Source: Bacilli bacterium (GTDB taxonomy: Bacteria > Bacillota_I > Bacilli_A > RF39 > UBA660). From it: a stretch of DNA of 64,000 bases. The position numbers were made by a program, and so were the translations under genes. The notes under the pieces are model-generated. The model was not told the origin of the DNA, did not search any database, and saw only the letters and a program-made list of their open reading frames with translations. Within the stretch, counting starts at the first letter, position 1; each line of letters opens with the position of its first letter. Of this stretch, positions 1 to 64,000 are shown piece after piece. The DNA lies in the NCBI GenBank assembly GCA_017513865.1, contig JAFWMN010000011.1, forward strand, positions 142,752-206,751. The letters run 5' to 3'.

Positions 1-165
1 GTGAAATCACCATATCAAATGACTTAGGCTATTCACGTCGTTAGCTAAAAAGCTACCTTGGGTTATTTTTTCCCCAAGCACAAACACTATAGTCATCACA
101 GACTATGCAAGTATGGACTTTCCTCTACATTATTAAAATGCAGCGTTTGCCAAAATATTATCTGT
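1..165 (-). ncRNA. rnpB: RNase P RNA, type B (5' portion; runs off the window start)
   Basis: The minus strand reads GGCAAACGCTGC...GTAGAGGAAAGTCCATACTTGCA...GATGACTATAGTG. This matches the B. subtilis-type P2/P3/CR-I (GAGGAAAGUCCAUGC) region. It lies directly downstream of gpsB, the usual Bacillota synteny. The 5' end is approximate. Confidence 0.92.
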
Positions 166-481
166 TTTCGTAAACTATTTTTTCGAGATTAGAAAGACGT
201 CTCAACAAATCAGCATTAGATACATCATTATTACCAGATTCACGAAGAACATCAAGTTTAGTTCTAGCATTTCTTACTTCTTGTTTTAATCTTATATTTT
301 CATCAATTAAACTTTTCTTTTCTTTTTCAAGTTCTTTCACAACTGAAATCATTTCTTCATAATCACTAATTACGGCATCTAAAAACTTGTCAACTTCTTG
401 TGGTCTATATCCACGAGTATCAATTTTAAATTCTTTTTCTAAAATATCTTTAGGTGTCAAAAGTAATCTTTCTTGTAACAT
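158..481 (-). CDS. gpsB: Cell division regulator GpsB (DivIVA domain)
   Basis: N-terminal LTPKDILEKEFK...RGY..QEVDKFLD DivIVA motif, coiled coil, C-terminal DLLRRLSNLEKIVY, and adjacency to rnpB. Confidence 0.9.
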   Translation of the reverse strand: MLQERLLLTPKDILEKEFKIDTRGYRPQEVDKFLDAVISDYEEMISVVKELEKEKKSLIDENIRLKQEVRNARTKLDVLRESGNNDVSNADLLRRLSNLEKIVYENR

Positions 482-593
482 AGCTTACCTTCTTTCTACA
501 AAAATATTTTCTCAAAAAAATACTAGTTTGTCAATTAAAAGAAAAATTGCCTCCATCAACAAAAAATATCCACAATAACCATTGTTAAATTAA

Positions 594-1757
594 CTAATCT
601 CTGAAAAATATATCTCTAGTATAAACTTTTCCATTCATTTTAACAACATTTTCATCTACTCTATTTGCTAAAACCACATCAGTAATTTCATCAAATTCTT
701 CAAATGATTTAATAACATCACAATCATTAAATTTAGGTGATTCAAGTGTTGGCTCGTATATCAAAACTTTAATATTTTTACTTTTTATTCTATCGATGAT
801 TCCTTGTATTGCACTAGTCCTAAAATTATCTGACCCACTTTTCATCGTAAGTCTATAAATACCAACACAATTAGGCTTTTTACTAACAATTTTATCGGCA
901 ATATAATCTTTTCTTGTATCATTAGATTTAACAATAGCCCCCATCAGGTTTTGAGGAACATTATCATAATTAGTTAAAAGCTGCTTCGTATCTTTTGGAA
1001 GACAGTATCCCCCATAACCAAATGAAGGATTATTATAATGATTCCCTATTCTTGGATCCAAACATACACCACGAATAATATCACTAGTATTTAAACCTTT
1101 GATTTCAGCAAACGTATCAAGTTCATTAAAATAAGCAACTCTCAAAGCTAAATAAGTATTAGAAAATAATTTAACCGCTTCAGCTTCCGTTGAATCCATA
1201 AACAAAACAGGTGCGTCATTTAAAGCTGCCGCTTTAAGCAAAGAAGCAAATTCTTTAGCTTCATTACTTTTATCACCAATAATAATTCTAGAAGGATATA
1301 AATTATCATATAAAGCCTTCCCCTCTCTTAAAAATTCTGGTGAAAACATAATATTATTAATTTCATACTTTTCTTTAATACTTTTTATAAAACCAACTGG
1401 AACAGTTGATTTAACTACCATTGTTGTGTTAATATTCATACTCCCCACTTTTTTTATTATATCTTCAACACTAGTAGTATCAAAATATCCCGTTTCTTCA
1501 TCATAATTTGTTGGCGTACTTATAATTATATATTTAGCTCCTTCAAAAGCCTCTTTATAATCTAAAGTAGCTTTCAAATTTAAATCAAACTCTTCGAAGC
1601 ATTTTTCAATATATTCATCCTTAATAGGACTTACTCTATTATTAATCATATCAACTTTTTCCGGAACAATATCTAACGTTACCACCTCATTTTTCAAAGA
1701 AAGTAAAGTAGCTAAAGAAAGACCAACATAACCTGCTCCCGCTACTGCTATTTTCAT
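594..1757 (-). CDS. ugd: UDP-glucose 6-dehydrogenase
   Basis: GAGYVG Rossmann motif, SPEFLREG, catalytic GYGGYCLPKD. Confidence 0.95.
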   Translation of the reverse strand: MKIAVAGAGYVGLSLATLLSLKNEVVTLDIVPEKVDMINNRVSPIKDEYIEKCFEEFDLNLKATLDYKEAFEGAKYIIISTPTNYDEETGYFDTTSVEDIIKKVGSMNINTTMVVKSTVPVGFIKSIKEKYEINNIMFSPEFLREGKALYDNLYPSRIIIGDKSNEAKEFASLLKAAALNDAPVLFMDSTEAEAVKLFSNTYLALRVAYFNELDTFAEIKGLNTSDIIRGVCLDPRIGNHYNNPSFGYGGYCLPKDTKQLLTNYDNVPQNLMGAIVKSNDTRKDYIADKIVSKKPNCVGIYRLTMKSGSDNFRTSAIQGIIDRIKSKNIKVLIYEPTLESPKFNDCDVIKSFEEFDEITDVVLANRVDENVVKMNGKVYTRDIFFRD

Positions 1758-1829
1758 ATATCAAACCTCCATTGATTAATATATTATAAATAAAACACAA
1801 TAATAAATCAATAAAAAAAACAAAAAAGA

Positions 1830-3572
1830 CTATTCTAAAATAGCCTTTATTCTTCTAACTCCCGCACTGCTAGATTCTTCTTTCTTAATCTTGAAATGAC
1901 CAAGTTCACCAGTATGTGTAACATGTGGTCCTCCACACAATTCAGAAGAAAAATCACCAATAGAATAAACTGTAACAATATCAGGATACTTTTCAATGAA
2001 CCTACACTCAGCACCTGATTTAACAGCCTCTTCTTTACTCATTTCTTCTTTAGTGACTGGATAATCATCTTCGATCCATTTATTTACTAAATCTTCAACC
2101 TCTTTTTTCTCTAAATCAGTTAATTTATGATCACAAGGAAAATCAAATCTAAGTCTTTCCGTAGTTATATTACTACCCATTTGATATGTTTCCGGACCAA
2201 GGACTTTTTTCAAAGCCGCATTAAGTAAATGTGTTGCTGTATGATATTTGGTCTCGATTTCACTATGACCAAGCAAACCACCTTTAAACATTCCTTGAGA
2301 AGCCGTTCTAGATTTTTCTTGATGTTCTTTAAATTTTTCTTCAAAACCTTTAGTATCAACTTCCATACCTCTTAAAGAAGCTTCTTCAATAGTAAGTTCA
2401 ATTGGAAAACCATAAGTATCATATAATTTGAAAGCGATATCTTTATTAACATAACTCTCATCTTTAATCAACTTATCAAATTCTCTTAATCCCTTTTCTA
2501 ATGTTCTACTAAATTTTTGTTGTTCACTGCTTAAAACATCAAAAATTACATCTTTATTATTGAGTTCAGGATAATATTCACTATATTTCTTAATAATTAA
2601 TTCGGATATTTTTAAAGCAAAATCACCATTTATATCAATATTTATTTTTTTCGCATACCTAATAGCTCTTCTAATAAGTCTTCTTAAAATATAACCTCTA
2701 TCAGTATTACTAGGTTTAACTCCTGCTGGATCAGCTATTATAAAAGTTGCCGTTCTAATATGATCAGCTATAATTCGCATTTCCTTTTCATTACCCTCAT
2801 ATGGTAATTTAGCAATATCCGAAATTAAATCAATAACATCTTTCCAAACTGAAGATTTATAATTGTCATTAACATTCTCAATTACTGTAATTATTCGTTC
2901 AAGCCCCATACCAGTATCAACATTTTTTGAAGAAAGTTCGGTTATATTTCCTTTTTCATCTTGATAAAATTCCATAAATACATTATTCCAAATTTCAACC
3001 CATCTATCATCATCGGGATCAAAATTAGTAGGAGCTTCCTCATCACTTCTAAAATAAAATATTTCTGTATCGCCACCACATGGACCACTGTCACCAGCTA
3101 TCCAAAAATTATCATCTTTACCTAAATAAGCAATTCTTTCTTTAGGTATCCCAAGGTCTAACCACCTTTTAGCTGATACTTCATCACGAGGAATTTTATC
3201 ATCGCCCTCAAAAACAGTTACAGCTAATTTGTTAACAGGTATTTTTAAAACTTTAGTTAAAAAATCAAAACTATACTCAATTGATTCATTTTTAAAATAA
3301 TCACCTAAACTCCAGTTTCCGAGCATTTCAAAAAAAGTATGATGAGTTGTATCACCTATTTCATCTAAATCAGTAAGTCTTACACATTTTTGATAATCAC
3401 ATAGTCTTTTCCCGTAAGGATGCTTTTCGCCCATTAGATAAGGAATTAATGGTTGCATGCCAGCTGTATTAAATAAAACAGTTGAATCATTTTCAGGGAC
3501 TAATGGACTACTAGGAATTTGTTTGTGACCATTATCTACAAAAAATTTTATATATTCTTCTCTAATATTCAT
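1830..3572 (-). CDS. alaS: Alanine--tRNA ligase, short form (aminoacylation and editing domains, no C-Ala)
   Basis: LFNTAGMQP, HHTFFEMLGNWS, VDTGMGLER, ADHIRT, and editing motifs HTATHLL and ELCGGPHV. Length 580 aa. Confidence 0.95.
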   Translation of the reverse strand: MNIREEYIKFFVDNGHKQIPSSPLVPENDSTVLFNTAGMQPLIPYLMGEKHPYGKRLCDYQKCVRLTDLDEIGDTTHHTFFEMLGNWSLGDYFKNESIEYSFDFLTKVLKIPVNKLAVTVFEGDDKIPRDEVSAKRWLDLGIPKERIAYLGKDDNFWIAGDSGPCGGDTEIFYFRSDEEAPTNFDPDDDRWVEIWNNVFMEFYQDEKGNITELSSKNVDTGMGLERIITVIENVNDNYKSSVWKDVIDLISDIAKLPYEGNEKEMRIIADHIRTATFIIADPAGVKPSNTDRGYILRRLIRRAIRYAKKINIDINGDFALKISELIIKKYSEYYPELNNKDVIFDVLSSEQQKFSRTLEKGLREFDKLIKDESYVNKDIAFKLYDTYGFPIELTIEEASLRGMEVDTKGFEEKFKEHQEKSRTASQGMFKGGLLGHSEIETKYHTATHLLNAALKKVLGPETYQMGSNITTERLRFDFPCDHKLTDLEKKEVEDLVNKWIEDDYPVTKEEMSKEEAVKSGAECRFIEKYPDIVTVYSIGDFSSELCGGPHVTHTGELGHFKIKKEESSSAGVRRIKAILE

Positions 3573-4101
3573 GTTCTACCTTCTTTACTATATCTTGCAC
3601 TTTTTTCTCTAAATCGGCAATTGTTTTATCATTTTCTAAAATAAAATCAAAATTATCATAATTATCAAGAGCTATTTCCGTTGGATGATTCTGTTGTTTT
3701 TTTGTTAAAGGACTTTTAAAATTAGTCCTGATAACTTTAATAGAAATAACCTTATCAAACAACTTTTTAGGAAACTCTATTTCATTTGGAAATCTTGCAT
3801 CAGAAATAGTAATAATATCAAAGTAATAACTATAAACTTTTATGTCATCACATAATCTTTTAACAAAAAAATCTTTATCTATTTTATCACGGACAATGTC
3901 TGTGCCAAGTGTCTGTAAAAGCTCCCTAGGTTTTCCTTCTTCAGAACCATCCCAGCCACTTATTTTCTTTGCAAATTCTTTAATGTAATTACCATAAGCT
4001 AAATTAATTACTTTTTTATCTTTATACGCTTTTTTAATAGCTAAAGCTGTTGTATCTTTACCATGACGTGCTTTACCAGCAATCACATAAATTCTTTCCA
4101 T
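3562..4101 (-). CDS. P-loop NMP-kinase-fold protein (phage dNMP kinase / animal phosphomevalonate kinase-like)
   Basis: GKARHGKD P-loop, RELLQTLGT, ISDARFPNE, HPTEIALDNYDNFDFILEND. Confidence 0.65.
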   Translation of the reverse strand: MERIYVIAGKARHGKDTTALAIKKAYKDKKVINLAYGNYIKEFAKKISGWDGSEEGKPRELLQTLGTDIVRDKIDKDFFVKRLCDDIKVYSYYFDIITISDARFPNEIEFPKKLFDKVISIKVIRTNFKSPLTKKQQNHPTEIALDNYDNFDFILENDKTIADLEKKVQDIVKKVEHEY

Positions 4102-4129
4102 AAAAAGCCCTCCTTAAAGAAAAATCACG

Positions 4130-5284
4130 CTATATTAATTCGTGACCTTCTTCTTCTTTTTTGATAATTCCATATCGTTCATCATAAAACTTAAATATTG
4201 TTTTAACTGTTGATATTAAAGGTGTCGAAACAAGCATACCTATAATACCAAAAAAATAACCAAAAATCAAAAGTCCAAGCATAATTGTAACAGGGTGCAA
4301 TTTCGTTGTTTTTGACATAATAAGTGGTTGCAAAAAATTACCTTCCAAAAATTGAATCACGGCAATCACAACTAAAGATAAAATACCAATCATTGGATTC
4401 TGTGTAAAACCAACAATAACTGCCGGAGCTCCACCAATATAAGGTCCAGCATAAGGTATAATATTGGTAAGACCGCAAAAAAGACCAAATAAAGCTGGAA
4501 CTTTTAAACCCACCATCCAAAGACCAAGAGATGAAAGTAAAAATATAATTCCACAATCAATAATTGCCCCTCTAACATAACTTCTAAGTGATACATTAAC
4601 ACTATCTAAAAGTTCCACAGTAGTTTCTCTATATTTTTTAGGAATAAAGTTAAATAATTTAGAACTACTATCAAAGTTTACAATCAAGAAAAAGCCAATA
4701 ATAAGTCCCAAAATAAATGTTCCAAAAAACGAAAACATTTTAGAAATAAATCCGATAAAATTTTGTGGCATTGTCGTTGTAACATCAGCCATAAATGATT
4801 CAGCTGAAGCAAAAAAATGTGCTTTTATATTAGAAACATCAATAAGTTCATTACTTTCAAAATGATTAAGAAAATCACTGCCCCAACCTTTAACTGTAAC
4901 AAAAACCCCAGGAACCATATTAATAAATTCCTTAACTTGATCAATCAAAAGCGGAATTAAAGATGATAAAATCAAAAATAAACAGAAAAATAATATCGCA
5001 TATGTTATTATTGCTCCCCAAATTCTTCCAATTTTTTTAGACTCTAAATATGATACAAAAGGATCAAAAAGCCATGCGATTACAAGCCCAATAAAAAGAG
5101 GAAAAACAACTTTTAAAAGTGTTATTAAAAAACTTAAAATCTTAGTTTCTTTAAATAATCTTAATAATATATAAAAAGCTAAAGCAATAAGTAGCAAATA
5201 TAAAACCTTAAGTACCCTAGCCGATAAATCAGTTACTTCGTTTATTTTTTTTACATTTATTTTTTTACCAAACATTATATCCAC
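4130..5284 (-). CDS. AI-2E family transporter (PerM/YrrI-like)
   Basis: Multi-TM protein with NIIPYAGPYIG, QFLEGNFLQPLIM and LHPVTIMLGLLIFG motifs. Confidence 0.9.
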   Translation of the reverse strand: MDIMFGKKINVKKINEVTDLSARVLKVLYLLLIALAFYILLRLFKETKILSFLITLLKVVFPLFIGLVIAWLFDPFVSYLESKKIGRIWGAIITYAILFFCLFLILSSLIPLLIDQVKEFINMVPGVFVTVKGWGSDFLNHFESNELIDVSNIKAHFFASAESFMADVTTTMPQNFIGFISKMFSFFGTFILGLIIGFFLIVNFDSSSKLFNFIPKKYRETTVELLDSVNVSLRSYVRGAIIDCGIIFLLSSLGLWMVGLKVPALFGLFCGLTNIIPYAGPYIGGAPAVIVGFTQNPMIGILSLVVIAVIQFLEGNFLQPLIMSKTTKLHPVTIMLGLLIFGYFFGIIGMLVSTPLISTVKTIFKFYDERYGIIKKEEEGHELI

Positions 5285-5830
5285 CTATACACTAAGTAAA
5301 TCTTTTTCTTTTTCACTTAATTTTTCATCAACAATTTTATTATATTTGTTTATTAATTCTTGAATATCATCAGTTAATCCATCTTTATCATCATCAGTAA
5401 GTTCTTCATTTTTCTTTATATCATTATTCGCATCTTGTCTAATTGTTCTAAGATTAATTTTACAATCTTCGGCAATTTGTTTTACTTCTTTTACATAACC
5501 TTTCCTTGTTTCTTCAGTTAAAGCTGGAATATTTAAAATTATAACTTCTCCATTATTATTTGGAGTTAATCCAACATTAGCTTCATAAATGCCTTTTTCA
5601 ATATCACTTAAACAATTTCTATCAAAAGGTTTAATCATAAGTTGTCTTGCTTCAGGAACTGAAACTGTAGCTAAACTTTTAAGTGGTGTTGGTGTCCCAT
5701 AATATGTAACCATCACCCCATCTAAAATAGCTGGATTAGCTCTACCTGCTCTAACATTTGTAAAACGTTTTTCCATATTTTCAATTGCTTTTTCCATTTT
5801 CTCTTCTGTTAAAACTATAATATCATCCAT
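5285..5830 (-). CDS. frr: Ribosome recycling factor
   Basis: RAGRANPAILD, IPALTEETRK, IRQDAN. Start reassigned to ATG at 5830 (MDDIIV) behind AAAGGA. Confidence 0.95.
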   Translation of the reverse strand: MDDIIVLTEEKMEKAIENMEKRFTNVRAGRANPAILDGVMVTYYGTPTPLKSLATVSVPEARQLMIKPFDRNCLSDIEKGIYEANVGLTPNNNGEVIILNIPALTEETRKGYVKEVKQIAEDCKINLRTIRQDANNDIKKNEELTDDDKDGLTDDIQELINKYNKIVDEKLSEKEKDLLSV

Positions 5831-6045
5831 AAAATCATCCTTTCTGAACGTATATACAAACCTGTATATCACTAATATAAATATATCACAAAACGCTTTT
5901 AAAATCACTATTTTTTTTATTTTAAATTATTTTGCACATATATATCCAAATGATAAAATATAAAACCAACAGAAGAGGTGGAATAATGTTTGAAATAGAT
6001 CATTTTATGAAATAATAAACACTACTAAAAAAACTAATAAAATTA

Positions 6046-6069
6046 AAAAGACTTATTAATAAGTCTTTT
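6046..6069. terminator. Palindromic, probably bidirectional, intrinsic terminator
   Basis: AAAAGACTTAT-TA-ATAAGTCTTTT perfect inverted repeat at the 3' end of the 6056..6703 gene. Confidence 0.65.
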
Positions 6070-6703
6070 GTGCATATTCCTCTACTTTTTTTCTTCTTTT
6101 TACAAGATTTCTAGCCATTTGTTCTTTTTTAGAAACAATTTCTATCTCTTCTCTGGTTTCTTCCAATGTGATCTTGTCTTTCATAAAAATGATAGTTTCT
6201 TCTAAAGATAATGATTTTAAACTTTTCTTTTCTCTATATCCACAATAAACTTCTATTTCTTTAAAATTATTAATTTTAAAATAATCATTTATCTTTTTAA
6301 TAGAATCATACAATTCAAATAATTTACTATACTGAAATTTATTTATTTCATTAGGAAGATACACAATTATATAAAATAAAGACAAATCTTTACTATACAT
6401 GTATTGAATACAAATATCATTATATCTATAAACCATTTCATGCCATTCTCCATTAGTCACTTCGTAAACATCATTATAATCATCATATAAGGTAAATAAA
6501 ATACATTCAGTTGTCGTTTGATGTAAATACCTTGAAAAACAAGTAAACGATTGCTTAGGTGTTATCATACCTATCGCACAACTCTTTCTTTCATCGGAAA
6601 ATTCATCTTGCAAACAAAAATCATATATATTAAATATTTTATCCTGATTATTTATTTCTCTAGCCATTTCTTCTCTTGAATATAAATCATCAATTGCGAT
6701 CAA
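6056..6703 (-). CDS. Hypothetical protein
   Basis: 215-aa ORF with RBS GAGGTG and no recognised family. Confidence 0.6.
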   Translation of the reverse strand: MIAIDDLYSREEMAREINNQDKIFNIYDFCLQDEFSDERKSCAIGMITPKQSFTCFSRYLHQTTTECILFTLYDDYNDVYEVTNGEWHEMVYRYNDICIQYMYSKDLSLFYIIVYLPNEINKFQYSKLFELYDSIKKINDYFKINNFKEIEVYCGYREKKSLKSLSLEETIIFMKDKITLEETREEIEIVSKKEQMARNLVKRRKKVEEYAQKTY

Positions 6704-6757
6704 AATATCACCTCTCGGAGTGGTATTTTAACATTTAAATAAAAAAAAGTAAAGAAA

Positions 6758-7879
6758 TTATAAGTATTTCTTCACTCTATCGAATTCTTTTTCTTTATTT
6801 AAATCCGTATTAGACAAAGATTCAAATAGTTTTTTCTGCTCTCTATCCAATTTTCTAGGAATAACGATATTTAATGTAATGTACATATCCCCTTTTCTCC
6901 TGTAATTAACATCAGAAATCCCTTTACCTTTTAATCTTAAAATATCTCCGTTTTGACTACCAGCTGGAATATTAACTTTAACTGATCCTTCTAATGTTGG
7001 AACTTCTTTTTTACAGCCAAGTACCGCTTCTGTTATATCAATAGGAAATTCTAAATGGATATCATTAGCATCCCTTACAAATAAAGGATGTTTTTTTACT
7101 TTAAATTCTAAATATATATCACCATTAGGTCCACCATTTACACCAGCTTCCCCTTTACCAGCTATTCTAAGTTGATTTCCTGTATCAACTCCTTCAGGAA
7201 TTTTAACTTCAATATCTTTATTAGTTCTAACTCTTCCTTTCCCATGACATTTCGTGCAGGTTTCTTCAAAAATTTCTCCACGACCACCACATTTAGAACA
7301 TGTGGTTTGTGTCATAAAAGCCCCAAATAAAGTTTGTTGTCTAGAAGACACTGTTCCTGTTCCATTACAATTGTCACATTTTTTAGTGCCATGTCCTCCT
7401 TTTCCATCACAGTCATCACATTTTTCATTTAGATTAAGATTTATCGTTTTTTTAGTACCAAAAACAGCTTCTTCAAAATCTAAATCAACTTTAACAACTG
7501 TATCTCTTCCCTTTTGCGGCCTTTTGGAGTTTCTGCCACCAAAACCACTAAAACCATCGAATGAAGAAAAACCACCAAAAGAACCACCGAATAAATCGCT
7601 AAATATATCGCTAAAATCAAAGCCAGAAAAATCAAAGCCACCTTGACCAGAAGCTCCACTAAAAGCAGCATGTCCAAACTGATCATATTGTCTTCTTTTG
7701 TCAGCATCAGATAAAACTGCATAAGCCTCTTGAGCTTCTTTAAACTTTTCGGCTGCATCAGGTTCTTTAGAAACATCAGGATGATATTTTTTAGCAAGTT
7801 TTCTAAAAGCACTTTTTATTTCTGTTTCACTAGCATCCTTAGAAACACCTAAGACCTCATAATAATCTTTCTTATCCAT
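6758..7879 (-). CDS. dnaJ: Chaperone DnaJ
   Basis: J domain with HPD, G/F-rich region, four CxxCxGxG repeats, C-terminal domain. Confidence 0.97.
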
Positions 7880-7888
7880 TTATTTCAC

Positions 7889-9676
7889 CTACTTTTTGTA
7901 TAATTCTTTAAACTCTTTAATAGTATCTTTAAACATATCCATCGCACTTTGAATAACCTCTGGATCACTTATATCAACGCCAGCCACCTTAAGTTCATCC
8001 ACTGGATCCATTGTTCCACCCAAAGTTAAAAATTTTAAATATTTTTCTAGTGCATCTTTTTTCCCAGAAAGAATGTTGCTGGCAATATAACATGCCGAAG
8101 CTAAACCAGTCGCATATTGATATACATAAAAATTATAATAAAAATGCGGTATTCTTTCCCATTCATATCTAATTTCAGGATCAGATATCATAACATCACC
8201 AGAATATTTTTTATAAAGATCATAATATGTATCAGACAAAAATTTACTTGTTAATACTTTACCACTATTTTCACTTTCATGTGTTATTTTTTCAAATTCA
8301 GCAAACATAGTTTGTCTTACAATAGAACCCTTAAACAGTTCCATTAAACTATCCAAAATATTTAATTTTTCTAATTTATTATCAGTATGCTCAATTAAAT
8401 ATCTAGCCAAAATAATTTCATTAACTTGAGAAGCTACTTCAGCCACAAATATCTTATAATGATGATAAATATAAGGATTATTCTTAATTGAATAATATGT
8501 ATGCATTGAATGACCAAGTTCATGAGCTAATGTTGAAACATCATGAAATTTACCATTAAAATTAAGTAATACAAATGGATTTGAAGTATAACAACCAGCA
8601 GAATAAGCCCCGCCTCTTTTACCTATATTAGGATAAATATCGATCCACTTATCTGTAAAGGCTTTTTGTAAAACATTTGTATAATCTTTGCCAAGAATAG
8701 AAAGAGATTTAATTATAATATCCTTAGCCTCATCAAATGTATATTTCTTATCAGATTCGCTTATTAAAGGTGCATATATATCATATATATGTGTTTCTTC
8801 CAGACCTAAAACTTCTTTTTTCAAAGCATAATAATCATTCATAATACTCAAATTTTTATGAAGAGTATCTATCAAATTATCATATATTTTACTATCAATA
8901 TTACCACCAAATAAAGCCGCTTCTCGAGCATCTTTATACCCTCTTATTTTAGCATTTATATTATTATATTTTACATAACTACTATAAGCTGAAGCAAAAG
9001 TGTTTTGCATGTTAGAAAACTGCTTATAATAAGTATAAAAAGCCTTTTTCCTAACATCTCTATTTTTATCAGCAATATATAATGAATAATTATTATTAGT
9101 AAGTTCTATTTCTTTTCCTTCGCCATTAGTAATTTTTCCAAACTTAATATCCGAATCACACAAATAAGAAGGAATTTCTTCCAAAGCTGAAAGCGGACTT
9201 GATAAAAGAGAAATTAATTTTTCTTTTTCTGATGACAAAACATGCGGTTTTACTCTAAGTAAATTTCTAAATTCCCATCTATAAAGTTCTAATTTAGGTA
9301 ATTCTTTTATAAATTTATTAACATCTTCTTCTGTAAGTTTCATAAGTTCTGGAACAACAAATGACGTTACTTCAGAAATATTAGTCATTAACTTATCAAG
9401 TTTTCCACTTATCTCTTGATACTTAAAATCAGTTATATCTTCATCAAATTTACGTGCTGAATAATTATAAACAGCTTCATATTTTTTAGAGAACTCTTCA
9501 TCAAAGATAAAAAAATCATAAATATCTTTAGCATTATTAAGTTTCCCTTCAAACTCACTATATTTCTTATAATTGTTAGTTAAATAATCAAAATCTTTAT
9601 TAAAATCCTCTAAATTTTTATACAAACTAGATAAATCCCATTTGGCATCTTCTGGTACTTCTGATCTTTTTTTCAT
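7889..9676 (-). CDS. pepF: Oligoendopeptidase F (M3B)
   Basis: HELGHSMH zinc motif, FVAEVAS, KRGGAYS, WERIPHFYYNFYVYQYATG. Confidence 0.95.
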   Translation of the reverse strand: MKKRSEVPEDAKWDLSSLYKNLEDFNKDFDYLTNNYKKYSEFEGKLNNAKDIYDFFIFDEEFSKKYEAVYNYSARKFDEDITDFKYQEISGKLDKLMTNISEVTSFVVPELMKLTEEDVNKFIKELPKLELYRWEFRNLLRVKPHVLSSEKEKLISLLSSPLSALEEIPSYLCDSDIKFGKITNGEGKEIELTNNNYSLYIADKNRDVRKKAFYTYYKQFSNMQNTFASAYSSYVKYNNINAKIRGYKDAREAALFGGNIDSKIYDNLIDTLHKNLSIMNDYYALKKEVLGLEETHIYDIYAPLISESDKKYTFDEAKDIIIKSLSILGKDYTNVLQKAFTDKWIDIYPNIGKRGGAYSAGCYTSNPFVLLNFNGKFHDVSTLAHELGHSMHTYYSIKNNPYIYHHYKIFVAEVASQVNEIILARYLIEHTDNKLEKLNILDSLMELFKGSIVRQTMFAEFEKITHESENSGKVLTSKFLSDTYYDLYKKYSGDVMISDPEIRYEWERIPHFYYNFYVYQYATGLASACYIASNILSGKKDALEKYLKFLTLGGTMDPVDELKVAGVDISDPEVIQSAMDMFKDTIKEFKELYKK

Positions 9677-9692
9677 AAAATATTCCTTTCAT

Positions 9693-9720
9693 AAAGAGAA
9701 AGTTCTAGCTAACTAGAACT

Positions 9721-9722
<2 letters not shown>
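9693..9722 (-). terminator. Stem-loop after dnaK (terminator or mRNA stabiliser)
   Basis: AAGTTCTAG-TTAG-CTAGAACTT followed by TCTCTTT on the minus strand. Confidence 0.55.
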
Positions 9723-11535
<1,813 letters not shown>

Positions 11536-11546
11536 TCATTCCTTTC

Positions 11547-12041
11547 CTATTCACTGACCTTCACCATTGCCGGTCTTATAACTTTACCTTTTAATATATA
11601 TCCTTTTTGCATAACTTCTACTACCATACCAGGGTCCATACCTTCTACCTTTTCAGTAAGAACTCCTTGATGAATAGTTGGATCAAAAGCCACATTAGTT
11701 TCTGCAATAGCTTTAATCTCATATTTTTCTAAAGTTTCTACTAAATGACAATAAATCATTTTGAAACCTGCTAAAAATTTAGAAAGCTCATCATCTAAAT
11801 TATTATCATCTAAATTAATCGCTCTTTCAAAATTGTCAACTATTGGTAAAATATCTTTGGCAATATCTTCATTCGCAAATTCAAGCATTCTGGATACTTC
11901 TTCATCTTTTCTTTTTCGATAATTTATAATATCAGCTTTAGCTTTTAAAACTTCTTCTTCAAGTTCTTTTATTTTTTTAATGTCTTCTTCATTATGAACT
12001 GTTTTCTTTACTTTTTTTGTTTTATGTTTTTTTTCTTCCAT
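11547..12041 (-). CDS. grpE: Nucleotide exchange factor GrpE
   Basis: ADIINYRKR, LPIVDNFERA, FDPTIHQ, QKGY.L..KVIRPAMVKV. Confidence 0.96.
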   Translation of the reverse strand: MEEKKHKTKKVKKTVHNEEDIKKIKELEEEVLKAKADIINYRKRKDEEVSRMLEFANEDIAKDILPIVDNFERAINLDDNNLDDELSKFLAGFKMIYCHLVETLEKYEIKAIAETNVAFDPTIHQGVLTEKVEGMDPGMVVEVMQKGYILKGKVIRPAMVKVSE

Positions 12042-12045
12042 CTAA

Positions 12046-13038
12046 TCACTCATTTCCAATATTTTCTTTAATAAAATTTAAAAGAGCTTCAGCTTTATCA
12101 TATTCCATTCTCTTTGGTCCAATTAGAGCAATAGTGCCTTCTTCACCATCTTTGTAAAAGTACGTTTTGATTACTGAAATATCATCATCTATATTATTTT
12201 CACTGCCAATATAAATTTTAATTTCATCATCATCTTCTTTAATATGTTTAATCATTTCTTTATCTTCAAATTTGTTTAAAATTTTCCTTATTTTACTTGC
12301 ATCATCAAACTCAGGAGACATAAGTAAATTAGTCGTTCCACTCATTTTCATATTAGGTTTTGGTGTAAAGTCACTAAATGCACTATAGAAAGCATTATAT
12401 AAAGCTTCATGCTCTTTGACATATCTATCAATAACAGGCTTTACTTCAAATTCCAAAACACTTGAAACCTCATTTAACGGAACACCAACTATCAGCTTAC
12501 TTATTATATCAATTGTTTGCTTTACTTCTGCTTTACTAACATTATTTGGAATAGACACATTTCTATTTTCAACATGACCTTTGTCTGTAATTATAATAGC
12601 AATCATCTTGTTATCAGCGATTGGTACAACTTCTATTTTAGCAATCCTATTATCATTTGAAGAGCTACCTAAAACTATCGCTGTATAATTAGTAAGCTCT
12701 GAAACAATTTCCATACTCTTATTAATCGCATCACTTAAAACTAAGGCGTTATTTGAAAAAATCTGTTTTAGTTTAAGCATATCTTCACCATTAAGTTCTC
12801 TAGGAACCATAATATTATCTACATAATATCTATATCCTAAATCACTAGGCACCCTTCCAGATGAAGTATGTGTTTTTTCTATAAAACCAAAATTTTCTAA
12901 AGCTGCCATTTCATTTCTAATGGTCGCACTAGAACATTTTAATTTTGAAGAAAGAGCTTTTGAACTAACTGGCTTAACTGTTTTAATATAATTTTCCACA
13001 ATCAATTTAAGTAATTTTTCTTGTCTACCCGTTAGCAT
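12046..13038 (-). CDS. hrcA: Heat-inducible transcription repressor HrcA
   Basis: SSATIRNEMAALE, HTSSGRVPSDLGYRYYVD, GPKRMEY. Confidence 0.97.
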   Translation of the reverse strand: MLTGRQEKLLKLIVENYIKTVKPVSSKALSSKLKCSSATIRNEMAALENFGFIEKTHTSSGRVPSDLGYRYYVDNIMVPRELNGEDMLKLKQIFSNNALVLSDAINKSMEIVSELTNYTAIVLGSSSNDNRIAKIEVVPIADNKMIAIIITDKGHVENRNVSIPNNVSKAEVKQTIDIISKLIVGVPLNEVSSVLEFEVKPVIDRYVKEHEALYNAFYSAFSDFTPKPNMKMSGTTNLLMSPEFDDASKIRKILNKFEDKEMIKHIKEDDDEIKIYIGSENNIDDDISVIKTYFYKDGEEGTIALIGPKRMEYDKAEALLNFIKENIGNE

Positions 13039-13070
13039 TTAACCACCTCTTTTACTACTATATGCACAAA

Positions 13071-13097
13071 TTAGCACTTCTATTCCATGAATGCTAT
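13071..13097. promoter_or_regulatory. CIRCE element (HrcA operator), downstream of the promoter
   Basis: TTAGCACTT-N9-GAATGCTAT versus consensus TTAGCACTC-N9-GAGTGCTAA. Confidence 0.8.
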
Positions 13098-13100
13098 TTC

Positions 13101-13129
13101 ATTGTAACACTTCTTTTTAGCACTGTCAA
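13101..13129 (-). promoter_or_regulatory. Sigma-A promoter of the hrcA operon
   Basis: TTGACA (13129-13124), 17-nt spacer, TACAAT (13106-13101). Confidence 0.85.
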
Positions 13130-13144
13130 GGGGGTAAGTGCTAA
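13117..13144. promoter_or_regulatory. Second CIRCE-like inverted repeat overlapping the -35 box
   Basis: TTAGCACT-N12-AGTGCTAA: perfect 8-bp arms, spacer one base longer than canonical. Confidence 0.65.
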
Positions 13145-13164
13145 AAAATAAAAAGTTAATAAAA

Positions 13165-14046
13165 TTATATGATTTTATTAACCTTGTCAATTAAAGAATC
13201 ACTTACATACCTATCCCCAATCAAAGTAATAGAAAATGTTTTATACCCTATCCTATTTATACTAGCTCCACAGTGATATATAATATTTCTATCTAATATA
13301 AAATATCTATCATGAAACGTATTATCATATACTACTTTTAAATTACTATACTGTTTATTATATTTTAAAATATCTTGTTTTGTTAATAAATTATTAGGTT
13401 TTGTTATAACTATTACTTCAGCAGTTAATCTTTTAACAATATCTAATAAAACATTATCTGCATAGCTGTCTATTATAATAAGTTCTTTCTTAGTTTCTTT
13501 AAATATTTCACATATCTTAAAATAAGCATCATATATTTGGCCATTAAAATATATCTCATTTACTTTTCTTTTTTTCTCAAATTTTTGAAATGATTTTTCT
13601 AATAATTTAATCCTATTATGATCTTCTAACACTAAATTATTTATATACTTTTGCTCTAATAAACTAGTAGAAATATACTTACGCATAAAAACAAAAGCAT
13701 CCATTATTTTAATACTTACTTCTTCAGCCACCTCTGTTCTAAGTATTGTTGCGAGCATAGCAACCCCTTGTTCCGTAAATGCATATGGCAAATATTTAAT
13801 ATTATGGCCTCTTCCATTCAAGGTTTCAGATTGAAACCTTGAAATACTTCTGCACTCCTCCTCCGTTAGTCTAAACATAAATCTTTCAGGAAATCTATTA
13901 ATGTGCCTTTTAACAGCCAAATTAATGGTTTTAGTTCCGTTCTTACATTTATATAATCTAGCTAAATCACTATCTAACATTACTTGCTTACCTCTAATTT
14001 CATAAATTAATTTTTCAATTGCTTCTTTTTTTATTAGTTCGCTCAT
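13165..14046 (-). CDS. ORF6N-domain DNA-binding protein with C-terminal PLD-like (HDR) domain
   Basis: IYEIRGKQVMLDSDLARLY, RFPERFMFRLT and PYAFTEQGVAML are ORF6N motifs. C-terminal FHDRYFILD...YHCGAS. Confidence 0.8.
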   Translation of the reverse strand: MSELIKKEAIEKLIYEIRGKQVMLDSDLARLYKCKNGTKTINLAVKRHINRFPERFMFRLTEEECRSISRFQSETLNGRGHNIKYLPYAFTEQGVAMLATILRTEVAEEVSIKIMDAFVFMRKYISTSLLEQKYINNLVLEDHNRIKLLEKSFQKFEKKRKVNEIYFNGQIYDAYFKICEIFKETKKELIIIDSYADNVLLDIVKRLTAEVIVITKPNNLLTKQDILKYNKQYSNLKVVYDNTFHDRYFILDRNIIYHCGASINRIGYKTFSITLIGDRYVSDSLIDKVNKII

Positions 14047-14079
14047 AACACCATCCTAATCTTAAACTCCTACACTTTT

Positions 14080-14108
14080 ATATTAGCGAACATTTGTTTT
14101 ATTGTCAA
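14080..14108 (-). promoter_or_regulatory. Sigma-A promoter with a LexA (Cheo) box-like site in the spacer
   Basis: TTGACA (14108-14103), N17, TAATAT (14085-14080). CGAACATTTGTTTT at 14087-14100 versus consensus CGAAC-RNRY-GTTCG. Confidence 0.6.
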
Positions 14109-14141
14109 GAAAATAAAAAAAGAAACAAATAAATGTTTCTT

Positions 14142-15284
14142 TTAAGCATCAGCTTTTAAATTAATTAAGGTTTCTTTGAGCTCATTTTCAATTTTGTTAA
14201 GTTCTACTTCTGCTTCTTCTCGCTGTTTTCTACCTTCAGCATGAATTCTAACAATTTCTTCTAATGTAGTAATTAAATCAGCATTAGTTTTCTTAACAGT
14301 TTCTAGATCAACGATAGCTCTTTCACTTTCTTTAGCAATATCAATTGAACCTTGTTTTAAAGTTTCACTATTTTTCTTAAGCATTTCATTAGTTAAATCT
14401 GATACTTTCTTTTGCGCATCTAGTGCTTGTTTCGCATTTGCAATACCTAAAGCGATAACCATTTGATTTTTCCAAAGTGGAATTGTGTTGGTAAGTGATG
14501 ATTGAATTTTATCAACTAGTTCAGCATCATTATTTTGAATTAATCTAATTTGTGGTGCCATTTGAATAGATATTAATCTAGTTGTTTTTAAATCATATAA
14601 TTTCTTTTCAAATCTATTTATTAAATTATTCATATCATTTACTTTTTGAACATCAGTTTGTTCTCCTGACTCTTTAGCTACTTTTTCAAGTTCTGGTAAA
14701 ACTTTTTCTTTAAGTTCATCAATCTTCTTCATACCAGCAATAATGTAAAGAGAAAGTTCTTTAAAATATTCTAAATTCTTATCATACATTTGATCAAAAA
14801 TTTCAATATCTTTCATCATTTGTATTTTATGTGAATCTAATTTTCTTTCAATACTATTAATGTTTGTTTCAACTTTACTAAATTTAGCAATAATTTTTCT
14901 TATTTGCTTTTCAAGTGAACTAAACAATCCAGGTTTAATATTTGCATTAATATCAGAATCAAAAGATTTGATTTCTGAAGTTAAATCAGCAAGTAGTGTT
15001 CCTACTTCACCTAAATTTTTAGTTTTAACATTATTAAGTACTTCATCTGAAAATTGTGTGATTTTGGTTTGTGCAGGAGAACCAAAAGTGATAATTTCAT
15101 TAGTACTATTTACATCAATTTTAGAAGTAAATTCATCAATCGCCGCCTTTTCTTCTTTTGTAAGTTTGTTATAATCCAAAGTTTTCTCAACTTTAGCTTC
15201 AGTAATTTCTTTACCTCCTTCAACTAGGCCTTTAACCTCAGCTAAATCCAAAGTATCAATTGTTTTAAGTTCTAATTTTCCCAT
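14142..15284 (-). CDS. telA: Toxic anion resistance protein TelA family
   Basis: QMAPQIRLIQNND..LVDKIQS...NTIPLWKNQMVIAL and GSIDIAKESERAIVDLET. Confidence 0.92.
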   Translation of the reverse strand: MGKLELKTIDTLDLAEVKGLVEGGKEITEAKVEKTLDYNKLTKEEKAAIDEFTSKIDVNSTNEIITFGSPAQTKITQFSDEVLNNVKTKNLGEVGTLLADLTSEIKSFDSDINANIKPGLFSSLEKQIRKIIAKFSKVETNINSIERKLDSHKIQMMKDIEIFDQMYDKNLEYFKELSLYIIAGMKKIDELKEKVLPELEKVAKESGEQTDVQKVNDMNNLINRFEKKLYDLKTTRLISIQMAPQIRLIQNNDAELVDKIQSSLTNTIPLWKNQMVIALGIANAKQALDAQKKVSDLTNEMLKKNSETLKQGSIDIAKESERAIVDLETVKKTNADLITTLEEIVRIHAEGRKQREEAEVELNKIENELKETLINLKADA

Positions 15285-15294
15285 ATCTTCACCT

Positions 15295-16413
15295 CTAATT
15301 TTTTAAACTTTCTATCATTTTTTCATATATATTCATCTTTAAGCTTGATACTGCACCATCAATGCTTTGAGGAATACCCTTAACAATAACTTTAGAAACA
15401 TCATAGTTTCCACCAGTAACCCCTGTTCTAAATCCATATTTTTCCCAGGCAAGCTCTTGCACTTCTTTATTTTCAAACACATTATAATAAATATTACCAT
15501 TATCTGACAAAGACGCTATACAATGTGAATTCCAAATTGTTGGACTAGGATATAAAATCCTAACCTTATCTTTAACACTGTTATAACCCTCAGGATCATT
15601 ATTCGCAAAATCTATTATACTCTTTTCATAATCAACTATCATTGGTTTTGCCCCAACCCCAGTTTTTAAATAAAGTTGAAATAAATCAGCAGGTGTATTA
15701 TTCATATATCCTGATTTTTTATAAAACTCTTTTAATTTAGGTAAAATCTCACCGATGTTTTCATCATCAACTTTACCGCCACCCATTATTGAAGCTAAGA
15801 GACCATAATAAGTAGCTCCTGGGCTAGAAGTAACGGGATCGGTTGAGTCAATATTTATTTTACCATATAAATCAAGTCCTAAATCTTTCCAAGATTTTCC
15901 TTCCAATATATAATTTAATAATTTATTCATATCAGTGATAAAATAAACACCATCTTTGTTAGTAACAATGCCTTCTTTAATTAAAGCATCAGTAACTGTA
16001 TCCCAGCTATATATAACAACTGGTGTGTTTAAAGTTAAACTTCCTTTTTCCACAGTATATCTTTTTGCTTCACCCTTTTCAGCATTAGGCGCTAATTTAT
16101 AATAATCATAAAATCTTTGATCAGAGAAAAATATAAAATCATAATTTGTCCCATCTTCTCTTACTACATCATTAACAATAAGTTTGCCATTACTCCAAGT
16201 ATCATTAACAACATTAATTTTAAATTTTTTATGAAGTATTTTAATAAAGTCTTCATCAGCAAGTAAATTCTCTTTACCGCCACCAACTGCTCCATATACT
16301 GTTTTTAAATTACCTCCAGTAACACTTGTTGTTATCATATTTTTAACACCAATCACTAATAATATTAATACTAAAAATACAAGTACACCTATTCCAAATT
16401 TCTTAGTGTTCAT
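15295..16413 (-). CDS. Membrane-anchored solute-binding-protein-like protein (TelA/XpaC-associated)
   Basis: N-terminal TM, TPVVIYSW, STDP..SSPG and YP.PTIWNSH SBP-type motifs. Start probably ATG at 16413, overlapping the xpaC stop. Confidence 0.7.
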   Translation of the reverse strand: MNTKKFGIGVLVFLVLILLVIGVKNMITTSVTGGNLKTVYGAVGGGKENLLADEDFIKILHKKFKINVVNDTWSNGKLIVNDVVREDGTNYDFIFFSDQRFYDYYKLAPNAEKGEAKRYTVEKGSLTLNTPVVIYSWDTVTDALIKEGIVTNKDGVYFITDMNKLLNYILEGKSWKDLGLDLYGKINIDSTDPVTSSPGATYYGLLASIMGGGKVDDENIGEILPKLKEFYKKSGYMNNTPADLFQLYLKTGVGAKPMIVDYEKSIIDFANNDPEGYNSVKDKVRILYPSPTIWNSHCIASLSDNGNIYYNVFENKEVQELAWEKYGFRTGVTGGNYDVSKVIVKGIPQSIDGAVSSLKMNIYEKMIESLKN

Positions 16414-17032
16414 CTTTTTCACCATCCTTCCTTATCGTCTCTCCAAGTAAACCATCAGACTTTAAAACTGATTCAAAAACTTTCATTTCCGCATCTATGT
16501 CAACCATATCTGTACTATATAAATTATTTAACTGCATATTAAATGCGCTTTTTATATTTGTAAGTAAATTAATAATTCTTGTTTTAAAATCTTTAACTTC
16601 CTTACTAGTTAGTTTTTCATTTTCTATTTCTTCATACTTTTTCATTATTTTTAAAGTTATCGGTAAATAATAATTCAAAAAATTTGTGGCCTGACTAATT
16701 TTTTCTGGTGTTTTTTCTAATCTATTAATTATTTTTTCAGATGTCTTAGTTATCTCCACGACATCTTTTTTTATTGCCTCATCATCAACCATTTTTGTAA
16801 GATGTTTTAATGATTCTAAATAACCAATATTTTCTTCTAAAAGTTTCTTATAAACACCTAAATTCTTTTTCCCAAGTTTATCCAGTTCACTTTCTTTAGT
16901 AGCTAAAGCTGAAGCTCCAAAAGCTGCTGCCCCAACTACAAGTGATGGTATAATTCCAAAATTTAAAGCCAAGTAAGGTACTGCAAAAAATATCCCTCCA
17001 ATAGCGCCTGATAAAATATACTTACTATTCAT
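16403..17032 (-). CDS. XpaC / 5-bromo-4-chloroindolyl phosphate hydrolysis family protein
   Basis: N-terminal TM hairpin, FLNYYLP.T.KI..KY and DIDAEMKVF..VLKSDGL motifs, next to telA. Confidence 0.8.
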   Translation of the reverse strand: MNSKYILSGAIGGIFFAVPYLALNFGIIPSLVVGAAAFGASALATKESELDKLGKKNLGVYKKLLEENIGYLESLKHLTKMVDDEAIKKDVVEITKTSEKIINRLEKTPEKISQATNFLNYYLPITLKIMKKYEEIENEKLTSKEVKDFKTRIINLLTNIKSAFNMQLNNLYSTDMVDIDAEMKVFESVLKSDGLLGETIRKDGEKDEH

Positions 17033-18630
17033 TAGTTATAACCTCTAACTTCTTTAAATGCTAAAAGCAAATTATTTCTACCATCAAAAACTTTACCATT
17101 AGCTATTTCCGTTATCTCTTCAAGTTGATATCTTTGAGCTGAACCAAACATTATTGCATAAACTGGAATTTCATTTTTAAGATTCTTATAAGCACTTTTA
17201 TAATTGTAAAAACTGCCACTATTTCCTTCACCATCAGTCATTAATATAACCGACAAATTATATTCATTAGGATCATCATTAGAAAGAATCTTTAAAGCTT
17301 TAACAACTGGATCATATAAATTAGTAGCACCCCCAGGTTCAGATACTTTAATATTTGAAATAAGTTTCCCGGTATCAGTCCCACTTTCCGTACTGAAAAT
17401 ATTCAATATCTTACTTTCAAAAGTAATAACATCAATTTTATCATTTTTAGAAAATTGAACTAAATTATTGGCCGCCTTTTCTTCAGTTAATATATAATCC
17501 ATAGCCTTCACTAACTGCGCGTTACCTTCACCATACATACTTCCAGAAAAATCTAAACAAAACACTGTATGCGTTGGTTTTCTAAACTCCGTTTGGTATA
17601 AAATTAAAGCATTCTTTATTATTGCTGAAGAAGGATATTTAATTGGTGAAACATACTTAGAAGTATCAATGCCCCAATCTTTATTAAATATTTCTTTTGA
17701 TGCTTTACTATTAACTCCACCATACCATGTTCTTCTACCATAATTTTCTAATGTTTTTTGAACATCTTTACTTAATATATATTTTTGAAAATCTAAGAAA
17801 ATTTCCTCATCTTCATCACTTCCGTTGTTCACATAAGCAAGCGGCGAATCTGATATTGTAACTCCATCAACAGGATATATAATATAATATGGTTCCTTAC
17901 CTTCTTTAGTAAGTTCTTTGTTCAAACTAATTAATGATGATTCATAAGAGATTGCTGCATCATAGTCACCTTTTTTCAAAGCTTCTTCTAAAAATTCATC
18001 ACTACCACTAGTTCGCGTAACTCCGTTTAAAAGATCTTTGATATCAGAAATTAATTGTTCATCTTTTAGATGTTCTTCCGTTAAAACTTCAGGATTGCCA
18101 GCTAGTGTTTGTAAAAATCCTAAATAAGCTGAAGCTCCTGTATTAGTTTGCGTAGCCGATGACATGACAAATTTTAAGTCACCATCTTTAATTGCCTTTA
18201 AAATATCTTTAGTATAAACTTCTTTATCTATAAATCCTAGTTTTTCAGCAACTGATTTTTTTATGCCAAAAACTACTGGATTTATAAAAGTTGACTTAGA
18301 ATTTGTAACTTTATATGAATCATTAAGCATATAAAGCCAAATTGAATTTGATGCCCATATTGCATTATAATCTTCACCATTATTCATTTTATCCATAATT
18401 TCAATAGTTCCAGCATAATCTATCTTAACTCCAAGCCCTTTATCATTAAAATACTTTTTTATAACTGGTTCGATATCTTTATTTTCCGTACTAGCAAGAA
18501 TCTTAAAAGAATTTCCAGATAGTCCATTAATAATACTTTTGCCAGTATTAAAAACAGAAGAAAATAGTATTACTAAAGCAAAAAAAACAATACTTATTAT
18601 TATAATAGATTTTTTTTGTTTATTATCCAT
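17032..18630 (-). CDS. Solute-binding-protein + von Willebrand factor A domain protein
   Basis: N-terminal TM, SBP region (SATQTNTGASAYLG), C-terminal MIDAS FCLDFSGSM, GATNLY, ILMTDG. Start taken at ATG 18630 behind AGAGGT. Confidence 0.85.
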   Translation of the reverse strand: MDNKQKKSIIIISIVFFALVILFSSVFNTGKSIINGLSGNSFKILASTENKDIEPVIKKYFNDKGLGVKIDYAGTIEIMDKMNNGEDYNAIWASNSIWLYMLNDSYKVTNSKSTFINPVVFGIKKSVAEKLGFIDKEVYTKDILKAIKDGDLKFVMSSATQTNTGASAYLGFLQTLAGNPEVLTEEHLKDEQLISDIKDLLNGVTRTSGSDEFLEEALKKGDYDAAISYESSLISLNKELTKEGKEPYYIIYPVDGVTISDSPLAYVNNGSDEDEEIFLDFQKYILSKDVQKTLENYGRRTWYGGVNSKASKEIFNKDWGIDTSKYVSPIKYPSSAIIKNALILYQTEFRKPTHTVFCLDFSGSMYGEGNAQLVKAMDYILTEEKAANNLVQFSKNDKIDVITFESKILNIFSTESGTDTGKLISNIKVSEPGGATNLYDPVVKALKILSNDDPNEYNLSVILMTDGEGNSGSFYNYKSAYKNLKNEIPVYAIMFGSAQRYQLEEITEIANGKVFDGRNNLLLAFKEVRGYN

Positions 18631-18665
18631 ATCATTACCTCTTACTTTCATTATACTATAAATTT

Positions 18666-20663
<1,998 letters not shown>

Positions 20664-20754
20664 TTATATAGTTAAATTTTAAAAGAAAATAAAGGAAAAA
20701 AACACAACAAAAAACTTTAGAAAGATCTAAAGTTTAATACTAAATTTATAAAAA

Positions 20755-21825
20755 CTATGCCACAGGCCAACCTTCAGCACAACTTGCTTGCACATAATTA
20801 ATATCGCAGTGCCACACACCTTCACTAGCAATCACATCACCATCAGCTTCAACCATGGCATTAATATCTGGAGAAACACAATGAAAACTGCCTCCGTCAT
20901 GTCCTGTACAAGCATTTTGCTCAGCAAATATAGATAATAATTTGTCAGTGTTGTTAACAAATCCATCACTACCTTTTATACAATATTCGTGACCCTCTTT
21001 TATAAAACACACTTCAGATTCAGCAACTATATCATTTTCTATTGTATATCTTAAACAAACATTTTTCCCAGTACTTGTGCAGTTATTGTATGTTGTTCCT
21101 ATATCCTGTAAAGTAGATGTGTTTTTAGTAATAATATTTTCATTTATCGCATATACTCTTCGAATAGGATTTTCTTCAATTTCTATTTTAGCTTTTATTT
21201 CGATACTTATTTTTTCTAATGCATAAACTGTAAAAGGAATTAATAATAAACATAAAATAATAGCCGATACGCTTTTCTTACTTTTAACAAGAATTATCAA
21301 TGCAATTATTACTATTACAGTTGTCACTATAGCAACATTTCTTATCACTGAATTACTTACGGTGTTAGGCACTGACACAACTACTGTATCATTAACCATT
21401 TCAACCACAACAGCTTTATTAACAGTATATTTTCCCTCAGTGAAATTTGCAGCTGGAACTTCTTTGTCATATGAAATCATTACATACATGTTTTTAGTTT
21501 CTCCAGCTTTTATTACATTATTATCATCAAATGAAAATTCATATTTTATATAATTATCATCAGAATACTTTATTTCATTACTTATTTCATATGATTTATT
21601 ACTTTCGTTTTTTAAAACAATCATATAAGTAGCTTTATCTTCTACTTCACTAAACCTTAAATTAAAGTCTACCATTATATTCTCTACCACTGGTTCAGCG
21701 AGTATTTCAGTATTTTCTGTTTTTTCAAGTAACTCTACCTTTGTTATTTTTACCGGACTATTATCAGCTTTTACATTAAGTGGTAATAATAAAAATAATA
21801 TTAAAAATGGTATTATCTTTTTCAT
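20755..21825 (-). CDS. Surface protein with signal peptide, internal TM hairpin and Cys-rich C-terminal domain
   Basis: Signal peptide ending LNVKA, VPNT followed by a TM, a second K-rich hydrophobic segment ending TVYA, and 8 Cys in the last ~100 aa. Confidence 0.65.
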   Translation of the reverse strand: MKKIIPFLILFLLLPLNVKADNSPVKITKVELLEKTENTEILAEPVVENIMVDFNLRFSEVEDKATYMIVLKNESNKSYEISNEIKYSDDNYIKYEFSFDDNNVIKAGETKNMYVMISYDKEVPAANFTEGKYTVNKAVVVEMVNDTVVVSVPNTVSNSVIRNVAIVTTVIVIIALIILVKSKKSVSAIILCLLLIPFTVYALEKISIEIKAKIEIEENPIRRVYAINENIITKNTSTLQDIGTTYNNCTSTGKNVCLRYTIENDIVAESEVCFIKEGHEYCIKGSDGFVNNTDKLLSIFAEQNACTGHDGGSFHCVSPDINAMVEADGDVIASEGVWHCDINYVQASCAEGWPVA

Positions 21826-21901
21826 TTATTCCCCTACTTTCTATAATCATTATAACATATTATCAATTAAAAAAATAAAAATCTTAGAAAATTCTAAAGT
21901 T

Positions 21902-22636
21902 TTAATCTATTTTTTTAGCATGCAATACTACTCTTTCTTTACCACTATTAGAACATGTTGATAAAGTAAGAATTGTATCATCTTTACTAACATCAATACC
22001 ATAGTTATAATTTGATCTAGATTTAAGTTTATTTAAAAAACTAATATAATCGTTATCATTATTAAAACCTGTTGTTATATAATAATCTTCGGCTTCTATC
22101 ATATAACTTGAAAATATTCTGTATTTATATTGACCACTTCTAGTGACAAAGACTATTTCTACATTACCATTTTTTACTTGCCAATCTTTATTTAAAGTTT
22201 TATATAAACTGCCAAACATACTACCGTCTTTAGTATTATGACCATAAATAATAATGTTTTTATCTGTTCCATCCAAACTATTCCGATAATCAACAAATAT
22301 CCAACCTGTTCTATTTTCCTCATCGCTAAAATCATGTCTTAAATAGAATTTATTGTCACTACCTTTAACTACAACATAATCAATATTAGTTTCTGGAACA
22401 TTTAAATATCCAATTGCATTTTTATTTAATTTTAGAAGTTTATCATAATCAATATTATATGTTCCATCATTATTAACTGTAATAGCCTCTTTACTTTCGG
22501 CTTTTAAACCTTTACTTTTATCTACACCTGTTTTCCATTTAAACAAATTATAACCAGAATACATAATTCCAATAATAGAAATTATTATAATAAATTTAAA
22601 TAAAGCATTCTTATTTTTTCGCATTTTTTGCCTCAT
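21902..22636 (-). CDS. srtB: Class B sortase
   Basis: N-terminal TM, IYGHN.KDGSMFGSL, catalytic TLSTC, YL..PET.IDY.V. Confidence 0.9.
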   Translation of the reverse strand: MRQKMRKNKNALFKFIIIISIIGIMYSGYNLFKWKTGVDKSKGLKAESKEAITVNNDGTYNIDYDKLLKLNKNAIGYLNVPETNIDYVVVKGSDNKFYLRHDFSDEENRTGWIFVDYRNSLDGTDKNIIIYGHNTKDGSMFGSLYKTLNKDWQVKNGNVEIVFVTRSGQYKYRIFSSYMIEAEDYYITTGFNNDNDYISFLNKLKSRSNYNYGIDVSKDDTILTLSTCSNSGKERVVLHAKKID

Positions 22637-22973
22637 GTTTTTTAAAAGTATAAGTGCCTGTCGTTTTATTAATTCCTTTTAAAATAAGTTTGCCTTTTTT
22701 AAATGAAACTTTATAATCAGAATCATGTAATTTCTTATTTTTAAAATCTATATGTATTTCATCATCATTCATTTTGTAATTAAAAGTATATTTTGAAAGA
22801 GGAACAATTAAAGCCCCTTTTCCTTTTTTGTCAAACCTATAAATAGTAACACCATCGGTTGTCCAAGTACCAATTAATGGATTTTTAGGTCTAAAAATAA
22901 TTAAAACACTTACTATAAAGATAATTAGAAATAGCAAAATCCAAAATAATTTGTTAAATTTTTTCTTTTTCAT
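22611..22973 (-). CDS. Small membrane-anchored beta-domain protein (DUF5640/lipocalin-like)
   Basis: N-terminal TM, then LIGTW...YRFDKKGKG pattern. Confidence 0.5.
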   Translation of the reverse strand: MKKKKFNKLFWILLFLIIFIVSVLIIFRPKNPLIGTWTTDGVTIYRFDKKGKGALIVPLSKYTFNYKMNDDEIHIDFKNKKLHDSDYKVSFKKGKLILKGINKTTGTYTFKKHEAKNAKK

Positions 22974-22987
22974 AATACATCCTCTCT

Positions 22988-23014
22988 AAAAAACACTAGC
23001 ATCAGCTAGTGTTT
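22988..23014 (-). terminator. Intrinsic terminator after the surface protein gene
   Basis: AAACACTAGC-TGAT-GCTAGTGTTT followed by T run on the minus strand. Confidence 0.65.
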
Positions 23015-23015
23015 A

Positions 23016-26000
23016 TTAATTTTTCCTTTTTACAAACTTAAGTGAACTAATTAAACCAGCAATACTTATTAATAATATTACCACATAAAGTATCACATTG
23101 TCACTTGTTTGTGGACTATTAGTTTTCTTTGTTTCAGAAGTTGCTGGCGCTGTTGGAGTCGCTTGATCACTAGAAACAGTTCTTGATGCAATTGCGAAAT
23201 CTGAGAATGAAGATGTTCTAAATGTTATTGTATTAGTTTCTGGATCATAAGAATCAGCTGAAATAATTTCATATTGATCACCATTATGAACATTATGAAC
23301 AATAACTATATCATTACCATCAACACCTTCTTCTAGCGTAATAGTAATTGTTACTAATTTATTTAATTCATCGATTTGACTTGACCAAACATCATTAGCA
23401 TCATTTTTACCTTTATAGAAAACATTATATAAATCTATATCTAAATAACTAGATATTTCATAATCACCAGCGTTTTCTTCAAAATTAGCAATCTTTTCTT
23501 CTGATAAGTTAACATCATTAACTGTAAGCTTTCCGGTACCACCATTTAAAGCACCAGATAAATCTATTGTTCCACTAGTAACTTTGTCAGAGTTTGCTGC
23601 TACTACATCTTGAACTCTTGTGAATGTAGCGGCAAAGTGAATATTAGTATCAGGCATTGTAAATGTATATTGATTAAGTGTATCCTGAGCTTCTAATTGC
23701 ATACCATTCGCACTAACACTTGTTAGTTGATATCCATAATCAGGAATAAATTCAAATACTACCTCATATCCAGGAGTTACAGGTACCCAGCCCATTCCTG
23801 TTTCAGCATCAACATCAACTACCCCTGAAACTTGTTGATGATTTTCATCATAGATAGCAATTACTTTAGCTTTACCATGTTCAAGTAGCATATCTTCATC
23901 AAAGTTTTCGGCATCTTCATCAGCATCAACATTTGCCCATATTATTGTTCTTGGTACAGCAACACTATCATCACCAGTACCACTTATCGTATATTTAACT
24001 GCTCCTGGTACAGTAATTGTCCAAGAATCATCATCATTTATATGAACATTATCACTATTTTCAGTATAATCTACACCATTTATTGTATAAGTTGTAACAA
24101 CTTTATCACCAAAACGAGGTTGCAAACGAATATCATTAGTTTCTCCAGCATCAGTATTACCTGCATTAGGAACAACTACTCCTTCATAAGTGAATGATTG
24201 TTGTTGGAAATCTTGACTTTCTTCAACAATTGTTATTCCATTTATTTGAGCATTTACAAAAGTATTTGTCCAAGAAAGATCAAATTCAATATCCTCATAA
24301 TTTTGATTTTGTCCAGGGGTTTGAGGATTTTCACCAATTAAATTAAATTCACCATCAATTCTTTCATGGTTGGCTTGAGTAAGACCTGTATAATTTTTTG
24401 TTGTTCCATCTAAAAGATTACCATTTTCTCTTAAATGAGCTTCATAACCTTGTGCTGGCACAGCTTCAACTGTCACATCACCCAAAGCATATATAAAATG
24501 TCTGTTATCACTATTTCGTGAAAATAAACCTTCACCAGTAACAACAACAGTATTACCATTTTCAAAAGTAACAGTAATTGATGAAGCATCATCAACTTCT
24601 GGCATATTTGTAACTGCGCCACCTATTTCTACATCTGCATAATCTGCCAAATTAGTTGTTTGTTCTTCCCATTTAGCATAGAAAGTAGCGTCGCCAGTAA
24701 TTGCCTGCTGGCCGAAATCAAATTCTGAACTAAATGTTGAATCTTCATACCATCCTCTAAACTCATATCCTTGTCTTTCAGGAACTTGAATTGGAGCAAT
24801 ACGTTCTCCGTCTTCAGCATACACTGTTACAAAATCGTTTTCATCACCATACATCATAAGGTTAAATGTTACCTCATGTTTATCGCCCCAAAGAAGAACT
24901 ATAGTCATATCATCATTAACAATTTCATTTCCAGTAAGTGCTACATGTTCAGGGGTTTCAAGACCAACTATATATTTAATTGGATTACTATGGGTTGGAT
25001 CTGGAAGTCCAGAATTTCCAAAAATTTCCATAATTGTTTGACCTTCAACACCAGTAACAGTATTTGGATTCATCGAATTACCACCATTTACATCAATTGT
25101 AATGGTAACATTTTTAAGCCATTTAGCATATATCGTTGTTGTTTCTGTAATTGCTTTACTAAAATTAAATTCAATTAAACCTGTACTATCTTCATACCAT
25201 CCAGCAAAAGTATAACCATCTCTTGTTGGATCTTCATCTGGTCTTTGAACTCTATATCCATGACTGACATTTACTTCACTTAAGTCCTCATTACCGCCAC
25301 CTTTATTTAAATCAAAAGTTACAGCGTGTTGCTCACCACTATCTAGAGTCCATAAAGCATGTACCGTTTCATCTTCCATAAATTCAAACTCTTCACCAGC
25401 AAAAAATCCACCGACTGGAGTCTCAAGTTCATCTCTTACTTGCCATTCTAAGAAAACATAACCATCTTTAACTGGAGTTGGTAAATTAATAACATCTCCG
25501 TCACTTCTTGTAATTGGTTCTATCGCTTCACCACCGTCTACATCAAACGTTAAAGTAGAAGTGCTTAAAGCTATAGTACCTAAATCAATATAAAGGTATC
25601 CACCCCAATCAAATAATTCATAATCTAATTGTGTATAACCATCATTAGTAATATCTACACCATTAAAATAAATTCTAGTATTACTATCAAATTCAAAACC
25701 ATCACGAGTATGGAGCGCTAAACGCATCGCATAATGTGTTGTTCCATCAGCAACAGCTCTAGCTGGTCCTTGTCCAAAACCATGCCAACTTGACATTCCT
25801 GTTGCCCAGTGTGACCAACCTGTGTTGCTTCCATATTCCTCAATATCAACATGTTCAGTGGACGTTTCAGCTTCAAAATAACCCAAAACTCCTGCTGAAA
25901 CACTATCAGTATCACTAGTAATTCTAATTTCATTTAGTTCTTCAGCATGTACTTTCATCATCGGAATAAATGGCAAGAAATTAAATAATGTCATAAGCAT

Positions 26001-26042
26001 TACCATAAAAACCGAAAATATTTTTTGACTAATCTTTTTCAT
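23016..26042 (-). CDS. Sortase-anchored surface protein with InlB B-repeats (Listeria-Bacteroides/Flg_new repeats)
   Basis: Signal peptide ending KVHA. Repeats of type VTFD..GG...P.R.GY.F.GWY.D.....FNF...IT...T.YAKW. C-terminal SPQTSD, TM and KFVKRKN. Confidence 0.85.
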   Translation of the reverse strand: MKKISQKIFSVFMVMLMTLFNFLPFIPMMKVHAEELNEIRITSDTDSVSAGVLGYFEAETSTEHVDIEEYGSNTGWSHWATGMSSWHGFGQGPARAVADGTTHYAMRLALHTRDGFEFDSNTRIYFNGVDITNDGYTQLDYELFDWGGYLYIDLGTIALSTSTLTFDVDGGEAIEPITRSDGDVINLPTPVKDGYVFLEWQVRDELETPVGGFFAGEEFEFMEDETVHALWTLDSGEQHAVTFDLNKGGGNEDLSEVNVSHGYRVQRPDEDPTRDGYTFAGWYEDSTGLIEFNFSKAITETTTIYAKWLKNVTITIDVNGGNSMNPNTVTGVEGQTIMEIFGNSGLPDPTHSNPIKYIVGLETPEHVALTGNEIVNDDMTIVLLWGDKHEVTFNLMMYGDENDFVTVYAEDGERIAPIQVPERQGYEFRGWYEDSTFSSEFDFGQQAITGDATFYAKWEEQTTNLADYADVEIGGAVTNMPEVDDASSITVTFENGNTVVVTGEGLFSRNSDNRHFIYALGDVTVEAVPAQGYEAHLRENGNLLDGTTKNYTGLTQANHERIDGEFNLIGENPQTPGQNQNYEDIEFDLSWTNTFVNAQINGITIVEESQDFQQQSFTYEGVVVPNAGNTDAGETNDIRLQPRFGDKVVTTYTINGVDYTENSDNVHINDDDSWTITVPGAVKYTISGTGDDSVAVPRTIIWANVDADEDAENFDEDMLLEHGKAKVIAIYDENHQQVSGVVDVDAETGMGWVPVTPGYEVVFEFIPDYGYQLTSVSANGMQLEAQDTLNQYTFTMPDTNIHFAATFTRVQDVVAANSDKVTSGTIDLSGALNGGTGKLTVNDVNLSEEKIANFEENAGDYEISSYLDIDLYNVFYKGKNDANDVWSSQIDELNKLVTITITLEEGVDGNDIVIVHNVHNGDQYEIISADSYDPETNTITFRTSSFSDFAIASRTVSSDQATPTAPATSETKKTNSPQTSDNVILYVVILLISIAGLISSLKFVKRKN

Positions 26043-26147
26043 TTTTATCCTCCTTCTAAAACCCTAGTCCCCTATGATTACAGTATAGTATAAAAAAACA
26101 TATTTTTCAATAAAAAAGCACAAAAAAAGAATATGAAGACATATTCT

Positions 26148-26309
26148 TTACTCTCCGTTTCTATGAAGTGCGCCAAAGACAATAGAAAAAGCTAAAATAC
26201 CTATCAAAACAAAAGCTAACCACATAACTGGATTACCGTGATTCTTTATTATCCAAGCTTTAAATGGATCTATCCACTCATTTAACTTATCTATTATTGA
26301 CAAAACCAT
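26148..26309 (-). CDS. Small (53 aa) membrane protein missed by the ORF track
   Basis: ATG at 26309 behind TAGGTGA. MVLSIIDKLNEWIDPFKAWIIKNHGNPVMWLAFVLIGILAFSIVFGALHRNGE*. Followed by hairpin AAAGAATAT...ATATTCTTT. Confidence 0.75.
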   Translation of the reverse strand: MVLSIIDKLNEWIDPFKAWIIKNHGNPVMWLAFVLIGILAFSIVFGALHRNGE

Positions 26310-26317
26310 ATAATCAC

Positions 26318-28390
26318 CTATACCTTTCTAATACTTTTATGACCTTTCATAATTTTTTTAATACCAACCTTATGATTAAATGCAATTGTAAGTACACTAC
26401 CTACTGAAACAATTATACCTTCCCCATAAATATCATGAACTATTTTGTCTCCAGTATTATATTCAGCACTTTCATCAATCATATCCTTTTTATTAAATAC
26501 TGCAGGTTCATCTTCATCTTTTTCTAAATAATCATCATTAATTTCATCAATAAACCTGCTAGGAAGATTTACATTAGTGTTTCCATAAAGCATTCTTCTT
26601 TTGGCATTTACTAAAGTAAGTGTTTTTTTTGCTCTGGTAACTGCTACATAACAAAGCCTTCTTTCTTCTTCAAGTTCATCAGGGCTATCCATAGAATTAA
26701 CATGTGGAAATAAGCCTTCCTCTAAGCCTATTAAAAATACATGATCAAATTCTAAACCTTTAGCTGAATGAATTGTCATTAAGGTTACAACATCAGTATT
26801 ATTTTTATGTTCTTCAATATCCGAAACTAAAGCAATCTCAAGCAAGAATTCCTCTAATGAAATAACTCCATTATTCTCTTCAAAATTTTTCGTAATCGAT
26901 TTAAATTCTTCTAAATTTTCAAGTCTAATTTCAGCATCAATAGTTTTAGTGTTTTCTAGTTCCTTCCGCATACCAGATTTATCCAAAACTAAATCGACGA
27001 TTTCTGTTAAAGATAAATTTTCACTTTCTCTTTTTATATCTTCAATTATGTTTTTAAATAAAAGTTCTTTGCCAGAATCTATAGCTTCATAAATAGATGT
27101 TCCATTACTAATAGCTTTCAAACTTAAATTTTCAATTGTTTTAGGTCCAATTTGCCTTTTTGGAACATTTATTACTCTAAGCAAACTAACATCATCATTA
27201 GAATTATAAATTAACTTTAAATAACTTATTAAATCTTTAATTTCTTTCCTGTTATAAAAGTAAAAACTGCCGACTACTTTATATGGAATATTTTCTCTTA
27301 AAAGAGCTTCTTCCATATTTCGTGATTGCGCATTAGTCCTATATAAAACAGCAATATCTTCTTTATTAACCCCACTTATAATTAACTTTTTAATTTCATT
27401 CATTACATAATGGGCTTCATCTTGTTCATCATAAGAACGATGATATCTTATTTTTGGACCAACACCATTTTTAGTCCATAAATTTTTTTCTTTTCTTTGT
27501 TTATTATTCTTAATAATATCATTAGCTACATTTAAAATATTTCCTGTTGATCTATAGTTTTCTTCTAATCTTATCACTGTAGCATCAGGATAATCTTTTT
27601 CAAAGTTTAAAATATTTCTATAATTGGCTCCTCTAAATCCATAAATCGATTGATCCAAATCACCAACTACACACACATTTCGATATTTAGATCCAAGCAT
27701 CTTAATTAATCTATATTGAGCTTCATTAGTATCTTGATATTCATCGATCAAAATATACTTAAATCTTTCTTGATATCTTTCAAGTATTTCAGGATTTTCT
27801 TTAAATAATTTAATTGGTAAAAGCAGCAAATCATCAAAATCTAAAGAGTTATTTTTCTTAAGTCTTTTCTCATATTTTTCAAATACAGCAAGAACTATCT
27901 CTTCATATTCATTATTCGCAAATCTACTATAATATTTAGAATCCATAAGTTCGTTTTTCGCACTGCTTATTTTGTTTTTAATTCCTCTTGGATTATATAC
28001 TTTAGGATCTAAATTCATATCTTTTAAAATTTTTTTAATTATAGTAAGTGAATCATCACTGTCTAATATTGTAAAGTTTTTGTCAAATCCCAAAACTTCA
28101 TAATTGTCTCTAATTAATAATAATCCAAAAGAATGAAACGTTGATATTTGAATTTTATAAGCATCAGGTCCAAGCATCTTTATAACTCTTTCCTTCATTT
28201 CTTTAGCTGCTTTATTAGTAAAAGTAATCGCAAGAATATTATATGGATTAATACTTTCATTTACTAAATAGGCAACTTTTGTTGTTAAAACCCTTGTTTT
28301 TCCACTACCTGCTCCCGCTAATACTAATAATGGTCCAGAAGGATGTTTAACCGCTTCTATTTGCTTGTCATTTAAACCATCAAGATTCAT
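26318..28390 (-). CDS. pcrA: ATP-dependent DNA helicase PcrA/UvrD
   Basis: LAGAGSGKT, ILIDEYQDTN, VGDLDQSIYGFRGA, TIHSAKGLEF, EEERRLCYVAVTRA. Confidence 0.97.
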   Translation of the reverse strand: MNLDGLNDKQIEAVKHPSGPLLVLAGAGSGKTRVLTTKVAYLVNESINPYNILAITFTNKAAKEMKERVIKMLGPDAYKIQISTFHSFGLLLIRDNYEVLGFDKNFTILDSDDSLTIIKKILKDMNLDPKVYNPRGIKNKISSAKNELMDSKYYSRFANNEYEEIVLAVFEKYEKRLKKNNSLDFDDLLLLPIKLFKENPEILERYQERFKYILIDEYQDTNEAQYRLIKMLGSKYRNVCVVGDLDQSIYGFRGANYRNILNFEKDYPDATVIRLEENYRSTGNILNVANDIIKNNKQRKEKNLWTKNGVGPKIRYHRSYDEQDEAHYVMNEIKKLIISGVNKEDIAVLYRTNAQSRNMEEALLRENIPYKVVGSFYFYNRKEIKDLISYLKLIYNSNDDVSLLRVINVPKRQIGPKTIENLSLKAISNGTSIYEAIDSGKELLFKNIIEDIKRESENLSLTEIVDLVLDKSGMRKELENTKTIDAEIRLENLEEFKSITKNFEENNGVISLEEFLLEIALVSDIEEHKNNTDVVTLMTIHSAKGLEFDHVFLIGLEEGLFPHVNSMDSPDELEEERRLCYVAVTRAKKTLTLVNAKRRMLYGNTNVNLPSRFIDEINDDYLEKDEDEPAVFNKKDMIDESAEYNTGDKIVHDIYGEGIIVSVGSVLTIAFNHKVGIKKIMKGHKSIRKV

Positions 28391-28509
28391 CTTACCACCC
28401 TATAATAATTATAACACATTTTTTAAAGTTAAAAAAAGGAAATAAGATAAACAAACAGTATATTAATAAATAAGGAGGTGATAATATAGTTAATCATGTT
28501 TTAAATAAT

Positions 28510-29196
28510 ATGAGTGAAGTTATTAGTAATAATTATGATTCTGAACATCAGGCTTTAGACATTGTAAGTAGTGATCACAATGAAACAGATATTATAGCTT
28601 TAGAAAATGGTATAGTTGAAACCGTTATTAAAAATAAAAAAACAACAGATCATAATACTAAAGGAAATGACACTTATGGTAATTACATTAAAATAAAACA
28701 AACCGATGGTAAAGAAGCATTATATGCTCATATGAAATATGGCAGTATCAATGTTAATGTTGGTGATTTTGTTGAAAAAGGATCTATCATAGGAACAATG
28801 GGTTCAACTGGAAACGCTTATGGTAACCACCTACACCTAGAAGTGAAAAATGAAAATGGTATAAAGGAAAATCCACTAATTTCTCTAAATAAGCCAATTG
28901 AAGAAAAAAAAGAAGAAACTAAAGAAATTTCAAAAGAAAACGCCGTAACAGAACCACCAAAAGAAGAAACAAAAAAAGAAGAAAAAACTATCATTAAAAA
29001 TGAATATTTAAATAATACAGAATATAATGATGGTTCGATTGTTGATGCACTAAAAGAAATAAATATTGATAGTTCATATCAATATAGAAAAAAACTAGCG
29101 ATAGCTAACGGCATAACAAATTACCATGGTTCATATGATCAAAATGTAAAATTACTAAAACTTCTCAAAAATGGACAACTAAAAAAGGCTTATTAA
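28510..29196 (+). CDS. M23 family metallopeptidase with C-terminal DUF3597-like cell-wall-binding domain
   Basis: HxxxD (HQALD), YGNY, YAHM, HLH zinc motifs. C-terminal SIVDALK...DSSY..RKKLA..NGITNY.GS..QN..LL. True start may be 28486. Confidence 0.85.
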   Translation: MSEVISNNYDSEHQALDIVSSDHNETDIIALENGIVETVIKNKKTTDHNTKGNDTYGNYIKIKQTDGKEALYAHMKYGSINVNVGDFVEKGSIIGTMGSTGNAYGNHLHLEVKNENGIKENPLISLNKPIEEKKEETKEISKENAVTEPPKEETKKEEKTIIKNEYLNNTEYNDGSIVDALKEINIDSSYQYRKKLAIANGITNYHGSYDQNVKLLKLLKNGQLKKAY

Positions 29197-30602
29197 AGCC
29201 TTTTTATATTTCTTCTAACTTTTTTATTGTTTTGTGAGTCTTCATCTAACGATAAGCCAATTAAAATAATAGCCAAATTTTCTTTATACAAAACTTCATC
29301 AACCGTAATACCTAGCATACGAGCAATTTCTTCACTTGAATATACATTAGAAATTACCCCATAGCGTTTATTTAAAATATAACGAGTATCCGCATCAAAT
29401 ATACTAGTATCAAAATTTTTAATTATATCGCGCGTTACATTAAAATTATCTATATCTGTAAGAATAATTTCTTTAGAAAATTCATCCTGCTTATTATCTT
29501 CTTTCTTATCTATAGTAACAGGTTTAGAGTAATCTCCATTTAAGTATCTAATAATTTTACTATTTCGTCTAATTTTATTCAAAATGATTTTTTCAAGTTG
29601 CCCAACACGTGTTGTTGAAATTCCTAATTTTTTACCAATTTCTGCAAGAGTATGGGTTTTTCCATTGTAAAATCCATAACGCAAACAAAGTATTTCTTTT
29701 TCTCTATCATTAAATCCTATATCATCAATAATATCCATAAATTCTTTAGAAAAAAATTTATTATCAACATCTATAAAAGAATCTTCAGCCGGAATGAAAT
29801 CAACTAAAATATCTTCTTGATCATTGACAGTTTCATCCAAACTTCTACTATAAATTAATGTTTGTGTCTCTAAAATTTTATCTAATTCTGAAGAAGAAAT
29901 TTCCAAATTATTTAAAATCTCTTCCCTACTTGGAATATGCCCTAGTTTTTGACATAAAGCAATTTTTGCACTCTCAAATTCATTAATCTTTTTTCGAAAA
30001 TAAACAGGTATTCTAATCATTGAAACATCATTAGAAATATATTCACTTATATAACGTTTAATCCACCAAGTCGCATAAGTTGAAAACTTAACTTCTTTTT
30101 CAATATCAAACCTTTTTAAAGCCTCAATCATTCCCAAAATACCCTCTTGCCATAAAACCTCAAGTTCACCATTTGCCGCATATTTTTTGGCAATAGAAAA
30201 AGCTAATCGCAAATTGTTATTAATAAACTGATCACGATACTCTAAAGAACGATTAATTGCTCTATCAAGAATTGTTTTTTTTCCTTCTAAAGAAGCTTTT
30301 TCATAGCGCTCTTTAAAATAAGGTTTAACCTCTCCATAATATTTTATATATAATTGTTTTAAATTATCATCAACCTCATCGTAATAAGACAACTTTGTTT
30401 TTTTAATAAAATCAAGCTCTTCTTTTAAGGAATATTTTATATAATTTGTTTTAGAAAATAAATCATGAACAACACTATTTGTAAGAATACCTCCACTATC
30501 GTTTGAAGATATCGCACTTTCTTCGTTTTCTGAATCATAATCAATTTCTTTATTTTCAAAATCAAATATTTCTTCTTTCCTTAGTTCATAATCAAATAGC
30601 AT
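29193..30602 (-). CDS. Sigma-70 family factor (RpoD-like regions 2-3-4 plus a second region-4-like domain)
   Basis: NLRLAFSIAKKY, QEG.LG...A...FD.EK..KFSTYATWWI, IRIPV, REKEIL.LRYG...TLAEIG, and a second RYILNKRYG...SEEIARMLG. Confidence 0.85.
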   Translation of the reverse strand: MLFDYELRKEEIFDFENKEIDYDSENEESAISSNDSGGILTNSVVHDLFSKTNYIKYSLKEELDFIKKTKLSYYDEVDDNLKQLYIKYYGEVKPYFKERYEKASLEGKKTILDRAINRSLEYRDQFINNNLRLAFSIAKKYAANGELEVLWQEGILGMIEALKRFDIEKEVKFSTYATWWIKRYISEYISNDVSMIRIPVYFRKKINEFESAKIALCQKLGHIPSREEILNNLEISSSELDKILETQTLIYSRSLDETVNDQEDILVDFIPAEDSFIDVDNKFFSKEFMDIIDDIGFNDREKEILCLRYGFYNGKTHTLAEIGKKLGISTTRVGQLEKIILNKIRRNSKIIRYLNGDYSKPVTIDKKEDNKQDEFSKEIILTDIDNFNVTRDIIKNFDTSIFDADTRYILNKRYGVISNVYSSEEIARMLGITVDEVLYKENLAIILIGLSLDEDSQNNKKVRRNIKRL

Positions 30603-30671
30603 ATAAAAATCCCCACCTTCAGGGATATATTATAACAAAATTTAAATATTTTTCAAATTTAACAAAAGAAA

Positions 30672-31154
30672 TCAAAACCTTTTTGATTTCTTTTTTACTG
30701 TACATATAATATCTGTCTTGCCATCACAATGTAAATTACTCTGAACACTTTCAACTATACCATCATCTAATTTTAAATCCATATTGATTTCAATATTAAA
30801 TCCTTTTAAAATTCGCGAAAGTTTGTTCACTGAATTTATTTGTTCATCACTTAAATCAGATGGCAAATACAAAAGTCCAGCCTTTCCAATCTTATCACTT
30901 GAAATATTTAAAAACACAACACTATTTCCATATTCAGTTAAAAAGAAAGCAGGATAAACTGGCAAATAATATCCATCCCTAACCAAAGAAAAAACAGAAT
31001 TTTCACCATAAGTATCTAATCCATAACGAATCATAAGCCTACTATGTGATGCATAACCATTTCGATCACCTAAAAATTGAATAGATCCATCAGAAAGATT
31101 ATTAACTTCATCTAAAGGGCTAATTATTATAACTTTATAATTTTTCAAATCCAT
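30672..31154 (-). CDS. Hypothetical protein
   Basis: 160-aa ORF with RBS GGAGTG, followed by hairpin AAAGAAATCAAAA-GGT-TTTTGATTTCTTT. Confidence 0.6.
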   Translation of the reverse strand: MDLKNYKVIIISPLDEVNNLSDGSIQFLGDRNGYASHSRLMIRYGLDTYGENSVFSLVRDGYYLPVYPAFFLTEYGNSVVFLNISSDKIGKAGLLYLPSDLSDEQINSVNKLSRILKGFNIEINMDLKLDDGIVESVQSNLHCDGKTDIICTVKKKSKRF

Positions 31155-31241
31155 ATTATCACTCCGTTTCTATATTTTAACACATTTTATGATAATTGTT
31201 AAAAAAAATTAAAACAATAAAAAAGGATGACCATAATCATC

Positions 31242-31913
31242 CTACGGGTTTTGTGCTTGTGAAGTATCTGACTGTGCCTGTGAAGTATCTGACTGTGCTT
31301 GCGCAGTACTTGACTGCGAAGCAATATCTTGGGTAGCTGTAATCTTAACATGAATCTCAATTTCATTTTCAAGAGGATAAGTATTTTTAAAATCATATGA
31401 TGCTTTTCCCCAATATGTATCAAGAGCATCATCACCTGACTCATAAGGCCAAACAATAAGCATCTGAAAGTTTGTACTATCAGTAATTCCAATTGTCGGA
31501 TTACCAACCGAAAAAGTTATTGTAAATGGATAATTATTAGCTAACATACTCTCAAGCTGTGCTGAAGTATAATTATCATTAGTATAAGTATTCTCAAATA
31601 TTTTAACCGATGTCAGTTCATATATAATATTTGCAGGCATTTCACCGGAATTTCTAATATTAATGGTATCAGTATAATTACTCATACCTGGATAAATATC
31701 CGAAACATTAAAGACAACATTATTAACTAAAGTAGTACCATTTTGCGCAAAAGTAATTTTCCAAGATTTTACACCCGCATTAATTGTCGCAGCAATCTTA
31801 TTACTATAAATAAACCACGCAAATGCATTAGCCATAAACATAAGTACAAGGAAAAATATTGTCCTTCGCCTAAGTCCTTTTTTTAATTTAACATGACTAC
31901 CCTTGCTCTTCAT
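31242..31913 (-). CDS. SipW-type-signal-peptide protein (TasA/CalY-like filament subunit candidate)
   Basis: Basic N-terminus, hydrophobic helix, NAFA|WF, beta-rich body with IYPG and WPYESG.D..DT.WG. Overlaps the adjacent sipW. Confidence 0.65.
   Translation of the reverse strand: MKSKGSHVKLKKGLRRRTIFFLVLMFMANAFAWFIYSNKIAATINAGVKSWKITFAQNGTTLVNNVVFNVSDIYPGMSNYTDTINIRNSGEMPANIIYELTSVKIFENTYTNDNYTSAQLESMLANNYPFTITFSVGNPTIGITDSTNFQMLIVWPYESGDDALDTYWGKASYDFKNTYPLENEIEIHVKITATQDIASQSSTAQAQSDTSQAQSDTSQAQNP
31252..31310 (-). repeat. 21-bp coding tandem repeat (SQAQSDT, about 2.8 copies)
   Basis: TGTGCYTGTGAAGTATCTGAC at 31252-31272 and 31273-31293, plus a partial copy. Confidence 0.85.
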
Positions 31914-32466
31914 TTTGAACCTTTTCTTCCTTTTCCTTTATAAAATCAAGAATTTCCAAAAATATTAATAGAGCAATTGGAACAAAAACAAGAAAATAAA
32001 ACCCATATGAATTATTAAGTATATGACTAAGTAAACTTAAAGTAACCGGCTTATACTTAACAACTCCGTAAACTTGTTTTTGATTAACTAAAGGATCTGG
32101 TTCAGGATTACTTATACCTTGTGTTTTATATGTGTAATCTTTACCGTTATAATTAATATTAATAACACGGTGCGTAATAATTTTTCCTTTATAATCCTTT
32201 TCTTCACCCATATAAACTAAATCATCGCCGATTTTAATCTTATCATAATCTTTACTTCCGACGATAATAACGTCACCAATTTCATACTCTGGAACCATAC
32301 TGCCGGTAGCAATAGTGAATATGCGAAAATTGCTTATTGTAACTTTATTGTTAAAAACTCTTTGCACAAGAATAACGGCTACTATGAGAATAGCAATTAC
32401 CCAAATAATAGCTCTCAAAATACCAACTATTATTTTAAATGCTTTATTATTCATTATTTTTTTCAT
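31897..32466 (-). CDS. sipW: Signal peptidase I, SipW/ER-type (S26B), intact
   Basis: TGSM catalytic Ser, GD, ITHRV catalytic His, N- and C-terminal TMs. Confidence 0.9.
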   Translation of the reverse strand: MKKIMNNKAFKIIVGILRAIIWVIAILIVAVILVQRVFNNKVTISNFRIFTIATGSMVPEYEIGDVIIVGSKDYDKIKIGDDLVYMGEEKDYKGKIITHRVININYNGKDYTYKTQGISNPEPDPLVNQKQVYGVVKYKPVTLSLLSHILNNSYGFYFLVFVPIALLIFLEILDFIKEKEEKVQNEEQG

Positions 32467-33565
32467 TTTTCTTCACCTTCAAATCATGATCTTTCGCCAT
32501 GTAAAGTTCAATTGCCTCTTTATATTTTTTAGCTATCGCACTTGTATCAACAACTTTTCGATATTTAACTTTAACATATTCATCACCGATGAGCCGCATA
32601 ACATCTTCTACTGAAAGTTGATCACTGATACTAAGTAATTGATTAACGGTATTTTCTGCAACTTTATTTTGAAGTTCTTCTTTCGGTTTTTCTTCTTCGC
32701 CATCAGCTGATTTCATTATCAAATAATTAAGCATAAATGAGTCATTCATCATCTGTTTCAATGCACCATTATCTTCATATCCATCATTTTTATTTTCATT
32801 TTTGCTACTTGGTTCCATATGTGACTGCATGTAGTTCCAAAGATCTAATGCATATTGAAAATTAACATTTTTTAAAATTAAATTAGTTTTTTTAATTGGT
32901 GAAACTACTGGAGCCACATGTAATTTAGCGATATCTTTATAAACACTTGTACTACATAAATCTGTAATTCGCTGCTCAAGCTTTTCTATTCTACCAGAGA
33001 TATCATCGCCTTTAGCATTCTTATCATCTAAATCACTTTTAATCTGTAAAGCAAGTTCTAATTTTTCTTTATTGACATTTGCTGTACCTCGATACTCTAA
33101 AGAACGATGTTCTTTCTTAAACGTTCCACTAATTGTTTCAGTTTTTTTTCTTTCTATATACATTTTCATATTATTGATAAGCGTATATATAAATCTATTT
33201 TCATAAGTATTAAAACTTTCTTCTTTATTAATATTTAAAATTTTAGAGGGTTTTACCTCATTAGTTTCTGGATCATATTTTTGAATAAAGTTCGTATTTC
33301 TAGATAGATGTTTTATACTATCAACCGTAATTCTTCTAGCAAGTTCAATTTTAACAATTTCCTCTTCATTAACAATAAATCTATTAGGGTTTCTAAGAAT
33401 ATTATCAAGATATCTAACGGTTTCCTCCATCTTCGTAAGCCATTCATCATCATACGCCCCGCTGTTGATTTTTCTTGAAACATTTAACGTTGACTTAACT
33501 GATGAATTAAAAGCTTTTCTTTTAGTATCATCCATATTGTTATAAAGATTAATAATATTGTTCAT
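32447..33565 (-). CDS. DUF2357 (McrC N-terminal-like) protein without a nuclease domain
   Basis: EESFNTYENRFIYTLI and KKTNLILKN.NF..A..LW. No PD-(D/E)xK motif visible. Directly downstream of the McrB-like gene. Confidence 0.75.
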   Translation of the reverse strand: MNNIINLYNNMDDTKRKAFNSSVKSTLNVSRKINSGAYDDEWLTKMEETVRYLDNILRNPNRFIVNEEEIVKIELARRITVDSIKHLSRNTNFIQKYDPETNEVKPSKILNINKEESFNTYENRFIYTLINNMKMYIERKKTETISGTFKKEHRSLEYRGTANVNKEKLELALQIKSDLDDKNAKGDDISGRIEKLEQRITDLCSTSVYKDIAKLHVAPVVSPIKKTNLILKNVNFQYALDLWNYMQSHMEPSSKNENKNDGYEDNGALKQMMNDSFMLNYLIMKSADGEEEKPKEELQNKVAENTVNQLLSISDQLSVEDVMRLIGDEYVKVKYRKVVDTSAIAKKYKEAIELYMAKDHDLKVKKNEKNNE

Positions 33566-33578
33566 AAAATCACTTCCA

Positions 33579-35120
33579 TTAAGTTAGTTTCTTAAGTCTG
33601 AGTAAATACTCCTCACATTCTTTCATAGCCCCTTTACCAAATGTTGTATCTAAAAATTCAATAAACCCATCAATCTCATCGCGAATATATGAGATATTTA
33701 ATTGTTCAAATTTTCTTAAAATTTTTCTGGCAATAAAGTAATCAACACCGTCTACTTCTTTTCCCCCACAAGCCACATAAACTGGTACAAACTTACGCAT
33801 GTGGGCAACAATACGGTTACCGAAAGCGATACGGAAATGTTTAATAACATAATTATCCATTTCCTCTATTTTGTTAAGCATTTCTTGACTTACTTCATTA
33901 TCTTTAATTGCTGTCATAAACATATTGTTTAAATAAGAATAATTAATATCTTGTGCTGGAATATTATCAGGTTCAAAAACTTCACCCTTATCATTTATAT
34001 CAATTGGCATCGCACGGTCGTACACTTTGTCAGTAACCATAAATGTTGAGTCATCGTTGTTGATTGTTCCTATATACCAAACATTAGGGCTTATTTTAAG
34101 TTTTCCATCAATTAATTTAATTGGGTCATTACCCCAACCACTAGAAACAAGCTCAACAATCCACTCATCTTGGTTTGGCATTTCCAAAATAGAAAGCATT
34201 TCTGCAAAATAATACTCAACTCTGGCGATGTTCATTTCATCCAAGATTACTGTAAATATATCATCAGTATATCCTGCTTCATATATAGTTTTAAGAACAT
34301 CAGTTTCATTAAATTTTTTAGTGAATTCGTTAAAATAACCAAATAATTCAGTACGATCACGCCAAGATGGTTGTACAGAAGCTACACATGAATCGTGTTT
34401 CAAGAATTTTCCCCAAGCATAAGCAAGCGATGTTTTACCAGTACCAGAGATACCTTGAAGGATGATTAACTTCGTAGATGCCAGAGCGGCAATAAAGATT
34501 CTAATCATTTCAGTTTTATAATATAAACGAAGTTGACTAGCTGCAAAATGTCTAAATAATTCAACAAGTTCAGGTAATGTAAATGAGTTGTTATAATTTT
34601 TAACAACATAATCTTTAAATTCTTTATCGATATTATTAAGCTTAGCAAATCTTTTGCCTTCATCATCGTCATCCACTGTTTCAGCTGTCGCACTATCATT
34701 TTCAGTTTTAACCTCTTCAGTATCAGGTTGATCTGGTCTCAATCCTAAATGAGATACTTTCATTGCTAAAATATCTTCTTTTTCTTTTACCAATGTTGAA
34801 ACTTCATTATTTAAAGTTGCAACCTCATTTAATAAATCCTCTTGTTCAACAAAACTCTTTCTAAAACGAATATATTTTCTAATTAGTAAAAAGAGCAAGA
34901 AAATAAGTCCACCCATGACAACTACCATTAAAATTATAGAAATAATAATGAATACCCACTCTGAACCATTAAAATCATCCTTATAAAAATTAAAGATTTT
35001 AAGATAACTTCTAAAGTCAAATACTTGCATAATTGCTTTCGCGATTGCATCAGCAATCGTCAAAAAACCACCAAAAAATTGACCTAGAAATTCATACAAA
35101 AATCTTAAAAATGTATCCAT
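33579..35120 (-). CDS. Membrane-anchored, coiled-coil McrB-like AAA+ NTPase
   Basis: N-terminal amphipathic helix, TM and coiled coil. Walker A GISGTGKT, Walker B ILDEMN, ARVEYYFAEMLS, GTINNDDST, VYDRA, FGNR. Confidence 0.85.
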   Translation of the reverse strand: MDTFLRFLYEFLGQFFGGFLTIADAIAKAIMQVFDFRSYLKIFNFYKDDFNGSEWVFIIISIILMVVVMGGLIFLLFLLIRKYIRFRKSFVEQEDLLNEVATLNNEVSTLVKEKEDILAMKVSHLGLRPDQPDTEEVKTENDSATAETVDDDDEGKRFAKLNNIDKEFKDYVVKNYNNSFTLPELVELFRHFAASQLRLYYKTEMIRIFIAALASTKLIILQGISGTGKTSLAYAWGKFLKHDSCVASVQPSWRDRTELFGYFNEFTKKFNETDVLKTIYEAGYTDDIFTVILDEMNIARVEYYFAEMLSILEMPNQDEWIVELVSSGWGNDPIKLIDGKLKISPNVWYIGTINNDDSTFMVTDKVYDRAMPIDINDKGEVFEPDNIPAQDINYSYLNNMFMTAIKDNEVSQEMLNKIEEMDNYVIKHFRIAFGNRIVAHMRKFVPVYVACGGKEVDGVDYFIARKILRKFEQLNISYIRDEIDGFIEFLDTTFGKGAMKECEEYLLRLKKLT

Positions 35121-35131
35121 TATATCACCTT

Positions 35132-36127
35132 CTAACTATTTGGTATACTATTTGGTATATATATAATATTATAATCAACCTTCACCTTATCATAAATTTG
35201 TTCATCATCAGTAACTATAAAAACAAATAATTTAAGTAATTTTAAATTTTCTTCATTAAACTCAAAAGTTTTATCAATTTTTAAAGCCACTTTATACCCT
35301 TCTCTTGTAAGTTCAAACACTTTTTCTCTATTAGAAAGAAAATCTTCATAGCTTAGCTTTAATATTAATTTTTCTTTTATAATATCATTATTTATATATT
35401 TTAATAATCTTTGATTTTTTTTAGGTTTGCTGGCTATTGAAAACTCATAATCAACAATATAAGTTTTTGTAAAGTTTCCCTTAATAATATCTTGTAAAGC
35501 TCTAACTGTTGCAATCGGATAAGTTACAAAAAGCTTTTGCTCACTAATACTTTTACTGTTGAAAACTTTACTAATCGCATAATCACTATATAATTTAGAA
35601 AATTTTAAGTTGTGCTCTAACACACAATAAAATATTTGGTCTTTAACTTTAACATAATTCATTGTAAAATTTTTATCATCAAAACTTTCTAAAAACTCTT
35701 TTTTAGCCAACAAATCTTTCTCAAGCATATTATATAATTTGGCTTCAAAATCACTATCAACCAATTTTAAATAAACTATTCGCACTTTTTTTATTTCATT
35801 TATTATTTTTCTAGCTGAATCGCATTCCACAACCCCATCAAAAACTAAAATATATTTAAACATTTGGAACATATATTTTGCTTTATCCCTAAACTTAAGA
35901 TCATCCTTTACTTTTTGCAAAGATTTTTTTAAATAGTAAACAATATTTTCTTCAAATCGCTCACTAACAACTGGATATAAATTATAATACCTTGTGTTAA
36001 TATATGCATTAATCAAATCATCATATATATCCTGATCAAAATAATGTTCCAAAATAAGCTCTAAATATCTCTTAATCGCATTTTGTGAATAAGAAATATA
36101 CTCTGTGGCAATATCATAGTTCATCAA
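35132..36127 (-). CDS. Hypothetical protein, C-terminal half resembling a degenerate EAL domain
   Basis: Spacing of LILKLSY...ELTREGYKVALKID...LKLLKLFVFIVTD parallels EAL LEITE...L...G..IA.DDF...L..L..D.IKID. Acidic catalytic residues are absent. Confidence 0.45.
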   Translation of the reverse strand: MMNYDIATEYISYSQNAIKRYLELILEHYFDQDIYDDLINAYINTRYYNLYPVVSERFEENIVYYLKKSLQKVKDDLKFRDKAKYMFQMFKYILVFDGVVECDSARKIINEIKKVRIVYLKLVDSDFEAKLYNMLEKDLLAKKEFLESFDDKNFTMNYVKVKDQIFYCVLEHNLKFSKLYSDYAISKVFNSKSISEQKLFVTYPIATVRALQDIIKGNFTKTYIVDYEFSIASKPKKNQRLLKYINNDIIKEKLILKLSYEDFLSNREKVFELTREGYKVALKIDKTFEFNEENLKLLKLFVFIVTDDEQIYDKVKVDYNIIYIPNSIPNS

Positions 36128-36135
36128 ACCAGCTC

Positions 36136-37083
36136 CTAATATCTATAAGTAACAGTTAAAACATTACTATTACTATAATCGGCATTTTTATTCTTTTTAT
36201 AAAATTTAATAACACTACTAATGCTTGAATCCATATCAAATTTAAATTTTTTAACATAATTGTATCCACCGATAGATTGTGTTTCGATATCATATGCTTT
36301 AATAAAATCAGAAGATGTATTATCTATTAAAACAACCGTTGGGTCAAAGGCAACTGTAATTATTGCGGAAGCACACTTTCTTTTATTAATATCGGTAAGA
36401 ACATCATATATAGCTTTACTAATGTGGTTTCCCTCTGTATAAGTAACAGTATTTCCAGAAACAGTATCACTAAAACTCTCTTTAACAAGATAAGAATCCA
36501 AAGTATTTGTAACCCTAAGTGTCAAATAAGGATCACCTGCACTATCTTCAATTGAATGTCCAAGGCCATATTTACCAACAATCAAAGTAAAAGTAGCAGA
36601 AAGTTCCTTCACATAAGGACTTGTAGATGAAGCATAAACACTAAAAGTGACACTATCATTATCATTAAAAATTGCATTCGGTGTCATGGTAAAAGTAAAA
36701 TTATCAGTATTTGAATTTGCTGAAACTGTCCCACTCGTTTTAGACAAACTACATATAACATTGTTAGGGCAAGAATATCTAGTTGTATATGTTATATCAT
36801 GAGAACTTTTCAATTTGTCATTTTTAAAACTATTTATATTTATAGCAATATCATAAGGATCTACACCATTCCAATAATTCAAAGAATAACTAGCTGCCGG
36901 ATCTTTTAATTTATCACTTTCAAAAAAGAAATTTTGTGTTAAAAAATATAAATTTAAAACTCTTTTGTAAACATATTTACCAAAACTAACAGTTAAGGTA
37001 AGAGACATCATACATATGAAAACAACGATGATATATTTTTTAACCTTTGAAAGTTTATGAACTCTAATTTTTCTTTTCAGCAT
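36136..37083 (-). CDS. SipW-type-signal-peptide protein (minor filament subunit candidate)
   Basis: Basic N-terminus, hydrophobic helix, VSFG|KY, FFFESDKL, Ser/Thr-rich beta domains. Confidence 0.6.
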   Translation of the reverse strand: MLKRKIRVHKLSKVKKYIIVVFICMMSLTLTVSFGKYVYKRVLNLYFLTQNFFFESDKLKDPAASYSLNYWNGVDPYDIAININSFKNDKLKSSHDITYTTRYSCPNNVICSLSKTSGTVSANSNTDNFTFTMTPNAIFNDNDSVTFSVYASSTSPYVKELSATFTLIVGKYGLGHSIEDSAGDPYLTLRVTNTLDSYLVKESFSDTVSGNTVTYTEGNHISKAIYDVLTDINKRKCASAIITVAFDPTVVLIDNTSSDFIKAYDIETQSIGGYNYVKKFKFDMDSSISSVIKFYKKNKNADYSNSNVLTVTYRY

Positions 37084-37552
37084 ATTTATACTTCTTTAAC
37101 AAAATTATAAAATAAATAATTATTGGAATTATCACAAACAGTAAATATCCTATTTTGCTAGTAAAAAACACATATAAATATCCAAGTAATGGTATATGAA
37201 TACTGGAACTAGTTGTCCCAACAATATATTCACTAGATAAAAATTCATTATCCCGAATCACGTATGTAAGACTATCAGTATCTAATACTTTTTTAACAAC
37301 TTCGCTATTCAAAAAATTGGTTCCACTACTAGTATCATAGAAAAGTATTTCATCACCAACTTTTATATCATCTTTGTTTAAAATAATAAATAAATCACCT
37401 TTTTTTAAAGTAGAAATATTTCTTTCACTATCGGCAATAGTGACATTACCAATTTTACTATCTGAAAACTTATTAAAAGTAAATAGTAATATCGTGGTTA
37501 CTATTACAAATAAAGCATAAATAGTCAGAAGTACATACTTAGCTACTCTCAT
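37064..37552 (-). CDS. Catalytically degenerate SipW-like protein
   Basis: SipW topology (TM, KGDL..I, IKVGDEILFY, YIVG, IPLLGY, C-terminal TM GYLLFVIIP) but no GSM serine or HR histidine. Confidence 0.65.
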   Translation of the reverse strand: MRVAKYVLLTIYALFVIVTTILLFTFNKFSDSKIGNVTIADSERNISTLKKGDLFIILNKDDIKVGDEILFYDTSSGTNFLNSEVVKKVLDTDSLTYVIRDNEFLSSEYIVGTTSSSIHIPLLGYLYVFFTSKIGYLLFVIIPIIIYFIILLKKYKYAEKKN

Positions 37553-37713
37553 CTAGCATCACCATAATAATTGTATCATAAATTTAAAGTATTTTAAAGT
37601 ATTACCACGAATAAAACCCTACTCTTTTAAAAAAAATGATATAAAATTTTTGATTAAGTAATAAATAGTATTCATAAGTTGTTTTTTTTGGCACAAAACA
37701 TCTGTTAAAGCAC

Positions 37714-37737
37714 AAAAAAAGGAAGTAAATACTTCCT
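37714..37737 (-). terminator. Intrinsic terminator after 37743..38786
   Basis: AGGAAGT-ATTT-ACTTCCT followed by T run on the minus strand. Confidence 0.7.
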
Positions 37738-37742
37738 AAATA

Positions 37743-38786
37743 TTATCCACCTTGTGATTGAGAGGTAATAGATACATCCACAATACTAAATTGTAAGTAG
37801 AAACTGATTTCTCCACCTGATGCATTGTTTTCACAGTCAACATCTTGTCCTTCAACCCACATATAAATACGCATTTTTGTAATACCAGCTAACAAACCAT
37901 TTGCTGCCGTTAATGTTTGACTAGTTGTATAACCTTCAACCGTTTTAATATCTGGATTAACATCAGTAAAATATTCAGAATGTAAAGTTTGTGTGGCTTG
38001 TTCACGTTTGATGCCTAAAGTATCAGCAAACTCTGCTTTTACTCCTGAATATGGAACCCAAGCATTACTAGTACCTTGACTTAAAGTCGTAATACCATAA
38101 GGGCTTATTGCGTTAGCAACACCATCGGCTGTATGAACATTGTAATTAGGCTCCCAAATTTTAACAGTTGATGAAGTTCCATCATTTAAAGCTCTAATGT
38201 TAGCAATAGAATCAGAAGTTGTCGTATGACCTAGTGTAACAAAAGCAACTCTAGTAGCATTTTTAATACCACTATCAGAATTTCTAAACGTTACTCGTGA
38301 GTTCGGAGTCATATATAAAGTTTCATTACTTTCGTTTTTAAGGAAAATATCAAACGCTATAAATTTACCTGAAGCTGTCGTATTAGTTTCAACAGATTGA
38401 GTTGCACTTAACACAAAGTCTCCGGTTGTCTCGTTAGCTATAACTTGCCCTAAAAACATTTTCATTTTACCAGTTGCATCCACATCACCAATTGTTGAAA
38501 CTGGTTCAAGCGTAGATGGAACTTGGTTAACCGCTGCTGTATATGTTGCAGAAGCCCCAGTTATATCAGAATTTATTAAAACTGACTTCCAGTTACTACC
38601 ATCTGCCGAAATTTGGATACCACTAGATGTAGATACGTTTACATCGATTGGGCTAATTGTTACTTTTTGGTTAGCCGTGAACCATGCAAATGATGCTGTT
38701 CCTAAAAACACGCCTGCGGCAAGTAATAACAAAAGAGTTAATAATAATCTTCTTTGTTTTCTTCCATTATTTTTTTGATTTGCCAT
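37743..38786 (-). CDS. SipW-type-signal-peptide protein, probable major filament subunit (TasA/CalY-like)
   Basis: RKQRR, Leu-rich helix, TASFA|WFTAN, C-terminal IYMWVEGQDVDC. Has its own promoter, AGGAGG RBS and terminator. Confidence 0.7.
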   Translation of the reverse strand: MANQKNNGRKQRRLLLTLLLLLAAGVFLGTASFAWFTANQKVTISPIDVNVSTSSGIQISADGSNWKSVLINSDITGASATYTAAVNQVPSTLEPVSTIGDVDATGKMKMFLGQVIANETTGDFVLSATQSVETNTTASGKFIAFDIFLKNESNETLYMTPNSRVTFRNSDSGIKNATRVAFVTLGHTTTSDSIANIRALNDGTSSTVKIWEPNYNVHTADGVANAISPYGITTLSQGTSNAWVPYSGVKAEFADTLGIKREQATQTLHSEYFTDVNPDIKTVEGYTTSQTLTAANGLLAGITKMRIYMWVEGQDVDCENNASGGEISFYLQFSIVDVSITSQSQGG

Positions 38787-38810
38787 AAAATCCTCCTACT
38801 TTCTACTACC

Positions 38811-38839
38811 ATAATAACATATTTTAAAAAAAACGACAA
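38811..38839 (-). promoter_or_regulatory. Extended -10 sigma-A promoter for 37743..38786
   Basis: TTGTCG (38839-38834), N17, TATTAT (38816-38811) preceded by TG. Confidence 0.7.
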
Positions 38840-38856
38840 TACTTTATTTAAAAAAA

Positions 38857-39420
38857 TTATGTTTGCTCTGCATCAACTGTAACTTCAATCACATCAATCA
38901 AATCTTGAAAAATCGCACTTCTATAAGAAACAGGAAAATTAATGACTAAAGTGTATGTATCAGTTTTCTGAACACCATGGACAAAACTACCAACTTGGGG
39001 ATTATATCTATAAAAGTACATTCCATCATCATCTTGAATTGTTTCTTTAGTACCGATAATATCTGTGTCCCCACCATTCGCATATAACTTATAAGAAACA
39101 GGGACATTAGTCGTTGTTTTTATCCGTAAAGTATAATCCATATCAACTTCACTAGTCTTTCCGTTTTTAAAATTTGAAACAGTAATACTATAACTAAAAT
39201 TTGAGCCATCAGGAGCTAACTCTCCAATTTTTATTTGCTGAGTTTGAGGGATAGGATCAATTACATAAAAAGCAATTTTGTTAGAAACAGTCCCTTCAGC
39301 ATCACTATGAAAAATTGAAAACACTGTTTTCATTAAAATTAATATGATAAAAAAACCAAAAACAGAAATGGTAATTTTATTAAATAATGTAAACTTTTGC
39401 TTATTTAACACTAGAACCAC
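38857..39420 (-). CDS. SipW-type-signal-peptide protein (minor subunit candidate)
   Basis: Hydrophobic helix, KTVFS|IF, ELAPDG, YSITVSNFKNGKTSEVDMDY (similar to the 36136 protein). Confidence 0.6.
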   Translation of the reverse strand: MVLVLNKQKFTLFNKITISVFGFFIILILMKTVFSIFHSDAEGTVSNKIAFYVIDPIPQTQQIKIGELAPDGSNFSYSITVSNFKNGKTSEVDMDYTLRIKTTTNVPVSYKLYANGGDTDIIGTKETIQDDDGMYFYRYNPQVGSFVHGVQKTDTYTLVINFPVSYRSAIFQDLIDVIEVTVDAEQT

Positions 39421-39976
39421 CCTTTTTGATTTTTATTCCCGAATAATAAATGCCAAAATCATCACTTTTTGTCAAAATTCTTTTCCCAGTATAAGAAAAA
39501 GCTAATGAGAACATAAACAATGTAAAACAAACTAATATAATGATTTTAGGCGTCGTAAAAACCTTATACCAGACACCCATATTTGGAAGGATTTTTACAA
39601 CTTTTCCGACAACCTGATCTTTTCCAATTTGCTTATCTCTAGCATTATTCGCATCACCTTTAGTAACAAAACCATTGCCGGTTTTAGAAATAACTCTATG
39701 GGTGACTAAAATATCACCATCTTTATAAGTTATAACATCATCAACATCGACATTTTTAGTTATCTTAACTAAAATTAAATCATTTGTCGTAATTGTTGGA
39801 GCCATACTGTTACTACCTATTTGAAATAACGTATGTGAAAAGAAACTAGCATAACTGTTGGATAGAATATTTAAAGAAACAAATAAATATATACAAATAC
39901 CCAAAACAATAAATAATAATGCCGAAAACACTTTACTCACTATCTTTACAAAACTATATAAATAGTCTCTTTTCAT
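39401..39976 (-). CDS. sipW: Signal peptidase I, SipW/ER-type (S26B), intact
   Basis: SNSMAPT catalytic Ser, VTHRV His, TKGDANN..D. Confidence 0.92.
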   Translation of the reverse strand: MKRDYLYSFVKIVSKVFSALLFIVLGICIYLFVSLNILSNSYASFFSHTLFQIGSNSMAPTITTNDLILVKITKNVDVDDVITYKDGDILVTHRVISKTGNGFVTKGDANNARDKQIGKDQVVGKVVKILPNMGVWYKVFTTPKIIILVCFTLFMFSLAFSYTGKRILTKSDDFGIYYSGIKIKKGGSSVK

Positions 39977-39992
39977 ATTCTATCACCACCTT

Positions 39993-40562
39993 CTATTCTA
40001 TATGCTGACTAAAACTAATACTAACTGGTATTTCAAAATAACCATCAGCTGATCCCATCGCTGAATCAGTAACATCATGATTACCATCATCATTCCAAGT
40101 AAAAGTTACTCTTATAGTATCTGTTACACCATTAATTATATCAGATAAAGGAAAAACTCTACCATAAACGCCATTATTAGCCGTAAGATTAGTCCCGTTA
40201 ATTCCCTGAATACTATCGATCGTAATTTGATCATACAAAGAATTACTTAAATCAATAGATATTTGATACTCAAAAGAAACTTCCGTATCCCCTGGATCAA
40301 TTTCAAGGAGAAAAGAACCAGTAACCCCTGGTGCAAATCTACCCGCACTAACACTTTGATTATTTGTATAAGTTATATTATCAACATAAAAAGTATTAGT
40401 TGTATTATTTAAATCATAATCATTAACATATATGTGCCACTTTGCTATATCTATATCGCTATCTTCAGTAAACCTTGTTTCAAAAACACCAAAACTTCTA
40501 GTAATTTGAAAAAAAGTTAAAACAAGAAATAGACAACTTATAACTGTTAACGTTTTTTTCAT
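39993..40562 (-). CDS. SipW-type-signal-peptide protein (minor subunit candidate)
   Basis: MKKTL start at 40562 coupled to the upstream stop. TRSFG|VF, AKWHI.VN, FAPG, TWNDDG..D.TDS.MG. Confidence 0.65.
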   Translation of the reverse strand: MKKTLTVISCLFLVLTFFQITRSFGVFETRFTEDSDIDIAKWHIYVNDYDLNNTTNTFYVDNITYTNNQSVSAGRFAPGVTGSFLLEIDPGDTEVSFEYQISIDLSNSLYDQITIDSIQGINGTNLTANNGVYGRVFPLSDIINGVTDTIRVTFTWNDDGNHDVTDSAMGSADGYFEIPVSISFSQHIE

Positions 40563-40563
40563 A

Positions 40564-41349
40564 TTATAAATATTCAATGTCATCTTTTTCTGAAGAAGTT
40601 TGATTGGTTACTTGAACCTCAGGTGTAACAGGCTTTTCCGCACCTTGATCTTGAACCTGCTTTTCAGTAGTTACTTGTGATTCTACTGCTGGAGTTTCAA
40701 CTACTGGCTCTGCTACTGGTGCAGCCTCTACTTTTGGAGCTTCAGTCACTGGTGTTTCAACCTCTGTAGTAGCTACTGCAGGCTGAACTTCTTGAGCTGG
40801 CTCTACTATTTTAACAGGTTCTTCTTTAGCTTCTTCAGCTGGCGCTTTTAACTCTTTTACAAATCTATAAATGGCATAGAAGAAAAGTAATAATGCTGGT
40901 AAAATTACCAAAATTAAGAAACCATACTGTGATTCAAATATATATAATATTTTTCCTACATTATGATAAACTTTAGCAGTAGATGTCTTACCAATAACTA
41001 AATCACTAGAAACGAGGTGTTCTCCATTTATATTAAAAGCAACTTCAGCATCAGAATTTTCTACTGTTGCTGTGACTTTACCATATCTTACTTTAGATTC
41101 ACCCTTAGTAATTTCATAGAAGAAAATTTCATCACCCGAAGTGATTTCGCTATCCGGATTCTTTGTAAAAATAGCTAAATCCCCATCTTCATACATGTCA
41201 CTTTCATTATCAATGATAATAAAAGTTTTGTCTTTTATCTGTGTAACTTTATATTGGTTATAACAAAGCAAACATACAGTTGCAAATAAAATTACTGCCA
41301 AATAAATAGTACCAATAATCCCTAAAATAATTTTTAAAAACTTTTTCAT
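40564..41349 (-). CDS. Catalytically degenerate SipW-like protein with Pro/Ala/Glu/Val-rich cytoplasmic tail
   Basis: TM, EDGDLAIF, ITSGDEIFFY, LVIGK, YGFLILVILP TM. No catalytic Ser or His. About 95-aa low-complexity tail. ATG at 41349 is 7 nt from GAGGAG. Confidence 0.65.
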   Translation of the reverse strand: MKKFLKIILGIIGTIYLAVILFATVCLLCYNQYKVTQIKDKTFIIIDNESDMYEDGDLAIFTKNPDSEITSGDEIFFYEITKGESKVRYGKVTATVENSDAEVAFNINGEHLVSSDLVIGKTSTAKVYHNVGKILYIFESQYGFLILVILPALLLFFYAIYRFVKELKAPAEEAKEEPVKIVEPAQEVQPAVATTEVETPVTEAPKVEAAPVAEPVVETPAVESQVTTEKQVQDQGAEKPVTPEVQVTNQTSSEKDDIEYL

Positions 41350-41401
41350 ATCCACACTCCTCTATCATAATTCTATCACAAAATAATAAATTTACATAGT
41401 A

Positions 41402-42916
41402 TTAATTTAAATCTATGGCTTTTATCATTTTAGCATCCCTTAATTTAGAAATTGGTATTCCCAATACCTTCATTTGATAATTGGTAACAATTCTCTCCAA
41501 ATCAGAAATTAAACTTTCAATCGAACTTTCATCCGCTAAAGACTCTTCAATATTAATATTTAACATTTTATAATTTGTTATTATTATATCTGAAAGTTCA
41601 CGTTCTTCTAAAATCGTAACATTATTAATTAAAGTATTACTTGGATCCATTGTAAAATCAAACAACTCATCAATTCTTTGATCAATAACATCATAAGTTA
41701 TGCCTTCTTCTTTTTCTTTAAAGTAATCAGCTAAAATTTTATAATATTGACAAGCTAATAATAATACTTTAAAAAGCGTCGAATTATCTCTGATATGTTC
41801 TTTAATAGCAACTTTAAATATGTTAGTATCTATTTCATCATATAAAGCTTTAATTTCCGCTATTTTTGCGTTTATTTCAGGTTCTACTTTAGAAGTGCTG
41901 GTTTTAGATTCTTTACTAGCGTCTTTCTTATTTAATTTAAATAATTTGCCTTCTAAACCAGAAATTTTTTTAAGCGTTTTTTTCATATAATCTTTTTCAA
42001 TATTATCTTTATATAATTCCCTAGCTTTATCAATTAAATCTTTATATTTCAAATAACTTTTATATTCTTTAAGTGAGTTTAACAACTGTTTTATAACTAC
42101 AATTTTACTTTCATCATAATCATTATTTTTAAATAAATTTGCTGTTATAGCTGCGATTTTTTCATCAGTATATTCCTCAATATCTTTATTTTGATTATAA
42201 AAATCTAAAATCATATTTGTTTTACTAGAAAACTCTTTTTGTTTTCTTCTTAAAAAATTATAATCATCTAAAATACTTGTTTCTGCTTTAGTAAAACGCT
42301 CTTTAACTTGCCTATTTACAAGTTCAATATATTTTTCACAGCGGGCTTTATTTTTTAAATACAAGTATCTAAGATTTAATTCAACTCTAATCATAATATC
42401 TGGACATTTCCAATAAACATTATCAAAAACCTCTTTGATTTTTTGATTAGTAAGACCTTCTTCAAAAAACATTGGTACGTACTCATGAACTTCGTTTGTA
42501 TAATTAAAATCTTTAACCATAAGCGGACAGTTAGCTGCTTTAAAAATATTGATTGCCTTCAGTATCTTAATATTATTATTAATAAGTTCATCATCACTAT
42601 AATTTGTAAGCTGATAAACTATTTTATCTAAATCTAATTTTTCATATGCGGTACTTAAGGTATTAGTATAAGAAAGTGCTTTTAAAAGATTTTTTAAAAC
42701 TACATCATTATTAGAAATCTCTTCATATTTTAAGTTTTCAAAAGGTTCTAACCTTCGTTTAAGTTCTGTCTTAACATCATCAATTTTCTTTTGATAACTT
42801 TCCATTTCTAAAGAAATTTCTTTTAAAAATCTTTCTTTATTCTTTTTATTATTAACCGGAAGCCCATTTAAAAGTTCTTCAGTAAGTTCTATTTCTTTTT
42901 CTAATTTTTCAAGCAT
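41402..42916 (-). CDS. Hypothetical all-alpha/coiled-coil cytoplasmic protein
   Basis: About 504 aa from ATG 42916, overlapping the upstream stop. Lys/Glu-rich helices, VYWKCPD motif, no TM. Confidence 0.6.
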   Translation of the reverse strand: MLEKLEKEIELTEELLNGLPVNNKKNKERFLKEISLEMESYQKKIDDVKTELKRRLEPFENLKYEEISNNDVVLKNLLKALSYTNTLSTAYEKLDLDKIVYQLTNYSDDELINNNIKILKAINIFKAANCPLMVKDFNYTNEVHEYVPMFFEEGLTNQKIKEVFDNVYWKCPDIMIRVELNLRYLYLKNKARCEKYIELVNRQVKERFTKAETSILDDYNFLRRKQKEFSSKTNMILDFYNQNKDIEEYTDEKIAAITANLFKNNDYDESKIVVIKQLLNSLKEYKSYLKYKDLIDKARELYKDNIEKDYMKKTLKKISGLEGKLFKLNKKDASKESKTSTSKVEPEINAKIAEIKALYDEIDTNIFKVAIKEHIRDNSTLFKVLLLACQYYKILADYFKEKEEGITYDVIDQRIDELFDFTMDPSNTLINNVTILEERELSDIIITNYKMLNINIEESLADESSIESLISDLERIVTNYQMKVLGIPISKLRDAKMIKAIDLN

Positions 42917-43211
42917 CCTCTTCACTCTTTTCCTCAGAAGATTCTTCAGATTTTTTATTTTCTGATTCGTCTTCATCAAGATTAATTATATCTTCGTTTT
43001 CCTCTTTTGATTCTTCTTCACTGTTAGCATTTTCTTCTGCACTTTCTTGATCAGAAGTTTCTTCTACCTTCTCTTCCGCACTTTCTTCTTTAACCTCTTC
43101 TGGAGCATCTAAATTATTGCTTATTTCTGTTTTTTTATTATCAAGTTGCTTGAAATACTCCAAAAGTCTTTTATAATAATCAAGTAATTCTTTTGTTTCA
43201 ATTCCTTCCAT
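42909..43211 (-). CDS. Small acidic protein (N-terminal helix plus Glu/Ser-rich disordered tail)
   Basis: 100 aa, RBS GGAGGT, sits between the giant gene and 41402..42916. Confidence 0.6.
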   Translation of the reverse strand: MEGIETKELLDYYKRLLEYFKQLDNKKTEISNNLDAPEEVKEESAEEKVEETSDQESAEENANSEEESKEENEDIINLDEDESENKKSEESSEEKSEEDA

Positions 43212-43222
43212 ACTAATACCTC

Positions 43223-46200
43223 CTATTTAATTATAATATATTGAGAGCAATCCCCAATAAAGGCTGTACCATCATATAAACTAAAGACAAATTTGTACGT
43301 TCCACTAATAAGTAACGTTTTTAAATAAAGTGTCTTAGTCATGCCATGTACCGGCGTATCAATAAACATATATTCATTAGTAGCACCACTAATCGCACTG
43401 AGTTGATTAGTTACATAATCTGCCAAATCAACTTCATTATAAGTTGAAGAATCAGGATTGGTGTAATCGCGTCGATACAATTTAACATGAACATTAGGGT
43501 TTGCAAAAGTTGAATTATATTCCACTGTAAAATTCAAAAGATTGTTATCATTTAAAGTATACCCCATTACTTTATCAATCATCATTTCATTATCAGTTAA
43601 TTTAATTTTTAAACCATATGTACTATTAATTATAGTAAACGGAATATTTAAAGTATCCTGTGCCACATGGCCATAATAAATACCATCCGGTGAAGTAAAT
43701 GATTCAATTTTAAGAGTATAGTTGCCTGAAACTAAATTGACATTTTGAGTATTTATTTTTATTCGCTTAAATATATTTGCAACTCTATCAGCCAAAGCAA
43801 TTCTTACACTTCCATCCATACGTGGATAATAAGTAGTTCCATCAACTTCATAAGATAACCCAAGCAAGCTACTATTATTAAGTTGATTGCCACTAGAATT
43901 ATAAATTGTTAACTTAACTCCTGGTTTTTTATTAAAGTGACTTGTGTCAACAACCGGAAGTGAGTTTACAATTGGTTGTGTAAAGTTACCTGTCAAGTTT
44001 AAAGTAACCGTATCCCCAATATAAACAGGATTTTCACTTAAAGTTCCACTGATATCAACGACAGCATTACTACCAGCATACATATTATAAGTGAGGGACG
44101 ATCGTTGAATACCCAAAACACTAATTAGGGTATTATTTTGAGCATCCCGCAAATCCATAAATAACGTATTACCCAGCTGATTGTTTGCGATTGATGTATC
44201 TTCAAAATTAACGATAAATATAAACTCTTCTTCTACTGTTCCTGCTGTACTATTATAATATTTTGCAACATTTTGACTCTCATTATAATTGTTATTAGTG
44301 CTAGTCGAACCCATTTTTATAAAATTAGCTAATTCGTAATAACACTCACCATCTAAATTATATTCACTAGTTGTTCTAGCAACCGTCGCACTATCTACAA
44401 TAAAATAATAAGTTTCATTATCAATTAAATCAAGCATAGTTATTTTTGTGTTTTCTGGGAAAACGTAATTTGAAAGTAATGAGTGATGATATCCCGTTCT
44501 ATAATATGAATTTTCTGTATTCATAAATAATGAATAATAAGCACTAAACATCGATTTAGTATTTATATTTGTCGGACTAGAAGCAAACATATTAAATTTT
44601 TCACCTGATGTCATTGCTCCTTCATAATCATTATTATTATATAAAGCAGAAGTAAGTGTTACATTAATATTAACACGATTTACTTCATCATTAAGTTCAT
44701 CAATTGGTGTAGATGTTTCCAACGAAATAATTACTGTTCCAATTTCTCTAGATAATGTAATATTTTTAGAATGATAAAAATAGAAAAGTAATTTTGGAAC
44801 TGCCGTTGAGTTTTCAGAGATATATTTTTTTGTACCTAATACCGGATTACTACTATTAGTTACAAACGATGTAGAACCAGAAGTAACAAAACCAGTGTTT
44901 GAAGGCTCAAATTTAAGTCCCATTTTCGTATCAGCTGTTCCTTCATTATTAACCCTAGGAATCTGACTTTCTTCTACGAGCTGAAAACCAGTTTCCAAAT
45001 CTTCATAGTTAAATCCTAAAATCTGGAAAGTCGTGTTTGGATTATTAGAATAATCAAGAGGAAGTTCATAAGTTCCCAAAGTCGCATATTTAGATGCGGT
45101 TAAAGTTATATCATAAGTGGCAACTTGTTCTCCTATTAACCACCTATAAAATTCTCCTTCAGGTGGGCTTGGTTCAATATAAGCAACTTTTATATGTCCT
45201 TCATTATCTTTATCAGCAAAATTACTATAAAAACCATCAACCTTTATATTATGGTTTGTATGATGTGATCCAACCACATAACTACCAGAGGTAAATGCAT
45301 ATAAAACGTTACTTGCTTCATCACCATTACTATAAGAATTATCATACAAAGCCGTAATAACTCTGCCGTTTCCACCAACTTTATACATACCAAAGAATGT
45401 CATACCACTAACTCTACCATAAGCCGAAGCAAATTCATTAGTTGCTATGTTCAGATTCTTTCCTTCAGCCATATATATTCTATTATTAACATTTCGCGTC
45501 ATACTACCTGAATCAGTAATATTTGCAGCAGCTTTTTCCACCGTATTACCAGTTATTTTTTCGCTATAAAAACTCTTTAATAAGTTTACCCCAACATCTA
45601 GAAATAATGTACTATCATTAGCTAAAACAAGTTTATCAATTCGGCTTAATGTAAATTCAACATCCGAAAATTCATTAGTTCTGTCCTTCGCACCTTCTAA
45701 TTTTATTGCTGAATTCTTAATCGTCAATGTGTCTGTTCTTTGAATAGATACATTTTCTTTATAATTTGTAAAAGTTCCGTAATTAGAAATATTTATTTCA
45801 CTCGTTCCAGAAGTAGATGAAGCATTACCACTACCAAAGATTGAACCATCTATATTAAAACTATTATATCCGGCTCCATCAATATTAACTTGAATAGCCC
45901 TCGTTACTCCGATAAAGTTAAAGTCATATATAGGTGACCCACTAGCATTAGCTTCACCACCGCCAAAGACTGTTCCATCTATTTGAATGTTAGATTGAAC
46001 TATATTATTAGCCGAATATCCAACATTAACAATTGCTGTACCATATAAAACCGCAGTATTAGCTCCACCATAAACATTTCCGTGAATAGTAGCTCCTGCA
46101 ATGTTAACGTGACTAGTAGAAGAATTACTGTTTTGTGTACCAGTGTTTGCCGCATTTCCACCACCAAATACATGTTCATGTATAATTGAACCATTATGAA

Positions 46201-49200
46201 CTGTTATATCTGTATTTCCATAAACAATAGCCGACGCACCATTACCACCAGCGTAGGCACTACCATATACTGTAGAGCCAGAAATCTTAACAGTAGAATT
46301 GCCTAAAACTTCGCCTAAGTTTCCACCACCAAAGAAATCACCAGCAATTGTCGAAGAAACAAAATTAACATTAGTATTATAATTTACAGCCGCACTATTT
46401 CCACCACCAAAGAAATCGCCAGTAACATTTATGCCGTTTACATAAACCGTAGTATAATCTGTTTCTGCATTGTTACCTCCACCATAAATATTAGTGTATG
46501 TTCCGCCAACAAGATTTAAAGCTGTATCAACTGTTTTTCCACCAGCATTATTTCCACCATAAACTGAAGTTACTGTCAAATTAGAAGCATTGTTTGTCGT
46601 AACATTACTTTGCGTAACTGTACCAGCAGAATTACTACCACCATAAACTGCAGTGGCAGTCCCACTTACTAGATTTACATTGGTTGTTCCAACACCCGCG
46701 CTGTTTCCACCACCAAATAATGAACCAACAGTAGCACCTCTTAAAGTAATATTTGATGTGGTTGTTTGAGCATTATTTCCCCCGCCATAAGCCGTGGTAA
46801 TTGCTCCTGAGTTTAAATTTACATTTGTTGTTACTGTCGTTCCTCCGGCATTATTTCCACCATAAACTGTAGGAACATTTGCATTAATATTTACTAAAGA
46901 TTCTTGGACAGTTCCGGTTTGATTAGAACCACCATATATTGCTCCTGTTATCGTACCACTAGTTAAAGTGATATTACTCTTTGTTGTAACATTAGCACTT
47001 TGACCACCACCGTAAGCATTCGTAGTAGTTCCGCCAATAATATTGACATTGGTTGTTCCCGTTGCCGCTTCTTTTCCGCCACCATAAACTGTCGTAATTG
47101 TTCCTGAATTTATATTAACATTTGTTGTAGTAGTAGTACCACCTTCGTTATTCCCACCATAAACTGTAGGAACACTTGAATTAATATTTACTAAAGATTC
47201 TTTAACTGTTCCGGTTTGATTAGAACCGCCATATATTGCCCCTGTTATCGTACCACTAGTCAAAGTAACATTACTTTTTGTTGTAACATTAGCACTTTGA
47301 CCACCACCATAAGCATTAGTAGTAGTTCCACCAGTAATACTAACATTGGTCGTCGCTGTCGTGGCTTCTTTACCACCACCATATAAAGCCGTAACTGTTC
47401 CTCCAGCCATATTGACATTAGTAATTGGAGTCGTTCCTCCAACATTATTTCCACCATATACATTAGTCGCGGTACCATTATTAATATTAACAACTACATC
47501 ACCAACAGGTGTTCCGTTAGCGTTGTTTCCACCAAAAACATTAGTAATATTTCCGCCATTTATATTTACTGTAATATCACCCGCAACACACGGCGCTTGT
47601 GTAGAACTTCCTTCACCGCCGCCATATACATTAGTAATTGTTCCAGAATTAACATTAACCGTCGTTTTATATGTGCTTTCAGTTGTCGTAACACTTGCTG
47701 AATTTACTGTACCAAAAGCACTTCCGCCATATACACTACCAATAGTAGGTCCAGTAGTATTAAGAGTTCCTATTGTAACATTAGAAGCTCTTTTTACATA
47801 AGTGTTACTACCTTGACCACCGCCATATACACTACCGGTTACTGTCCCACCAGTAATATTTACACTAGTATTACCAGTAACAATACCTGACGTATTAGCG
47901 CCGCCATATACATTGCCAGCTACAGTACCGCCACTCATATTAATAATAGCATTAGTGGCAACGTTATAATCCTCTACTTTGTTCTGGTTTCCACCACCAT
48001 ATACACTACCTTGTATAGAACCATTTAAAATGGTAATTTTAGATTCAGCTGCAGAATTACCACTACTAACACCTGTAACTCCGTAATTTCCACCGCCATA
48101 AATACTGTCATTAATAGTACAATTTTCATTAATAACAATGTAAGAATTATCGTTAGATCCAATTCCTAAGTATCCACTTTTACCATTACCATTACCAAAT
48201 ACATTTCCTGGATTAACGCCATACATATTAGAGCCACTAGCTAAAGTAGTATCACCTATAACAGCATCGCCACCAACATAAATAAAACTAGAGCCATATA
48301 AAGTACCATCACCATCACTAGTATTACTTATATTACCATTAGAACCACCTAAAACACTATATTTAACATTTCCACCAGTAACAGAAATAATTCTATTACC
48401 ATAAGTTGAAGATCTACCGGCTCCGCCAACAATTAAATCAACATCGCCGCCAGTCATATAAATATAAGTATCATTAACCGCACGTCTAGAAGAAGAGGTT
48501 AATGGACCACCTATCAAATTATAAATCCAGCCGCCCTCTATTTTAGCACTTCTAGCTGCATTATAAGTTCCATTAAGGACGCCACCAACATATACGCCAG
48601 TATACATATCAGCCTTGCTGGTACCAAATTTGCCGCTTTTTATAACCTGCATAACCGCAGAATCATTAGCAGAATAAATGTTTCCAGCCCATGAAGCTGT
48701 AGCTTCATAATAAACTTCTAAATTGTTATTATTTTCTCTAACTCGGTCCAAATCATTACCAAATATTGCTTCAGCCTGTATATATAAATTGTCATAATCA
48801 TATCTATTGGTTGGTTCTGTAACCGAAGTATTATTATAATATCCAGATTCGATAATCAATTTATATCTAGTATTTGAACTGCTACTTCCTGTAGACGTGT
48901 TTCCACCAATAAGTCCGTTAAAATTAACATAATTATTATATTTACTTAACCCGCGACCAACTTTTAAATTATGGTAAGTTGCATTTAATAGTCTACTGTT
49001 ATTCATATCGGCAGAACTATAATCAGTACCAGAACTAATAGTCATATGCTCAATAGTTGTGTCATTAACAAGTGATATATTTGCCCCTGTCGTCCATCGG
49101 TTAGTTGATTGTGTACCGTTTGCAAGTATTCCAGTAAAAGTAAAAGGTTTATTATAAGTACTACCTGTACCCCAGTTAGATGTTAAATTACTAGTATTTA

Positions 49201-50419
49201 AATGTGCGATATTTGTATCCCTGGTAGCTAGATAGTAATACCTTCTCCCCGTTTGAAAATAATTGATATTTCCATTACTGTCATATTTATCAAGGTATCT
49301 ATATAAATCATTACAACCACCATTAGTGTTACAAGTACCACTTTGTATATAACCCTCATCATCATATAAGCCTTCTATAGAAGCATTCCTAGCTATATTT
49401 CCGGCTGGGGTATAATATCCCGCCATAACACTAGTACTTGAATATAAATCTTCGTCATGGCAAATATCATCAGCATGTTCTAAAATATAAGCATCAGTCG
49501 CGACTATAAAATTATTACCGGCATCATTTTCTCTATAATAAGTAGTACTACTATCATAAAGAGAATTATTATTAATAATTGTCCAATAATCACAACCACC
49601 ATAAGTATTACAATATCTATTATTAGCCGTACGAATTCTACCACCACTAACATAATACCCAGTATAATAACTATACCTGTTAGCATGAGCTGCTAAATAA
49701 AAACCATTCATAACAACTTCTGATAAAGAAGTAGGTCTAACACATACTTGATGTGTTGTTGCAATAGAATGTAATTCTCCACTATCAAAACGGCCAAATA
49801 TAGTAGACCAACCTTCAGAAGTGTTTCCTTCTTTAGCATCTATCCAATGAGCATAAAAAGATATATCGATATCGGCATATCCATTACCACTACTAGTTGG
49901 CGTTACTATTGCATATCTTTCGTAAGTGTCTTTATCAAGATAAACACTAACTCCTTGGGAATCACTTATCCAACTATTAAAACCTTTGCCAGTTGGTCTA
50001 TTAGCAAAAGGATTATCAATTAAAGGAATTTTTACTTTACCATTTTCAACAGGATACCAATGATAATATATATACGTATTATAATTTTCCGTAGTTGAAA
50101 CTGTCCCAACCAAGCTACTATCATAAAAATCTCTACCATAATAATTTATTTTTACTTTAACCATATTGCTTGTGTTATAAATATTCTGATCAGCTCCCGT
50201 TGGTAAAGTGCCACCAGTTTTTGTGTAATTTAAACTATTATAATAATATAAGTCTGCCTTCTCATCATCAACTGTAACTACTGTCCCATTAACACCACTT
50301 CTAGAAGTAGCCGGAGCCGTAGCTACAAACTGTCCATAAGATATAAAAACGTAGGATAGTAATGCAATAGAAACAAACAAAAAAACAAATAATAATTTAT
50401 TATTTTTAAGTTTTTCCAT
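43223..50419 (-). CDS. Giant (2398 aa) adhesin-like protein with Gly-rich beta-helix-type repeats
   Basis: N-terminal hydrophobic helix ending ISYG|QF, many [VIA][YF]GG[GSN] repeats spaced about 25 aa apart, beta-sandwich-like C-terminal region, no sortase motif. Confidence 0.75.
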   Translation of the reverse strand: MEKLKNNKLLFVFLFVSIALLSYVFISYGQFVATAPATSRSGVNGTVVTVDDEKADLYYYNSLNYTKTGGTLPTGADQNIYNTSNMVKVKINYYGRDFYDSSLVGTVSTTENYNTYIYYHWYPVENGKVKIPLIDNPFANRPTGKGFNSWISDSQGVSVYLDKDTYERYAIVTPTSSGNGYADIDISFYAHWIDAKEGNTSEGWSTIFGRFDSGELHSIATTHQVCVRPTSLSEVVMNGFYLAAHANRYSYYTGYYVSGGRIRTANNRYCNTYGGCDYWTIINNNSLYDSSTTYYRENDAGNNFIVATDAYILEHADDICHDEDLYSSTSVMAGYYTPAGNIARNASIEGLYDDEGYIQSGTCNTNGGCNDLYRYLDKYDSNGNINYFQTGRRYYYLATRDTNIAHLNTSNLTSNWGTGSTYNKPFTFTGILANGTQSTNRWTTGANISLVNDTTIEHMTISSGTDYSSADMNNSRLLNATYHNLKVGRGLSKYNNYVNFNGLIGGNTSTGSSSSNTRYKLIIESGYYNNTSVTEPTNRYDYDNLYIQAEAIFGNDLDRVRENNNNLEVYYEATASWAGNIYSANDSAVMQVIKSGKFGTSKADMYTGVYVGGVLNGTYNAARSAKIEGGWIYNLIGGPLTSSSRRAVNDTYIYMTGGDVDLIVGGAGRSSTYGNRIISVTGGNVKYSVLGGSNGNISNTSDGDGTLYGSSFIYVGGDAVIGDTTLASGSNMYGVNPGNVFGNGNGKSGYLGIGSNDNSYIVINENCTINDSIYGGGNYGVTGVSSGNSAAESKITILNGSIQGSVYGGGNQNKVEDYNVATNAIINMSGGTVAGNVYGGANTSGIVTGNTSVNITGGTVTGSVYGGGQGSNTYVKRASNVTIGTLNTTGPTIGSVYGGSAFGTVNSASVTTTESTYKTTVNVNSGTITNVYGGGEGSSTQAPCVAGDITVNINGGNITNVFGGNNANGTPVGDVVVNINNGTATNVYGGNNVGGTTPITNVNMAGGTVTALYGGGKEATTATTNVSITGGTTTNAYGGGQSANVTTKSNVTLTSGTITGAIYGGSNQTGTVKESLVNINSSVPTVYGGNNEGGTTTTTNVNINSGTITTVYGGGKEAATGTTNVNIIGGTTTNAYGGGQSANVTTKSNITLTSGTITGAIYGGSNQTGTVQESLVNINANVPTVYGGNNAGGTTVTTNVNLNSGAITTAYGGGNNAQTTTSNITLRGATVGSLFGGGNSAGVGTTNVNLVSGTATAVYGGSNSAGTVTQSNVTTNNASNLTVTSVYGGNNAGGKTVDTALNLVGGTYTNIYGGGNNAETDYTTVYVNGINVTGDFFGGGNSAAVNYNTNVNFVSSTIAGDFFGGGNLGEVLGNSTVKISGSTVYGSAYAGGNGASAIVYGNTDITVHNGSIIHEHVFGGGNAANTGTQNSNSSTSHVNIAGATIHGNVYGGANTAVLYGTAIVNVGYSANNIVQSNIQIDGTVFGGGEANASGSPIYDFNFIGVTRAIQVNIDGAGYNSFNIDGSIFGSGNASSTSGTSEINISNYGTFTNYKENVSIQRTDTLTIKNSAIKLEGAKDRTNEFSDVEFTLSRIDKLVLANDSTLFLDVGVNLLKSFYSEKITGNTVEKAAANITDSGSMTRNVNNRIYMAEGKNLNIATNEFASAYGRVSGMTFFGMYKVGGNGRVITALYDNSYSNGDEASNVLYAFTSGSYVVGSHHTNHNIKVDGFYSNFADKDNEGHIKVAYIEPSPPEGEFYRWLIGEQVATYDITLTASKYATLGTYELPLDYSNNPNTTFQILGFNYEDLETGFQLVEESQIPRVNNEGTADTKMGLKFEPSNTGFVTSGSTSFVTNSSNPVLGTKKYISENSTAVPKLLFYFYHSKNITLSREIGTVIISLETSTPIDELNDEVNRVNINVTLTSALYNNNDYEGAMTSGEKFNMFASSPTNINTKSMFSAYYSLFMNTENSYYRTGYHHSLLSNYVFPENTKITMLDLIDNETYYFIVDSATVARTTSEYNLDGECYYELANFIKMGSTSTNNNYNESQNVAKYYNSTAGTVEEEFIFIVNFEDTSIANNQLGNTLFMDLRDAQNNTLISVLGIQRSSLTYNMYAGSNAVVDISGTLSENPVYIGDTVTLNLTGNFTQPIVNSLPVVDTSHFNKKPGVKLTIYNSSGNQLNNSSLLGLSYEVDGTTYYPRMDGSVRIALADRVANIFKRIKINTQNVNLVSGNYTLKIESFTSPDGIYYGHVAQDTLNIPFTIINSTYGLKIKLTDNEMMIDKVMGYTLNDNNLLNFTVEYNSTFANPNVHVKLYRRDYTNPDSSTYNEVDLADYVTNQLSAISGATNEYMFIDTPVHGMTKTLYLKTLLISGTYKFVFSLYDGTAFIGDCSQYIIIK
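46857..47450 (-). repeat. Internal 297-bp (99-aa) tandem duplication within the giant protein
   Basis: CCACCATAAACTGTAGGAACA at 46857 and 47154. The peptide AYGGGQSANVTTKSN.TLTSGTITGAIYGGSNQTGTV.ESLVNIN..VPTVYGGNN occurs twice. Confidence 0.85.
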
Positions 50420-50471
50420 AACATCACCTCCTACTTTCTTATTTAACTTAAGGATATTTAATTTATTAACA

Positions 50472-51458
50472 TTAAGCTGGATTAGTCGTAAATTTTAAAT
50501 CAAAAGTTATATCACCATAAGACGCATAATCTTCACAGTCAACATCTTGACCTTCTATCCACATATATATTCTCACCTTGGTAACACTAGGTGCTAAATC
50601 CAATATTTTTTGATTAGGACCGCCTGCCTTAGGCGTCGCAATATCCATATTCATGCTTCTAAAGAATGCCGGATAACTAGTCATATTAGCGCTCGAAATA
50701 GGCACACTATCACTCATAAGGATATTACTAATTACACCATCATAAGGTAAAATGGCTGCTCCTGTTTGCGTTGTTGTAAGCCCATATGTTGTGCTTGCAT
50801 GATTCACACCATATTCTGTATGAACATCATAATTTGGTTCCCAGAAAATAGCTGTAGTCGCTCCCTTTAAATTTTGTGAAATATTTGGAACATCTTCCGA
50901 AGACCCTTCCACCAAGAAAGCTATTCGTGTCGCATTTTCAATTCCAGATTGACTTTCACCAGTATATTCAATTTTAGATGTTCCATCTAAATATAACTCT
51001 TTACTTGATTTGACTCTAAAGAAAACATCAAAAGCCACAAAAGAGCCTTCACTTTCCTCACCAAAACTTTCAGTTTCTATTTCTCTATTAGCCACTAAGA
51101 TAAAATCACTACTCTGATCATTAGTCGCATTACCCAAAAATAATTCCAGTTTCCCTTCACCTATGCCTCCTCCTGTTGATACAGGTGACATTTGATAAGG
51201 AATTTGATTAATACTATTAGGATACTTAGTTCTCGCTTCCATAATATCCTGAACTGTAACTACTTGTTTCCAATCTATCGCATTAGTACTAACTTCAAGA
51301 CCACCATCAGCTTGAACATGAACTTGTAAAGATTCAATAGACACCATTCTATTAGCTGAAAACCAAGCATAAGTTGTTGTTAAAAGGAAAAAAGTACTTA
51401 AGAATAGAGGGATTAATAATTTTCTTCTTCGTTTATTCTTTCTTTCCTTTGTTTTCAA
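50472..51458 (-). CDS. SipW-type-signal-peptide protein, paralogue of 37743..38786
   Basis: KRRRK, helix, TTTYA|WFSAN. Shares NATR.AF, WEPNY.VHT..GV and IYMW.EGQDVDC with the 37743 protein. Confidence 0.7.
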   Translation of the reverse strand: MKTKERKNKRRRKLLIPLFLSTFFLLTTTYAWFSANRMVSIESLQVHVQADGGLEVSTNAIDWKQVVTVQDIMEARTKYPNSINQIPYQMSPVSTGGGIGEGKLELFLGNATNDQSSDFILVANREIETESFGEESEGSFVAFDVFFRVKSSKELYLDGTSKIEYTGESQSGIENATRIAFLVEGSSEDVPNISQNLKGATTAIFWEPNYDVHTEYGVNHASTTYGLTTTQTGAAILPYDGVISNILMSDSVPISSANMTSYPAFFRSMNMDIATPKAGGPNQKILDLAPSVTKVRIYMWIEGQDVDCEDYASYGDITFDLKFTTNPA

Positions 51459-52149
51459 TGTGTTCCTCCATTATTTCCATTTTTAGTTTTAATTCTCCAC
51501 CTATTATTGCATCCACACATTCTGGGTCATCTCCCTCTAAATAAATAACCACTGTAAACTTATCGTTTTCTTTAGGCGCTAAGTGTTTTCTTTGTTTAAG
51601 CATTGCATATTTATTAGAATAAAATTCTATAGTATCCGGTTCTGCCTTTCCTGTTAAATCACTTGCTTTAGCATAAACTGTTTTTACTCCATTTTCATAA
51701 ACAACAATTCTAATTGCTTCATCAACATTCTTAATAACATCAAGGATTTTAATTCGATACCAATAATTAATCGTTTGATCGCCAGTATTTCCTACATAAA
51801 ATGTGTAAGCGATATAATTTTCACCATTATGACTGCCATCTTTTTCATCATTAATATCTTTAGGAATCCATTCACCAGAAATGTTGTCCATAAATTCTAT
51901 CTCTTTAGCATATAATTTGTTACTATAATTAATATCATTTTTGCTTTCAAATAAAACAATCCCACTTTTTAAAGTAAAATTTGGATCTAAAGTAACCGTA
52001 AAACGGCCACCTTTATAAATTATTGATAAAATAAAAAATGAAATTAAAAGAAGCAAAAAAGCCACGATAACTATTATCTTAGTATATTTAAGTCTTTTCT
52101 TTCTTTTTTCTAAAGATTTTGCTGTTACTTTTACTTCACCTACACCCAT
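51433..52149 (-). CDS. Membrane-anchored pilin-like protein (possible base/anchor subunit)
   Basis: N-terminal TM with no A|xF cleavage motif, NYIAYTFYV.N.G, C-terminal VIYLEGDDPEC. Confidence 0.55.
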   Translation of the reverse strand: MGVGEVKVTAKSLEKRKKRLKYTKIIVIVAFLLLLISFFILSIIYKGGRFTVTLDPNFTLKSGIVLFESKNDINYSNKLYAKEIEFMDNISGEWIPKDINDEKDGSHNGENYIAYTFYVGNTGDQTINYWYRIKILDVIKNVDEAIRIVVYENGVKTVYAKASDLTGKAEPDTIEFYSNKYAMLKQRKHLAPKENDKFTVVIYLEGDDPECVDAIIGGELKLKMEIMEEHIENKGKKE

Positions 52150-52260
52150 AACTTCACTTCCCTATTCTTAATATAATTTTACCATATTTCACTATATAAT
52201 GTAAACTAATTGTCATGTTTTTAAGCCAAAAAAAATAATTATTTTTTCATATCAAAATAA

Positions 52261-52674
52261 TTATTTCTTATCATTTCTTCTAAGGCCAAAATCAAAATCC
52301 TGATCGCTATTCACTGCTGTCATTGAAATTGTTTTAAATAAATCATCTAAATCTAAAACCTCATCATTAACTTCATCAATTTTTTCTTCTTTTGAAGGGT
52401 AAAGATCTAAAACTTCAATTTCCTCTTCTTGTTTATTTAAAGGTTGTATTGCTGCATTTAATGGTTGTGGATTAGTTGCTGATTTTTCTTTTTTCTTAAA
52501 CATTTTAGAAAAAATAGATTCCTTTTTTTCTTTTGAATTATTAATTACATCATTTTCTTTTTTTCTATATTCTCCACTAGGCTTATTCTTTTCCTTCTTT
52601 TGTCTAATTATTTTTAATATTAATAGTAAGCCAAAGCATATAATGGCTATTAAAACTAAAAAAACAATCCACAT
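52261..52674 (-). CDS. Small bitopic membrane protein with charged cytoplasmic tail
   Basis: N-terminal TM, Lys-rich then acidic tail (EEEIEVLDL, DEVLDLDDL). Confidence 0.55.
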   Translation of the reverse strand: MWIVFLVLIAIICFGLLLILKIIRQKKEKNKPSGEYRKKENDVINNSKEKKESIFSKMFKKKEKSATNPQPLNAAIQPLNKQEEEIEVLDLYPSKEEKIDEVNDEVLDLDDLFKTISMTAVNSDQDFDFGLRRNDKK

Positions 52675-52836
52675 AATATCAGCCTACCTTCTACTAATAA
52701 TTTTACCACAACTTAAAGATTATTAAAACATTTTTTTAATAAAAACTATTTACACAGAATTTACAACCACATAAATAAAAAAAAGTATTTTATTTATAAG
52801 CCATGATATAATAAAAATAAAGATAGGAGGTAATAT

Positions 52837-53427
52837 ATGACTAAAAATAAATTGAAATTTATCATAGCTATTATTGCCTTAATTATCTGCATTGGCCAAA
52901 TAAAGCAAACATATGCCAAATATACCGAATCAAAAACAGGTGACGCTGAATTCGAGGTTGCCTGCTGGCACATTTTATTAAATAACAGCGACATCACTGA
53001 AGGTTCTACAATGTCTTCACTCATAAATCCTGTTTATGAAAATAACACTAATGTTGCTTCTGGCGTAATTGCTCCTGGTAGTGAAGGATATTTTCTTATT
53101 GATATAAATGCCACTAATACCGAAGTTTCCTTTAGCTATAACATATCTATAACACCAGCTATTAGCACTGATGTTGAAGATTTAACAATAAGTGCTTATC
53201 AAATAGACAACGGTGCAATGAACTACGTTCAAAGTGGTATTAATAATTTAACCGGAAATATTAGTCACAATGCTCAAAACAAAACAATTAGTTTAAAAAT
53301 ATATTTCGAATGGTTTGAAGGACAAGGGGAACAAATGAATAACGCAGCTGATACTGCCGCTTCAGTCGGTGGTGGAACCGGTAAAATAAACATAAGTGCA
53401 ACATTCACTCAAATTGCAAACACTTAA
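52837..53427 (+). CDS. SipW-type-signal-peptide protein, divergently transcribed (paralogue of 39993 and 31242)
   Basis: RBS GGAGGT, KQTYA|KY, ACWHILLN, IAPG, EWFEGQG....ADT...G. Confidence 0.7.
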   Translation: MTKNKLKFIIAIIALIICIGQIKQTYAKYTESKTGDAEFEVACWHILLNNSDITEGSTMSSLINPVYENNTNVASGVIAPGSEGYFLIDINATNTEVSFSYNISITPAISTDVEDLTISAYQIDNGAMNYVQSGINNLTGNISHNAQNKTISLKIYFEWFEGQGEQMNNAADTAASVGGGTGKINISATFTQIANT

Positions 53428-53452
53428 AAGAAACCCGAAGGTTTCTTTTTTT
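53426..53452. terminator. Bidirectional intrinsic terminator
   Basis: AAAGAAACC-CGAA-GGTTTCTTT plus T run between convergent genes. Confidence 0.8.
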
Positions 53453-54392
53453 ATTTGTCCATAATTACGGTTCCCGAAACTCCTTTAATTGCCTCACTCG
53501 CTTTTTCAAGTGAACCAATTATCGCTTTTTTAGTAGGATTTCCTTTTACAAAGTCAATACAAGCTTCGATTTTCGGAAGCATGCTTCCCTTAGCAAATTC
53601 ATCATTTTTCATATAATTCAAAGCTTCTTCAACAGTTAATTTATCTAAAGACTCTTGATTCTCTTTGTTAAAATTAATACAAACTTTATCTATTGCTGTT
53701 AAAATAAGTAGTATATCAGCATCTAATTCTTTAGCTAAAAGCGAAGCTGAACGGTCTTTGTCAATAACTGCTTCCACCCCTTCTAATAGCTTTATTCTAT
53801 CTTCTTTTACTACTGGTATTCCCCCACCACCAACTGCAATAACAATAACATCATTATCTACAAGCTGCTTAATAACTCTTTTTTCCAAAATATCTTTAGG
53901 CATTGGTGAAGGAACAACTCTTCTATATCCCCTTCCTGCGTCTTCTATAAAAGTATAACCCTTTTCAGAAACTATTTCATCGGCTTCTTCTTTAGTATAA
54001 AACTTGCCTATTGGTTTAGTTGGATTGTCAAAAGCATTATCATTTGGATCAACTAAAACTTGTGTAATTAAAGTTGCACAATCTTTTTTTATTTTTTGTC
54101 TTTCTAGTTCATCTTGAATACATTGCTGCATCTGATAGCCAATATAACCTTGACTCATTGAACCACATTCTGGAAAAGGCATATCAGGAGTTTTAACTTC
54201 TCCATGAGCTGAATAATCCATAGCTAAAAATATTTGACCAACTTGTGGCCCATTTCCATGTGTTAAAACTATTTTGTTTCCGTCTTTTACTAAATCCACT
54301 ATTATTTTAGCAACACCTTCAAGTAAATTTAATTGTTCGCTCTGTGAATTACCTAAAGCATTACCACCTAAAGCAATAACTATTTTGCTCAT
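53451..54392 (-). CDS. arcC: Carbamate kinase
   Basis: IALGGNAL, THGNGPQVG, RRVVPSP.P, GGGGIPV, AVIDKD, GSMLPKIEA. Confidence 0.97.
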   Translation of the reverse strand: MSKIVIALGGNALGNSQSEQLNLLEGVAKIIVDLVKDGNKIVLTHGNGPQVGQIFLAMDYSAHGEVKTPDMPFPECGSMSQGYIGYQMQQCIQDELERQKIKKDCATLITQVLVDPNDNAFDNPTKPIGKFYTKEEADEIVSEKGYTFIEDAGRGYRRVVPSPMPKDILEKRVIKQLVDNDVIVIAVGGGGIPVVKEDRIKLLEGVEAVIDKDRSASLLAKELDADILLILTAIDKVCINFNKENQESLDKLTVEEALNYMKNDEFAKGSMLPKIEACIDFVKGNPTKKAIIGSLEKASEAIKGVSGTVIMDK

Positions 54393-54461
54393 TATATCAC
54401 CATTCTTTCTAACTTAATTATAACATAATATACTAAAAAATAAATTTCTTTTTTAAGGCAC

Positions 54462-54489
54462 AAAAAAAGTTGGCATAAAACCAACTTTT
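54462..54489 (-). terminator. Intrinsic terminator after aguA
   Basis: AAAAGTTGG-N7-CCAACTTTT followed by T run. Confidence 0.65.
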
Positions 54490-55579
54490 ATTCTGGTAAT
54501 TGTTGTGTAATACAGTGAATATTTCCTCCACCAAGTAAGATCTCACGAGCATATATAGGCTCAATTTTTCTATCAGGGAAAACTTGTTCTAAAAGCTTAA
54601 TAGCTTTTTCATCATTAGGATCATTAAATACTGGTAAAGCAATGAATCCATTTCCTGTATAGAAATTAACATAACTAGCAGCTAGTCTGTCTCCTTCTTC
54701 TCTTGGTAAAGTTCCATCGACTGAATCAACACCTTCACTTTCCTCTTTAGTTATTAAGATTGGTGAAGGAGTATACATTTTATGAATAGTAAGTTTACGT
54801 CCTTTAGCGTCAGTTTCCTTACTTAAATATTCATAAGCTTCAACACTTCTCTCATATTGAGGATCATTTTCATCATCTGTCCATGCAAGAAGCACTTCAC
54901 CTGGTTTAACAAAATTGCACATATTATCAACATGCCCATTAGTTTCATCATTGTAAATACCGCGAGGTATCCATAAAACTTTTTCACAATTTAAATATTC
55001 ACATAATTTCTTCTCAATTTCTTCTCTTGAAAGATCTGGATTACGTCCCTCTGACAAAAGACATTCCTCTGTAACCATAACAGTTCCTTCACCATCAACA
55101 TGAATAGAACCACCTTCTAATACAAAGTCATCAACTCTATAACGATCAACTCTTTCAAGTTCACACATTTTCATTGCAATTTTGTCATCAGAATCCCAAG
55201 GGAAATATAAACCATCTACTAAACCACCCCAAGCGTTAAAAGTCCAATCGACACCGCGAGTTTCGCCTTTATCATTAATGACAAAAGTAGCTCCACAGTC
55301 TCTAACCCATGAATCATCATTGGCCATTTCAACTACTCTAACATAGTCTTTTAAAACTTCTCTAGCATTAGAATATTGTGCTTTACTAACGATCATTGTC
55401 ATAGGTTCATATTTACCAATTGTATTAGCCACTTCAGCAAATACAGCTTGTGCTGGCTTAGCTCCTAAACGCCAGTTATCTGGTCTTTCAGGCCAAATCA
55501 TATAGCATCCGGCATGTTTTTCAAATTCTCCAGGCATTCTAAATCCATCTTGTTTAGGTGTTGTTTTTAATTTTTTCAT
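54488..55579 (-). CDS. aguA: Agmatine deiminase
   Basis: [57 protein letters not shown]. Confidence 0.97.
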
Positions 55580-56991
55580 TCTTTATCCTCTTCTTTACCA
55601 ACGTGTGCAACTAAAACCTCTTCACAAATAAATGATAAAATTACTCCTGCAAATAATGGTTTATTATCCATAATGTATCCTATTGAAAAATCACCAAATA
55701 AAGTAAATAGAATACCAGCAATTAAAATAACAAATGGTACAATAGCCATTACTTTAATCATAGTTTTTCCACCTGGCACTTTATAAGGTCTTTTAGCATT
55801 TTTATCTGTTTTTCTAAGTTTTAAGAAAGCCATAAACATTGGTACATAACCAATTAATAATGTAATCCAGCTTAAATGGAAGAATAAGCTAAATGAAGCC
55901 CCAAAATCTTCACTAATAGAATTAGCAATAATTCCACCAACAACAATTATTGAAGCAACTACACCATTAATAATTGAAGCCATGTAAGGAACGCCTTCTT
56001 CATTAACTGGTGTGAACATTTTTGGCATACCACCATCTAAAGCAGCATATCTTGCAACTTCATTAACGCCAAATGACCATGAAGCAATATTTGCAATAAA
56101 TGTATAAATAAACATTGCGCCAGCGATAATTACAAGTGTTCTAATCATTGAACTACCAATTCCTACTGTTGCAAATAAAGTAGTTAACACTTCAACAACG
56201 TTTCCTGGATCCAAATTAGCTACTGTGTCAGCAGATAAAGCTATGTTAAATCCAGCTGCTGGAAGTACATAGAACACAGCCATTAAAAGGCCACCAATAA
56301 TCAAAGCTTTTGGAATTTGCTTTTTAGGATCTTCCATATCTTCAGCCCAAGTTCCAACTACCTCAAATCCCATAAAGTTAAATAAGATAATTGAAATAAA
56401 TGGAAGTCCTGTATCAATATTTAATGATAAATCAGGTATTAAATCTTTAAAGCTAGTAATAGGATTAGCGCTTTGTCCAGTTTTCATAAATACATAAATA
56501 CCTAAAAGTCCAATACCTAATAACAATACTATTTTAAAGAATGTACCTAAATTTACGATATATTTACTTTCACCAATTCTTTGCGTTCCTAGTAGTGAAA
56601 CTAACCACACATAAGATAATTGTAAAAGTAAAAGCATCCATATAGAAAGTTCAATATCAAACATTCCTGCAATAATATCTGTAATTGCTACTGCTAAAGA
56701 AGCAATCCAAAGTGGGAAATTAACCCAATAATTCCAAGCAACACGGCTTGCCCATTTTGGACCAAAAGCACGTTTTACCCAGTCATACATTCCACCTTCA
56801 CTTGGATAAGTTGTTCCAAGTTCGGCAGTAATCATACCATAAGGTAAGCAGAATGCTATAAGTAAGAAAATCCACCAGAAATATTGTGTATTTCCAATAG
56901 CAGCTGTTGGCATGACAGATTCACAAACTAAAGTTAAACAAACTGTACCAAGAATGGCATCAACTAATCTAAACTTTTTTTTCGTTTTCAT
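55576..56991 (-). CDS. aguD: Agmatine/putrescine antiporter (APC family)
   Basis: Multi-TM APC protein with [21 protein letters not shown], located between aguB and aguA. Confidence 0.88.
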
Positions 56992-56992
56992 A

Positions 56993-57976
56993 CTACTCTC
57001 CTAAATTCTCCTTACAAATTTTTATTGTTTCATCTTTTTTACCCATAAAATATACAAGTAAACCACGCATAGCCGTTAATCTGTTTTCAGCCTCGTCAAA
57101 GCAAATAGATACATTTGGATCATCCATTACTTCATCTGTAACTTCTTCTCCCCTAGTTGCTGGAAGACAATGCATAAATTTAACATTAGGACTACACTTT
57201 GAAAGTAATTCCTTATTTACTTGATATTTTGGATAAAATATCTTCATCCTCTCTTCTTTTGGAAGTTCAGATTCATAAAGACCATACCATACATCAGTAT
57301 AGATAAAGTCTGCATCAGTTAAAGCTTCTTCAGGATTATCAGTAATTAAATATGAGCCACCACTTTCCTTACAATTAGCTTCAGCTATTTCCAAATATTT
57401 TCCACGCAATTGGAAATCTTTCGGACCATAGTGAACAAAATGTCCACCAAGTTTAGTAATCATCATCATTAAAGATGCACAAACTTGTGTACAATCTCCA
57501 ACAAAGACTACTTTACAATCTTCAATACTTTTACCTTCCGGCATATGTTCAAAGATTGTAATAATGTCACCCATCTCTTGCGTCGGATGATTATAATCAC
57601 TCATACCATTAATAACAGGAACCGTTGCGAATTGGGCCAGTTCAGCAACCGTTTTATGTTCAATGACACGAGCCATCATAATATCTACAAGTCTTGAAAG
57701 AACAATTGAAGTATCTTTCATACTCTCATGTTTTCCAAGTTGTATTTGTCCTGGAGCAAGATATTGAGCATGTCCACCTAACTGCGTCATAGCCGTTTCA
57801 AAAGAAACTCTAGTACGAGTTGATGGTTGTTCAAATATCATTCCTAATGTCTTATGATATAAAACATTAAGAGGATATCCCGCTTTGATATTCTTTTTTA
57901 TAAGAATACTTAAATTAAGAATATCTAAAAGCTCTTCCTTTGTAAAATCTTCAGTCGTAATATAATGACGTAACAC
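56993..57976 (-). CDS. aguB: Putrescine carbamoyltransferase
   Basis: [30 protein letters not shown] (PTC-type loop), HCLP, operon context. Confidence 0.92.
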
Positions 57977-58044
57977 TACTCGACATTCTCCTTTCTATTA
58001 TACATTTTTACTATAACATAAAAAGATTATATTTTCAATATAAT

Positions 58045-59043
58045 CTATTTTATATCTGCCCAAAGTTTATCATAATTTTTAATATCAAGACCAATGTTTT
58101 TTACATAAAAACCTTTACTGAAAACATGATCAACTGAAACTTTGCTTTTTTGGGTAATTTTGAGAGGACTAATATAAGGATATTCCTCAGTTATTTTTAG
58201 AGCCACCTCTTTCCTCATTAAATAATTTATAAATAAATATGCATTATTAATATTTTTAGCACCTTTAACAATCGTATAATTATCAGTACTTATCGCGTGT
58301 CCTTCGCTAGGATAAATAATTTCAATATTAGGATTTTCCTCTTTGGCAATTTCTGCTTCGGCATGCCACATAATTCCAATATCGGCCTCTTCAGTGATAA
58401 AGAAAGTTTTTGGACTGTCACTATCATAAGCTTTAACATTATCCTTTAAATCTAAAAGCCATTCTTTAGCTTCATCTAAATGATAAATATTAGTATCATT
58501 CATATCGTAGCCTTTTGCAAGAAGAGCCATACCGATTATTATTCGTTGATCGTCAATTAAAACAATATTATTCTTATATTTTTCATTTAATAAATCATTA
58601 TAACTAGATATATTATCTTTTAAGTGATTTCGATTAACCGCCATAACTACAATTGTTGATAAAAATGGTAAAGAATAATCATTACTCATATCATAAGTTT
58701 GATTCAAAAACGTTCTATCAACATTCACACTATTAGAAAGTTTATTTTTATCAATTTTTTGAAGTAATCCTTTACTTATTAAAAGTTCTACCATATAATC
58801 ACTAGGAAAAATAACATCATAAGTTCCTTCTTTTGAAGAAGATATTTTAGCAAGCAATTCCTCGTTAGATGAATAAGTACCATAATTAACTTTAATATTA
58901 TATTCATCTTCAAAATCTTTAATCACATTATCTGGGATATAAGAAGTCCAATTTAAAACATTTACTACACCTTTATAACTACTACCACTCGAACAGCCTG
59001 AAAGTAAAAATATAACAATCATCAAAACTATAACTTTTTTCAT
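58045..59043 (-). CDS. potD: Spermidine/putrescine ABC transporter substrate-binding lipoprotein
   Basis: Lipobox LLSGC, NVLNWTSYI, YSSNEEL, YDVIFPSDYM. Confidence 0.9.
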   Translation of the reverse strand: MKKVIVLMIVIFLLSGCSSGSSYKGVVNVLNWTSYIPDNVIKDFEDEYNIKVNYGTYSSNEELLAKISSSKEGTYDVIFPSDYMVELLISKGLLQKIDKNKLSNSVNVDRTFLNQTYDMSNDYSLPFLSTIVVMAVNRNHLKDNISSYNDLLNEKYKNNIVLIDDQRIIIGMALLAKGYDMNDTNIYHLDEAKEWLLDLKDNVKAYDSDSPKTFFITEEADIGIMWHAEAEIAKEENPNIEIIYPSEGHAISTDNYTIVKGAKNINNAYLFINYLMRKEVALKITEEYPYISPLKITQKSKVSVDHVFSKGFYVKNIGLDIKNYDKLWADIK

Positions 59044-59825
59044 TTAGCCGCCTCCATTATCTTTCGACCTTGAATAAATGCCGTTGTTGTTAAAACTATT
59101 ATTGTCACCAAAAGCATTAAAGTTGTTAAAGCATTAACATCAGGTGTAATTCCTGTTTTAATAATCGAATAAATTTTAAGCGGTAAAGTATTACTTCCTG
59201 GACCAGCAGTAAAGTAACTAATAACAACGTCATCTAACGATAAAGTAAAAGCTAATATTGCTCCACTAACTGCTCCTGGTTTTATTTGTGGTAAAGTTAT
59301 CTTGAAAAATGTTTTAAAATTACTTGCCCCCAAATCATGAGCCGCCTCTTCATAAGTTTTTAATCGATCATTCAAAGTTGATCTTACGCTAACTACGACA
59401 AATGGAATTGAAAAAGCGATATGTGATAAAATTATCGTAAATAAACCAAGTTCAAGTTTCATTAAAGTGTATATAGATAAAAGAGATATACCTAATACTA
59501 TTTCCGGTATTACAATTGGAATATATAGTAAATTATTAATTAAATTCTTAAATGGAAAATTGTATTTCTTAAGGCCCACAGCCCCAATAACCCCGACAAC
59601 GGTTGAAATAACTGTACTAGTAATCGCAATAAGCATCGTATTAAAAAAGGCCATCAAAAGTTCCCTATTATCAAATAAATTCTTATACCAATCTAAAGTA
59701 AAATGTTCAAAAATAATATTCATTTTAGAGCTATTAAAAGAATATAAAACTAAAATGATTATCGGTAAATAAAGGAACAAAAATACAAAAGCAATAAATA
59801 TATTCTTGAATACTTTGTTTTTCAT
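59040..59825 (-). CDS. potC: Spermidine/putrescine ABC permease
   Basis: FLYLPI..LV.YSFN, EEAA.DLGA, LSLDD.VIS.F. Confidence 0.92.
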   Translation of the reverse strand: MKNKVFKNIFIAFVFLFLYLPIIILVLYSFNSSKMNIIFEHFTLDWYKNLFDNRELLMAFFNTMLIAITSTVISTVVGVIGAVGLKKYNFPFKNLINNLLYIPIVIPEIVLGISLLSIYTLMKLELGLFTIILSHIAFSIPFVVVSVRSTLNDRLKTYEEAAHDLGASNFKTFFKITLPQIKPGAVSGAILAFTLSLDDVVISYFTAGPGSNTLPLKIYSIIKTGITPDVNALTTLMLLVTIIVLTTTAFIQGRKIMEAAK

Positions 59826-60680
59826 TTACATACCTCCCAAATCATCAAGTTTTCCGCCCAATTTTTTATAAATTTGTACTAGTCCAAAAGTCACAATTAT
59901 TAAGAAAATTGATATTGCTGATCCAAGTGGCCAATTTCTAGCTGTCAAGAACTGATTTTTAATGAGATTACCAATTATCATCGCCTTTCCGCCACCTAAA
60001 ATATCCGCAATAAAGAAATATCCAATTGCTGGTATAAATACCATTAAAGAACCATTAAATACTCCAGAAATCGTTTCTGGAACAATTATTTTTCTAAATA
60101 TACTAATAGGTCCTGCTCCTAAATCACGAGCTGCTTCAATTAAAGACTGATCTATCTTAAATACCGCACTAGATACTGGCAAAATCATAAAAGGCAGTAA
60201 AGTATATGTCATACCAATGACAATACCTAAATTGTTATACATTAAATTTAAAGGGTGATCTATAATGTTTAAATTAATTAAAGCTGAATTAATAATTCCT
60301 GTTTTTCTAAGCAAAACAATCCACCCATAAGTTCTTATTAAAGAGTTTGTTAAAAATGGAACCATAACAAGCTTAATCATTAAATTTCTTGTTTTTTCAC
60401 TTTTGTCACGTAAAAATATTGAAAATGGATAAGATATTAATATACATAAAAAAGTCGATGACAGAGCAATTAAAGAAGATTTTAAAAATATTTTCACATA
60501 AGTTATATCAAAAATTGTAAAATAATTAGATAAAGTAAAATGATATATTATTCCTCCGTATGAATCACTTTCACAAAAACTTAAAAACAAAATATAAACT
60601 AATGGAAGTAATATAAGAAGAATAGCATAAACAATAACTGGGGTTAAACATATAAATTTGAATAGATTATTCTTTTTCAT
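59826..60680 (-). CDS. potB: Spermidine/putrescine ABC permease
   Basis: NSLIRTYGW, LPFMILP, LIEAARDLGA, RNWPLGSA. Confidence 0.92.
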   Translation of the reverse strand: MKKNNLFKFICLTPVIVYAILLILLPLVYILFLSFCESDSYGGIIYHFTLSNYFTIFDITYVKIFLKSSLIALSSTFLCILISYPFSIFLRDKSEKTRNLMIKLVMVPFLTNSLIRTYGWIVLLRKTGIINSALINLNIIDHPLNLMYNNLGIVIGMTYTLLPFMILPVSSAVFKIDQSLIEAARDLGAGPISIFRKIIVPETISGVFNGSLMVFIPAIGYFFIADILGGGKAMIIGNLIKNQFLTARNWPLGSAISIFLIIVTFGLVQIYKKLGGKLDDLGGM

Positions 60681-60681
60681 A

Positions 60682-61749
60682 TTACTTCTCCCTTATCGGA
60701 ATAACACTACCCTTATCTATTTTTAAATAAACCTCATCTGAAACATTAAATAAAACATTTCCTTTTGCCGTAACTTTTAATTTAAATGCATTACCAACAC
60801 CAACAACTAATTTAGTAATAACCCCATCATATATTACTTCTTTTACCTCACCTTTAAGACCATCTTGTAAAGCACTTTTAGATATTTTAATATTTTCCGG
60901 TCTAATCATTATACTAATTTTATTTCCGACTTTATCCTTCTCATCTTTATCAAAAATTAAAGTGATTTTATTTTTTGTTTTAACATGAATAGTATTTCCT
61001 TTAATACCAGTTATTTCCGCTTTAATCAAATTAGATTCACCAATAAAATCAGCCACAAAAGCTGTTTTTGGATATTGGTATATGTTTTGAGGAGTATCAT
61101 CTTGCTGAACTTTTCCCTTTTCAATTATAACTATTCGATCGCTCATAGTTAAGGCTTCATCTTGATCATGTGTTACATAAATAAAAGTTAATCCTAATTT
61201 TTTCTGCAATTTTTTAAGTTCAATTTGCATCATTCTTTTAAGTTTTAAATCAAGTGAACATAGCGATTCATCTAAAAGCAATACCTTAGGATGCATTACA
61301 ATTCCACGAGCTATTGCTACCCTTTGTTGTTGTCCACCAGAAAGTTGATCAGGATATCGTTCTTCAAAACCATCAAGTTCAACTAAATCTAAAGCTTTTT
61401 TAACTTCTTTTTTAATAACTTCTTCTTTTTCTTTTCGCATTCTAAGACCAAAGGCCACATTTTCAAATACCGTCATATGAGGAAATAAAGCAAAATTCTG
61501 AAATATTGTATTTACTTCTCTTTTTTCCGCACTCACCTCAGTAACGTCTTCATCACCAATATAAACCTTTCCTTCAGTAACATGTTCAAGACCAGATATT
61601 ATCCTAAGAATTGTCGTTTTACCACAACCAGAAGAACCCAATATTGTTAAAAATTCACCTTCAAATATTTCTAAATCTAAATTCTTAATGACATATTTAC
61701 CTTCATCAAAACATTTACTAACATTTTCCAGTTTTACTATAGGTTCCAT
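60682..61749 (-). CDS. potA: Spermidine/putrescine ABC ATP-binding protein
   Basis: GSSGCGKT, VNTIFQNFALFPHM, LSGGQQQR, LLLDE, TOBE-type C-terminus. Confidence 0.93.
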   Translation of the reverse strand: MEPIVKLENVSKCFDEGKYVIKNLDLEIFEGEFLTILGSSGCGKTTILRIISGLEHVTEGKVYIGDEDVTEVSAEKREVNTIFQNFALFPHMTVFENVAFGLRMRKEKEEVIKKEVKKALDLVELDGFEERYPDQLSGGQQQRVAIARGIVMHPKVLLLDESLCSLDLKLKRMMQIELKKLQKKLGLTFIYVTHDQDEALTMSDRIVIIEKGKVQQDDTPQNIYQYPKTAFVADFIGESNLIKAEITGIKGNTIHVKTKNKITLIFDKDEKDKVGNKISIMIRPENIKISKSALQDGLKGEVKEVIYDGVITKLVVGVGNAFKLKVTAKGNVLFNVSDEVYLKIDKGSVIPIREK

Positions 61750-61905
61750 TTTTACCCCTCCCTACTATTTTCATAATACCATAATTTAATTTAAAAATAA
61801 ATAAAAACTGGGCTACTAAAAACAAAAAAATGTTACATTTATTAATAACTAAAACATTTTACAAAAATATGAATATAATAATATGAAAAGAAAGGAGAAG
61901 ATATT

Positions 61906-62874
61906 TTGAAAAAAATTATTATATTTCTTATAATAATAGGACTAATAATCACCGGATATTTTGTTTTTAAAAATAAAAAACAAAGTAATCTAAAAAGTAT
62001 TAAAGTAGCTGAAGTAACTCATAGTATTTTTTATACTCCACAGTATGTCGCCCACGCCTTAGGATATTTCAAAGATGAAGGGTTAGATGTTAATTTTTTA
62101 CTAACCCCAGGTGCTGATAAAGTGACATCTGCTGTATTAAGTGGCGATGTTGAAATTGGTTTTTGCGGTAGTGAGTCTACTATCTATGTTTATAATGGTG
62201 GTGAAAAAGATTATCTACAAAGTTTTGCTGGACTAACTAAAAAAGATGGAAGCTTTCTAATATCAAGAAAAAAAGAAAAATTTGATTTAAATAAATTAAA
62301 AGGAAAACACATTATTGCCGGAAGAGAAGGTGGCATGCCAGCCATGACATTAGAATATGCATTAAATAAAAATGGTATAAAAACTAATGAATTAAATTTC
62401 GATACTAGTATTGACTTTGCTTCTACTTCTGGTGCGTTTATTGGAGGGACTGGAGATTATGTATCACTATTTGAACCAACTGCGTCTGAACTTGAAAAAA
62501 AAGGCTATGGTTATATAGTAGCTTCCGTAGGAAAATTAGGTGGTAATGTTCCTTATACATCATATATAGCTAGAAAAAGTTATATTAAAAATAATGAAAA
62601 AACTATAAAAGACTTTGCCAAAGGGATCCAAAAAGGTTTAGATTATGTTTATAAGCATAAAAACGATGAAATAGCGGAAATAATAAAAGACTATTTTCCA
62701 GATACAAATGTTAAAAAGATAGAACAAATAATAAAAAGATATAAAGATATTGATGCCTGGAATAAAGAAACAAAAATAAGTAAAAAAGACTTTGATCATA
62801 TAAAAGAAATAGTTAAAAATGCTGGCAAATTAGACAAAGATGTACCTTATACAAAACTAGTATATACAAAATGA
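61906..62874 (+). CDS. ABC transporter substrate-binding protein (NitT/TauT, NMT1/SsuA-like)
   Basis: EVTHSIFYTPQYVA, GR.GGMP.M.LEY, FEPTAS. N-terminal TM anchor. Confidence 0.85.
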   Translation: MKKIIIFLIIIGLIITGYFVFKNKKQSNLKSIKVAEVTHSIFYTPQYVAHALGYFKDEGLDVNFLLTPGADKVTSAVLSGDVEIGFCGSESTIYVYNGGEKDYLQSFAGLTKKDGSFLISRKKEKFDLNKLKGKHIIAGREGGMPAMTLEYALNKNGIKTNELNFDTSIDFASTSGAFIGGTGDYVSLFEPTASELEKKGYGYIVASVGKLGGNVPYTSYIARKSYIKNNEKTIKDFAKGIQKGLDYVYKHKNDEIAEIIKDYFPDTNVKKIEQIIKRYKDIDAWNKETKISKKDFDHIKEIVKNAGKLDKDVPYTKLVYTK

Positions 62875-63605
62875 ATATATTAAAAATTAAAAACTTAAAG
62901 AAAACTTACCATACTAAAGAAAGTGAGTTTTTAGCTGTGGATAACTTTTCTTTTAATTTAAAAGAAGGTGAATTTGTCGCCATTGTCGGACCTAGCGGAT
63001 GCGGAAAAAGTACCATTTTATCTATTTTGTGTGGACTAGATAAGCCATCAAAAGGTCAAATAATATATAATAAAAAACTAGATTTTGGATATATGCTTCA
63101 AAGCGATAATCTATTTGATTGGTTAAATGTTTACAAAAATTGTATATTAGGTCTTGAAATAAAAAAAAGGAAAAATAAAAAATATGTTGAAAAGCTTTTA
63201 AAAACATACGGATTGTGGGAATTTAAAGACACTTATCCAAGAAACTTATCGGGAGGAATGCGTCAAAGAGTATCGTTAATTAGAACCCTAGCTACTAATC
63301 CGGATATCCTTCTTTTAGATGAACCATTTTCCGCACTAGATTATCAAACGAGACTTGCCGTATCAGAGGATGTATATAAAATAATAAAAAAAGAAAATAA
63401 AAGTGCGATTATGGTTACTCATGATATCGGCGAAGCTATTAGTATGGCAGATCGTATTATCGTTTTAACAGATAAACCAAGTACTATAAAAAACATATAT
63501 GAAATTAATTTAATAAATAAAAGCACCCCCATTGAAAATAGAAAAGACAAAAAATTTTCATATTACTACGACTTACTATGGAAGGATATTGATTGCCATG
63601 TCTAA
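62871..63605 (+). CDS. ABC transporter ATP-binding protein (NitT/TauT family)
   Basis: GPSGCGKST, LSGGMRQR, LLLDEPFSALDYQTR, VTHD. Confidence 0.92.
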   Translation: MNILKIKNLKKTYHTKESEFLAVDNFSFNLKEGEFVAIVGPSGCGKSTILSILCGLDKPSKGQIIYNKKLDFGYMLQSDNLFDWLNVYKNCILGLEIKKRKNKKYVEKLLKTYGLWEFKDTYPRNLSGGMRQRVSLIRTLATNPDILLLDEPFSALDYQTRLAVSEDVYKIIKKENKSAIMVTHDIGEAISMADRIIVLTDKPSTIKNIYEINLINKSTPIENRKDKKFSYYYDLLWKDIDCHV

Positions 63606-64000
63606 AGAACATCAAAAATATTTAAAAAAAAGAAAAATAATTGACATATTAATCAGAATAATTCAAATAATAATTGTGCTTATAATCATCGCTATATGGC
63701 AATATGCTGCTGATAAAAATTATATCAATACTTTTATTTCATCAAGTCCTAAAAATATTTTAAAAACTATTATTAGTTTATATAAAAACAAAACATTATT
63801 CAGCCATATTTGGATTACGTTATATGAAGTTATAATAAGTTTTACTATAGGTGAAATAATAGGGATAACAACGGCCGCTTTTTTGTGGAGATTTAATTTC
63901 ATATATAAAATTTTAGATCCGTATTTAACAATACTAAACAGTATGCCAAAAGTATCACTAGGACCAATAATTATAATACTAGCTGGCGCCAGTACAAAAT
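63598..64000 (+). CDS. ABC transporter permease (NitT/TauT family), partial; runs off the window end
   Basis: ATG at 63598 overlapping the ATPase stop. MSKEHQKYL...IWQY...SSSP...HIWITLYE...LDPYLTILNSMPKVSLGP. Confidence 0.85.
   Translation, partial: MSKEHQKYLKKRKIIDILIRIIQIIIVLIIIAIWQYAADKNYINTFISSSPKNILKTIISLYKNKTLFSHIWITLYEVIISFTIGEIIGITTAAFLWRFNFIYKILDPYLTILNSMPKVSLGPIIIILAGASTK

Follow-up and report, generated by a model that had tools for sequence, protein, structure and literature searches.

Predicted TasA-like cleavage sites on mostly unrelated exported proteins encoded beside dedicated SipW-type signal peptidases in uncultured gut Bacilli

The window analysed here, a 64-kb stretch of DNA, contains a gene cluster encoding eight exported proteins, four SipW-like proteins and further conserved proteins (Table 1). 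At least 457 genomes from uncultured Bacilli of the gut carry the cluster, which appears to be undescribed so far. Its gene order is conserved in three architectures.

Table 1. Features of the cluster, with positions in the window. The arrow marks the predicted cleavage bond.
Feature	Position	Strand	Site; motif codons	P2 residue	Properties
s223, 223-aa exported protein	31242..31913	-	NAFA↓WF; 31812-31823	31	
Active SipW-type (archaeal/ER-type) signal peptidase I, module 2	31897..32466	-			TIGR02228 86.3 bits
DUF2357 protein, AAA+ NTPase partner	32447..33565	-			PF09823 5e-14
McrB-type AAA+ NTPase, accessory block	33579..35120	-			PDB McrB E 7e-5; PADLOC PDC-M26A 1.9e-35
c331, accessory-block protein, no evident membrane segment	35132..36127	-			Synteny
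s315, 315-aa exported protein, orphan mature domain	36136..37083	-	VSFG↓KY; 36973-36984	34	
Pseudo-SipW psi1	37064..37552	-			Without catalytic Ser and His; fold and membrane topology of SipW
Terminator-like hairpin and T-run	37720..37737	-			6 nt past MAJ347 stop codon
MAJ347, 347-aa putative major subunit	37743..38786	-	ASFA↓WFTANQKV; 38679-38690	33	
s187, 187-aa exported protein, orphan mature domain	38857..39420	-	TVFS↓IF; 39310-39321	34	184 aa according to gene callers
Active SipW-type signal peptidase I, module 1	39401..39976	-			TIGR02228 77.2 bits
s196, 196-aa exported beta-sandwich protein	39993..40583	-	RSFG↓VFE; 40482-40493	31 (24 from gene-caller start)	189 aa if started at second Met
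Pseudo-SipW psi2, psi1 paralogue	40564..41355	-			C-terminal tail Ala/Pro/Glu/Val-rich
c525, conserved protein, no evident membrane segment	41402..42979	-			In every architecture (synteny)
GIANT, 2,398-aa exported protein, repeat-rich (GGxN-type)	43223..50419	-	ISYG↓QF; 50327-50338	28	
MAJ328, 328-aa MAJ347 paralogue	50472..51458	-	TTYA↓WFSANR; 51360-51371	30	
m238, membrane protein of minimal core	51433..52149	-			Motif absent; conserved Y-x-G-G-R-F-T-V-S-L-D after TM segment
s196b, 196-aa s196 paralogue, opposite strand	52837..53427	+	QTYA↓KY; 52912-52923	26	

Both active SipW-type peptidases scored above the TIGR02228 cutoff of 51.85 bits, and their catalytic residues were retained in 70/70 orthologues, namely 39/39 for the module 1 enzyme and 31/31 (Ser-Met, Thr-His and Asp) for that of module 2. 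The paralogous psi1 and psi2 (E 8e-17) lacked Ser and His in 17/17 and 53/53 orthologues, respectively, and psi1 remained under the cutoff at 32 bits. The co-encoded SipW enzymes of the preliminary description thus comprise two proteins with Ser/His/Asp and two conserved pseudo-peptidases, and its reference to "each SipW" was overstated, half of the four SipW-like genes being catalytically dead. An active SipW was present in 71 of 81 related loci, the remaining 10 being truncated. No gene for a P-type signal peptidase was found within the window, and a competitor enzyme elsewhere in the genome is therefore an assumption.

Among the other cluster genes, c525 had no Pfam, NCBIfam, PADLOC or PDB match and no known relatives; c331 is weakly similar to it (BLAST E 4.5e-4). 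The AAA+ NTPase, 64-95% identical between loci, carries an N-terminal hydrophobic, likely membrane, segment and occurs together with the DUF2357 protein and a SipW in 30 loci. The C-terminal motif of m238 is common to the major-subunit family (hmmsearch i-E 2e-6 against the MAJ347 C-terminus), and m238 is possibly a ninth substrate or an uncleaved anchor.

In each of the eight exported proteins, a Lys/Arg-rich n-region is followed by a hydrophobic helix and, directly C-terminal to it, by the signature [FY]-[AGS]-x-[FY] at residues 26-37, with all strings exactly as given in the preliminary description. Since P3 was small in 8/8 (A/S/S/V/S/S/T/T), the -3/-1 rule places cleavage at the bond proposed there, and with A, G or S at P1 the sequence could plausibly be cut by a type I signal peptidase. 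The motif occurred at a background rate of 0.0030 per position (62 of 20,329 positions in 56 window ORFs). Within the first 50 residues it was present in 8/8 proteins versus 4/21 of the remaining ORFs whose N-terminus includes a hydrophobic segment, an enrichment with a hypergeometric probability C(12,8)/C(29,8) of 1.2e-4, or 2.9e-5 in a stricter table. One of the four matches outside the eight was a sortase membrane anchor; no LPxTG/sortase signal or C-terminal anchor was found in any of the eight. Classical sites were present on two other secreted window proteins (VKA↓DN and VHA↓EE), two signal peptides being the whole within-window control, and a third exported protein has a lipobox.

The site was conserved among orthologues of seven of the proteins. 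It read Y/F-A-W-F in 49/49 members of the MAJ347 family, F/Y-A-W-F in 27/27 of the s223 family and Y-A-K-Y in 13/15 of the s196b family. Across 138 representatives of the s196 family, clustered at 50%, P2 was Y108/F21/L7, P1 A73/G33/S31 and P2' F93/Y33/L12. The s187 family had F/Y at P2 in 38/46 and at P2' in 43/46, and the s315 family had Y/F at P2' in 32/32, with P2 divided between F/Y (21) and Leu (11). Orthologues of GIANT kept the motif only partly: the canonical site was limited to the window and the loci L045 and L041, and in most other lineages LLTAKNSFSND replaced it. Beyond P2' the sequence varied by family (FES, WFTAN, WFIYSNK, RYVY, KY), and residues W, F, N and V of the major subunit were invariant as far as +9.

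MAJ347 is an all-beta sandwich with an invariant C-terminal EGQDVDCE and at least 1,914 homologues, whose consensus is GT(A/S)TYAWFTAN. The s196 family comprises 2,421 representatives with the consensus T-Y-A-L-F-E-S. AF2 models of the two proteins had a pLDDT of 86.9 and 82.9, respectively, and in both the best-conserved stretch, around the site, was left unstructured with a pLDDT below 50 (residues 28-39 and 24-34). Foldseek returned no match at E<=1e-3 for either: MAJ347 had no PDB fold match, and the fold search with s196 gave only generic Ig-like/pilin-like matches. No Pfam match was found for GIANT, which was syntenic in nearly all loci, and no Pfam or NCBIfam match for s223. Near-identical metatranscriptome contigs, which are weak evidence, were seen for MAJ347 alone among the genes.

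The three paralogue groups initially proposed were borne out in part. MAJ347 and MAJ328 are paralogues (37% identity, E 7e-73), as are s196 and s196b (E 1.5e-24; hhalign 99.7% on the mature parts), and s223 is a distant member of the s196 family (hhalign 94.7% over 148 mature columns). The grouping of s315 with s187 reflected signal-peptide similarity alone: its hhalign probability of 89.7% fell to 0.4% without signal peptides, and homology of the mature part of s315 to the other exported proteins was not found. Likewise, s187 matched the s196 family at 96.4% with and 1.9% without the signal peptide. After signal-peptide removal, at least five cargo classes remained, with no homology detectable between classes.

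The likeness to the TasA site held. In 117 PF12389 proteins, among them proteins named CalY by their sources, the site read T116 - W111/Y3/F3 - A117 ↓ A114 - F116/Y1, so that the TasA/CalY pattern T-[WYF]-A↓A-[FY] is the same in character as [ST]-[YF]-[AGS]↓x-[FY] in the window. The search with TIGR04088 that had been proposed as a check matched 0/8 window proteins. By family, matches were 36/49 for MAJ347/MAJ328 (at E<=0.1, best 1.1e-5), 0/138 for s196 and 0/27 for s223; P0030 scored at the TIGR04088 cutoff, and one MAJ347-family orthologue was named by JGI after the SipW-dependent-type signal peptide. The curated model, which misses the s196 and s223 families and the eight window proteins, is therefore narrower than the signature seen in this cluster. 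No relation of any family to TasA/CalY was found by Pfam, and the hhalign probability was at most 20%. In the Foldseek lists TasA ranked 24 for s196 and lay outside the top 50 for MAJ347, and neither sequence nor fold searches tied the proteins to a known filament subunit.

From the sequences, we consider it fairly probable that the signature is a dedicated SipW processing signal on unrelated cargo that goes on to non-covalent assembly of a surface fibre or adhesin. The eight N-termini would belong to a dedicated class of Sec signal peptides shared with TasA (the SipW-dependent type of NCBI), with the consensus site [small]-[F/Y]-[A/G/S] ↓ x-[F/Y]. Small P3 and P1 residues make this a type I signal-peptidase site. 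The housekeeping peptidase LepB is blocked by aromatic P2' and bulky P2 residues, Trp at P2 being among the impairing ones, and an aromatic P2' occurs in 0/143 LepB substrates (PMC10269814). As the aromatic P2 and P2' make a poor substrate for the housekeeping P-type enzyme, maturation would be reserved for the two co-encoded SipW peptidases. The signal would tag otherwise unrelated cargo (two "major" beta-sandwich proteins, three small Ig-like beta-sandwich proteins, two orphans and the 2,398-residue repeat protein), whose processing would be coordinated at one membrane site. Once cleaved, the proteins would most likely assemble non-covalently, with MAJ347 as major subunit, the small proteins as minor or adaptor subunits, GIANT as distal adhesin and m238 as a possible membrane anchor. 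The motif and its conservation, the active peptidases encoded with it, the preserved synteny and the likeness in character to the TasA-family site are observed; that SipW cuts at this bond, that another peptidase is kept out and that a filament is assembled are what we infer. Also counted in favour of this reading were the precedents of the Tat-fimbriae (tafi) and the TasA superfamily, the unstructured site segment in the AF2 models and, weakly, the terminator directly past MAJ347 with the metatranscriptome contigs; counted against it were the swapped motif of GIANT in most lineages, Leu at P2 in a third of s315 orthologues, and the failure of TIGR04088 to recognise the window's eight and two whole families.

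A docking role of the +2 aromatic residue, as the preliminary description had suggested, is a possible but clearly less likely reason for its conservation. On this view the eight proteins would together build a single heteropolymer by donor-strand complementation, with the aromatic kept mainly as anchor of the docking N-terminal strand, a role that is additive to SipW cleavage. In TasA, F29 at +2 docks into neighbouring subunits, as do I32 and F39 (PMC9674648), and tip, adaptor, core and anchor subunits exchange donor strands in the tafi model (PMC11821415). Conservation of the major subunit past P2' and the unpacked site segment in both AF2 models are consistent with such a role, and it is plausible that the strongly conserved, predicted-flexible N-terminus exposed by cleavage (WFTANKTV in the major subunit) would serve as donor strand. 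The nominal top Foldseek match of MAJ347 is a donor-strand "thread" subunit, 7pnb (E 0.084, probability 0.28), and AbpA 7ueg scored E 0.8; neither similarity is significant, and membership among archaeal donor-strand filaments is therefore not claimed. Known donor-strand systems have one fold common to the subunits, with a matching groove. Here the signature is borne by at least five mature domains between which no homology was detected, profile and fold comparisons linked none of them to TasA, AbpA or the thread subunits, and the sequence after P2' is unlike between families. Peptidase specificity is therefore the more parsimonious common cause.

That the helices stay uncleaved, leaving type II membrane proteins with F/Y as an interfacial aromatic belt, possibly held by the pseudo-SipW proteins, seems unlikely. 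Membrane-helix ends are often aromatic, the loose motif recurs in four further hydrophobic N-termini of the window, m238 has a conserved post-TM motif without small P3 and P1, and the conserved pseudo-peptidases could bind without cutting. However, P1 was limited to A/G/S and P3 was small over hundreds of sequences, which an interfacial belt does not need; the pattern has the very character of the TasA site, for which cleavage is experimentally established, active peptidases are always encoded alongside and TIGR04088 recognises the major family. More improbable still is that the motif is simply the organism's usual signal peptide, or is cleaved by the housekeeping enzyme, with SipW incidental or a general peptidase. 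The window without a P-type gene and the small genomes of these lineages (a 1.26-Mb chromosome), in which a reduced peptidase set is conceivable, would fit this, but the classical sites and the lipobox on other window proteins, the confinement of genes with the motif to the cluster, the dislike of P-type enzymes for an aromatic P2' and SipW-cargo synteny across distant genomes all speak against it. True paralogues do exist among the eight, yet the idea that the motif is a functionless remnant of gene duplication is effectively refuted and hardly credible: five classes non-homologous without signal peptide still share the site, whose columns are among the most conserved per family at 25-50% overall identity.

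The proposed dedicated SipW processing has its closest counterparts in Bacillus subtilis, with tapA-sipW-tasA, and in the B. cereus group, with sipW-tasA/calY (TasA/CalY, PF12389, Peptidase_M73), where a dedicated archaeal/ER-type peptidase also lies beside its substrates. More than one substrate per peptidase, all-beta cargo and a conserved mature N-terminus are common to these systems and the cluster. Unlike them, the cluster shows neither a PF12389 match nor a significant match in fold, its P1' residue differs from Ala and the N-D after P2' is absent. It also has eight or nine predicted substrates of at least five unrelated classes, one of 2,398 aa, and a set of four SipW-like genes of which two are dead; c525 and the McrB-like AAA+/DUF2357 pair have no Bacillus counterpart. 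A TasA-like signature on mostly unrelated cargo beside dedicated peptidases thus points to an undescribed surface-structure system.

Filament clusters that include their own dedicated signal peptidase I have a precedent in the TasA superfamily, whose archaeal filaments are often encoded beside such an enzyme (10.1101/2024.12.30.630787). In the tafi cluster TafA-G of Haloarcula hispanica, the cluster-encoded Ser/His signal peptidase I TafD is needed for processing of the major subunit and has an accessory partner. The model there assigns several distinct subunits to tip, adaptor, core and anchor positions, and mature TafA begins at Phe-30 rather than at the SignalP-predicted site (PMC11821415). 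Compared by description, both clusters combine a dedicated signal peptidase I with several distinct subunits; tafi, however, is archaeal with Tat signals, whereas the window proteins have Sec-type n-regions. The AbpA/AbpX bundling pili, Saci_0406 threads and cannulae, as monoderm beta-sandwich surface filaments, can also be likened to the cluster. Finally, the AAA+ NTPase shares its McrB-type core with McrBC-type systems and the PADLOC candidate PDC-M26, and its neighbour carries DUF2357, a domain of McrC-like partners. Unlike in McrBC, the N-terminus of the NTPase is hydrophobic and not a DNA-binding domain, and the pair lies inside the SipW cluster with the same neighbours in its 30 loci and is therefore not in a variable defence island.

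All eight strings of the pattern [FY]-[AGS]↓x-[FY] listed in the preliminary description were found in the window sequence, each reading as it had been stated. They lie in a run of genes at about 29.2-53.4 kb that is nearly devoid of database annotation, in a window of low G+C content (27-38%) with almost all genes on the minus strand. In each of the eight proteins the site is preceded by an n-region rich in Lys/Arg and then a hydrophobic stretch, with P2 located at residues 26-34. P3 is small or neutral in all eight (A, S, S, V, S, S, T and T) and P1 is always A, G or S. The -3/-1 rule, which governs type I signal peptidase sites, is therefore satisfied at exactly the bond proposed. An LPxTG signal or C-terminal anchor is absent from all eight proteins. 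Short tandem SQAQSDT repeats close the C-terminus of 31242 (ASQSSTAQAQSDTSQAQSDTSQAQNP).

Features of the gene run and its surroundings (proteins bearing the signature are named by start; arrow, predicted cleavage bond)
Feature	Position	Site or motif	Description
s223	31242	NAFA↓WF	
s315	36136	VSFG↓KY	
MAJ	37743	ASFA↓WF	putative major subunit
s187	38857	TVFS↓IF	
s196	39993	RSFG↓VF	
GIANT	43223	ISYG↓QF	2,398 aa
MAJ paralogue	50472	TTYA↓WF	
s196b	52837	QTYA↓KY	
SipW 31897	31897-32466		active SipW-like peptidase
SipW 39401	39401-39976		active SipW-like peptidase
pseudo-SipW 37064	37064-37552		
pseudo-SipW 40564	40564-41355		
DUF2357 protein	32447-33565		AAA+ partner
AAA+ protein	33579-35120		
c331	35132-36127		
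c525	41402-42979		
m238	51433-52149		238-aa membrane protein
Tandem repeats of 31242	31242-31330	SQAQSDT	
Y-A-S-F string of SipW 39401	39850-39861	YASF	residues 42-45
Acidic C-terminal motif, 37743	37743-37850	R[IV]Y[ML]W[VI]EGQDVDCE	
Acidic C-terminal motif, 50472	50472-50580	R[IV]Y[ML]W[VI]EGQDVDCE	
C-terminal motif, m238	51433-51560	YLEGDDPEC	
Hairpin and T-run	37720-37737 (-)		terminator-like
Sigma-70-family protein	29193-30602		469 aa, at the cluster end
Separate surface-protein set	20755-26042		
356-aa protein	20755-21825	VKA↓DN	separate surface-protein set
Sortase	21902-22636	YSGY	separate surface-protein set
DUF5640 protein	22611-22973		separate surface-protein set
Listeria-Bacteroides-repeat protein	23016-26042	VHA↓EE	separate surface-protein set; 1,008 aa, classical signal

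Across 56 window ORFs, [FY][AGS]x[FY] has a background frequency of 0.0030 per position. Within the first 50 residues it occurs in 8/8 of the named proteins versus 4/21 of the other ORFs with a hydrophobic N-terminus, a distribution with a hypergeometric chance probability of 1.2e-4 (2.9e-5 from a stricter table). One of the four outside matches, the YSGY string, was rejected as a ninth case, the ORF being a sortase anchor. Two other exported proteins of the window, the 356-aa protein and the Listeria-Bacteroides-repeat protein, carry ordinary signal sites and a third has a lipobox, which makes the signature specific to the cluster. The active SipW 39401 itself bears a Y-A-S-F string just past its own membrane helix; this may have arisen by chance or may serve self-processing.

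Evolutionary conservation is stronger evidence than the chance calculation. For this comparison 80 related loci were taken from reference genomes and each ORF was assigned to the window protein that it matched best. The 37743 family, with at least 1,914 members and without a Pfam domain, has a nearly invariant consensus GT(A/S)TYAWFTAN(K/Q)TV. F/Y-A-W-F was kept in 27/27 members of the 31242 family and Y-A-K-Y in 13/15 of the 52837 family. The 38857 family has an aromatic residue at P2 in 38/46 and at P2' in 43/46, and in the 36136 family P2' is Y or F in 32/32, with F, Y or L at P2. An exhaustive profile search for the 39993 family gave 2,421 representatives, and in a sample of 138 of these the site showed T87/S29 at P3, Y108/F21/L7 at P2, A73/G33/S31 at P1 and F93/Y33/L12 at P2'. 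The giant protein 43223 is the exception: its canonical site is found only in the window and in two related loci (L045, SYG↓EF; L041, TYS↓EF), and its orthologues in most other lineages have a different conserved site, LLTAKNSFSND. Since the motif persists across non-homologous cargo in hundreds of sequences, the signature is confirmed and is stronger than the window by itself had indicated.

The cargo had been sorted into three paralogue groups, of which the first held (37743 vs 50472: 37% identity, BLAST E 7e-73), the second held for 39993 and 52837 (E 1.5e-24) with 31242 as a distant member tied weakly by BLAST, and the third, 36136 with 38857, did not. BLAST found no similarity between the latter two. 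With full-length family profiles, hhalign gave 90% probability for 36136 vs 38857 and 96% for 38857 vs the 39993 family. When the sequence through P1 was deleted and the profile-profile comparison rerun on the mature parts, these values fell to 0.4% and 1.9%, respectively, and both assignments were rejected. In the same control 39993 vs 52837 remained at 99.7%, and 31242 vs the broad 39993 family at 94.7% over 148 columns. The third group thus reflected signal-peptide similarity alone. At least five mature domains without detectable relationship bear the signature (37743 type, 39993 type, 38857, 36136 and the giant protein). In P0213, a protein of 3,424 aa, residues 13-203 at the N-terminus form a 39993-type domain; the small-subunit domain is thus also found fused to a giant protein.

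TIGR04088, the model of SipW-dependent-type signal peptides (curated cutoff 19 bits), reported none of the eight window proteins, searched full-length or as N-terminal 60 aa, even at E<=10. Among the three families scanned the outcome was split: the model recognised 36/49 members of the 37743/50472 family (best E 1.1e-5), 0/138 of the 39993 family and 0/27 of the 31242 family. P0030, an orthologue 59% identical to 37743, scores 19.0 bits, exactly the cutoff, and in its JGI name it is credited with a SipW-like signal peptide. The parallel drawn with the TasA site was borne out. Using as search seed a TasA sequence 99% identical to database TasA, we assembled 117 TasA/CalY proteins, all with PF12389. 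Their site reads T116 - W111/Y3/F3 - A117 ↓ A114 - F116/Y1 - N - D; TasA/CalY thus have in common with the window proteins and their families the pattern T-[aromatic]-A↓x-[aromatic], of the same character at P3, P2, P1 and P2'. In TasA the donor strand comprises residues 28-38, and F29, I32 and F39 dock into neighbouring subunits (PMC9674648). The TasA site is also a poor substrate of LepB (P-type) owing to its aromatic P2' and bulky P2 Trp, an aromatic P2' being found in 0/143 verified LepB substrates (PMC10269814). The literature supports both roles that had been envisaged for the site. No P-type signal peptidase gene is present in the 64-kb window; its presence elsewhere in the genome is assumed.

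For the proteins behind the site, PF12389, profile comparison and predicted fold gave no evidence that the cargo is TasA-like. PF12389 gave no match for the eight proteins at E<=1 nor in 138 members of the 39993 family, and the records of 120 homologues of 37743 list no Pfam domain. Pfam and NCBIfam searches of the eight proteins, the latter also with N-terminal 60-aa fragments, gave nothing useful, and the 37743, 39993 and c525 family profiles found no relatives among PDB sequences. Against a TasA alignment hhalign returned probabilities of 0.1-20% for full-length and mature parts, with a TasA profile that is Bacillaceae-only and of limited reach. AF2 models of 37743 (confident; pLDDT 86.9, pTM 0.83) and 39993 (good; pLDDT 82.9, pTM 0.71) are both beta-sandwiches, and for neither did Foldseek find a PDB match at E<=1e-3. 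The nominal top match of 37743 was the Sulfolobus donor-strand 'thread' subunit 7pnb (E 0.084, not significant), with AbpA (7ueg) at rank 25 and TasA (5of2) outside the top 50; for 39993, TasA 5of2 was at rank 24 (E 0.035, TM 0.24) among generic Ig-like matches (collagen-binding/PPC domains, PliG, Gram-positive pilin domains, cohesin). As these matches are not significant, membership with thread, AbpA or TasA is not claimed. The segment around the cleavage site has pLDDT <50 in both models (residues 28-39 in 37743, 24-34 in 39993). Few parts of the 37743 family are as well conserved as this segment, in which W, F, N and V do not vary. In the models, an unstructured, conserved segment is compatible with a mature N-terminus that would act between molecules, as donor strand or recognition element. 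The 37743/50472 family also has an invariant acidic C-terminal motif, which, by analogy with calcium-dependent archaeal donor-strand filaments, may be a metal (Ca2+) site.

Peptidases of the SipW type (archaeal/ER-type, Ser-His) are encoded nearby. Of the four SipW-like genes two encode enzymes, and the other two lack the catalytic Ser and His, which speaks against four working SipWs. On TIGR02228, the archaeal/ER-type signal peptidase I model (cutoff 51.85 bits), SipW 31897 scored 86.3 and SipW 39401 77.2 bits, and catalytic Ser-Met, Thr-His and Asp were retained in 70/70 of their orthologues. The genes 37064 and 40564, mutual paralogues (E 8e-17), scored 32.2 and 18.5 bits, and their catalytic Ser and His were replaced in 70/70 orthologues. 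From the scores below cutoff and the loss of Ser and His we conclude that both are homologous pseudo-enzymes, and co-expression with each SipW, suggested as a check, therefore needs rethinking. Each pseudo-SipW shares a module with an adjacent active SipW and may serve as substrate holder or assembly platform. Of 81 related loci, 71 contain an active SipW, and the other ten are all truncated contigs.

The genes keep a strongly conserved order, in three recurring architectures. The minimal one is m238 - MAJ (YAWF) - c525 - SipW - GIANT and the second GIANT - c525 - pseudoSipW - s196 - SipW - s187 - MAJ. The window architecture adds a block pseudoSipW - s315 - c331 - AAA+ - DUF2357 - SipW - s223, with s196b on the opposite strand. 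Conservation of the cluster extends to at least 457 reference genomes from uncultured Bacilli of gut and rumen; the hosts are named as uncultured gut/rumen 'Bacilli', Tenericutes and CAG-type MAGs and have small genomes. Protein c525 occurs in every architecture, has no known relatives and is weakly related to c331, which likewise has no known relatives; neither has an evident membrane segment. The membrane protein m238 of the minimal core is without the motif. After its TM segment it has a conserved Y-x-G-G-R-F-T-V-S-L-D, F and D being invariant in 27 sequences, and its C-terminal motif R[IV]Y..EG.D..C is common to the 37743 family. To judge by these sequences, m238 may be either a ninth substrate, with cleavage after G-G placing Phe at P2', or an uncleaved anchor. 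The terminator-like hairpin lies 6 nt past the stop of 37743 and is followed by a 190-nt gap, which indicates that this putative major-subunit gene ends a transcription unit. A promoter scan gave matches no more numerous than in shuffles. Near-identical bovine metatranscriptome contigs (93-97%) were found for 37743 only, a weak signal confounded by high conservation and too sparse and cross-matching to gauge expression. A search for raw-read RNA runs from this organism yielded none.

We consider it fairly probable that the signature is a dedicated signal class of the TasA kind, which reserves unrelated exported proteins for the co-encoded Ser/His peptidases, with non-covalent assembly at the surface; cleavage, exclusivity and polymerisation we infer. 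Small P3 and P1 residues would set the cut and the aromatic P2 and P2' would bar other peptidases. The co-encoded enzymes would process the reserved set, and the released proteins would then associate by non-covalent contacts to form a surface fibre or adhesin. The main building block of such a structure would be 37743, with the small beta-sandwich proteins as minor subunits, the giant repeat protein as distal adhesin and m238 possibly as anchor. Among systems with experimental support, tapA-sipW-tasA and haloarchaeal tafi come closest. In tafi, the filament is lost and its major subunit stays unprocessed once the gene of the dedicated peptidase, TafD, is deleted (PMC11821415), and genes for TasA-superfamily filaments commonly have that of a signal peptidase I as neighbour (10.1101/2024.12.30.630787). 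The interpretation in the preliminary description is supported in part, its SipW-type site being accepted. A further claim beyond this core explanation, namely that the +2 aromatic residue serves mainly to anchor a donor strand, appears doubtful to us: docking of F29 in TasA and the conserved, low-pLDDT segment of 37743 speak for it, and yet one signature on at least five unrelated mature domains behaves as a sorting or processing signal, unlike a structural element inherited with a fold.

A broader reading would see in the cluster an undescribed, widespread fibre or adhesin machine, whose subunits, a giant repeat adhesin among them, come from five or more unrelated folds and share a SipW-class signal, with active SipWs, dead paralogues as substrate holders or platform and, in the larger cluster form, a membrane-anchored McrB-like AAA+ motor aiding assembly. 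In the AAA+ protein an N-terminal hydrophobic, likely membrane, segment is followed by a McrB-type core (PDB McrB E 7e-5; PADLOC candidate PDC-M26A 1.9e-35), and the partner of this protein is a McrC-like DUF2357 protein (PF09823, 5e-14), the same combination as in McrBC. Such a pair could be an inserted defence island. Between loci the AAA+ protein is 64-95% identical, compared with 30-50% for its neighbours there. In 30 loci the pair keeps its neighbours and its synteny with the SipW genes, which weakens the defence-island explanation and makes the pair look part of the system. The machine as a whole we put forward tentatively and think rather unlikely in this complete form; if true, it would be a new Gram-positive surface-structure assembly pathway, different from those of sortase pili, type IV pili and TasA.

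The signal-peptide class as such is already known (TasA/SipW, TIGR04088). New is its use, in uncultured gut bacteria that are abundant, alongside pseudo-peptidases, an AAA+ pair and a number of orphan cargo families. A literature search found no paper describing this cluster and nothing relevant on TIGR04088-type signals outside Bacillus. A known signal class here marks unannotated families of considerable size, those of 37743 and 39993, and a probable major subunit (37743) is identified. The concrete rule, small-aromatic-small↓x-aromatic beside a Ser/His signal peptidase, picks up substrates missed by the curated model. The Bacillus paradigm offers no parallel to the conserved pseudo-signal-peptidases or to the embedded AAA+ pair. 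If fibres form, filament assembly by dedicated signal peptidases reaches well beyond the TasA superfamily. This variant deserves experimental follow-up.

The sigma-70-family protein has long N- and C-terminal extensions and may be a dedicated regulator; relatives of it adjoin the cluster in a few other loci (L005, L064, L079). Seven closely related loci (L005, L008, L009, L012, L014, L016 and L065) are titled as unrelated taxa (Muribaculaceae, Bacteroidaceae, Sphaerochaetaceae, Vescimonas, Acidaminococcus); their DNA is low-GC and Firmicute-like, so that these titles probably reflect MAG binning or labelling errors.

Follow-up and report, generated by a model that had tools for sequence, protein, structure and literature searches.

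Why would relatives of McrBC, the textbook modification-dependent restriction enzyme, be encoded among signal peptidases and secreted proteins? The question is raised by a 64,000-nucleotide stretch of a Bacilli genome (the window), in which a McrB-like and a McrC-like gene form part of a locus occupying ~20 kb of a ~1.25-Mb genome. A preliminary description had presented the two as a nuclease-less, membrane-tethered pair coupled to a signal peptidase gene, and both ORFs, of 513 and 372 aa, are found at the positions it gave (Table 1). It had suggested a motor for filament assembly or a sensor as possible roles, and all of its elements that could be checked were borne out.

Table 1. Features of the locus; positions are those of the window.
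Feature	Position	Strand	Basis
Third module, whole	41402-52149	-	
Third module: membrane protein, 238 aa	51433-52149	-	
Third module: 328-aa paralogue of the 347-aa secreted protein	50472-51458	-	
Third module: giant secreted protein, 2398 aa	43223-50419	-	
Third module: coiled-coil protein, 525 aa	41402-42979	-	
Second module, whole	38857-41355	-	
Second module: pseudo-SipW, 263 aa	40564-41355	-	
Second module: secreted protein, 196 aa	39993-40583	-	
Second module: active SipW, 191 aa	39401-39976	-	
Second module: secreted protein, 187 aa	38857-39420	-	
Secreted protein, 347 aa, …GTASFA/WFTANQ…, C-terminal VYMWVEGQDVDCEN block, candidate major subunit	37743-38786	-	alignment A5
Terminator-like hairpin of the 347-aa gene	37720-37737		
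Promoter-like site before the pseudo-SipW gene	37570-37598	-	consensus match only
Pseudo-SipW, 162 aa, Ser, His and GDxN block lost	37064-37552	-	TIGR02228 8.6e-8, alignment, hhalign to paralogues
Secreted protein, 315 aa, N-terminal signal, ...SFG/KYVYK motif, paralogue of the 187/196/223-aa proteins	36136-37083	-	
Cytoplasmic EAL-like protein (modelled), 331 aa, N-terminal helical bundle	35132-36127	-	AF2 and Foldseek
Putative degenerate EAL-like domain of the 331-aa protein, residues ~150-325	35153-35680	-	AF2 and Foldseek
McrB-like AAA+ NTPase, NxD branch, membrane-tethered, 513 aa	33579-35120	-	ORF, motifs, hhalign, PADLOC
McrB-like protein: transmembrane helix, residues ~55-80, then basic RKYIRFRK	34881-34958	-	Kyte-Doolittle
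McrB-like protein: heptad/coiled-coil stalk, residues ~90-121	34758-34853	-	heptad scan and orthologue identity
McrB-like protein: AAA+ core, residues 198-372, aligned to E. coli McrB	34005-34529	-	hhalign
McrB-like protein: Walker A, GISGTGKTS, residues 223-231	34428-34454	-	motif
McrB-like protein: Walker B, VILDEMN	34230-34250	-	motif
McrB-like protein: signature GTINNDDST	34044-34070	-	motif
McrC-like partner, 372 aa, DUF2357 only, without nuclease or membrane helix	32447-33565	-	Pfam
McrC-like partner: DUF2357 match, residues 51-156, profile positions 94-198 of 251	33098-33415	-	Pfam
McrC-like partner: second conserved block, residues 215-247, past variable insert	32825-32923	-	alignment A1
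Active SipW-type (ER-type) signal peptidase, 189 aa	31897-32466	-	TIGR02228 1.9e-24; Ser (GSM), His (THR), T.G..N...D kept
Secreted protein, 223 aa (…ANAFA/WFIYSN…), final gene of the seven-gene unit	31242-31913	-	signal peptide, paralogy
Terminator-like hairpin after the 223-aa gene	31224-31243		

The McrB-like protein carries a membrane helix and a stalk

The McrB-family hallmarks attributed to the 513-aa protein are present. It contains LDEMNIARVEYYFAEMLSILE, its VILDEMNIAR block corresponds to residues 291-300 (Walker B D294/E295, followed by N297 and R300), and Walker A, Walker B and the N..R residues are invariant in the family alignment (A2), whose profile matched the AAA+ core of E. 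coli McrB in hhalign at 96.9% (E 1.5e-10, 166 columns). The signature GTINNDDST places N354 and D356, both likewise invariant, in the arrangement termed NxD, i.e., an invariant Asp two residues past the sensor Asn with D or E usually next, and an ungapped alignment to the E. coli NTAD permits an NxxD reading too. The pattern GT[AI]N-x-D-[DE]-S was found in most of 150 representatives.

The protein has more than 8000 relatives. Pfam AAA_5 gave no match to the window's protein itself at E<=0.1; it does match more distant relatives. The AAA+ domain is ~40-46% identical to that of soluble, 700-870-aa coiled-coil relatives that a DUF2357 gene follows, and the PADLOC model PDC-M26A matches it at 1.9e-35. 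This match counts against the mechanism proposed below, and so does the predicted role of the nearest soluble relatives (CoCoNuT) in defence.

N-terminal to the AAA+ core there is a single strongly hydrophobic segment (residues 49-86, Kyte-Doolittle peak 3.26), then the basic RKYIRFRK and a charged, heptad-compatible segment at residues 90-121; the first 50 residues allow more than one topology, and relatives with one or two transmembrane helices also have the hydrophobic segment. The N-terminus is made up of a membrane helix, a stalk and an acidic linker with no DNA-binding specificity domain; the preliminary description had likewise placed a membrane helix and coiled coil where a methylcytosine-binding domain would be. 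Median identity across 60 orthologues is 91% in the AAA+ core and 80% in the stalk, while the membrane helix and linker stand at 38-39%; conservation of stalk and core with helix and linker below 40% counts in favour of the mechanism set out below.

The McrC-like partner contains DUF2357 and no nuclease

The claim that the partner holds DUF2357 is borne out by a Pfam match to PF09823 at 5.1e-14 (52.5 bits, cut-off 23.3), and in the best 120 of its 3,516 homologues, mostly ~370 aa long, PF09823 is found alone in all. The lack of a nuclease was a check named beforehand: no nuclease domain, of the PD-(D/E)xK type or any other, was found in the protein, in the best 120 homologues listed, in longer relatives or in neighbouring genes. 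The longer relatives (541-925 aa) gain coiled coil only, in tails of 170-550 residues. The window's own protein has a short helical insert (residues ~186-205) with a weak coiled-coil-type Pfam match, and a heptad scan detected no coiled coil of >=28 aa in it. Median identity among orthologues is 82% in DUF2357 and 85% in the second conserved block, with 38% in the insert and 32% at the C-terminus; the last 125 residues (past residue 247) contain no invariant D or E (alignment A1). Compared with E. coli McrC, the protein has no detectable similarity. Its gene adjoins the McrB-like gene in 158 loci.

Signal peptidases, an EAL-like protein and their fusion

The 20-nt overlap between the McrC-like gene and sipW that had been reported is real, and a Shine-Dalgarno-like AAGGTGA precedes the sipW ATG. 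The locus has four SipW-family genes, two active and two dead. In an alignment of the paralogues, the 189-aa and 191-aa proteins keep GSM/NSM, THR and T.G..N...D, whereas the 162-aa and 263-aa proteins are without the catalytic Ser, His and T.G..N...D.

Directly upstream of the McrB-like gene there is always the gene for the 331-aa protein, the sole enzyme-like neighbour of the pair. Its AF2 model (pLDDT 89.8, pTM 0.87) suggests a degenerate EAL-like fold: EAL domains make up 46 of the best 50 Foldseek matches, the first being the modest match to the EAL domain of FimX (E 1.8e-4; TM 0.38 by query, 0.49 by target). Sequence searches retrieved no Pfam or PDB match for the protein, Pfam EAL matched none of 18 family members, and hhalign against E. 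coli PdeH found nothing (0.05%). The motifs by which EAL domains act and bind ligand (EAL, DDFG and others) are not reproduced by the residues that the family conserves. In 8 other loci a SipW::EAL-like fusion (E 1e-35 to 1e-42) is encoded directly upstream of the McrB-like gene. That FimX, the best match of this fold, regulates a pilus motor also counts in favour of the mechanism.

Secreted proteins of the locus

All secreted paralogues have small residues at -3/-1 followed by an aromatic strand. The NCBIfam model TIGR04088 (cognate_SipW) is matched by 8 of 12 members of the 347/328-aa family (best 5.2e-5), and the window's 347-aa copy, with no match to it at E<=1, nevertheless shares the GT.S[FY]AWF motif. 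Neither Pfam and NCBIfam nor the PDB gave a sequence match linking the secreted proteins to TasA/camelysin (Peptidase_M73) or to a solved structure, and for this reason the label "fibre" rests on signal-peptide type and analogy. The preliminary description had called the flanking genes pilin-like; they do encode secreted proteins with SipW-cognate-type signal peptides, and by the same analogy these may be pilins or fibre subunits. The 315-aa gene keeps its position across loci, and the second module travels between loci as a block.

Gene order and conservation

Reading from 37552 to 31242, genes for pseudo-SipW, a secreted protein, the EAL-like protein, the McrB-like protein, the McrC-like protein, SipW and another secreted protein form an apparent seven-gene unit, delimited by the promoter-like site (such matches being no commoner than chance in this AT-rich DNA) and the final hairpin. 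This order is found in ~120 related loci of gut and rumen Bacilli with small genomes, and is kept in the non-truncated loci of a genome collection; the collection has one genome per species and yielded 220 stretches with relatives. Junctions measured <=30 nt in 116/117, 130/158 and 120/121 cases. The gap from the McrC-like gene to sipW is that short in 120 of 121 loci, with a true overlap in only 58 of the 121, so the linkage extends well beyond one genome. It also persists, rearranged, in loci at 53-60% identity, where sipW and secreted genes of the 347/328-aa type stay linked. At least four different gene arrangements contain the sipW linkage and, together with the SipW::EAL-like fusion, they argue that it is not accidental. 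Next to more distant membrane-tethered relatives (37-44% identity) giant surface proteins are encoded, and no sipW was seen near them within their short contigs.

The rate at which the McrB-like GTPase evolves is nearly as low as that of PcrA (95.1% and 82.7% identity where PcrA has 96.2% and 87.1%), i.e., its conservation is housekeeping-like. Housekeeping and surface genes make up the chromosomal surroundings, which contain no defence genes and are not a defence island.

A proposed role in fibre processing and assembly

Taken together, these features very probably make the pair a CoCoPALM-type system, i.e., a membrane-anchored NxD McrB GTPase with a nuclease-less DUF2357 activator in a SipW-dependent surface-fibre locus. 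Its most likely role, we infer, is cytoplasmic GTP-driven control of the processing and assembly of SipW-dependent surface fibres rather than defence. As an explanation of the locus as a whole, an inside-out controller or assembly motor, and not a restriction enzyme, serves best, and we regard it as having an even chance of being correct.

The steps of such a mechanism, most of which we infer, are offered with moderate confidence. The secreted proteins would be exported with SipW-cognate signal peptides and remain membrane-anchored until cleavage. The cut would leave a beta-strand with an aromatic start free at the N-terminus (WFTAN, WFIYSN, VFETR...), in the manner of TasA-type donor-strand fibres. 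At the cytoplasmic face, the McrB-like protein would form a ring that the DUF2357 protein may plug and stimulate to hydrolyse GTP, as McrC does for McrB. The ring would be coupled to SipW and pseudo-SipW via the stalk and membrane helix, and possibly also via the EAL-like protein, which other lineages have fused to SipW. Through this coupling, GTP turnover could gate or order signal-peptide cleavage, and with it the steps in which fibre subunits and giant adhesins are released and polymerise. TasA-type fibres in Bacillus are not known to depend on a cytoplasmic NTPase, which leaves a motor with no established role there. Against the mechanism, too, stand the missing TasA/camelysin match, the modest score of the EAL-like fold, the ambiguous N-terminal topology and the more distant tethered relatives with no sipW on their short contigs. 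In its favour are the kinship to McrB with intact NTPase motifs, the absence of a nuclease or DNA-binding domain, the kept gene order and short junctions, the SipW fusion, the SipW-cognate signal peptides, the active and dead SipW paralogues, the near-PcrA conservation and the surroundings free of defence genes.

Three other roles were weighed. The pair could be a defence or abortive-infection sensor, its tethered GTPase monitoring the fibre or envelope as a likely phage receptor and triggering a response on attack. The PADLOC candidate match, the pairing of the closest soluble relatives with DUF2357 proteins in CoCoNuT-like operons and the McrBC/CoCoNuT ancestry all fit such a sensor. However, no effector (nuclease, HEPN domain or toxin) was found in the pair or its neighbours, the locus lies outside any defence island, and the fixed gene order and near-PcrA conservation across many species are unlike the patchy distribution and fast evolution of defence genes. 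As such, we consider a sensor unlikely.

It is also improbable that the pair is a membrane scaffold or cytoskeleton-like positioner, in which the ring and the coiled-coil McrC-like protein would localise the export and anchoring of surface proteins or act FtsB-like in division, GTP serving to switch the device and not to power it. The very long coiled-coil tails of the relatives' McrC-like proteins (400-600 residues of coiled coil) agree with this reading, as do the giant surface proteins, with no visible sipW, beside distant relatives, and the N-terminal part has been termed FtsB-like (Bell et al. 2024). Yet hhalign of profile A2 against E. coli FtsB did not reproduce that similarity (probability 0.7%; the region carries little information and the template was a single sequence, which makes this no strong negative), the short helical insert is all that the window's McrC-like protein has, and the linkage is tight, repeated and specifically to SipW and its substrates.

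A CoCoNuT-like nucleic-acid-directed system with its nuclease in trans, which would make the sipW linkage a chance of gene order in one lineage, is very doubtful: the pair does belong to the NxD coiled-coil clade, other members of which are predicted to target RNA (Bell et al. 2024), but it has a membrane tether and no nucleic-acid-binding domain, and accident is at odds with the repeated linkage and the SipW fusion of the adjacent protein.

If control of fibre processing is indeed the role, a nuclease-less, DNA-blind, membrane-anchored McrBC joined to signal peptidases would mean that evolution has put the motor to a second use in envelope biology. The prevailing view of SipW/TasA-type fibres is that their assembly takes no energy from the cytoplasm; for a large group of gut bacteria that are uncultured, a GTPase dedicated to the task would alter this view. 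The SipW::EAL-like fusion offers a testable handle on cytoplasmic signals reaching a signal peptidase. PADLOC-type defence finders would flag the McrB-like gene as a defence candidate, and the present analysis suggests that this flag is a false positive. More tentatively, and short of what we would call probable, the pair may be the energy-transducing core of an unrecognised envelope machine, in which an exapted GTPase ring in the cytoplasm drives or gates SipW processing and donor-strand polymerisation of surface fibres and giant adhesins, with an EAL-like adaptor bound to the signal peptidase as input. Filament-assembly motors would thereby gain a new class, with no relation to PilB/FlaI, sortase or chaperone-usher systems, and an entire order of gut Bacilli with reduced genomes would have it as a core feature.

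Comparison with known systems

With E. coli K-12 McrBC the pair shares the AAA+ Walker A and B motifs, the DE.N..R...F.E..S..E block, the sensor Asn and the two-gene McrB-McrC arrangement. It differs in having neither an N-terminal DNA-binding domain nor a PD-(D/E)xK nuclease, in NxD instead of NxxD and in its membrane anchor. A canonical type IV restriction McrBC is ruled out by an N-terminus of membrane helix, stalk and linker and by the lack of a nuclease.

Likeness to FimX and LapD is by analogy only. FimX is a degenerate EAL protein that regulates a pilus motor, FimX(EAL)-PilZ-PilB controlling type IV pili, and LapD-LapG-LapA provides inside-out control of a giant adhesin. Here, too, a degenerate EAL-type domain may accompany a putative surface-filament NTPase and, through the fusion, is tied to a membrane protease for surface proteins; in contrast to those systems, there was no sign of GGDEF, PilZ or HAMP parts, and the motifs for catalysis and binding have not been kept.

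The CoCoNuT systems (CnuB/CnuC) share the NxD McrB branch, and their McrC homologues are often without an active nuclease. They are soluble, have RNA-binding-type domains and always stand beside HEPN or other nucleases (Bell et al. 2024), whereas the window's pair has a membrane helix and neither a nucleic-acid domain nor a nuclease.

For the secreted side of the locus, the comparison system is tapA-sipW-tasA of B. subtilis with its TasA-like donor-strand fibres (PMC9674648, PMC9245690). Both encode a dedicated ER-type signal peptidase among its own substrates, with SipW-cognate signal peptides and predicted cleavage just before an N-terminal beta-strand. In the window, however, the substrates have no TasA/camelysin sequence match, two of the four paralogous peptidases are dead, and the locus has an EAL-like protein and a pair of cytoplasmic NTPase components that are missing from the Bacillus system.

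The closest likeness is to CoCoPALM. The preliminary description had pointed to an uncharacterised class in the CoCoNuT survey under the name CoCoPAL; the class is flagged there, as CoCoPALM, in three sentences with its analysis deferred (Bell et al., eLife 2024). We found no follow-up paper and no experiment on any CoCoPALM. The class is described as having a membrane helix and coiled coil N-terminal to an NxD McrB GTPase, an association with signal-peptidase-family genes and a McrC homologue that usually carries a coiled coil too (Bell et al. 2024). The window matches this in its GTPase, membrane helix, coiled coil, DUF2357 partner and signal-peptidase genes, and departs from it in the minimal coiled coil of its McrC-like protein. 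Beyond that description, the present locus adds an EAL-like third component and its SipW fusion, dead SipW paralogues, SipW-cognate substrates, giant proteins and, within one clade, housekeeping-like conservation.

A tethered McrB-like protein and its nuclease-less partner

The two open reading frames proposed in the preliminary description have exactly the limits listed in the table, and the product of the first, the 513-aa McrB-like protein, does carry the motifs that had been taken as McrB-family hallmarks (a Walker B sequence VILDEMN followed by IARVEYYFAEMLSILE, and GTINNDDST), together with a Walker A sequence GISGTGKTS. A profile built from the protein and 26 of its relatives aligned by hhalign with the E. 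coli McrB AAA+ core at a probability of 96.9% (E 1.5e-10), and the Walker A and B motifs, the F.E..S..E block and the sensor Asn all fall in register. Pfam AAA_5 gave no match to the McrB-like protein at E 0.1 and is on record for its more distant relatives, and sequence and profile searches of the PDB returned no match for it or for its McrC-like partner. When the AAA+ part served as query, an exhaustive search retrieved 8,038 cluster representatives at E<=1e-3, of which 732 reached E<=1e-30. Most of the best 150 relatives share GT[AI]N-x-D-[DE]-S, in which the Asp two residues after the Asn is invariant, and "NxD, usually followed by D or E" is the defining signature of this McrB branch (Bell et al., eLife 2024, PMC11090510). 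The 513-aa protein is thus a McrB-family NTPase of the NxD branch. The same 150 relatives show three architectures, with one or two membrane helices (450-560 aa), with three membrane helices (550-700 aa), or soluble (700-870 aa); in one relative of the soluble form, an overlapping 756-aa DUF2357 gene comes next, as in CoCoNuT systems.

The membrane helix and coiled coil ascribed to the AAA+ protein were also borne out. The segment at residues 49-86 is strongly hydrophobic (peak Kyte-Doolittle value 3.26), with RKYIRFRK after it; under the positive-inside rule this places the AAA+ domain in the cytoplasm. Residues 90-121 are charged and heptad-compatible; a second, weaker hydrophobic stretch lies within the first 50 residues. 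Identity among 60 orthologues is 91% in the AAA+ core, 80% in the stalk, 39% in the acidic linker and 38% in the membrane helix, and because the stalk is held at this level while the helix and linker drift, it looks like a specific interaction surface. With the core so conserved and the NTPase motifs all intact, we rejected the reading of the protein as a decayed remnant. Homology to FtsB was not reproduced, as the family found no match to E. coli FtsB by hhalign.

The partner, a 372-aa McrC-like protein with no membrane helix, matches Pfam DUF2357 over residues 51-156 (score 52.5 bits, cut-off 23.3), and the best 120 of its 3,516 homologues, mostly of about 370 aa, all carry PF09823 alone. 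Its alignment has two highly conserved blocks (47-141 and 215-247) separated by a variable helical insert. The final 125 residues contain no invariant acidic residue and have a median identity of only 32%, which rules out a conserved D...(D/E)xK site, and the partner is, as had been proposed, a predicted McrC N-domain protein lacking the nuclease. This absence was judged from sequence, since the single-sequence AF2 model was unusable (pLDDT 37.6). In other lineages the same DUF2357 core is extended C-terminally by a coiled coil of 170-550 residues, in which Pfam finds nothing further. The family did not match E. coli McrC by hhalign, a result that carries no information, E. coli McrC being placed in a Pfam family other than DUF2357.

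Features of the window and of numbered related loci (L086, L129 and others)
Feature	Coordinates	Strand	Remark
McrB-like gene, 513 aa	33579-35120	-	ORF
McrC-like gene, 372 aa	32447-33565	-	ORF
Pseudo-SipW paralogues	37064-37552 and 40564-41355	-	Catalytic residues lost
SipW (N-terminal ~230 aa) fused to full-length 331-aa-type protein	L129:2951-4969; also L130, L132, L133, L134, L143, L148, L157		Found by model match
Suggested seven-gene unit	37552 to 31242
Terminator-like hairpin	37720-37737
2398-aa secreted protein	43223-50419
469-aa sigma-70-family protein	29193-30602
Sortase and 1008-aa surface protein	21902-26042
ORF6N-domain protein	13165-14046
Switch of gene orientation	61750-61905
Consecutive McrB-like genes	L086:6475-13585

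The surrounding SipW-dependent locus

The pair lies in a long minus-strand gene run in AT-rich (~28% GC) chromosomal DNA that also carries alaS, pepF, dnaK, hrcA, ligA, pcrA, arcC and potABCD, and a prophage or mobile-element origin was rejected on the strength of this housekeeping context. The locus has four genes of the SipW family. Two of the products, of 189 and 191 aa, retain the Ser, His and T.G..N...D positions. In the other two, of 162 and 263 aa, the catalytic Ser, the His and the T.G..N...D (GDxN) block have been lost and both membrane helices remain; these paralogues are pseudo-peptidases and probably serve as non-catalytic subunits or scaffolds.

The 187-, 196-, 223- and 315-aa secreted proteins are mutually homologous (hhalign 95-97%), and the 347-aa and 328-aa proteins are paralogues of each other. 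Every secreted paralogue has a single N-terminal hydrophobic segment with small residues at -3/-1 and an aromatic strand directly after it, giving the predicted junctions (slash) ASFA/WFTAN, TYA/WFSAN, AFA/WFIYSN, SFG/VFETR, VFS/IFHSD and SFG/KYVYK. TIGR04088, the model for SipW-dependent signal peptides, matches 8 of 12 members of the 347/328-aa family. No match by sequence was found between the secreted paralogues and TasA/camelysin or solved structures, or between the 347-aa family and the PDB in sequence and profile searches, and Pfam and NCBIfam returned nothing for most of the secreted proteins or for two further members of the locus, a 525-aa coiled-coil protein and a 2398-aa secreted protein. 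The last of these, with zero Pfam matches, accompanies the 238-aa and 328-aa genes in most of the related loci, and other giant proteins occur in L086 (>2600 aa) and L139 (2391 aa). Taken together, the surroundings of the pair form what appears to be one large SipW-dependent surface-protein locus.

Terminator-like hairpins immediately 3' of the 347-aa and 223-aa genes, with a promoter-like site 5' of the 162-aa gene, suggest a seven-gene unit, which would comprise the 162-aa pseudo-SipW, the 315-aa secreted protein, a 331-aa protein, the McrB-like and McrC-like proteins, the 189-aa SipW and the 223-aa secreted protein. The hairpin after the 347-aa gene sits inside the locus, in a layout reminiscent of attenuation behind a major-subunit gene. 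Within the unit, the overlap of 20 nt described earlier between the McrC-like gene and sipW is real, and a Shine-Dalgarno-like AAGGTGA stands ahead of the sipW ATG.

Several other features of the window deserve mention. Just downstream of the locus lies a gene for a sigma-70-family protein that carries a long extension at each terminus; it partially matches the MzaA anti-phage sigma model (2.7e-45, far below the model cut-off) and is only 47% identical in related locus L001, against 87-98% for neighbouring genes. A sortase gene stands beside that of a surface protein carrying Flg_new (Listeria-Bacteroides) repeats and, at its C-terminus, a membrane helix. The organism thus possesses a wall and, in addition, a second way of anchoring proteins at the surface. 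An ORF6N-domain protein, the domain being typical of phage and mobile-element regulators, is encoded amid housekeeping genes. Near the end of the window gene orientation flips from minus to plus and the sign of the GC skew reverses over the final 2 kb (from -0.26 to +0.13), which could mark a replication origin or an inversion boundary.

A putative EAL-like protein, fused to SipW in eight loci

The 331-aa protein could not be assigned to any sequence family by Pfam, NCBIfam, or PDB sequence and profile searches. AF2 with an alignment of 27 homologues gave a confident model (pLDDT 89.8, pTM 0.87) in which a helical bundle (residues 1-147) precedes an alpha/beta domain (150-325), and for this model the PDB matches retrieved by Foldseek were nearly all EAL domains, the first being that of FimX (E 1.8e-4, TM 0.38 by query and 0.49 by target). 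The EAL catalytic and ligand motifs are not conserved in the family, and hhalign against E. coli PdeH was null, so that at best the model would describe a degenerate EAL-like domain. In eight loci the homologue forms the C-terminal half of a SipW protein of 630-700 aa, matched over nearly the whole model at E 1e-35 to 1e-42, and the fusion gene is always immediately upstream of the McrB-like gene, as is the 331-aa gene in the window. This fusion argues that the 331-aa protein would act on or together with the signal peptidase.

Conservation of the linkage

A scan of a collection with one genome per species found a relative encoded in 220 stretches. The best 80 (69-95% identity) come from gut and rumen MAGs named Bacilli, Tenericutes, Mollicutes or "Clostridium sp. 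CAG:451/609/628/914", the last of which we take to be RF39 lineage, and include 1.26-Mb records, one a circular chromosome. Six loci (L001, L004, L005, L012, L015, L018) that are 76-95% identical to the window over the McrB-like gene are titled Muribaculaceae, Sphaerochaetaceae, Oribacterium or Bacteroidaceae, probably through binning or naming errors in public MAGs. In L140 (VOFJ01000062.1) all locus genes are split into many short ORFs, which looks like an indel-rich assembly and not true pseudogenes.

Non-truncated loci retain the order 315-aa, 331-aa, McrB-like, McrC-like, SipW, 223-aa, and the other two modules shift around it. Neighbouring genes are separated by <=30 nt at 116/117, 130/158 and 120/121 junctions, the last being McrC-like to sipW, where 58 of the 121 junctions actually overlap; the linkage to sipW is therefore not peculiar to one genome. 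A metagenome scan down to 53-60% identity, its loci annotated with HMMs for the locus genes other than the giant one, added three further arrangements, in all of which a SipW gene touches the pair and 347/328-type proteins are nearby, often beside proteins of 1000-2400 aa. At 37-44% identity, on a few short contigs, tandem McrB-like/McrC-like pairs adjoin giant or LRR surface proteins and no sipW is visible beside them; on one contig among the distant relatives, a SipW fusion protein directly follows the pair. In L086, two consecutive membrane-tethered McrB-like genes alternate with genes for ~670-aa proteins, the first of them DUF2357/McrC-like and the second without assignment, beside a 3176-aa protein, with no sipW within 21 kb. 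The wider McrB-like family may be linked to giant surface proteins and not to SipW as such.

A proposed role and its alternatives

The most economical model that we can propose from these parts is that the McrB-like protein would form a cytoplasmic ring activated by the DUF2357 protein, as inferred from McrBC structures summarised in PMC11090510. Six helices and the conserved stalk would hold the ring at the membrane, where it would be coupled to SipW and pseudo-SipW, directly or through the EAL-like protein, and GTP turnover would set the time and place of pre-protein cleavage and release for polymerisation. Against this ring model stand three rivals: a sensor of phage or the envelope, a scaffold for positioning, and a system with its nuclease in trans. 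As to defence, PADLOC run on six locus proteins gave an AAA+-level match to the candidate PDC-M26A and no other defence component. The McrB-like gene is the most conserved of the locus (median 74% identity versus 32-49% for its neighbours), and in two genomes its product shows 95.1% and 82.7% identity, compared with 96.2% and 87.1% for PcrA. Fixed synteny, slow evolution, the lack of an effector and the housekeeping context all point away from a defence system, but fall short of proof.

Relation to known systems

Exactly this kind of locus has been described, named CoCoPALM and deferred to "a separate, forthcoming publication" (Bell et al., eLife 2024, PMC11090510), so the preliminary description was right that the class had been flagged in the CoCoNuT survey, though it gave the name as "CoCoPAL". 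A full-text search of a literature library for a follow-up returned only the original paper and its preprint; the class is therefore known by name. The locus in the window is typical of it, and what is added here to the 2024 description is the list of components, the fusion with SipW, the dead peptidases and the pattern of conservation. The observation made in the preliminary description is confirmed and its interpretation supported as far as it could be checked. The closest functional analogies, which would be analogies and not membership, are FimX-PilZ-PilB and LapD-LapG-LapA.

Follow-up and report, generated by a model that had tools for sequence, protein, structure and literature searches.

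The window analysed here, a stretch of 64,000 nucleotides from a Bacilli bacterium, contains two genes, psA and psB, that encode full-length homologues of S26B (SipW/SEC11) signal peptidases which are under purifying selection. Both proteins belong to one old, monophyletic family of pseudo-peptidases. Their genes are located in a putative fibre operon together with those of two active SipW peptidases, ACT1 and ACT2 (Table 1). We give an even chance to the view that psA and psB, as dead SipW paralogues, pair with ACT1 in a platform for processing and assembly in this operon.

Table 1. Components of the operon in the window, listed in the direction of transcription
Feature	Position	Strand	Length (aa)	Remarks
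Repeat adhesin-like protein	43223..50419	-	2398	Same signal type as the subunits (SYG↓QF)
Helical cytoplasmic protein	41402..42979	-	525	Directly upstream of psB
psB, pseudo-SipW (core type)	40564..41349	-	261	Counted from ATG
Small signal-anchored subunit	39993..40583	-	196	SFG↓VFE; start overlapped by psB end
ACT1, active SipW	39401..39976	-	191	SNSM, THRV, KGDANNARD; two genes downstream of psB
Small signal-anchored subunit after ACT1	38857..39420	-	187
Secreted subunit, TasA-type signal	37743..38786	-	347	GTASFAWF; closes module 1, just upstream of psA
psA, pseudo-SipW (second, Bacilli-lineage type)	37064..37552	-	162
Signal-anchored subunit	36136..37083	-	315	SFG↓KYV; start overlapped by psA end
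Cytoplasmic protein upstream of McrB-like gene	35132..36127	-	331	In 58 loci
Membrane-anchored McrB-like NTPase	33579..35120	-	513	N-terminal TM helix; conserved in 58 loci
McrC-like protein (DUF2357)	32447..33565	-	372	PF09823, E 5e-14
ACT2, active SipW	31897..32466	-	189	GSMVPE, THRV, PEPD; directly after McrC-like gene
Subunit with AFAWF signal	31242..31913	-	223	Predicted cognate ACT2 substrate

Fold, intactness and active site of psA and psB

psA is composed of an N-terminal transmembrane (TM) helix, a beta-rich ectodomain, a C-terminal TM helix and a short basic tail. psB has the same topology plus a cytoplasmic tail of ∼85 aa, which is acidic, rich in proline and ends in DDIEYL; use of an upstream GTG as start codon would extend its open reading frame to position 41355. 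TIGR02228, the NCBIfam model for archaeal/ER-type signal peptidase I (curated cut-off 51.85 bits), matched psA with an E value of 8.6e-8 (32.2 bits, covering 8-156 of 158 positions) and psB with an E value of 1.4e-3 (18.5 bits). Both scores are below the cut-off, whereas those of the active neighbours ACT2 (86.3 bits) and ACT1 (77.2 bits) are above it. The SipW model NF046067 matched psB with an E value of 2.5e-5, and SipW model scores for psA and psB were 17-24 bits against a cut-off of 190. When compared by hhalign, the profile of the psB family aligned to active SipW over both TM helices (prob 98.7, E 3e-16), and the psA profile aligned to the psB profile with an E value of 5e-38. Pfam searches gave nothing meaningful for psA or psB, and single-sequence and profile searches against PDB sequences gave no significant match; the relation to S26B is visible only by fold comparison and with NCBIfam and HH profiles.

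The AF2 models of psA (pLDDT 86) and psB (pLDDT 83, core >93) both display the S26 beta-core fold with an N-terminal TM anchor. Foldseek returned human SEC11C/A as best PDB folds for both models (prob 1.0) in alignments of 146-151 columns, with modest TM-scores of 0.39-0.47. LexA/UmuD and Streptococcus pyogenes SipA ranked lower, the latter being among the structural matches of psA with a probability of 0.96. The S26 fold expected from the original prediction was thus recovered for both proteins.

The same prediction held that psA and psB had lost the catalytic Ser and His while keeping SipW topology and the GD-x-I core, and the alignments agree with it in each respect. The Ser position is occupied by V/T/I or N/E and the T-H-R box is replaced by N-S-E / Y-G-K; the two-TM layout is retained, as are the GD-x-I and GDxI-FY strands. 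In addition, the K-G-D-x-N-x-x-D box, which contains the third triad residue, has been removed from both pseudo clades by a 6-residue deletion. In the pseudo clade the catalytic Ser column contains various residues or a gap, as opposed to Ser in 139 active copies. Asp was found in 136 of the 139 active copies and the complete Ser, His and Asp set also in 136 of them, whereas in about 100 out of 100 pseudo copies the His is replaced by G/A/S/E. The residues found in this column were G (40), A (29), S (10) and E (8) for the pseudo copies at related loci, and G (71), A (32) and S (18) for 139 representatives of the family. All 49 homologues of psA (43-90% identity) lack both Ser and His. The inactive state is conserved across hundreds of homologues.

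It is very improbable that the pseudo-SipW proteins are still enzymes whose active site has been rebuilt for cleavage or for another reaction, such as cross-linking. Close relatives of psB do share a conserved Ser (Ser50, in the context D-x-x-S-D) two residues off the catalytic column. Among the juxtamembrane residues of the wide family, N31 and S140 reach a conservation of 90% or more, and E139 belongs to the conserved consensus. However, the D-x-x-S-D Ser is not conserved throughout the family, the His position of these close relatives is Gly, Ser is missing from psA, the Asp box is deleted, and no candidate nucleophile or base in the ectodomain is conserved family-wide.

Values of dN/dS relative to a congener were 0.12 for psA, 0.125 for psB and 0.076 for an active paralogue. 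Scores under the cut-offs of the family models would fit decaying pseudogenes or chance open reading frames, but we attach next to no probability to this explanation, which is refuted by reading frames that are intact across hundreds of genomes, by the low dN/dS, by the confident AF2 models and by conserved synteny. Together, the S26B fold, the conserved dead state, a dN/dS of ∼0.12 and a fixed slot in the operon establish psA and psB as specialised non-catalytic SipW paralogues, which is what had been proposed for them.

Distribution of the family and organization of the operon

Relatives of psB constitute at least 489 clusters at 50% identity (E<=1e-3), and nearly all of these have Gly, Ala or Ser at the His position. 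We collected 80 related loci from MAGs of gut and rumen Bacilli and Clostridia, and all 98 pseudo copies present on them (98/98) formed one clade in the tree. ACT1 and ACT2 belong to positional clades that comprise 74/74 and 50/53 copies, respectively, the latter with a support of 0.999. Members of the pseudo family, wherever named in the sources, are called "hypothetical protein", and literature searches for dead SipW homologues found none described. The most conserved parts of the family are the ends of TM1 (CLLxYNxYKVT) and TM2 (ESxWGFLxLxxLP) in the outer leaflet, where a site for the cleavage region of a signal peptide, or for a partner helix, would be expected. The cytoplasmic tail is missing from 71 of 100 family members and hence is not essential to the core role; the idea that it is the key functional part was dropped for this reason. 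A third "pseudo-SipW" flagged by jackhmmer at 52261-52674 turned out to be a TM helix followed by an acidic low-complexity tail.

The operon belongs to the CoCoPALM type, a class that was named, with its analysis deferred, by Bell et al. (eLife 2024, PMC11090510). Of the features by which this type is recognised, the window contains an McrB-like NTPase with a membrane N-terminus and its McrC-like partner, as well as genes of the signal peptidase family, i.e., two active and two dead SipW homologues. The paper does not report dead members among these peptidase homologues, and neither peptidases nor CoCoPALM are mentioned in its supplement. We refer to the signal-anchored products as putative fibre subunits because of their signal anchor, the shared motif [small]-x-[G/A/S]↓x-[Y/F] and synteny. 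Profiles of the small subunits gave no match to PDB or Pfam that would show a likeness to TasA. The 525-aa helical protein had no match in Pfam.

The order of the genes is fixed: pseudo-SipW, small subunit, active SipW, small subunit, the membrane McrBC-like pair, the second active SipW and its subunit. Overlapping genes in the order pseudo-SipW, subunit, active SipW, subunit were found in ∼70 of the 80 loci, and in at least 24 loci the pseudo-SipW gene is preceded by those of a giant protein and the helical protein, in that order. The McrB-like gene is always followed by the McrC-like gene (58 loci). An apparent absence of McrBC from some loci was rejected, as the genes were present just beyond the initial flank and the two modules were swapped; copies of the McrB-like gene that are 73-78% identical are located near the locus in three further genomes. 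Two kinds of gene fusion were observed: the 331-aa cytoplasmic protein is fused to ACT1 in a distant genome, and in four loci (L073, L077, L088 and L090) the ACT2-type enzyme forms one protein with the subunit that follows it.

In the window, each pseudo-SipW gene overlaps the start of the next open reading frame by 20 nt. For the psB type, a gene of the 196-aa class comes next in 70 loci (median gap -4 nt, overlap in 44/70); for the psA type, one of the 315-aa class comes next in 11 loci (median gap -8 nt, overlap in 9/11). The placement directly upstream of a pilin-like gene, which the original prediction pointed out, holds for 70 of ∼75 genes of the psB type and 11 of 12 of the psA type, and fails in one distant genome. 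Translational coupling of this kind implies stoichiometric co-expression, which, together with a peptidase scaffold that has been kept while the chemistry is gone, would suit a negative regulator or decoy that draws signal peptides away from the active SipWs, delays or limits processing and in this way sets the length or timing of fibres. We consider such a function improbable: nothing specific speaks in its favour, and a pure inhibitor is unlikely to be a universal core gene across loci of Bacilli and Clostridia.

Candidate roles of the pseudo-SipW proteins

Distance matrices of pseudo-SipW and ACT1 correlated with a coefficient of 0.87 (partial r 0.57), although mirror-tree correlations are weak evidence that can be inflated by joint exchange of neighbouring genes. 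The partial r of pseudo-SipW was 0.28 with the overlapped subunit and 0.28 with ACT2, and the bootstrap CI of the difference by which ACT1 exceeds the other correlations was 0.10-0.48. That pseudo-SipW co-evolves with ACT1 more than with the subunit speaks for a heteromeric platform for proteolysis and assembly in which it is the non-catalytic member. Copy numbers were also compared. The number of SipW copies per related locus ranges from one to three for dead ones and from one to five for active ones. In the Clostridia variants each additional active SipW is matched by a further pseudo-SipW next to it, and ACT2 has no such companion. The pseudo-SipW family probably helps the adjacent active peptidase to process or assemble fibre subunits. 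The hetero-oligomeric peptidase complex put forward in the original prediction receives modest, indirect support from the co-evolution with ACT1 and from this tracking of copy numbers.

The tight overlap between the pseudo-SipW and subunit genes is equally well explained by a subunit-specific chaperone. Such a holder, similar to SipA of S. pyogenes, would act independently of the active SipWs. Its ligand would be the product of the next gene (a subunit of the 196-aa class for psB and of the 315-aa class for psA), bound by its signal anchor and N-terminal strand and kept uncleaved and tethered to the membrane as a base, nucleator or primed acceptor for the growing fibre. We regard this as possible, if on the unlikely side. 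Apart from the gene overlaps, it would be in line with SipA itself, a dead signal peptidase that is essential for pilus polymerisation and has an intact peptide-binding cleft (PMC4049620), and with the model for Clostridium perfringens BsaA, in which donor-strand exchange takes place on a still-anchored monomer prior to cleavage by SipW (PMC11580942). On the other hand, the partial r with the overlapped subunit is no higher than that with unrelated genes of the locus and lower than that with ACT1. Moreover, in genome G030 pseudo-SipW immediately precedes an active SipW with no subunit in between, and Clostridia loci contain the 315-aa class without any gene of the psA type.

If psA and psB are partners of ACT1, pseudo-SipW would be embedded in the membrane with its ectodomain outside and would form the non-catalytic subunit paired with the neighbouring ACT1. 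Signal-anchored subunits would be held or presented by the pair, which would act as a platform where removal of the signal peptide is made to coincide with incorporation of the subunit into the fibre. In certain lineages the cytoplasmic tail might connect this platform to parts of the system in the cytoplasm.

Comparison with known systems and significance

psA and psB share family, fold and two-TM topology with SipW of the Bacillus subtilis tapA-sipW-tasA operon, a peptidase devoted to fibre subunits whose P2' residue is aromatic (PMC10269814). B. subtilis SipW is catalytically active, whereas psA and psB lack the Ser, the His and the Asp box. Work by Terra et al. in 2012 is said to have found a role of SipW in biofilm formation that is independent of its signal peptidase activity.

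SipA (LepA; PDB 4n31) is the closest precedent for psA and psB. Its catalytic Ser is replaced by Asp and the Lys by Gly (Young et al. 2014, PMC4049620). Both have a membrane-anchored signal peptidase fold without catalytic residues and are encoded within a pilus or fibre operon, and SipA presumably acts by binding a component. However, SipA is of the bacterial Ser-Lys type (S26A) and serves covalent pili built by sortase, whereas psA and psB are of the archaeal/ER Ser-His-Asp type (S26B) and would serve SipW-processed fibres. In addition, psA and psB differ from SipA in having a second, C-terminal TM helix and adjoining active paralogues. That they are not derived from S26A follows from the lack of a match to TIGR02227 or Peptidase_S26, from best sequence and fold matches that are S26B, and from the tree, in which the pseudo copies group with the SipW-type peptidases of their own locus. 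The two families thus have independent origins.

In the eukaryotic signal peptidase complex (SPC; SEC11A/C with SPC22/23, SPC25 and SPC12, PDB 7p2p/7p2q) an S26B catalytic subunit is associated with non-catalytic membrane subunits. The likeness extends to SEC11 being the best structural match of both models, while a complex in the bacterial case is one that we infer. The non-catalytic SPC subunits are not known to be paralogues of SEC11. A more far-reaching proposal, which we hold to be unlikely, is that bacteria possess a hetero-oligomeric signal peptidase complex in which pseudo-SipW is the subunit without catalytic function. This counterpart of SPC would have arisen by duplication of the catalytic subunit and would couple cleavage to fibre polymerisation on the outside of the cell and, across the membrane, to an McrBC-like NTPase motor on the inside. 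If true, Gram-positive bacteria would have an energised fibre assembly system of a new kind.

Dead signal peptidases that assist pili are known from a single lineage, that of streptococcal SipA. With psA and psB, a second family is defined that evolved independently, is much larger and derives from the archaeal/ER-type enzyme, and that provides a clean example of convergent pseudo-enzyme evolution among membrane proteases. The pseudo-SipW gene belongs to the fixed core of a hitherto unstudied fibre system, one that is common among Bacillota of the gut and rumen and also occurs in Bacilli with small genomes. It offers a handle on how SipW-processed (TasA-like) fibres are assembled and anchored, and is relevant to the questions of why a restriction-type McrBC motor has been linked to such fibres and whether multi-subunit signal peptidase complexes exist in bacteria.

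Two catalytically dead SipW paralogues in a fibre operon

ORF calls in the window (G+C 28%; source Bacilli MAG of 1.3 Mb) gave a single long minus-strand gene array running from 50419 down to 31242, a fibre operon whose McrBC pair belongs to the CoCoPALM class of Bell et al. 2024 (PMC11090510); the supplements of that paper and later literature offer nothing further on the class. Besides two active SipW genes (ACT1 and ACT2), it contains psA and psB, which the original prediction described as keeping SipW topology and the GD-x-I-x-F/Y core while having lost the catalytic Ser and His. Alignments, profiles and fold agree in bearing this out.

Features of the array, in array order, and of related genes
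Feature	Coordinates	Strand	Remarks
2398-aa repeat protein		-	first in array
525-aa helical protein		-	after the repeat protein, before psB
psB, pseudo-SipW	40564-41349	-	third in array
psB cytoplasmic tail	40564-40830	-	part of psB
196-aa signal-anchored protein		-	between psB and ACT1
ACT1, active SipW	39401-39976	-	after 196-aa protein
187-aa subunit, then 347-aa subunit		-	between ACT1 and psA
psA, pseudo-SipW	37064-37552	-	after 347-aa subunit
315-aa subunit, then 331-aa cytoplasmic (EAL-like) protein		-	after psA
Membrane McrB-like NTPase, then DUF2357 McrC-like protein		-	after 331-aa protein
ACT2, active SipW	31897-32466	-	after McrC-like gene
223-aa subunit		-	last in array, after ACT2
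137-aa protein	52261-52674	-	just upstream of operon
Further SipW-type peptidases of the same genome (G000)	C33:21355-21729, C23:108226-108612, C13:21619-21978		above family cut-off
ACT2-subunit fusions, Clostridia	L073:17113-18366, L077:16778-18025, L088:17137-18390, L090:17005-18288		415-427 aa
ACT1 fusion, distant Bacilli (G030)	L020:11194-13698		834 aa

The active genes matched TIGR02228 (NCBIfam) with 86 bits and 77 bits. psA matched it with E 8.6e-8 over model positions 8-156 of 158, psB matched it more weakly, and a B. subtilis SipW model matched both; a Pfam search with the pair gave no match. The psB family profile aligned with ACT2 (probability 98.7%, E 3e-16), the 169 aligned columns taking in both TM helices, and with the psA family profile at E 5e-38. 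In alignments, both TM helices (N- and C-terminal), the GD-L-x-I and GD-E-I-x-F-Y strands and the V-I-G strand are common to pseudo and active SipWs. In psA and psB other residues stand in place of the G-S-M and T-H-R boxes, and the K-G-D-x-N-x-x-D box, which holds the third triad residue, is lost through a 6-residue deletion.

AlphaFold models built from family alignments (pLDDT 86 for psA; for psB 83 overall, rising above 93 in its core) both consist of helix, beta-domain and helix. The expected S26 fold was recovered by Foldseek against the PDB: human SEC11C and SEC11A ranked top for both models with probability 1.0, over 146-151 columns (target 148 residues), and LexA/UmuD and S. pyogenes SipA were lower-ranked matches of psA. 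TM-scores to SEC11 were modest (0.39-0.47), which may reflect helix placement and SEC11 having no C-terminal TM helix. Since none of the three defining catalytic features tested was found in them, psA and psB lie outside the active S26B family (the SipW/SEC11 type) in the enzymatic sense, and are clearly derived from it. We regard the observation and their pseudo-enzyme status as highly secure.

A single ordinary signal peptidase of the LepB type (167 bits to TIGR02227) is encoded outside the locus, and five SipW-type enzymes of this genome score above cut-off; the SipWs of the locus are therefore dedicated enzymes. Two of the three beyond ACT1 and ACT2 sit in ~390-aa ORFs, and the three may point to further fibre loci or to fusions. 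The 137-aa protein, wrongly brought up by iterative search as SipW-like, was rejected: a single N-terminal TM helix is followed by an acidic tail, in which two E-V-L-D-L-type motifs faintly resemble the psB tail end.

Conservation, distribution and origin

The dead state is maintained across homologues, a check that the original prediction had proposed. All 49 relatives of psA, of the same length and 43-90% identical, have the dead configuration, and LLFTFNKFS, TYVIRDNEFLS and GYLYxFFTSKIGYLLFVIxPI are strongly conserved among them. psB has relatives in 489 representative clusters (E<=1e-3; library clustered at 50% identity), and the His column holds G in 71, A in 32 and S in 18 of 139 aligned representatives. 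Against the orthologues from one congeneric genome, dN/dS was 0.12 for psA, 0.125 for psB and 0.076 for active ACT2. The dead state kept across relatives, together with these ratios, rules out decaying pseudogenes. Family members are called "hypothetical protein" wherever a source names one, and none carries a precomputed Pfam domain.

A pattern scan using one genome per species returned 80 related loci, all of them in gut, rumen or faecal MAGs of uncultured organisms. Taxon labels were Bacilli, "Tenericutes", Erysipelotrichaceae or Clostridia, plus a few other phyla that look like binning or labelling errors. ORFs were called in all 80 loci and grouped by iterative search, and each SipW-like ORF was classed by its catalytic columns: 139 have Ser and His (136 of these also Asp), and ~100 are without His. 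Gene order is strikingly constant: pseudo-SipW, ~200-aa subunit, active SipW, ~190-aa subunit, then (in Bacilli) a ~350-aa subunit and psA-type pseudo-SipW, followed by a 315-aa-class subunit, EAL-like protein, McrB-like, McrC-like, active SipW and AYAWF-class subunit. Apparent absence of McrBC from some loci was rejected; it lay with the psA-type gene just beyond the fetched flank, the halves being swapped. In G041-G043 (L034, L036, L044), one half (giant protein to 350-aa subunit) and the other (psA, McrBC, ACT2 and its subunit) stand in swapped order relative to the window; the system is therefore built of two movable modules, each beginning near a pseudo-SipW. Just 2 of 25 genomes of the genus carry it, so the locus is accessory and patchy in its distribution.

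A tree built from 237 SipW-like proteins of these loci places all 98 dead copies in a single clade (support 0.83), and active copies divide by position into a post-pseudo clade (74/74) and a post-McrC clade (50/53; support 0.999). By profile score the dead family is closer to the ACT2 type (E 3e-16) than to the ACT1 type (E 1.5e-5). The simplest reading of the tree would be one ancient loss of catalysis, then duplication, with psA a Bacilli-lineage branch.

Subunits, fusions and cytoplasmic tails

Every subunit class has a signal-anchor, after which come [small]-x-[G/A/S] and, across the cleavage point, x-[Y/F]. Because this matches the SipW-specific aromatic P2' described for TasA (PMC10269814), the subunits look like SipW substrates; profile searches against PDB and Pfam for a TasA-like relationship gave no match. 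In four Clostridia loci ACT2 is fused in frame, through a charged, K/E-rich linker, to the signal-anchored AYAWF subunit of the next gene, an enzyme-substrate fusion that assigns ACT2 to this class; such a protein would need self-cleavage for release. The G030 fusion consists of the ACT1 peptidase, a long coiled coil and a domain homologous to the EAL-like protein, with a pseudo-SipW gene directly before it. The fusion connects ACT1 with the system's cytoplasmic part and implies that peptidase and McrBC-side proteins would work as one trans-membrane assembly.

The psB tail is acidic, Pro-rich, low-complexity E/V/A/P sequence of varying length among relatives. Its end, DD[IV]E[YQS]L(F), is conserved among Bacilli relatives and is possibly a short docking motif for a cytoplasmic partner; Clostridia relatives have K/E-rich tails with EEKRALIEAKKKK at the end. 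A long tail is missing in 71 of 100 family members, and is thus a lineage-specific addition.

Possible roles of the pseudo-SipWs

Pseudo-SipW genes usually overlap the next subunit gene (44/70, median -4 nt; psA-type, median -8), with start codons assigned mechanically. Subunit and peptidase were compared as partners through pairwise distance matrices from 40 complete loci, with the McrB/McrC/EAL-like background removed. The pseudo-SipW correlated with ACT1 at r 0.57, but with the overlapped subunit and with ACT2 at only 0.28 each, and with the remaining subunits at 0.21-0.23; the bootstrap interval of the difference was 0.10-0.48. Subunit-subunit correlations were 0.42-0.58. In Clostridia variants three active SipWs go with two pseudo-SipWs, the extra pair being adjacent; it lies right after the giant protein in L055, L057, L078-L080, L094, L097 and L098. 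Conservation of the dead family peaks at the outer ends of both TM helices.

On these points, all indirect, we tentatively favour a heteromeric platform of pseudo and active SipWs in which the pseudo-SipW would be the partner of ACT1. Of the adaptor and complex roles first proposed, the peptidase-complex partner gains modest indirect support from co-evolution, and a SipA-like chaperone for the subunit stays a serious, if less likely, rival. Work on C. perfringens BsaA proposes donor-strand exchange on the still membrane-anchored monomer, before the SipW cut (PMC11580942), a stage at which a protein able to bind but not to cleave would have an obvious part to play.

The family has its closest known functional analogue in S. 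pyogenes SipA, a dead signal peptidase I (Ser to Asp, Lys to Gly) essential for pilus polymerisation (PMC4049620). Both follow the same logic of a dead signal peptidase in a fibre operon, but SipA is of S26A (bacterial Ser-Lys) origin and serves a sortase-linked fibre, whereas the psA/psB family is of S26B origin, has two TM helices, belongs to a SipW-processed fibre and stands beside its own active paralogues.
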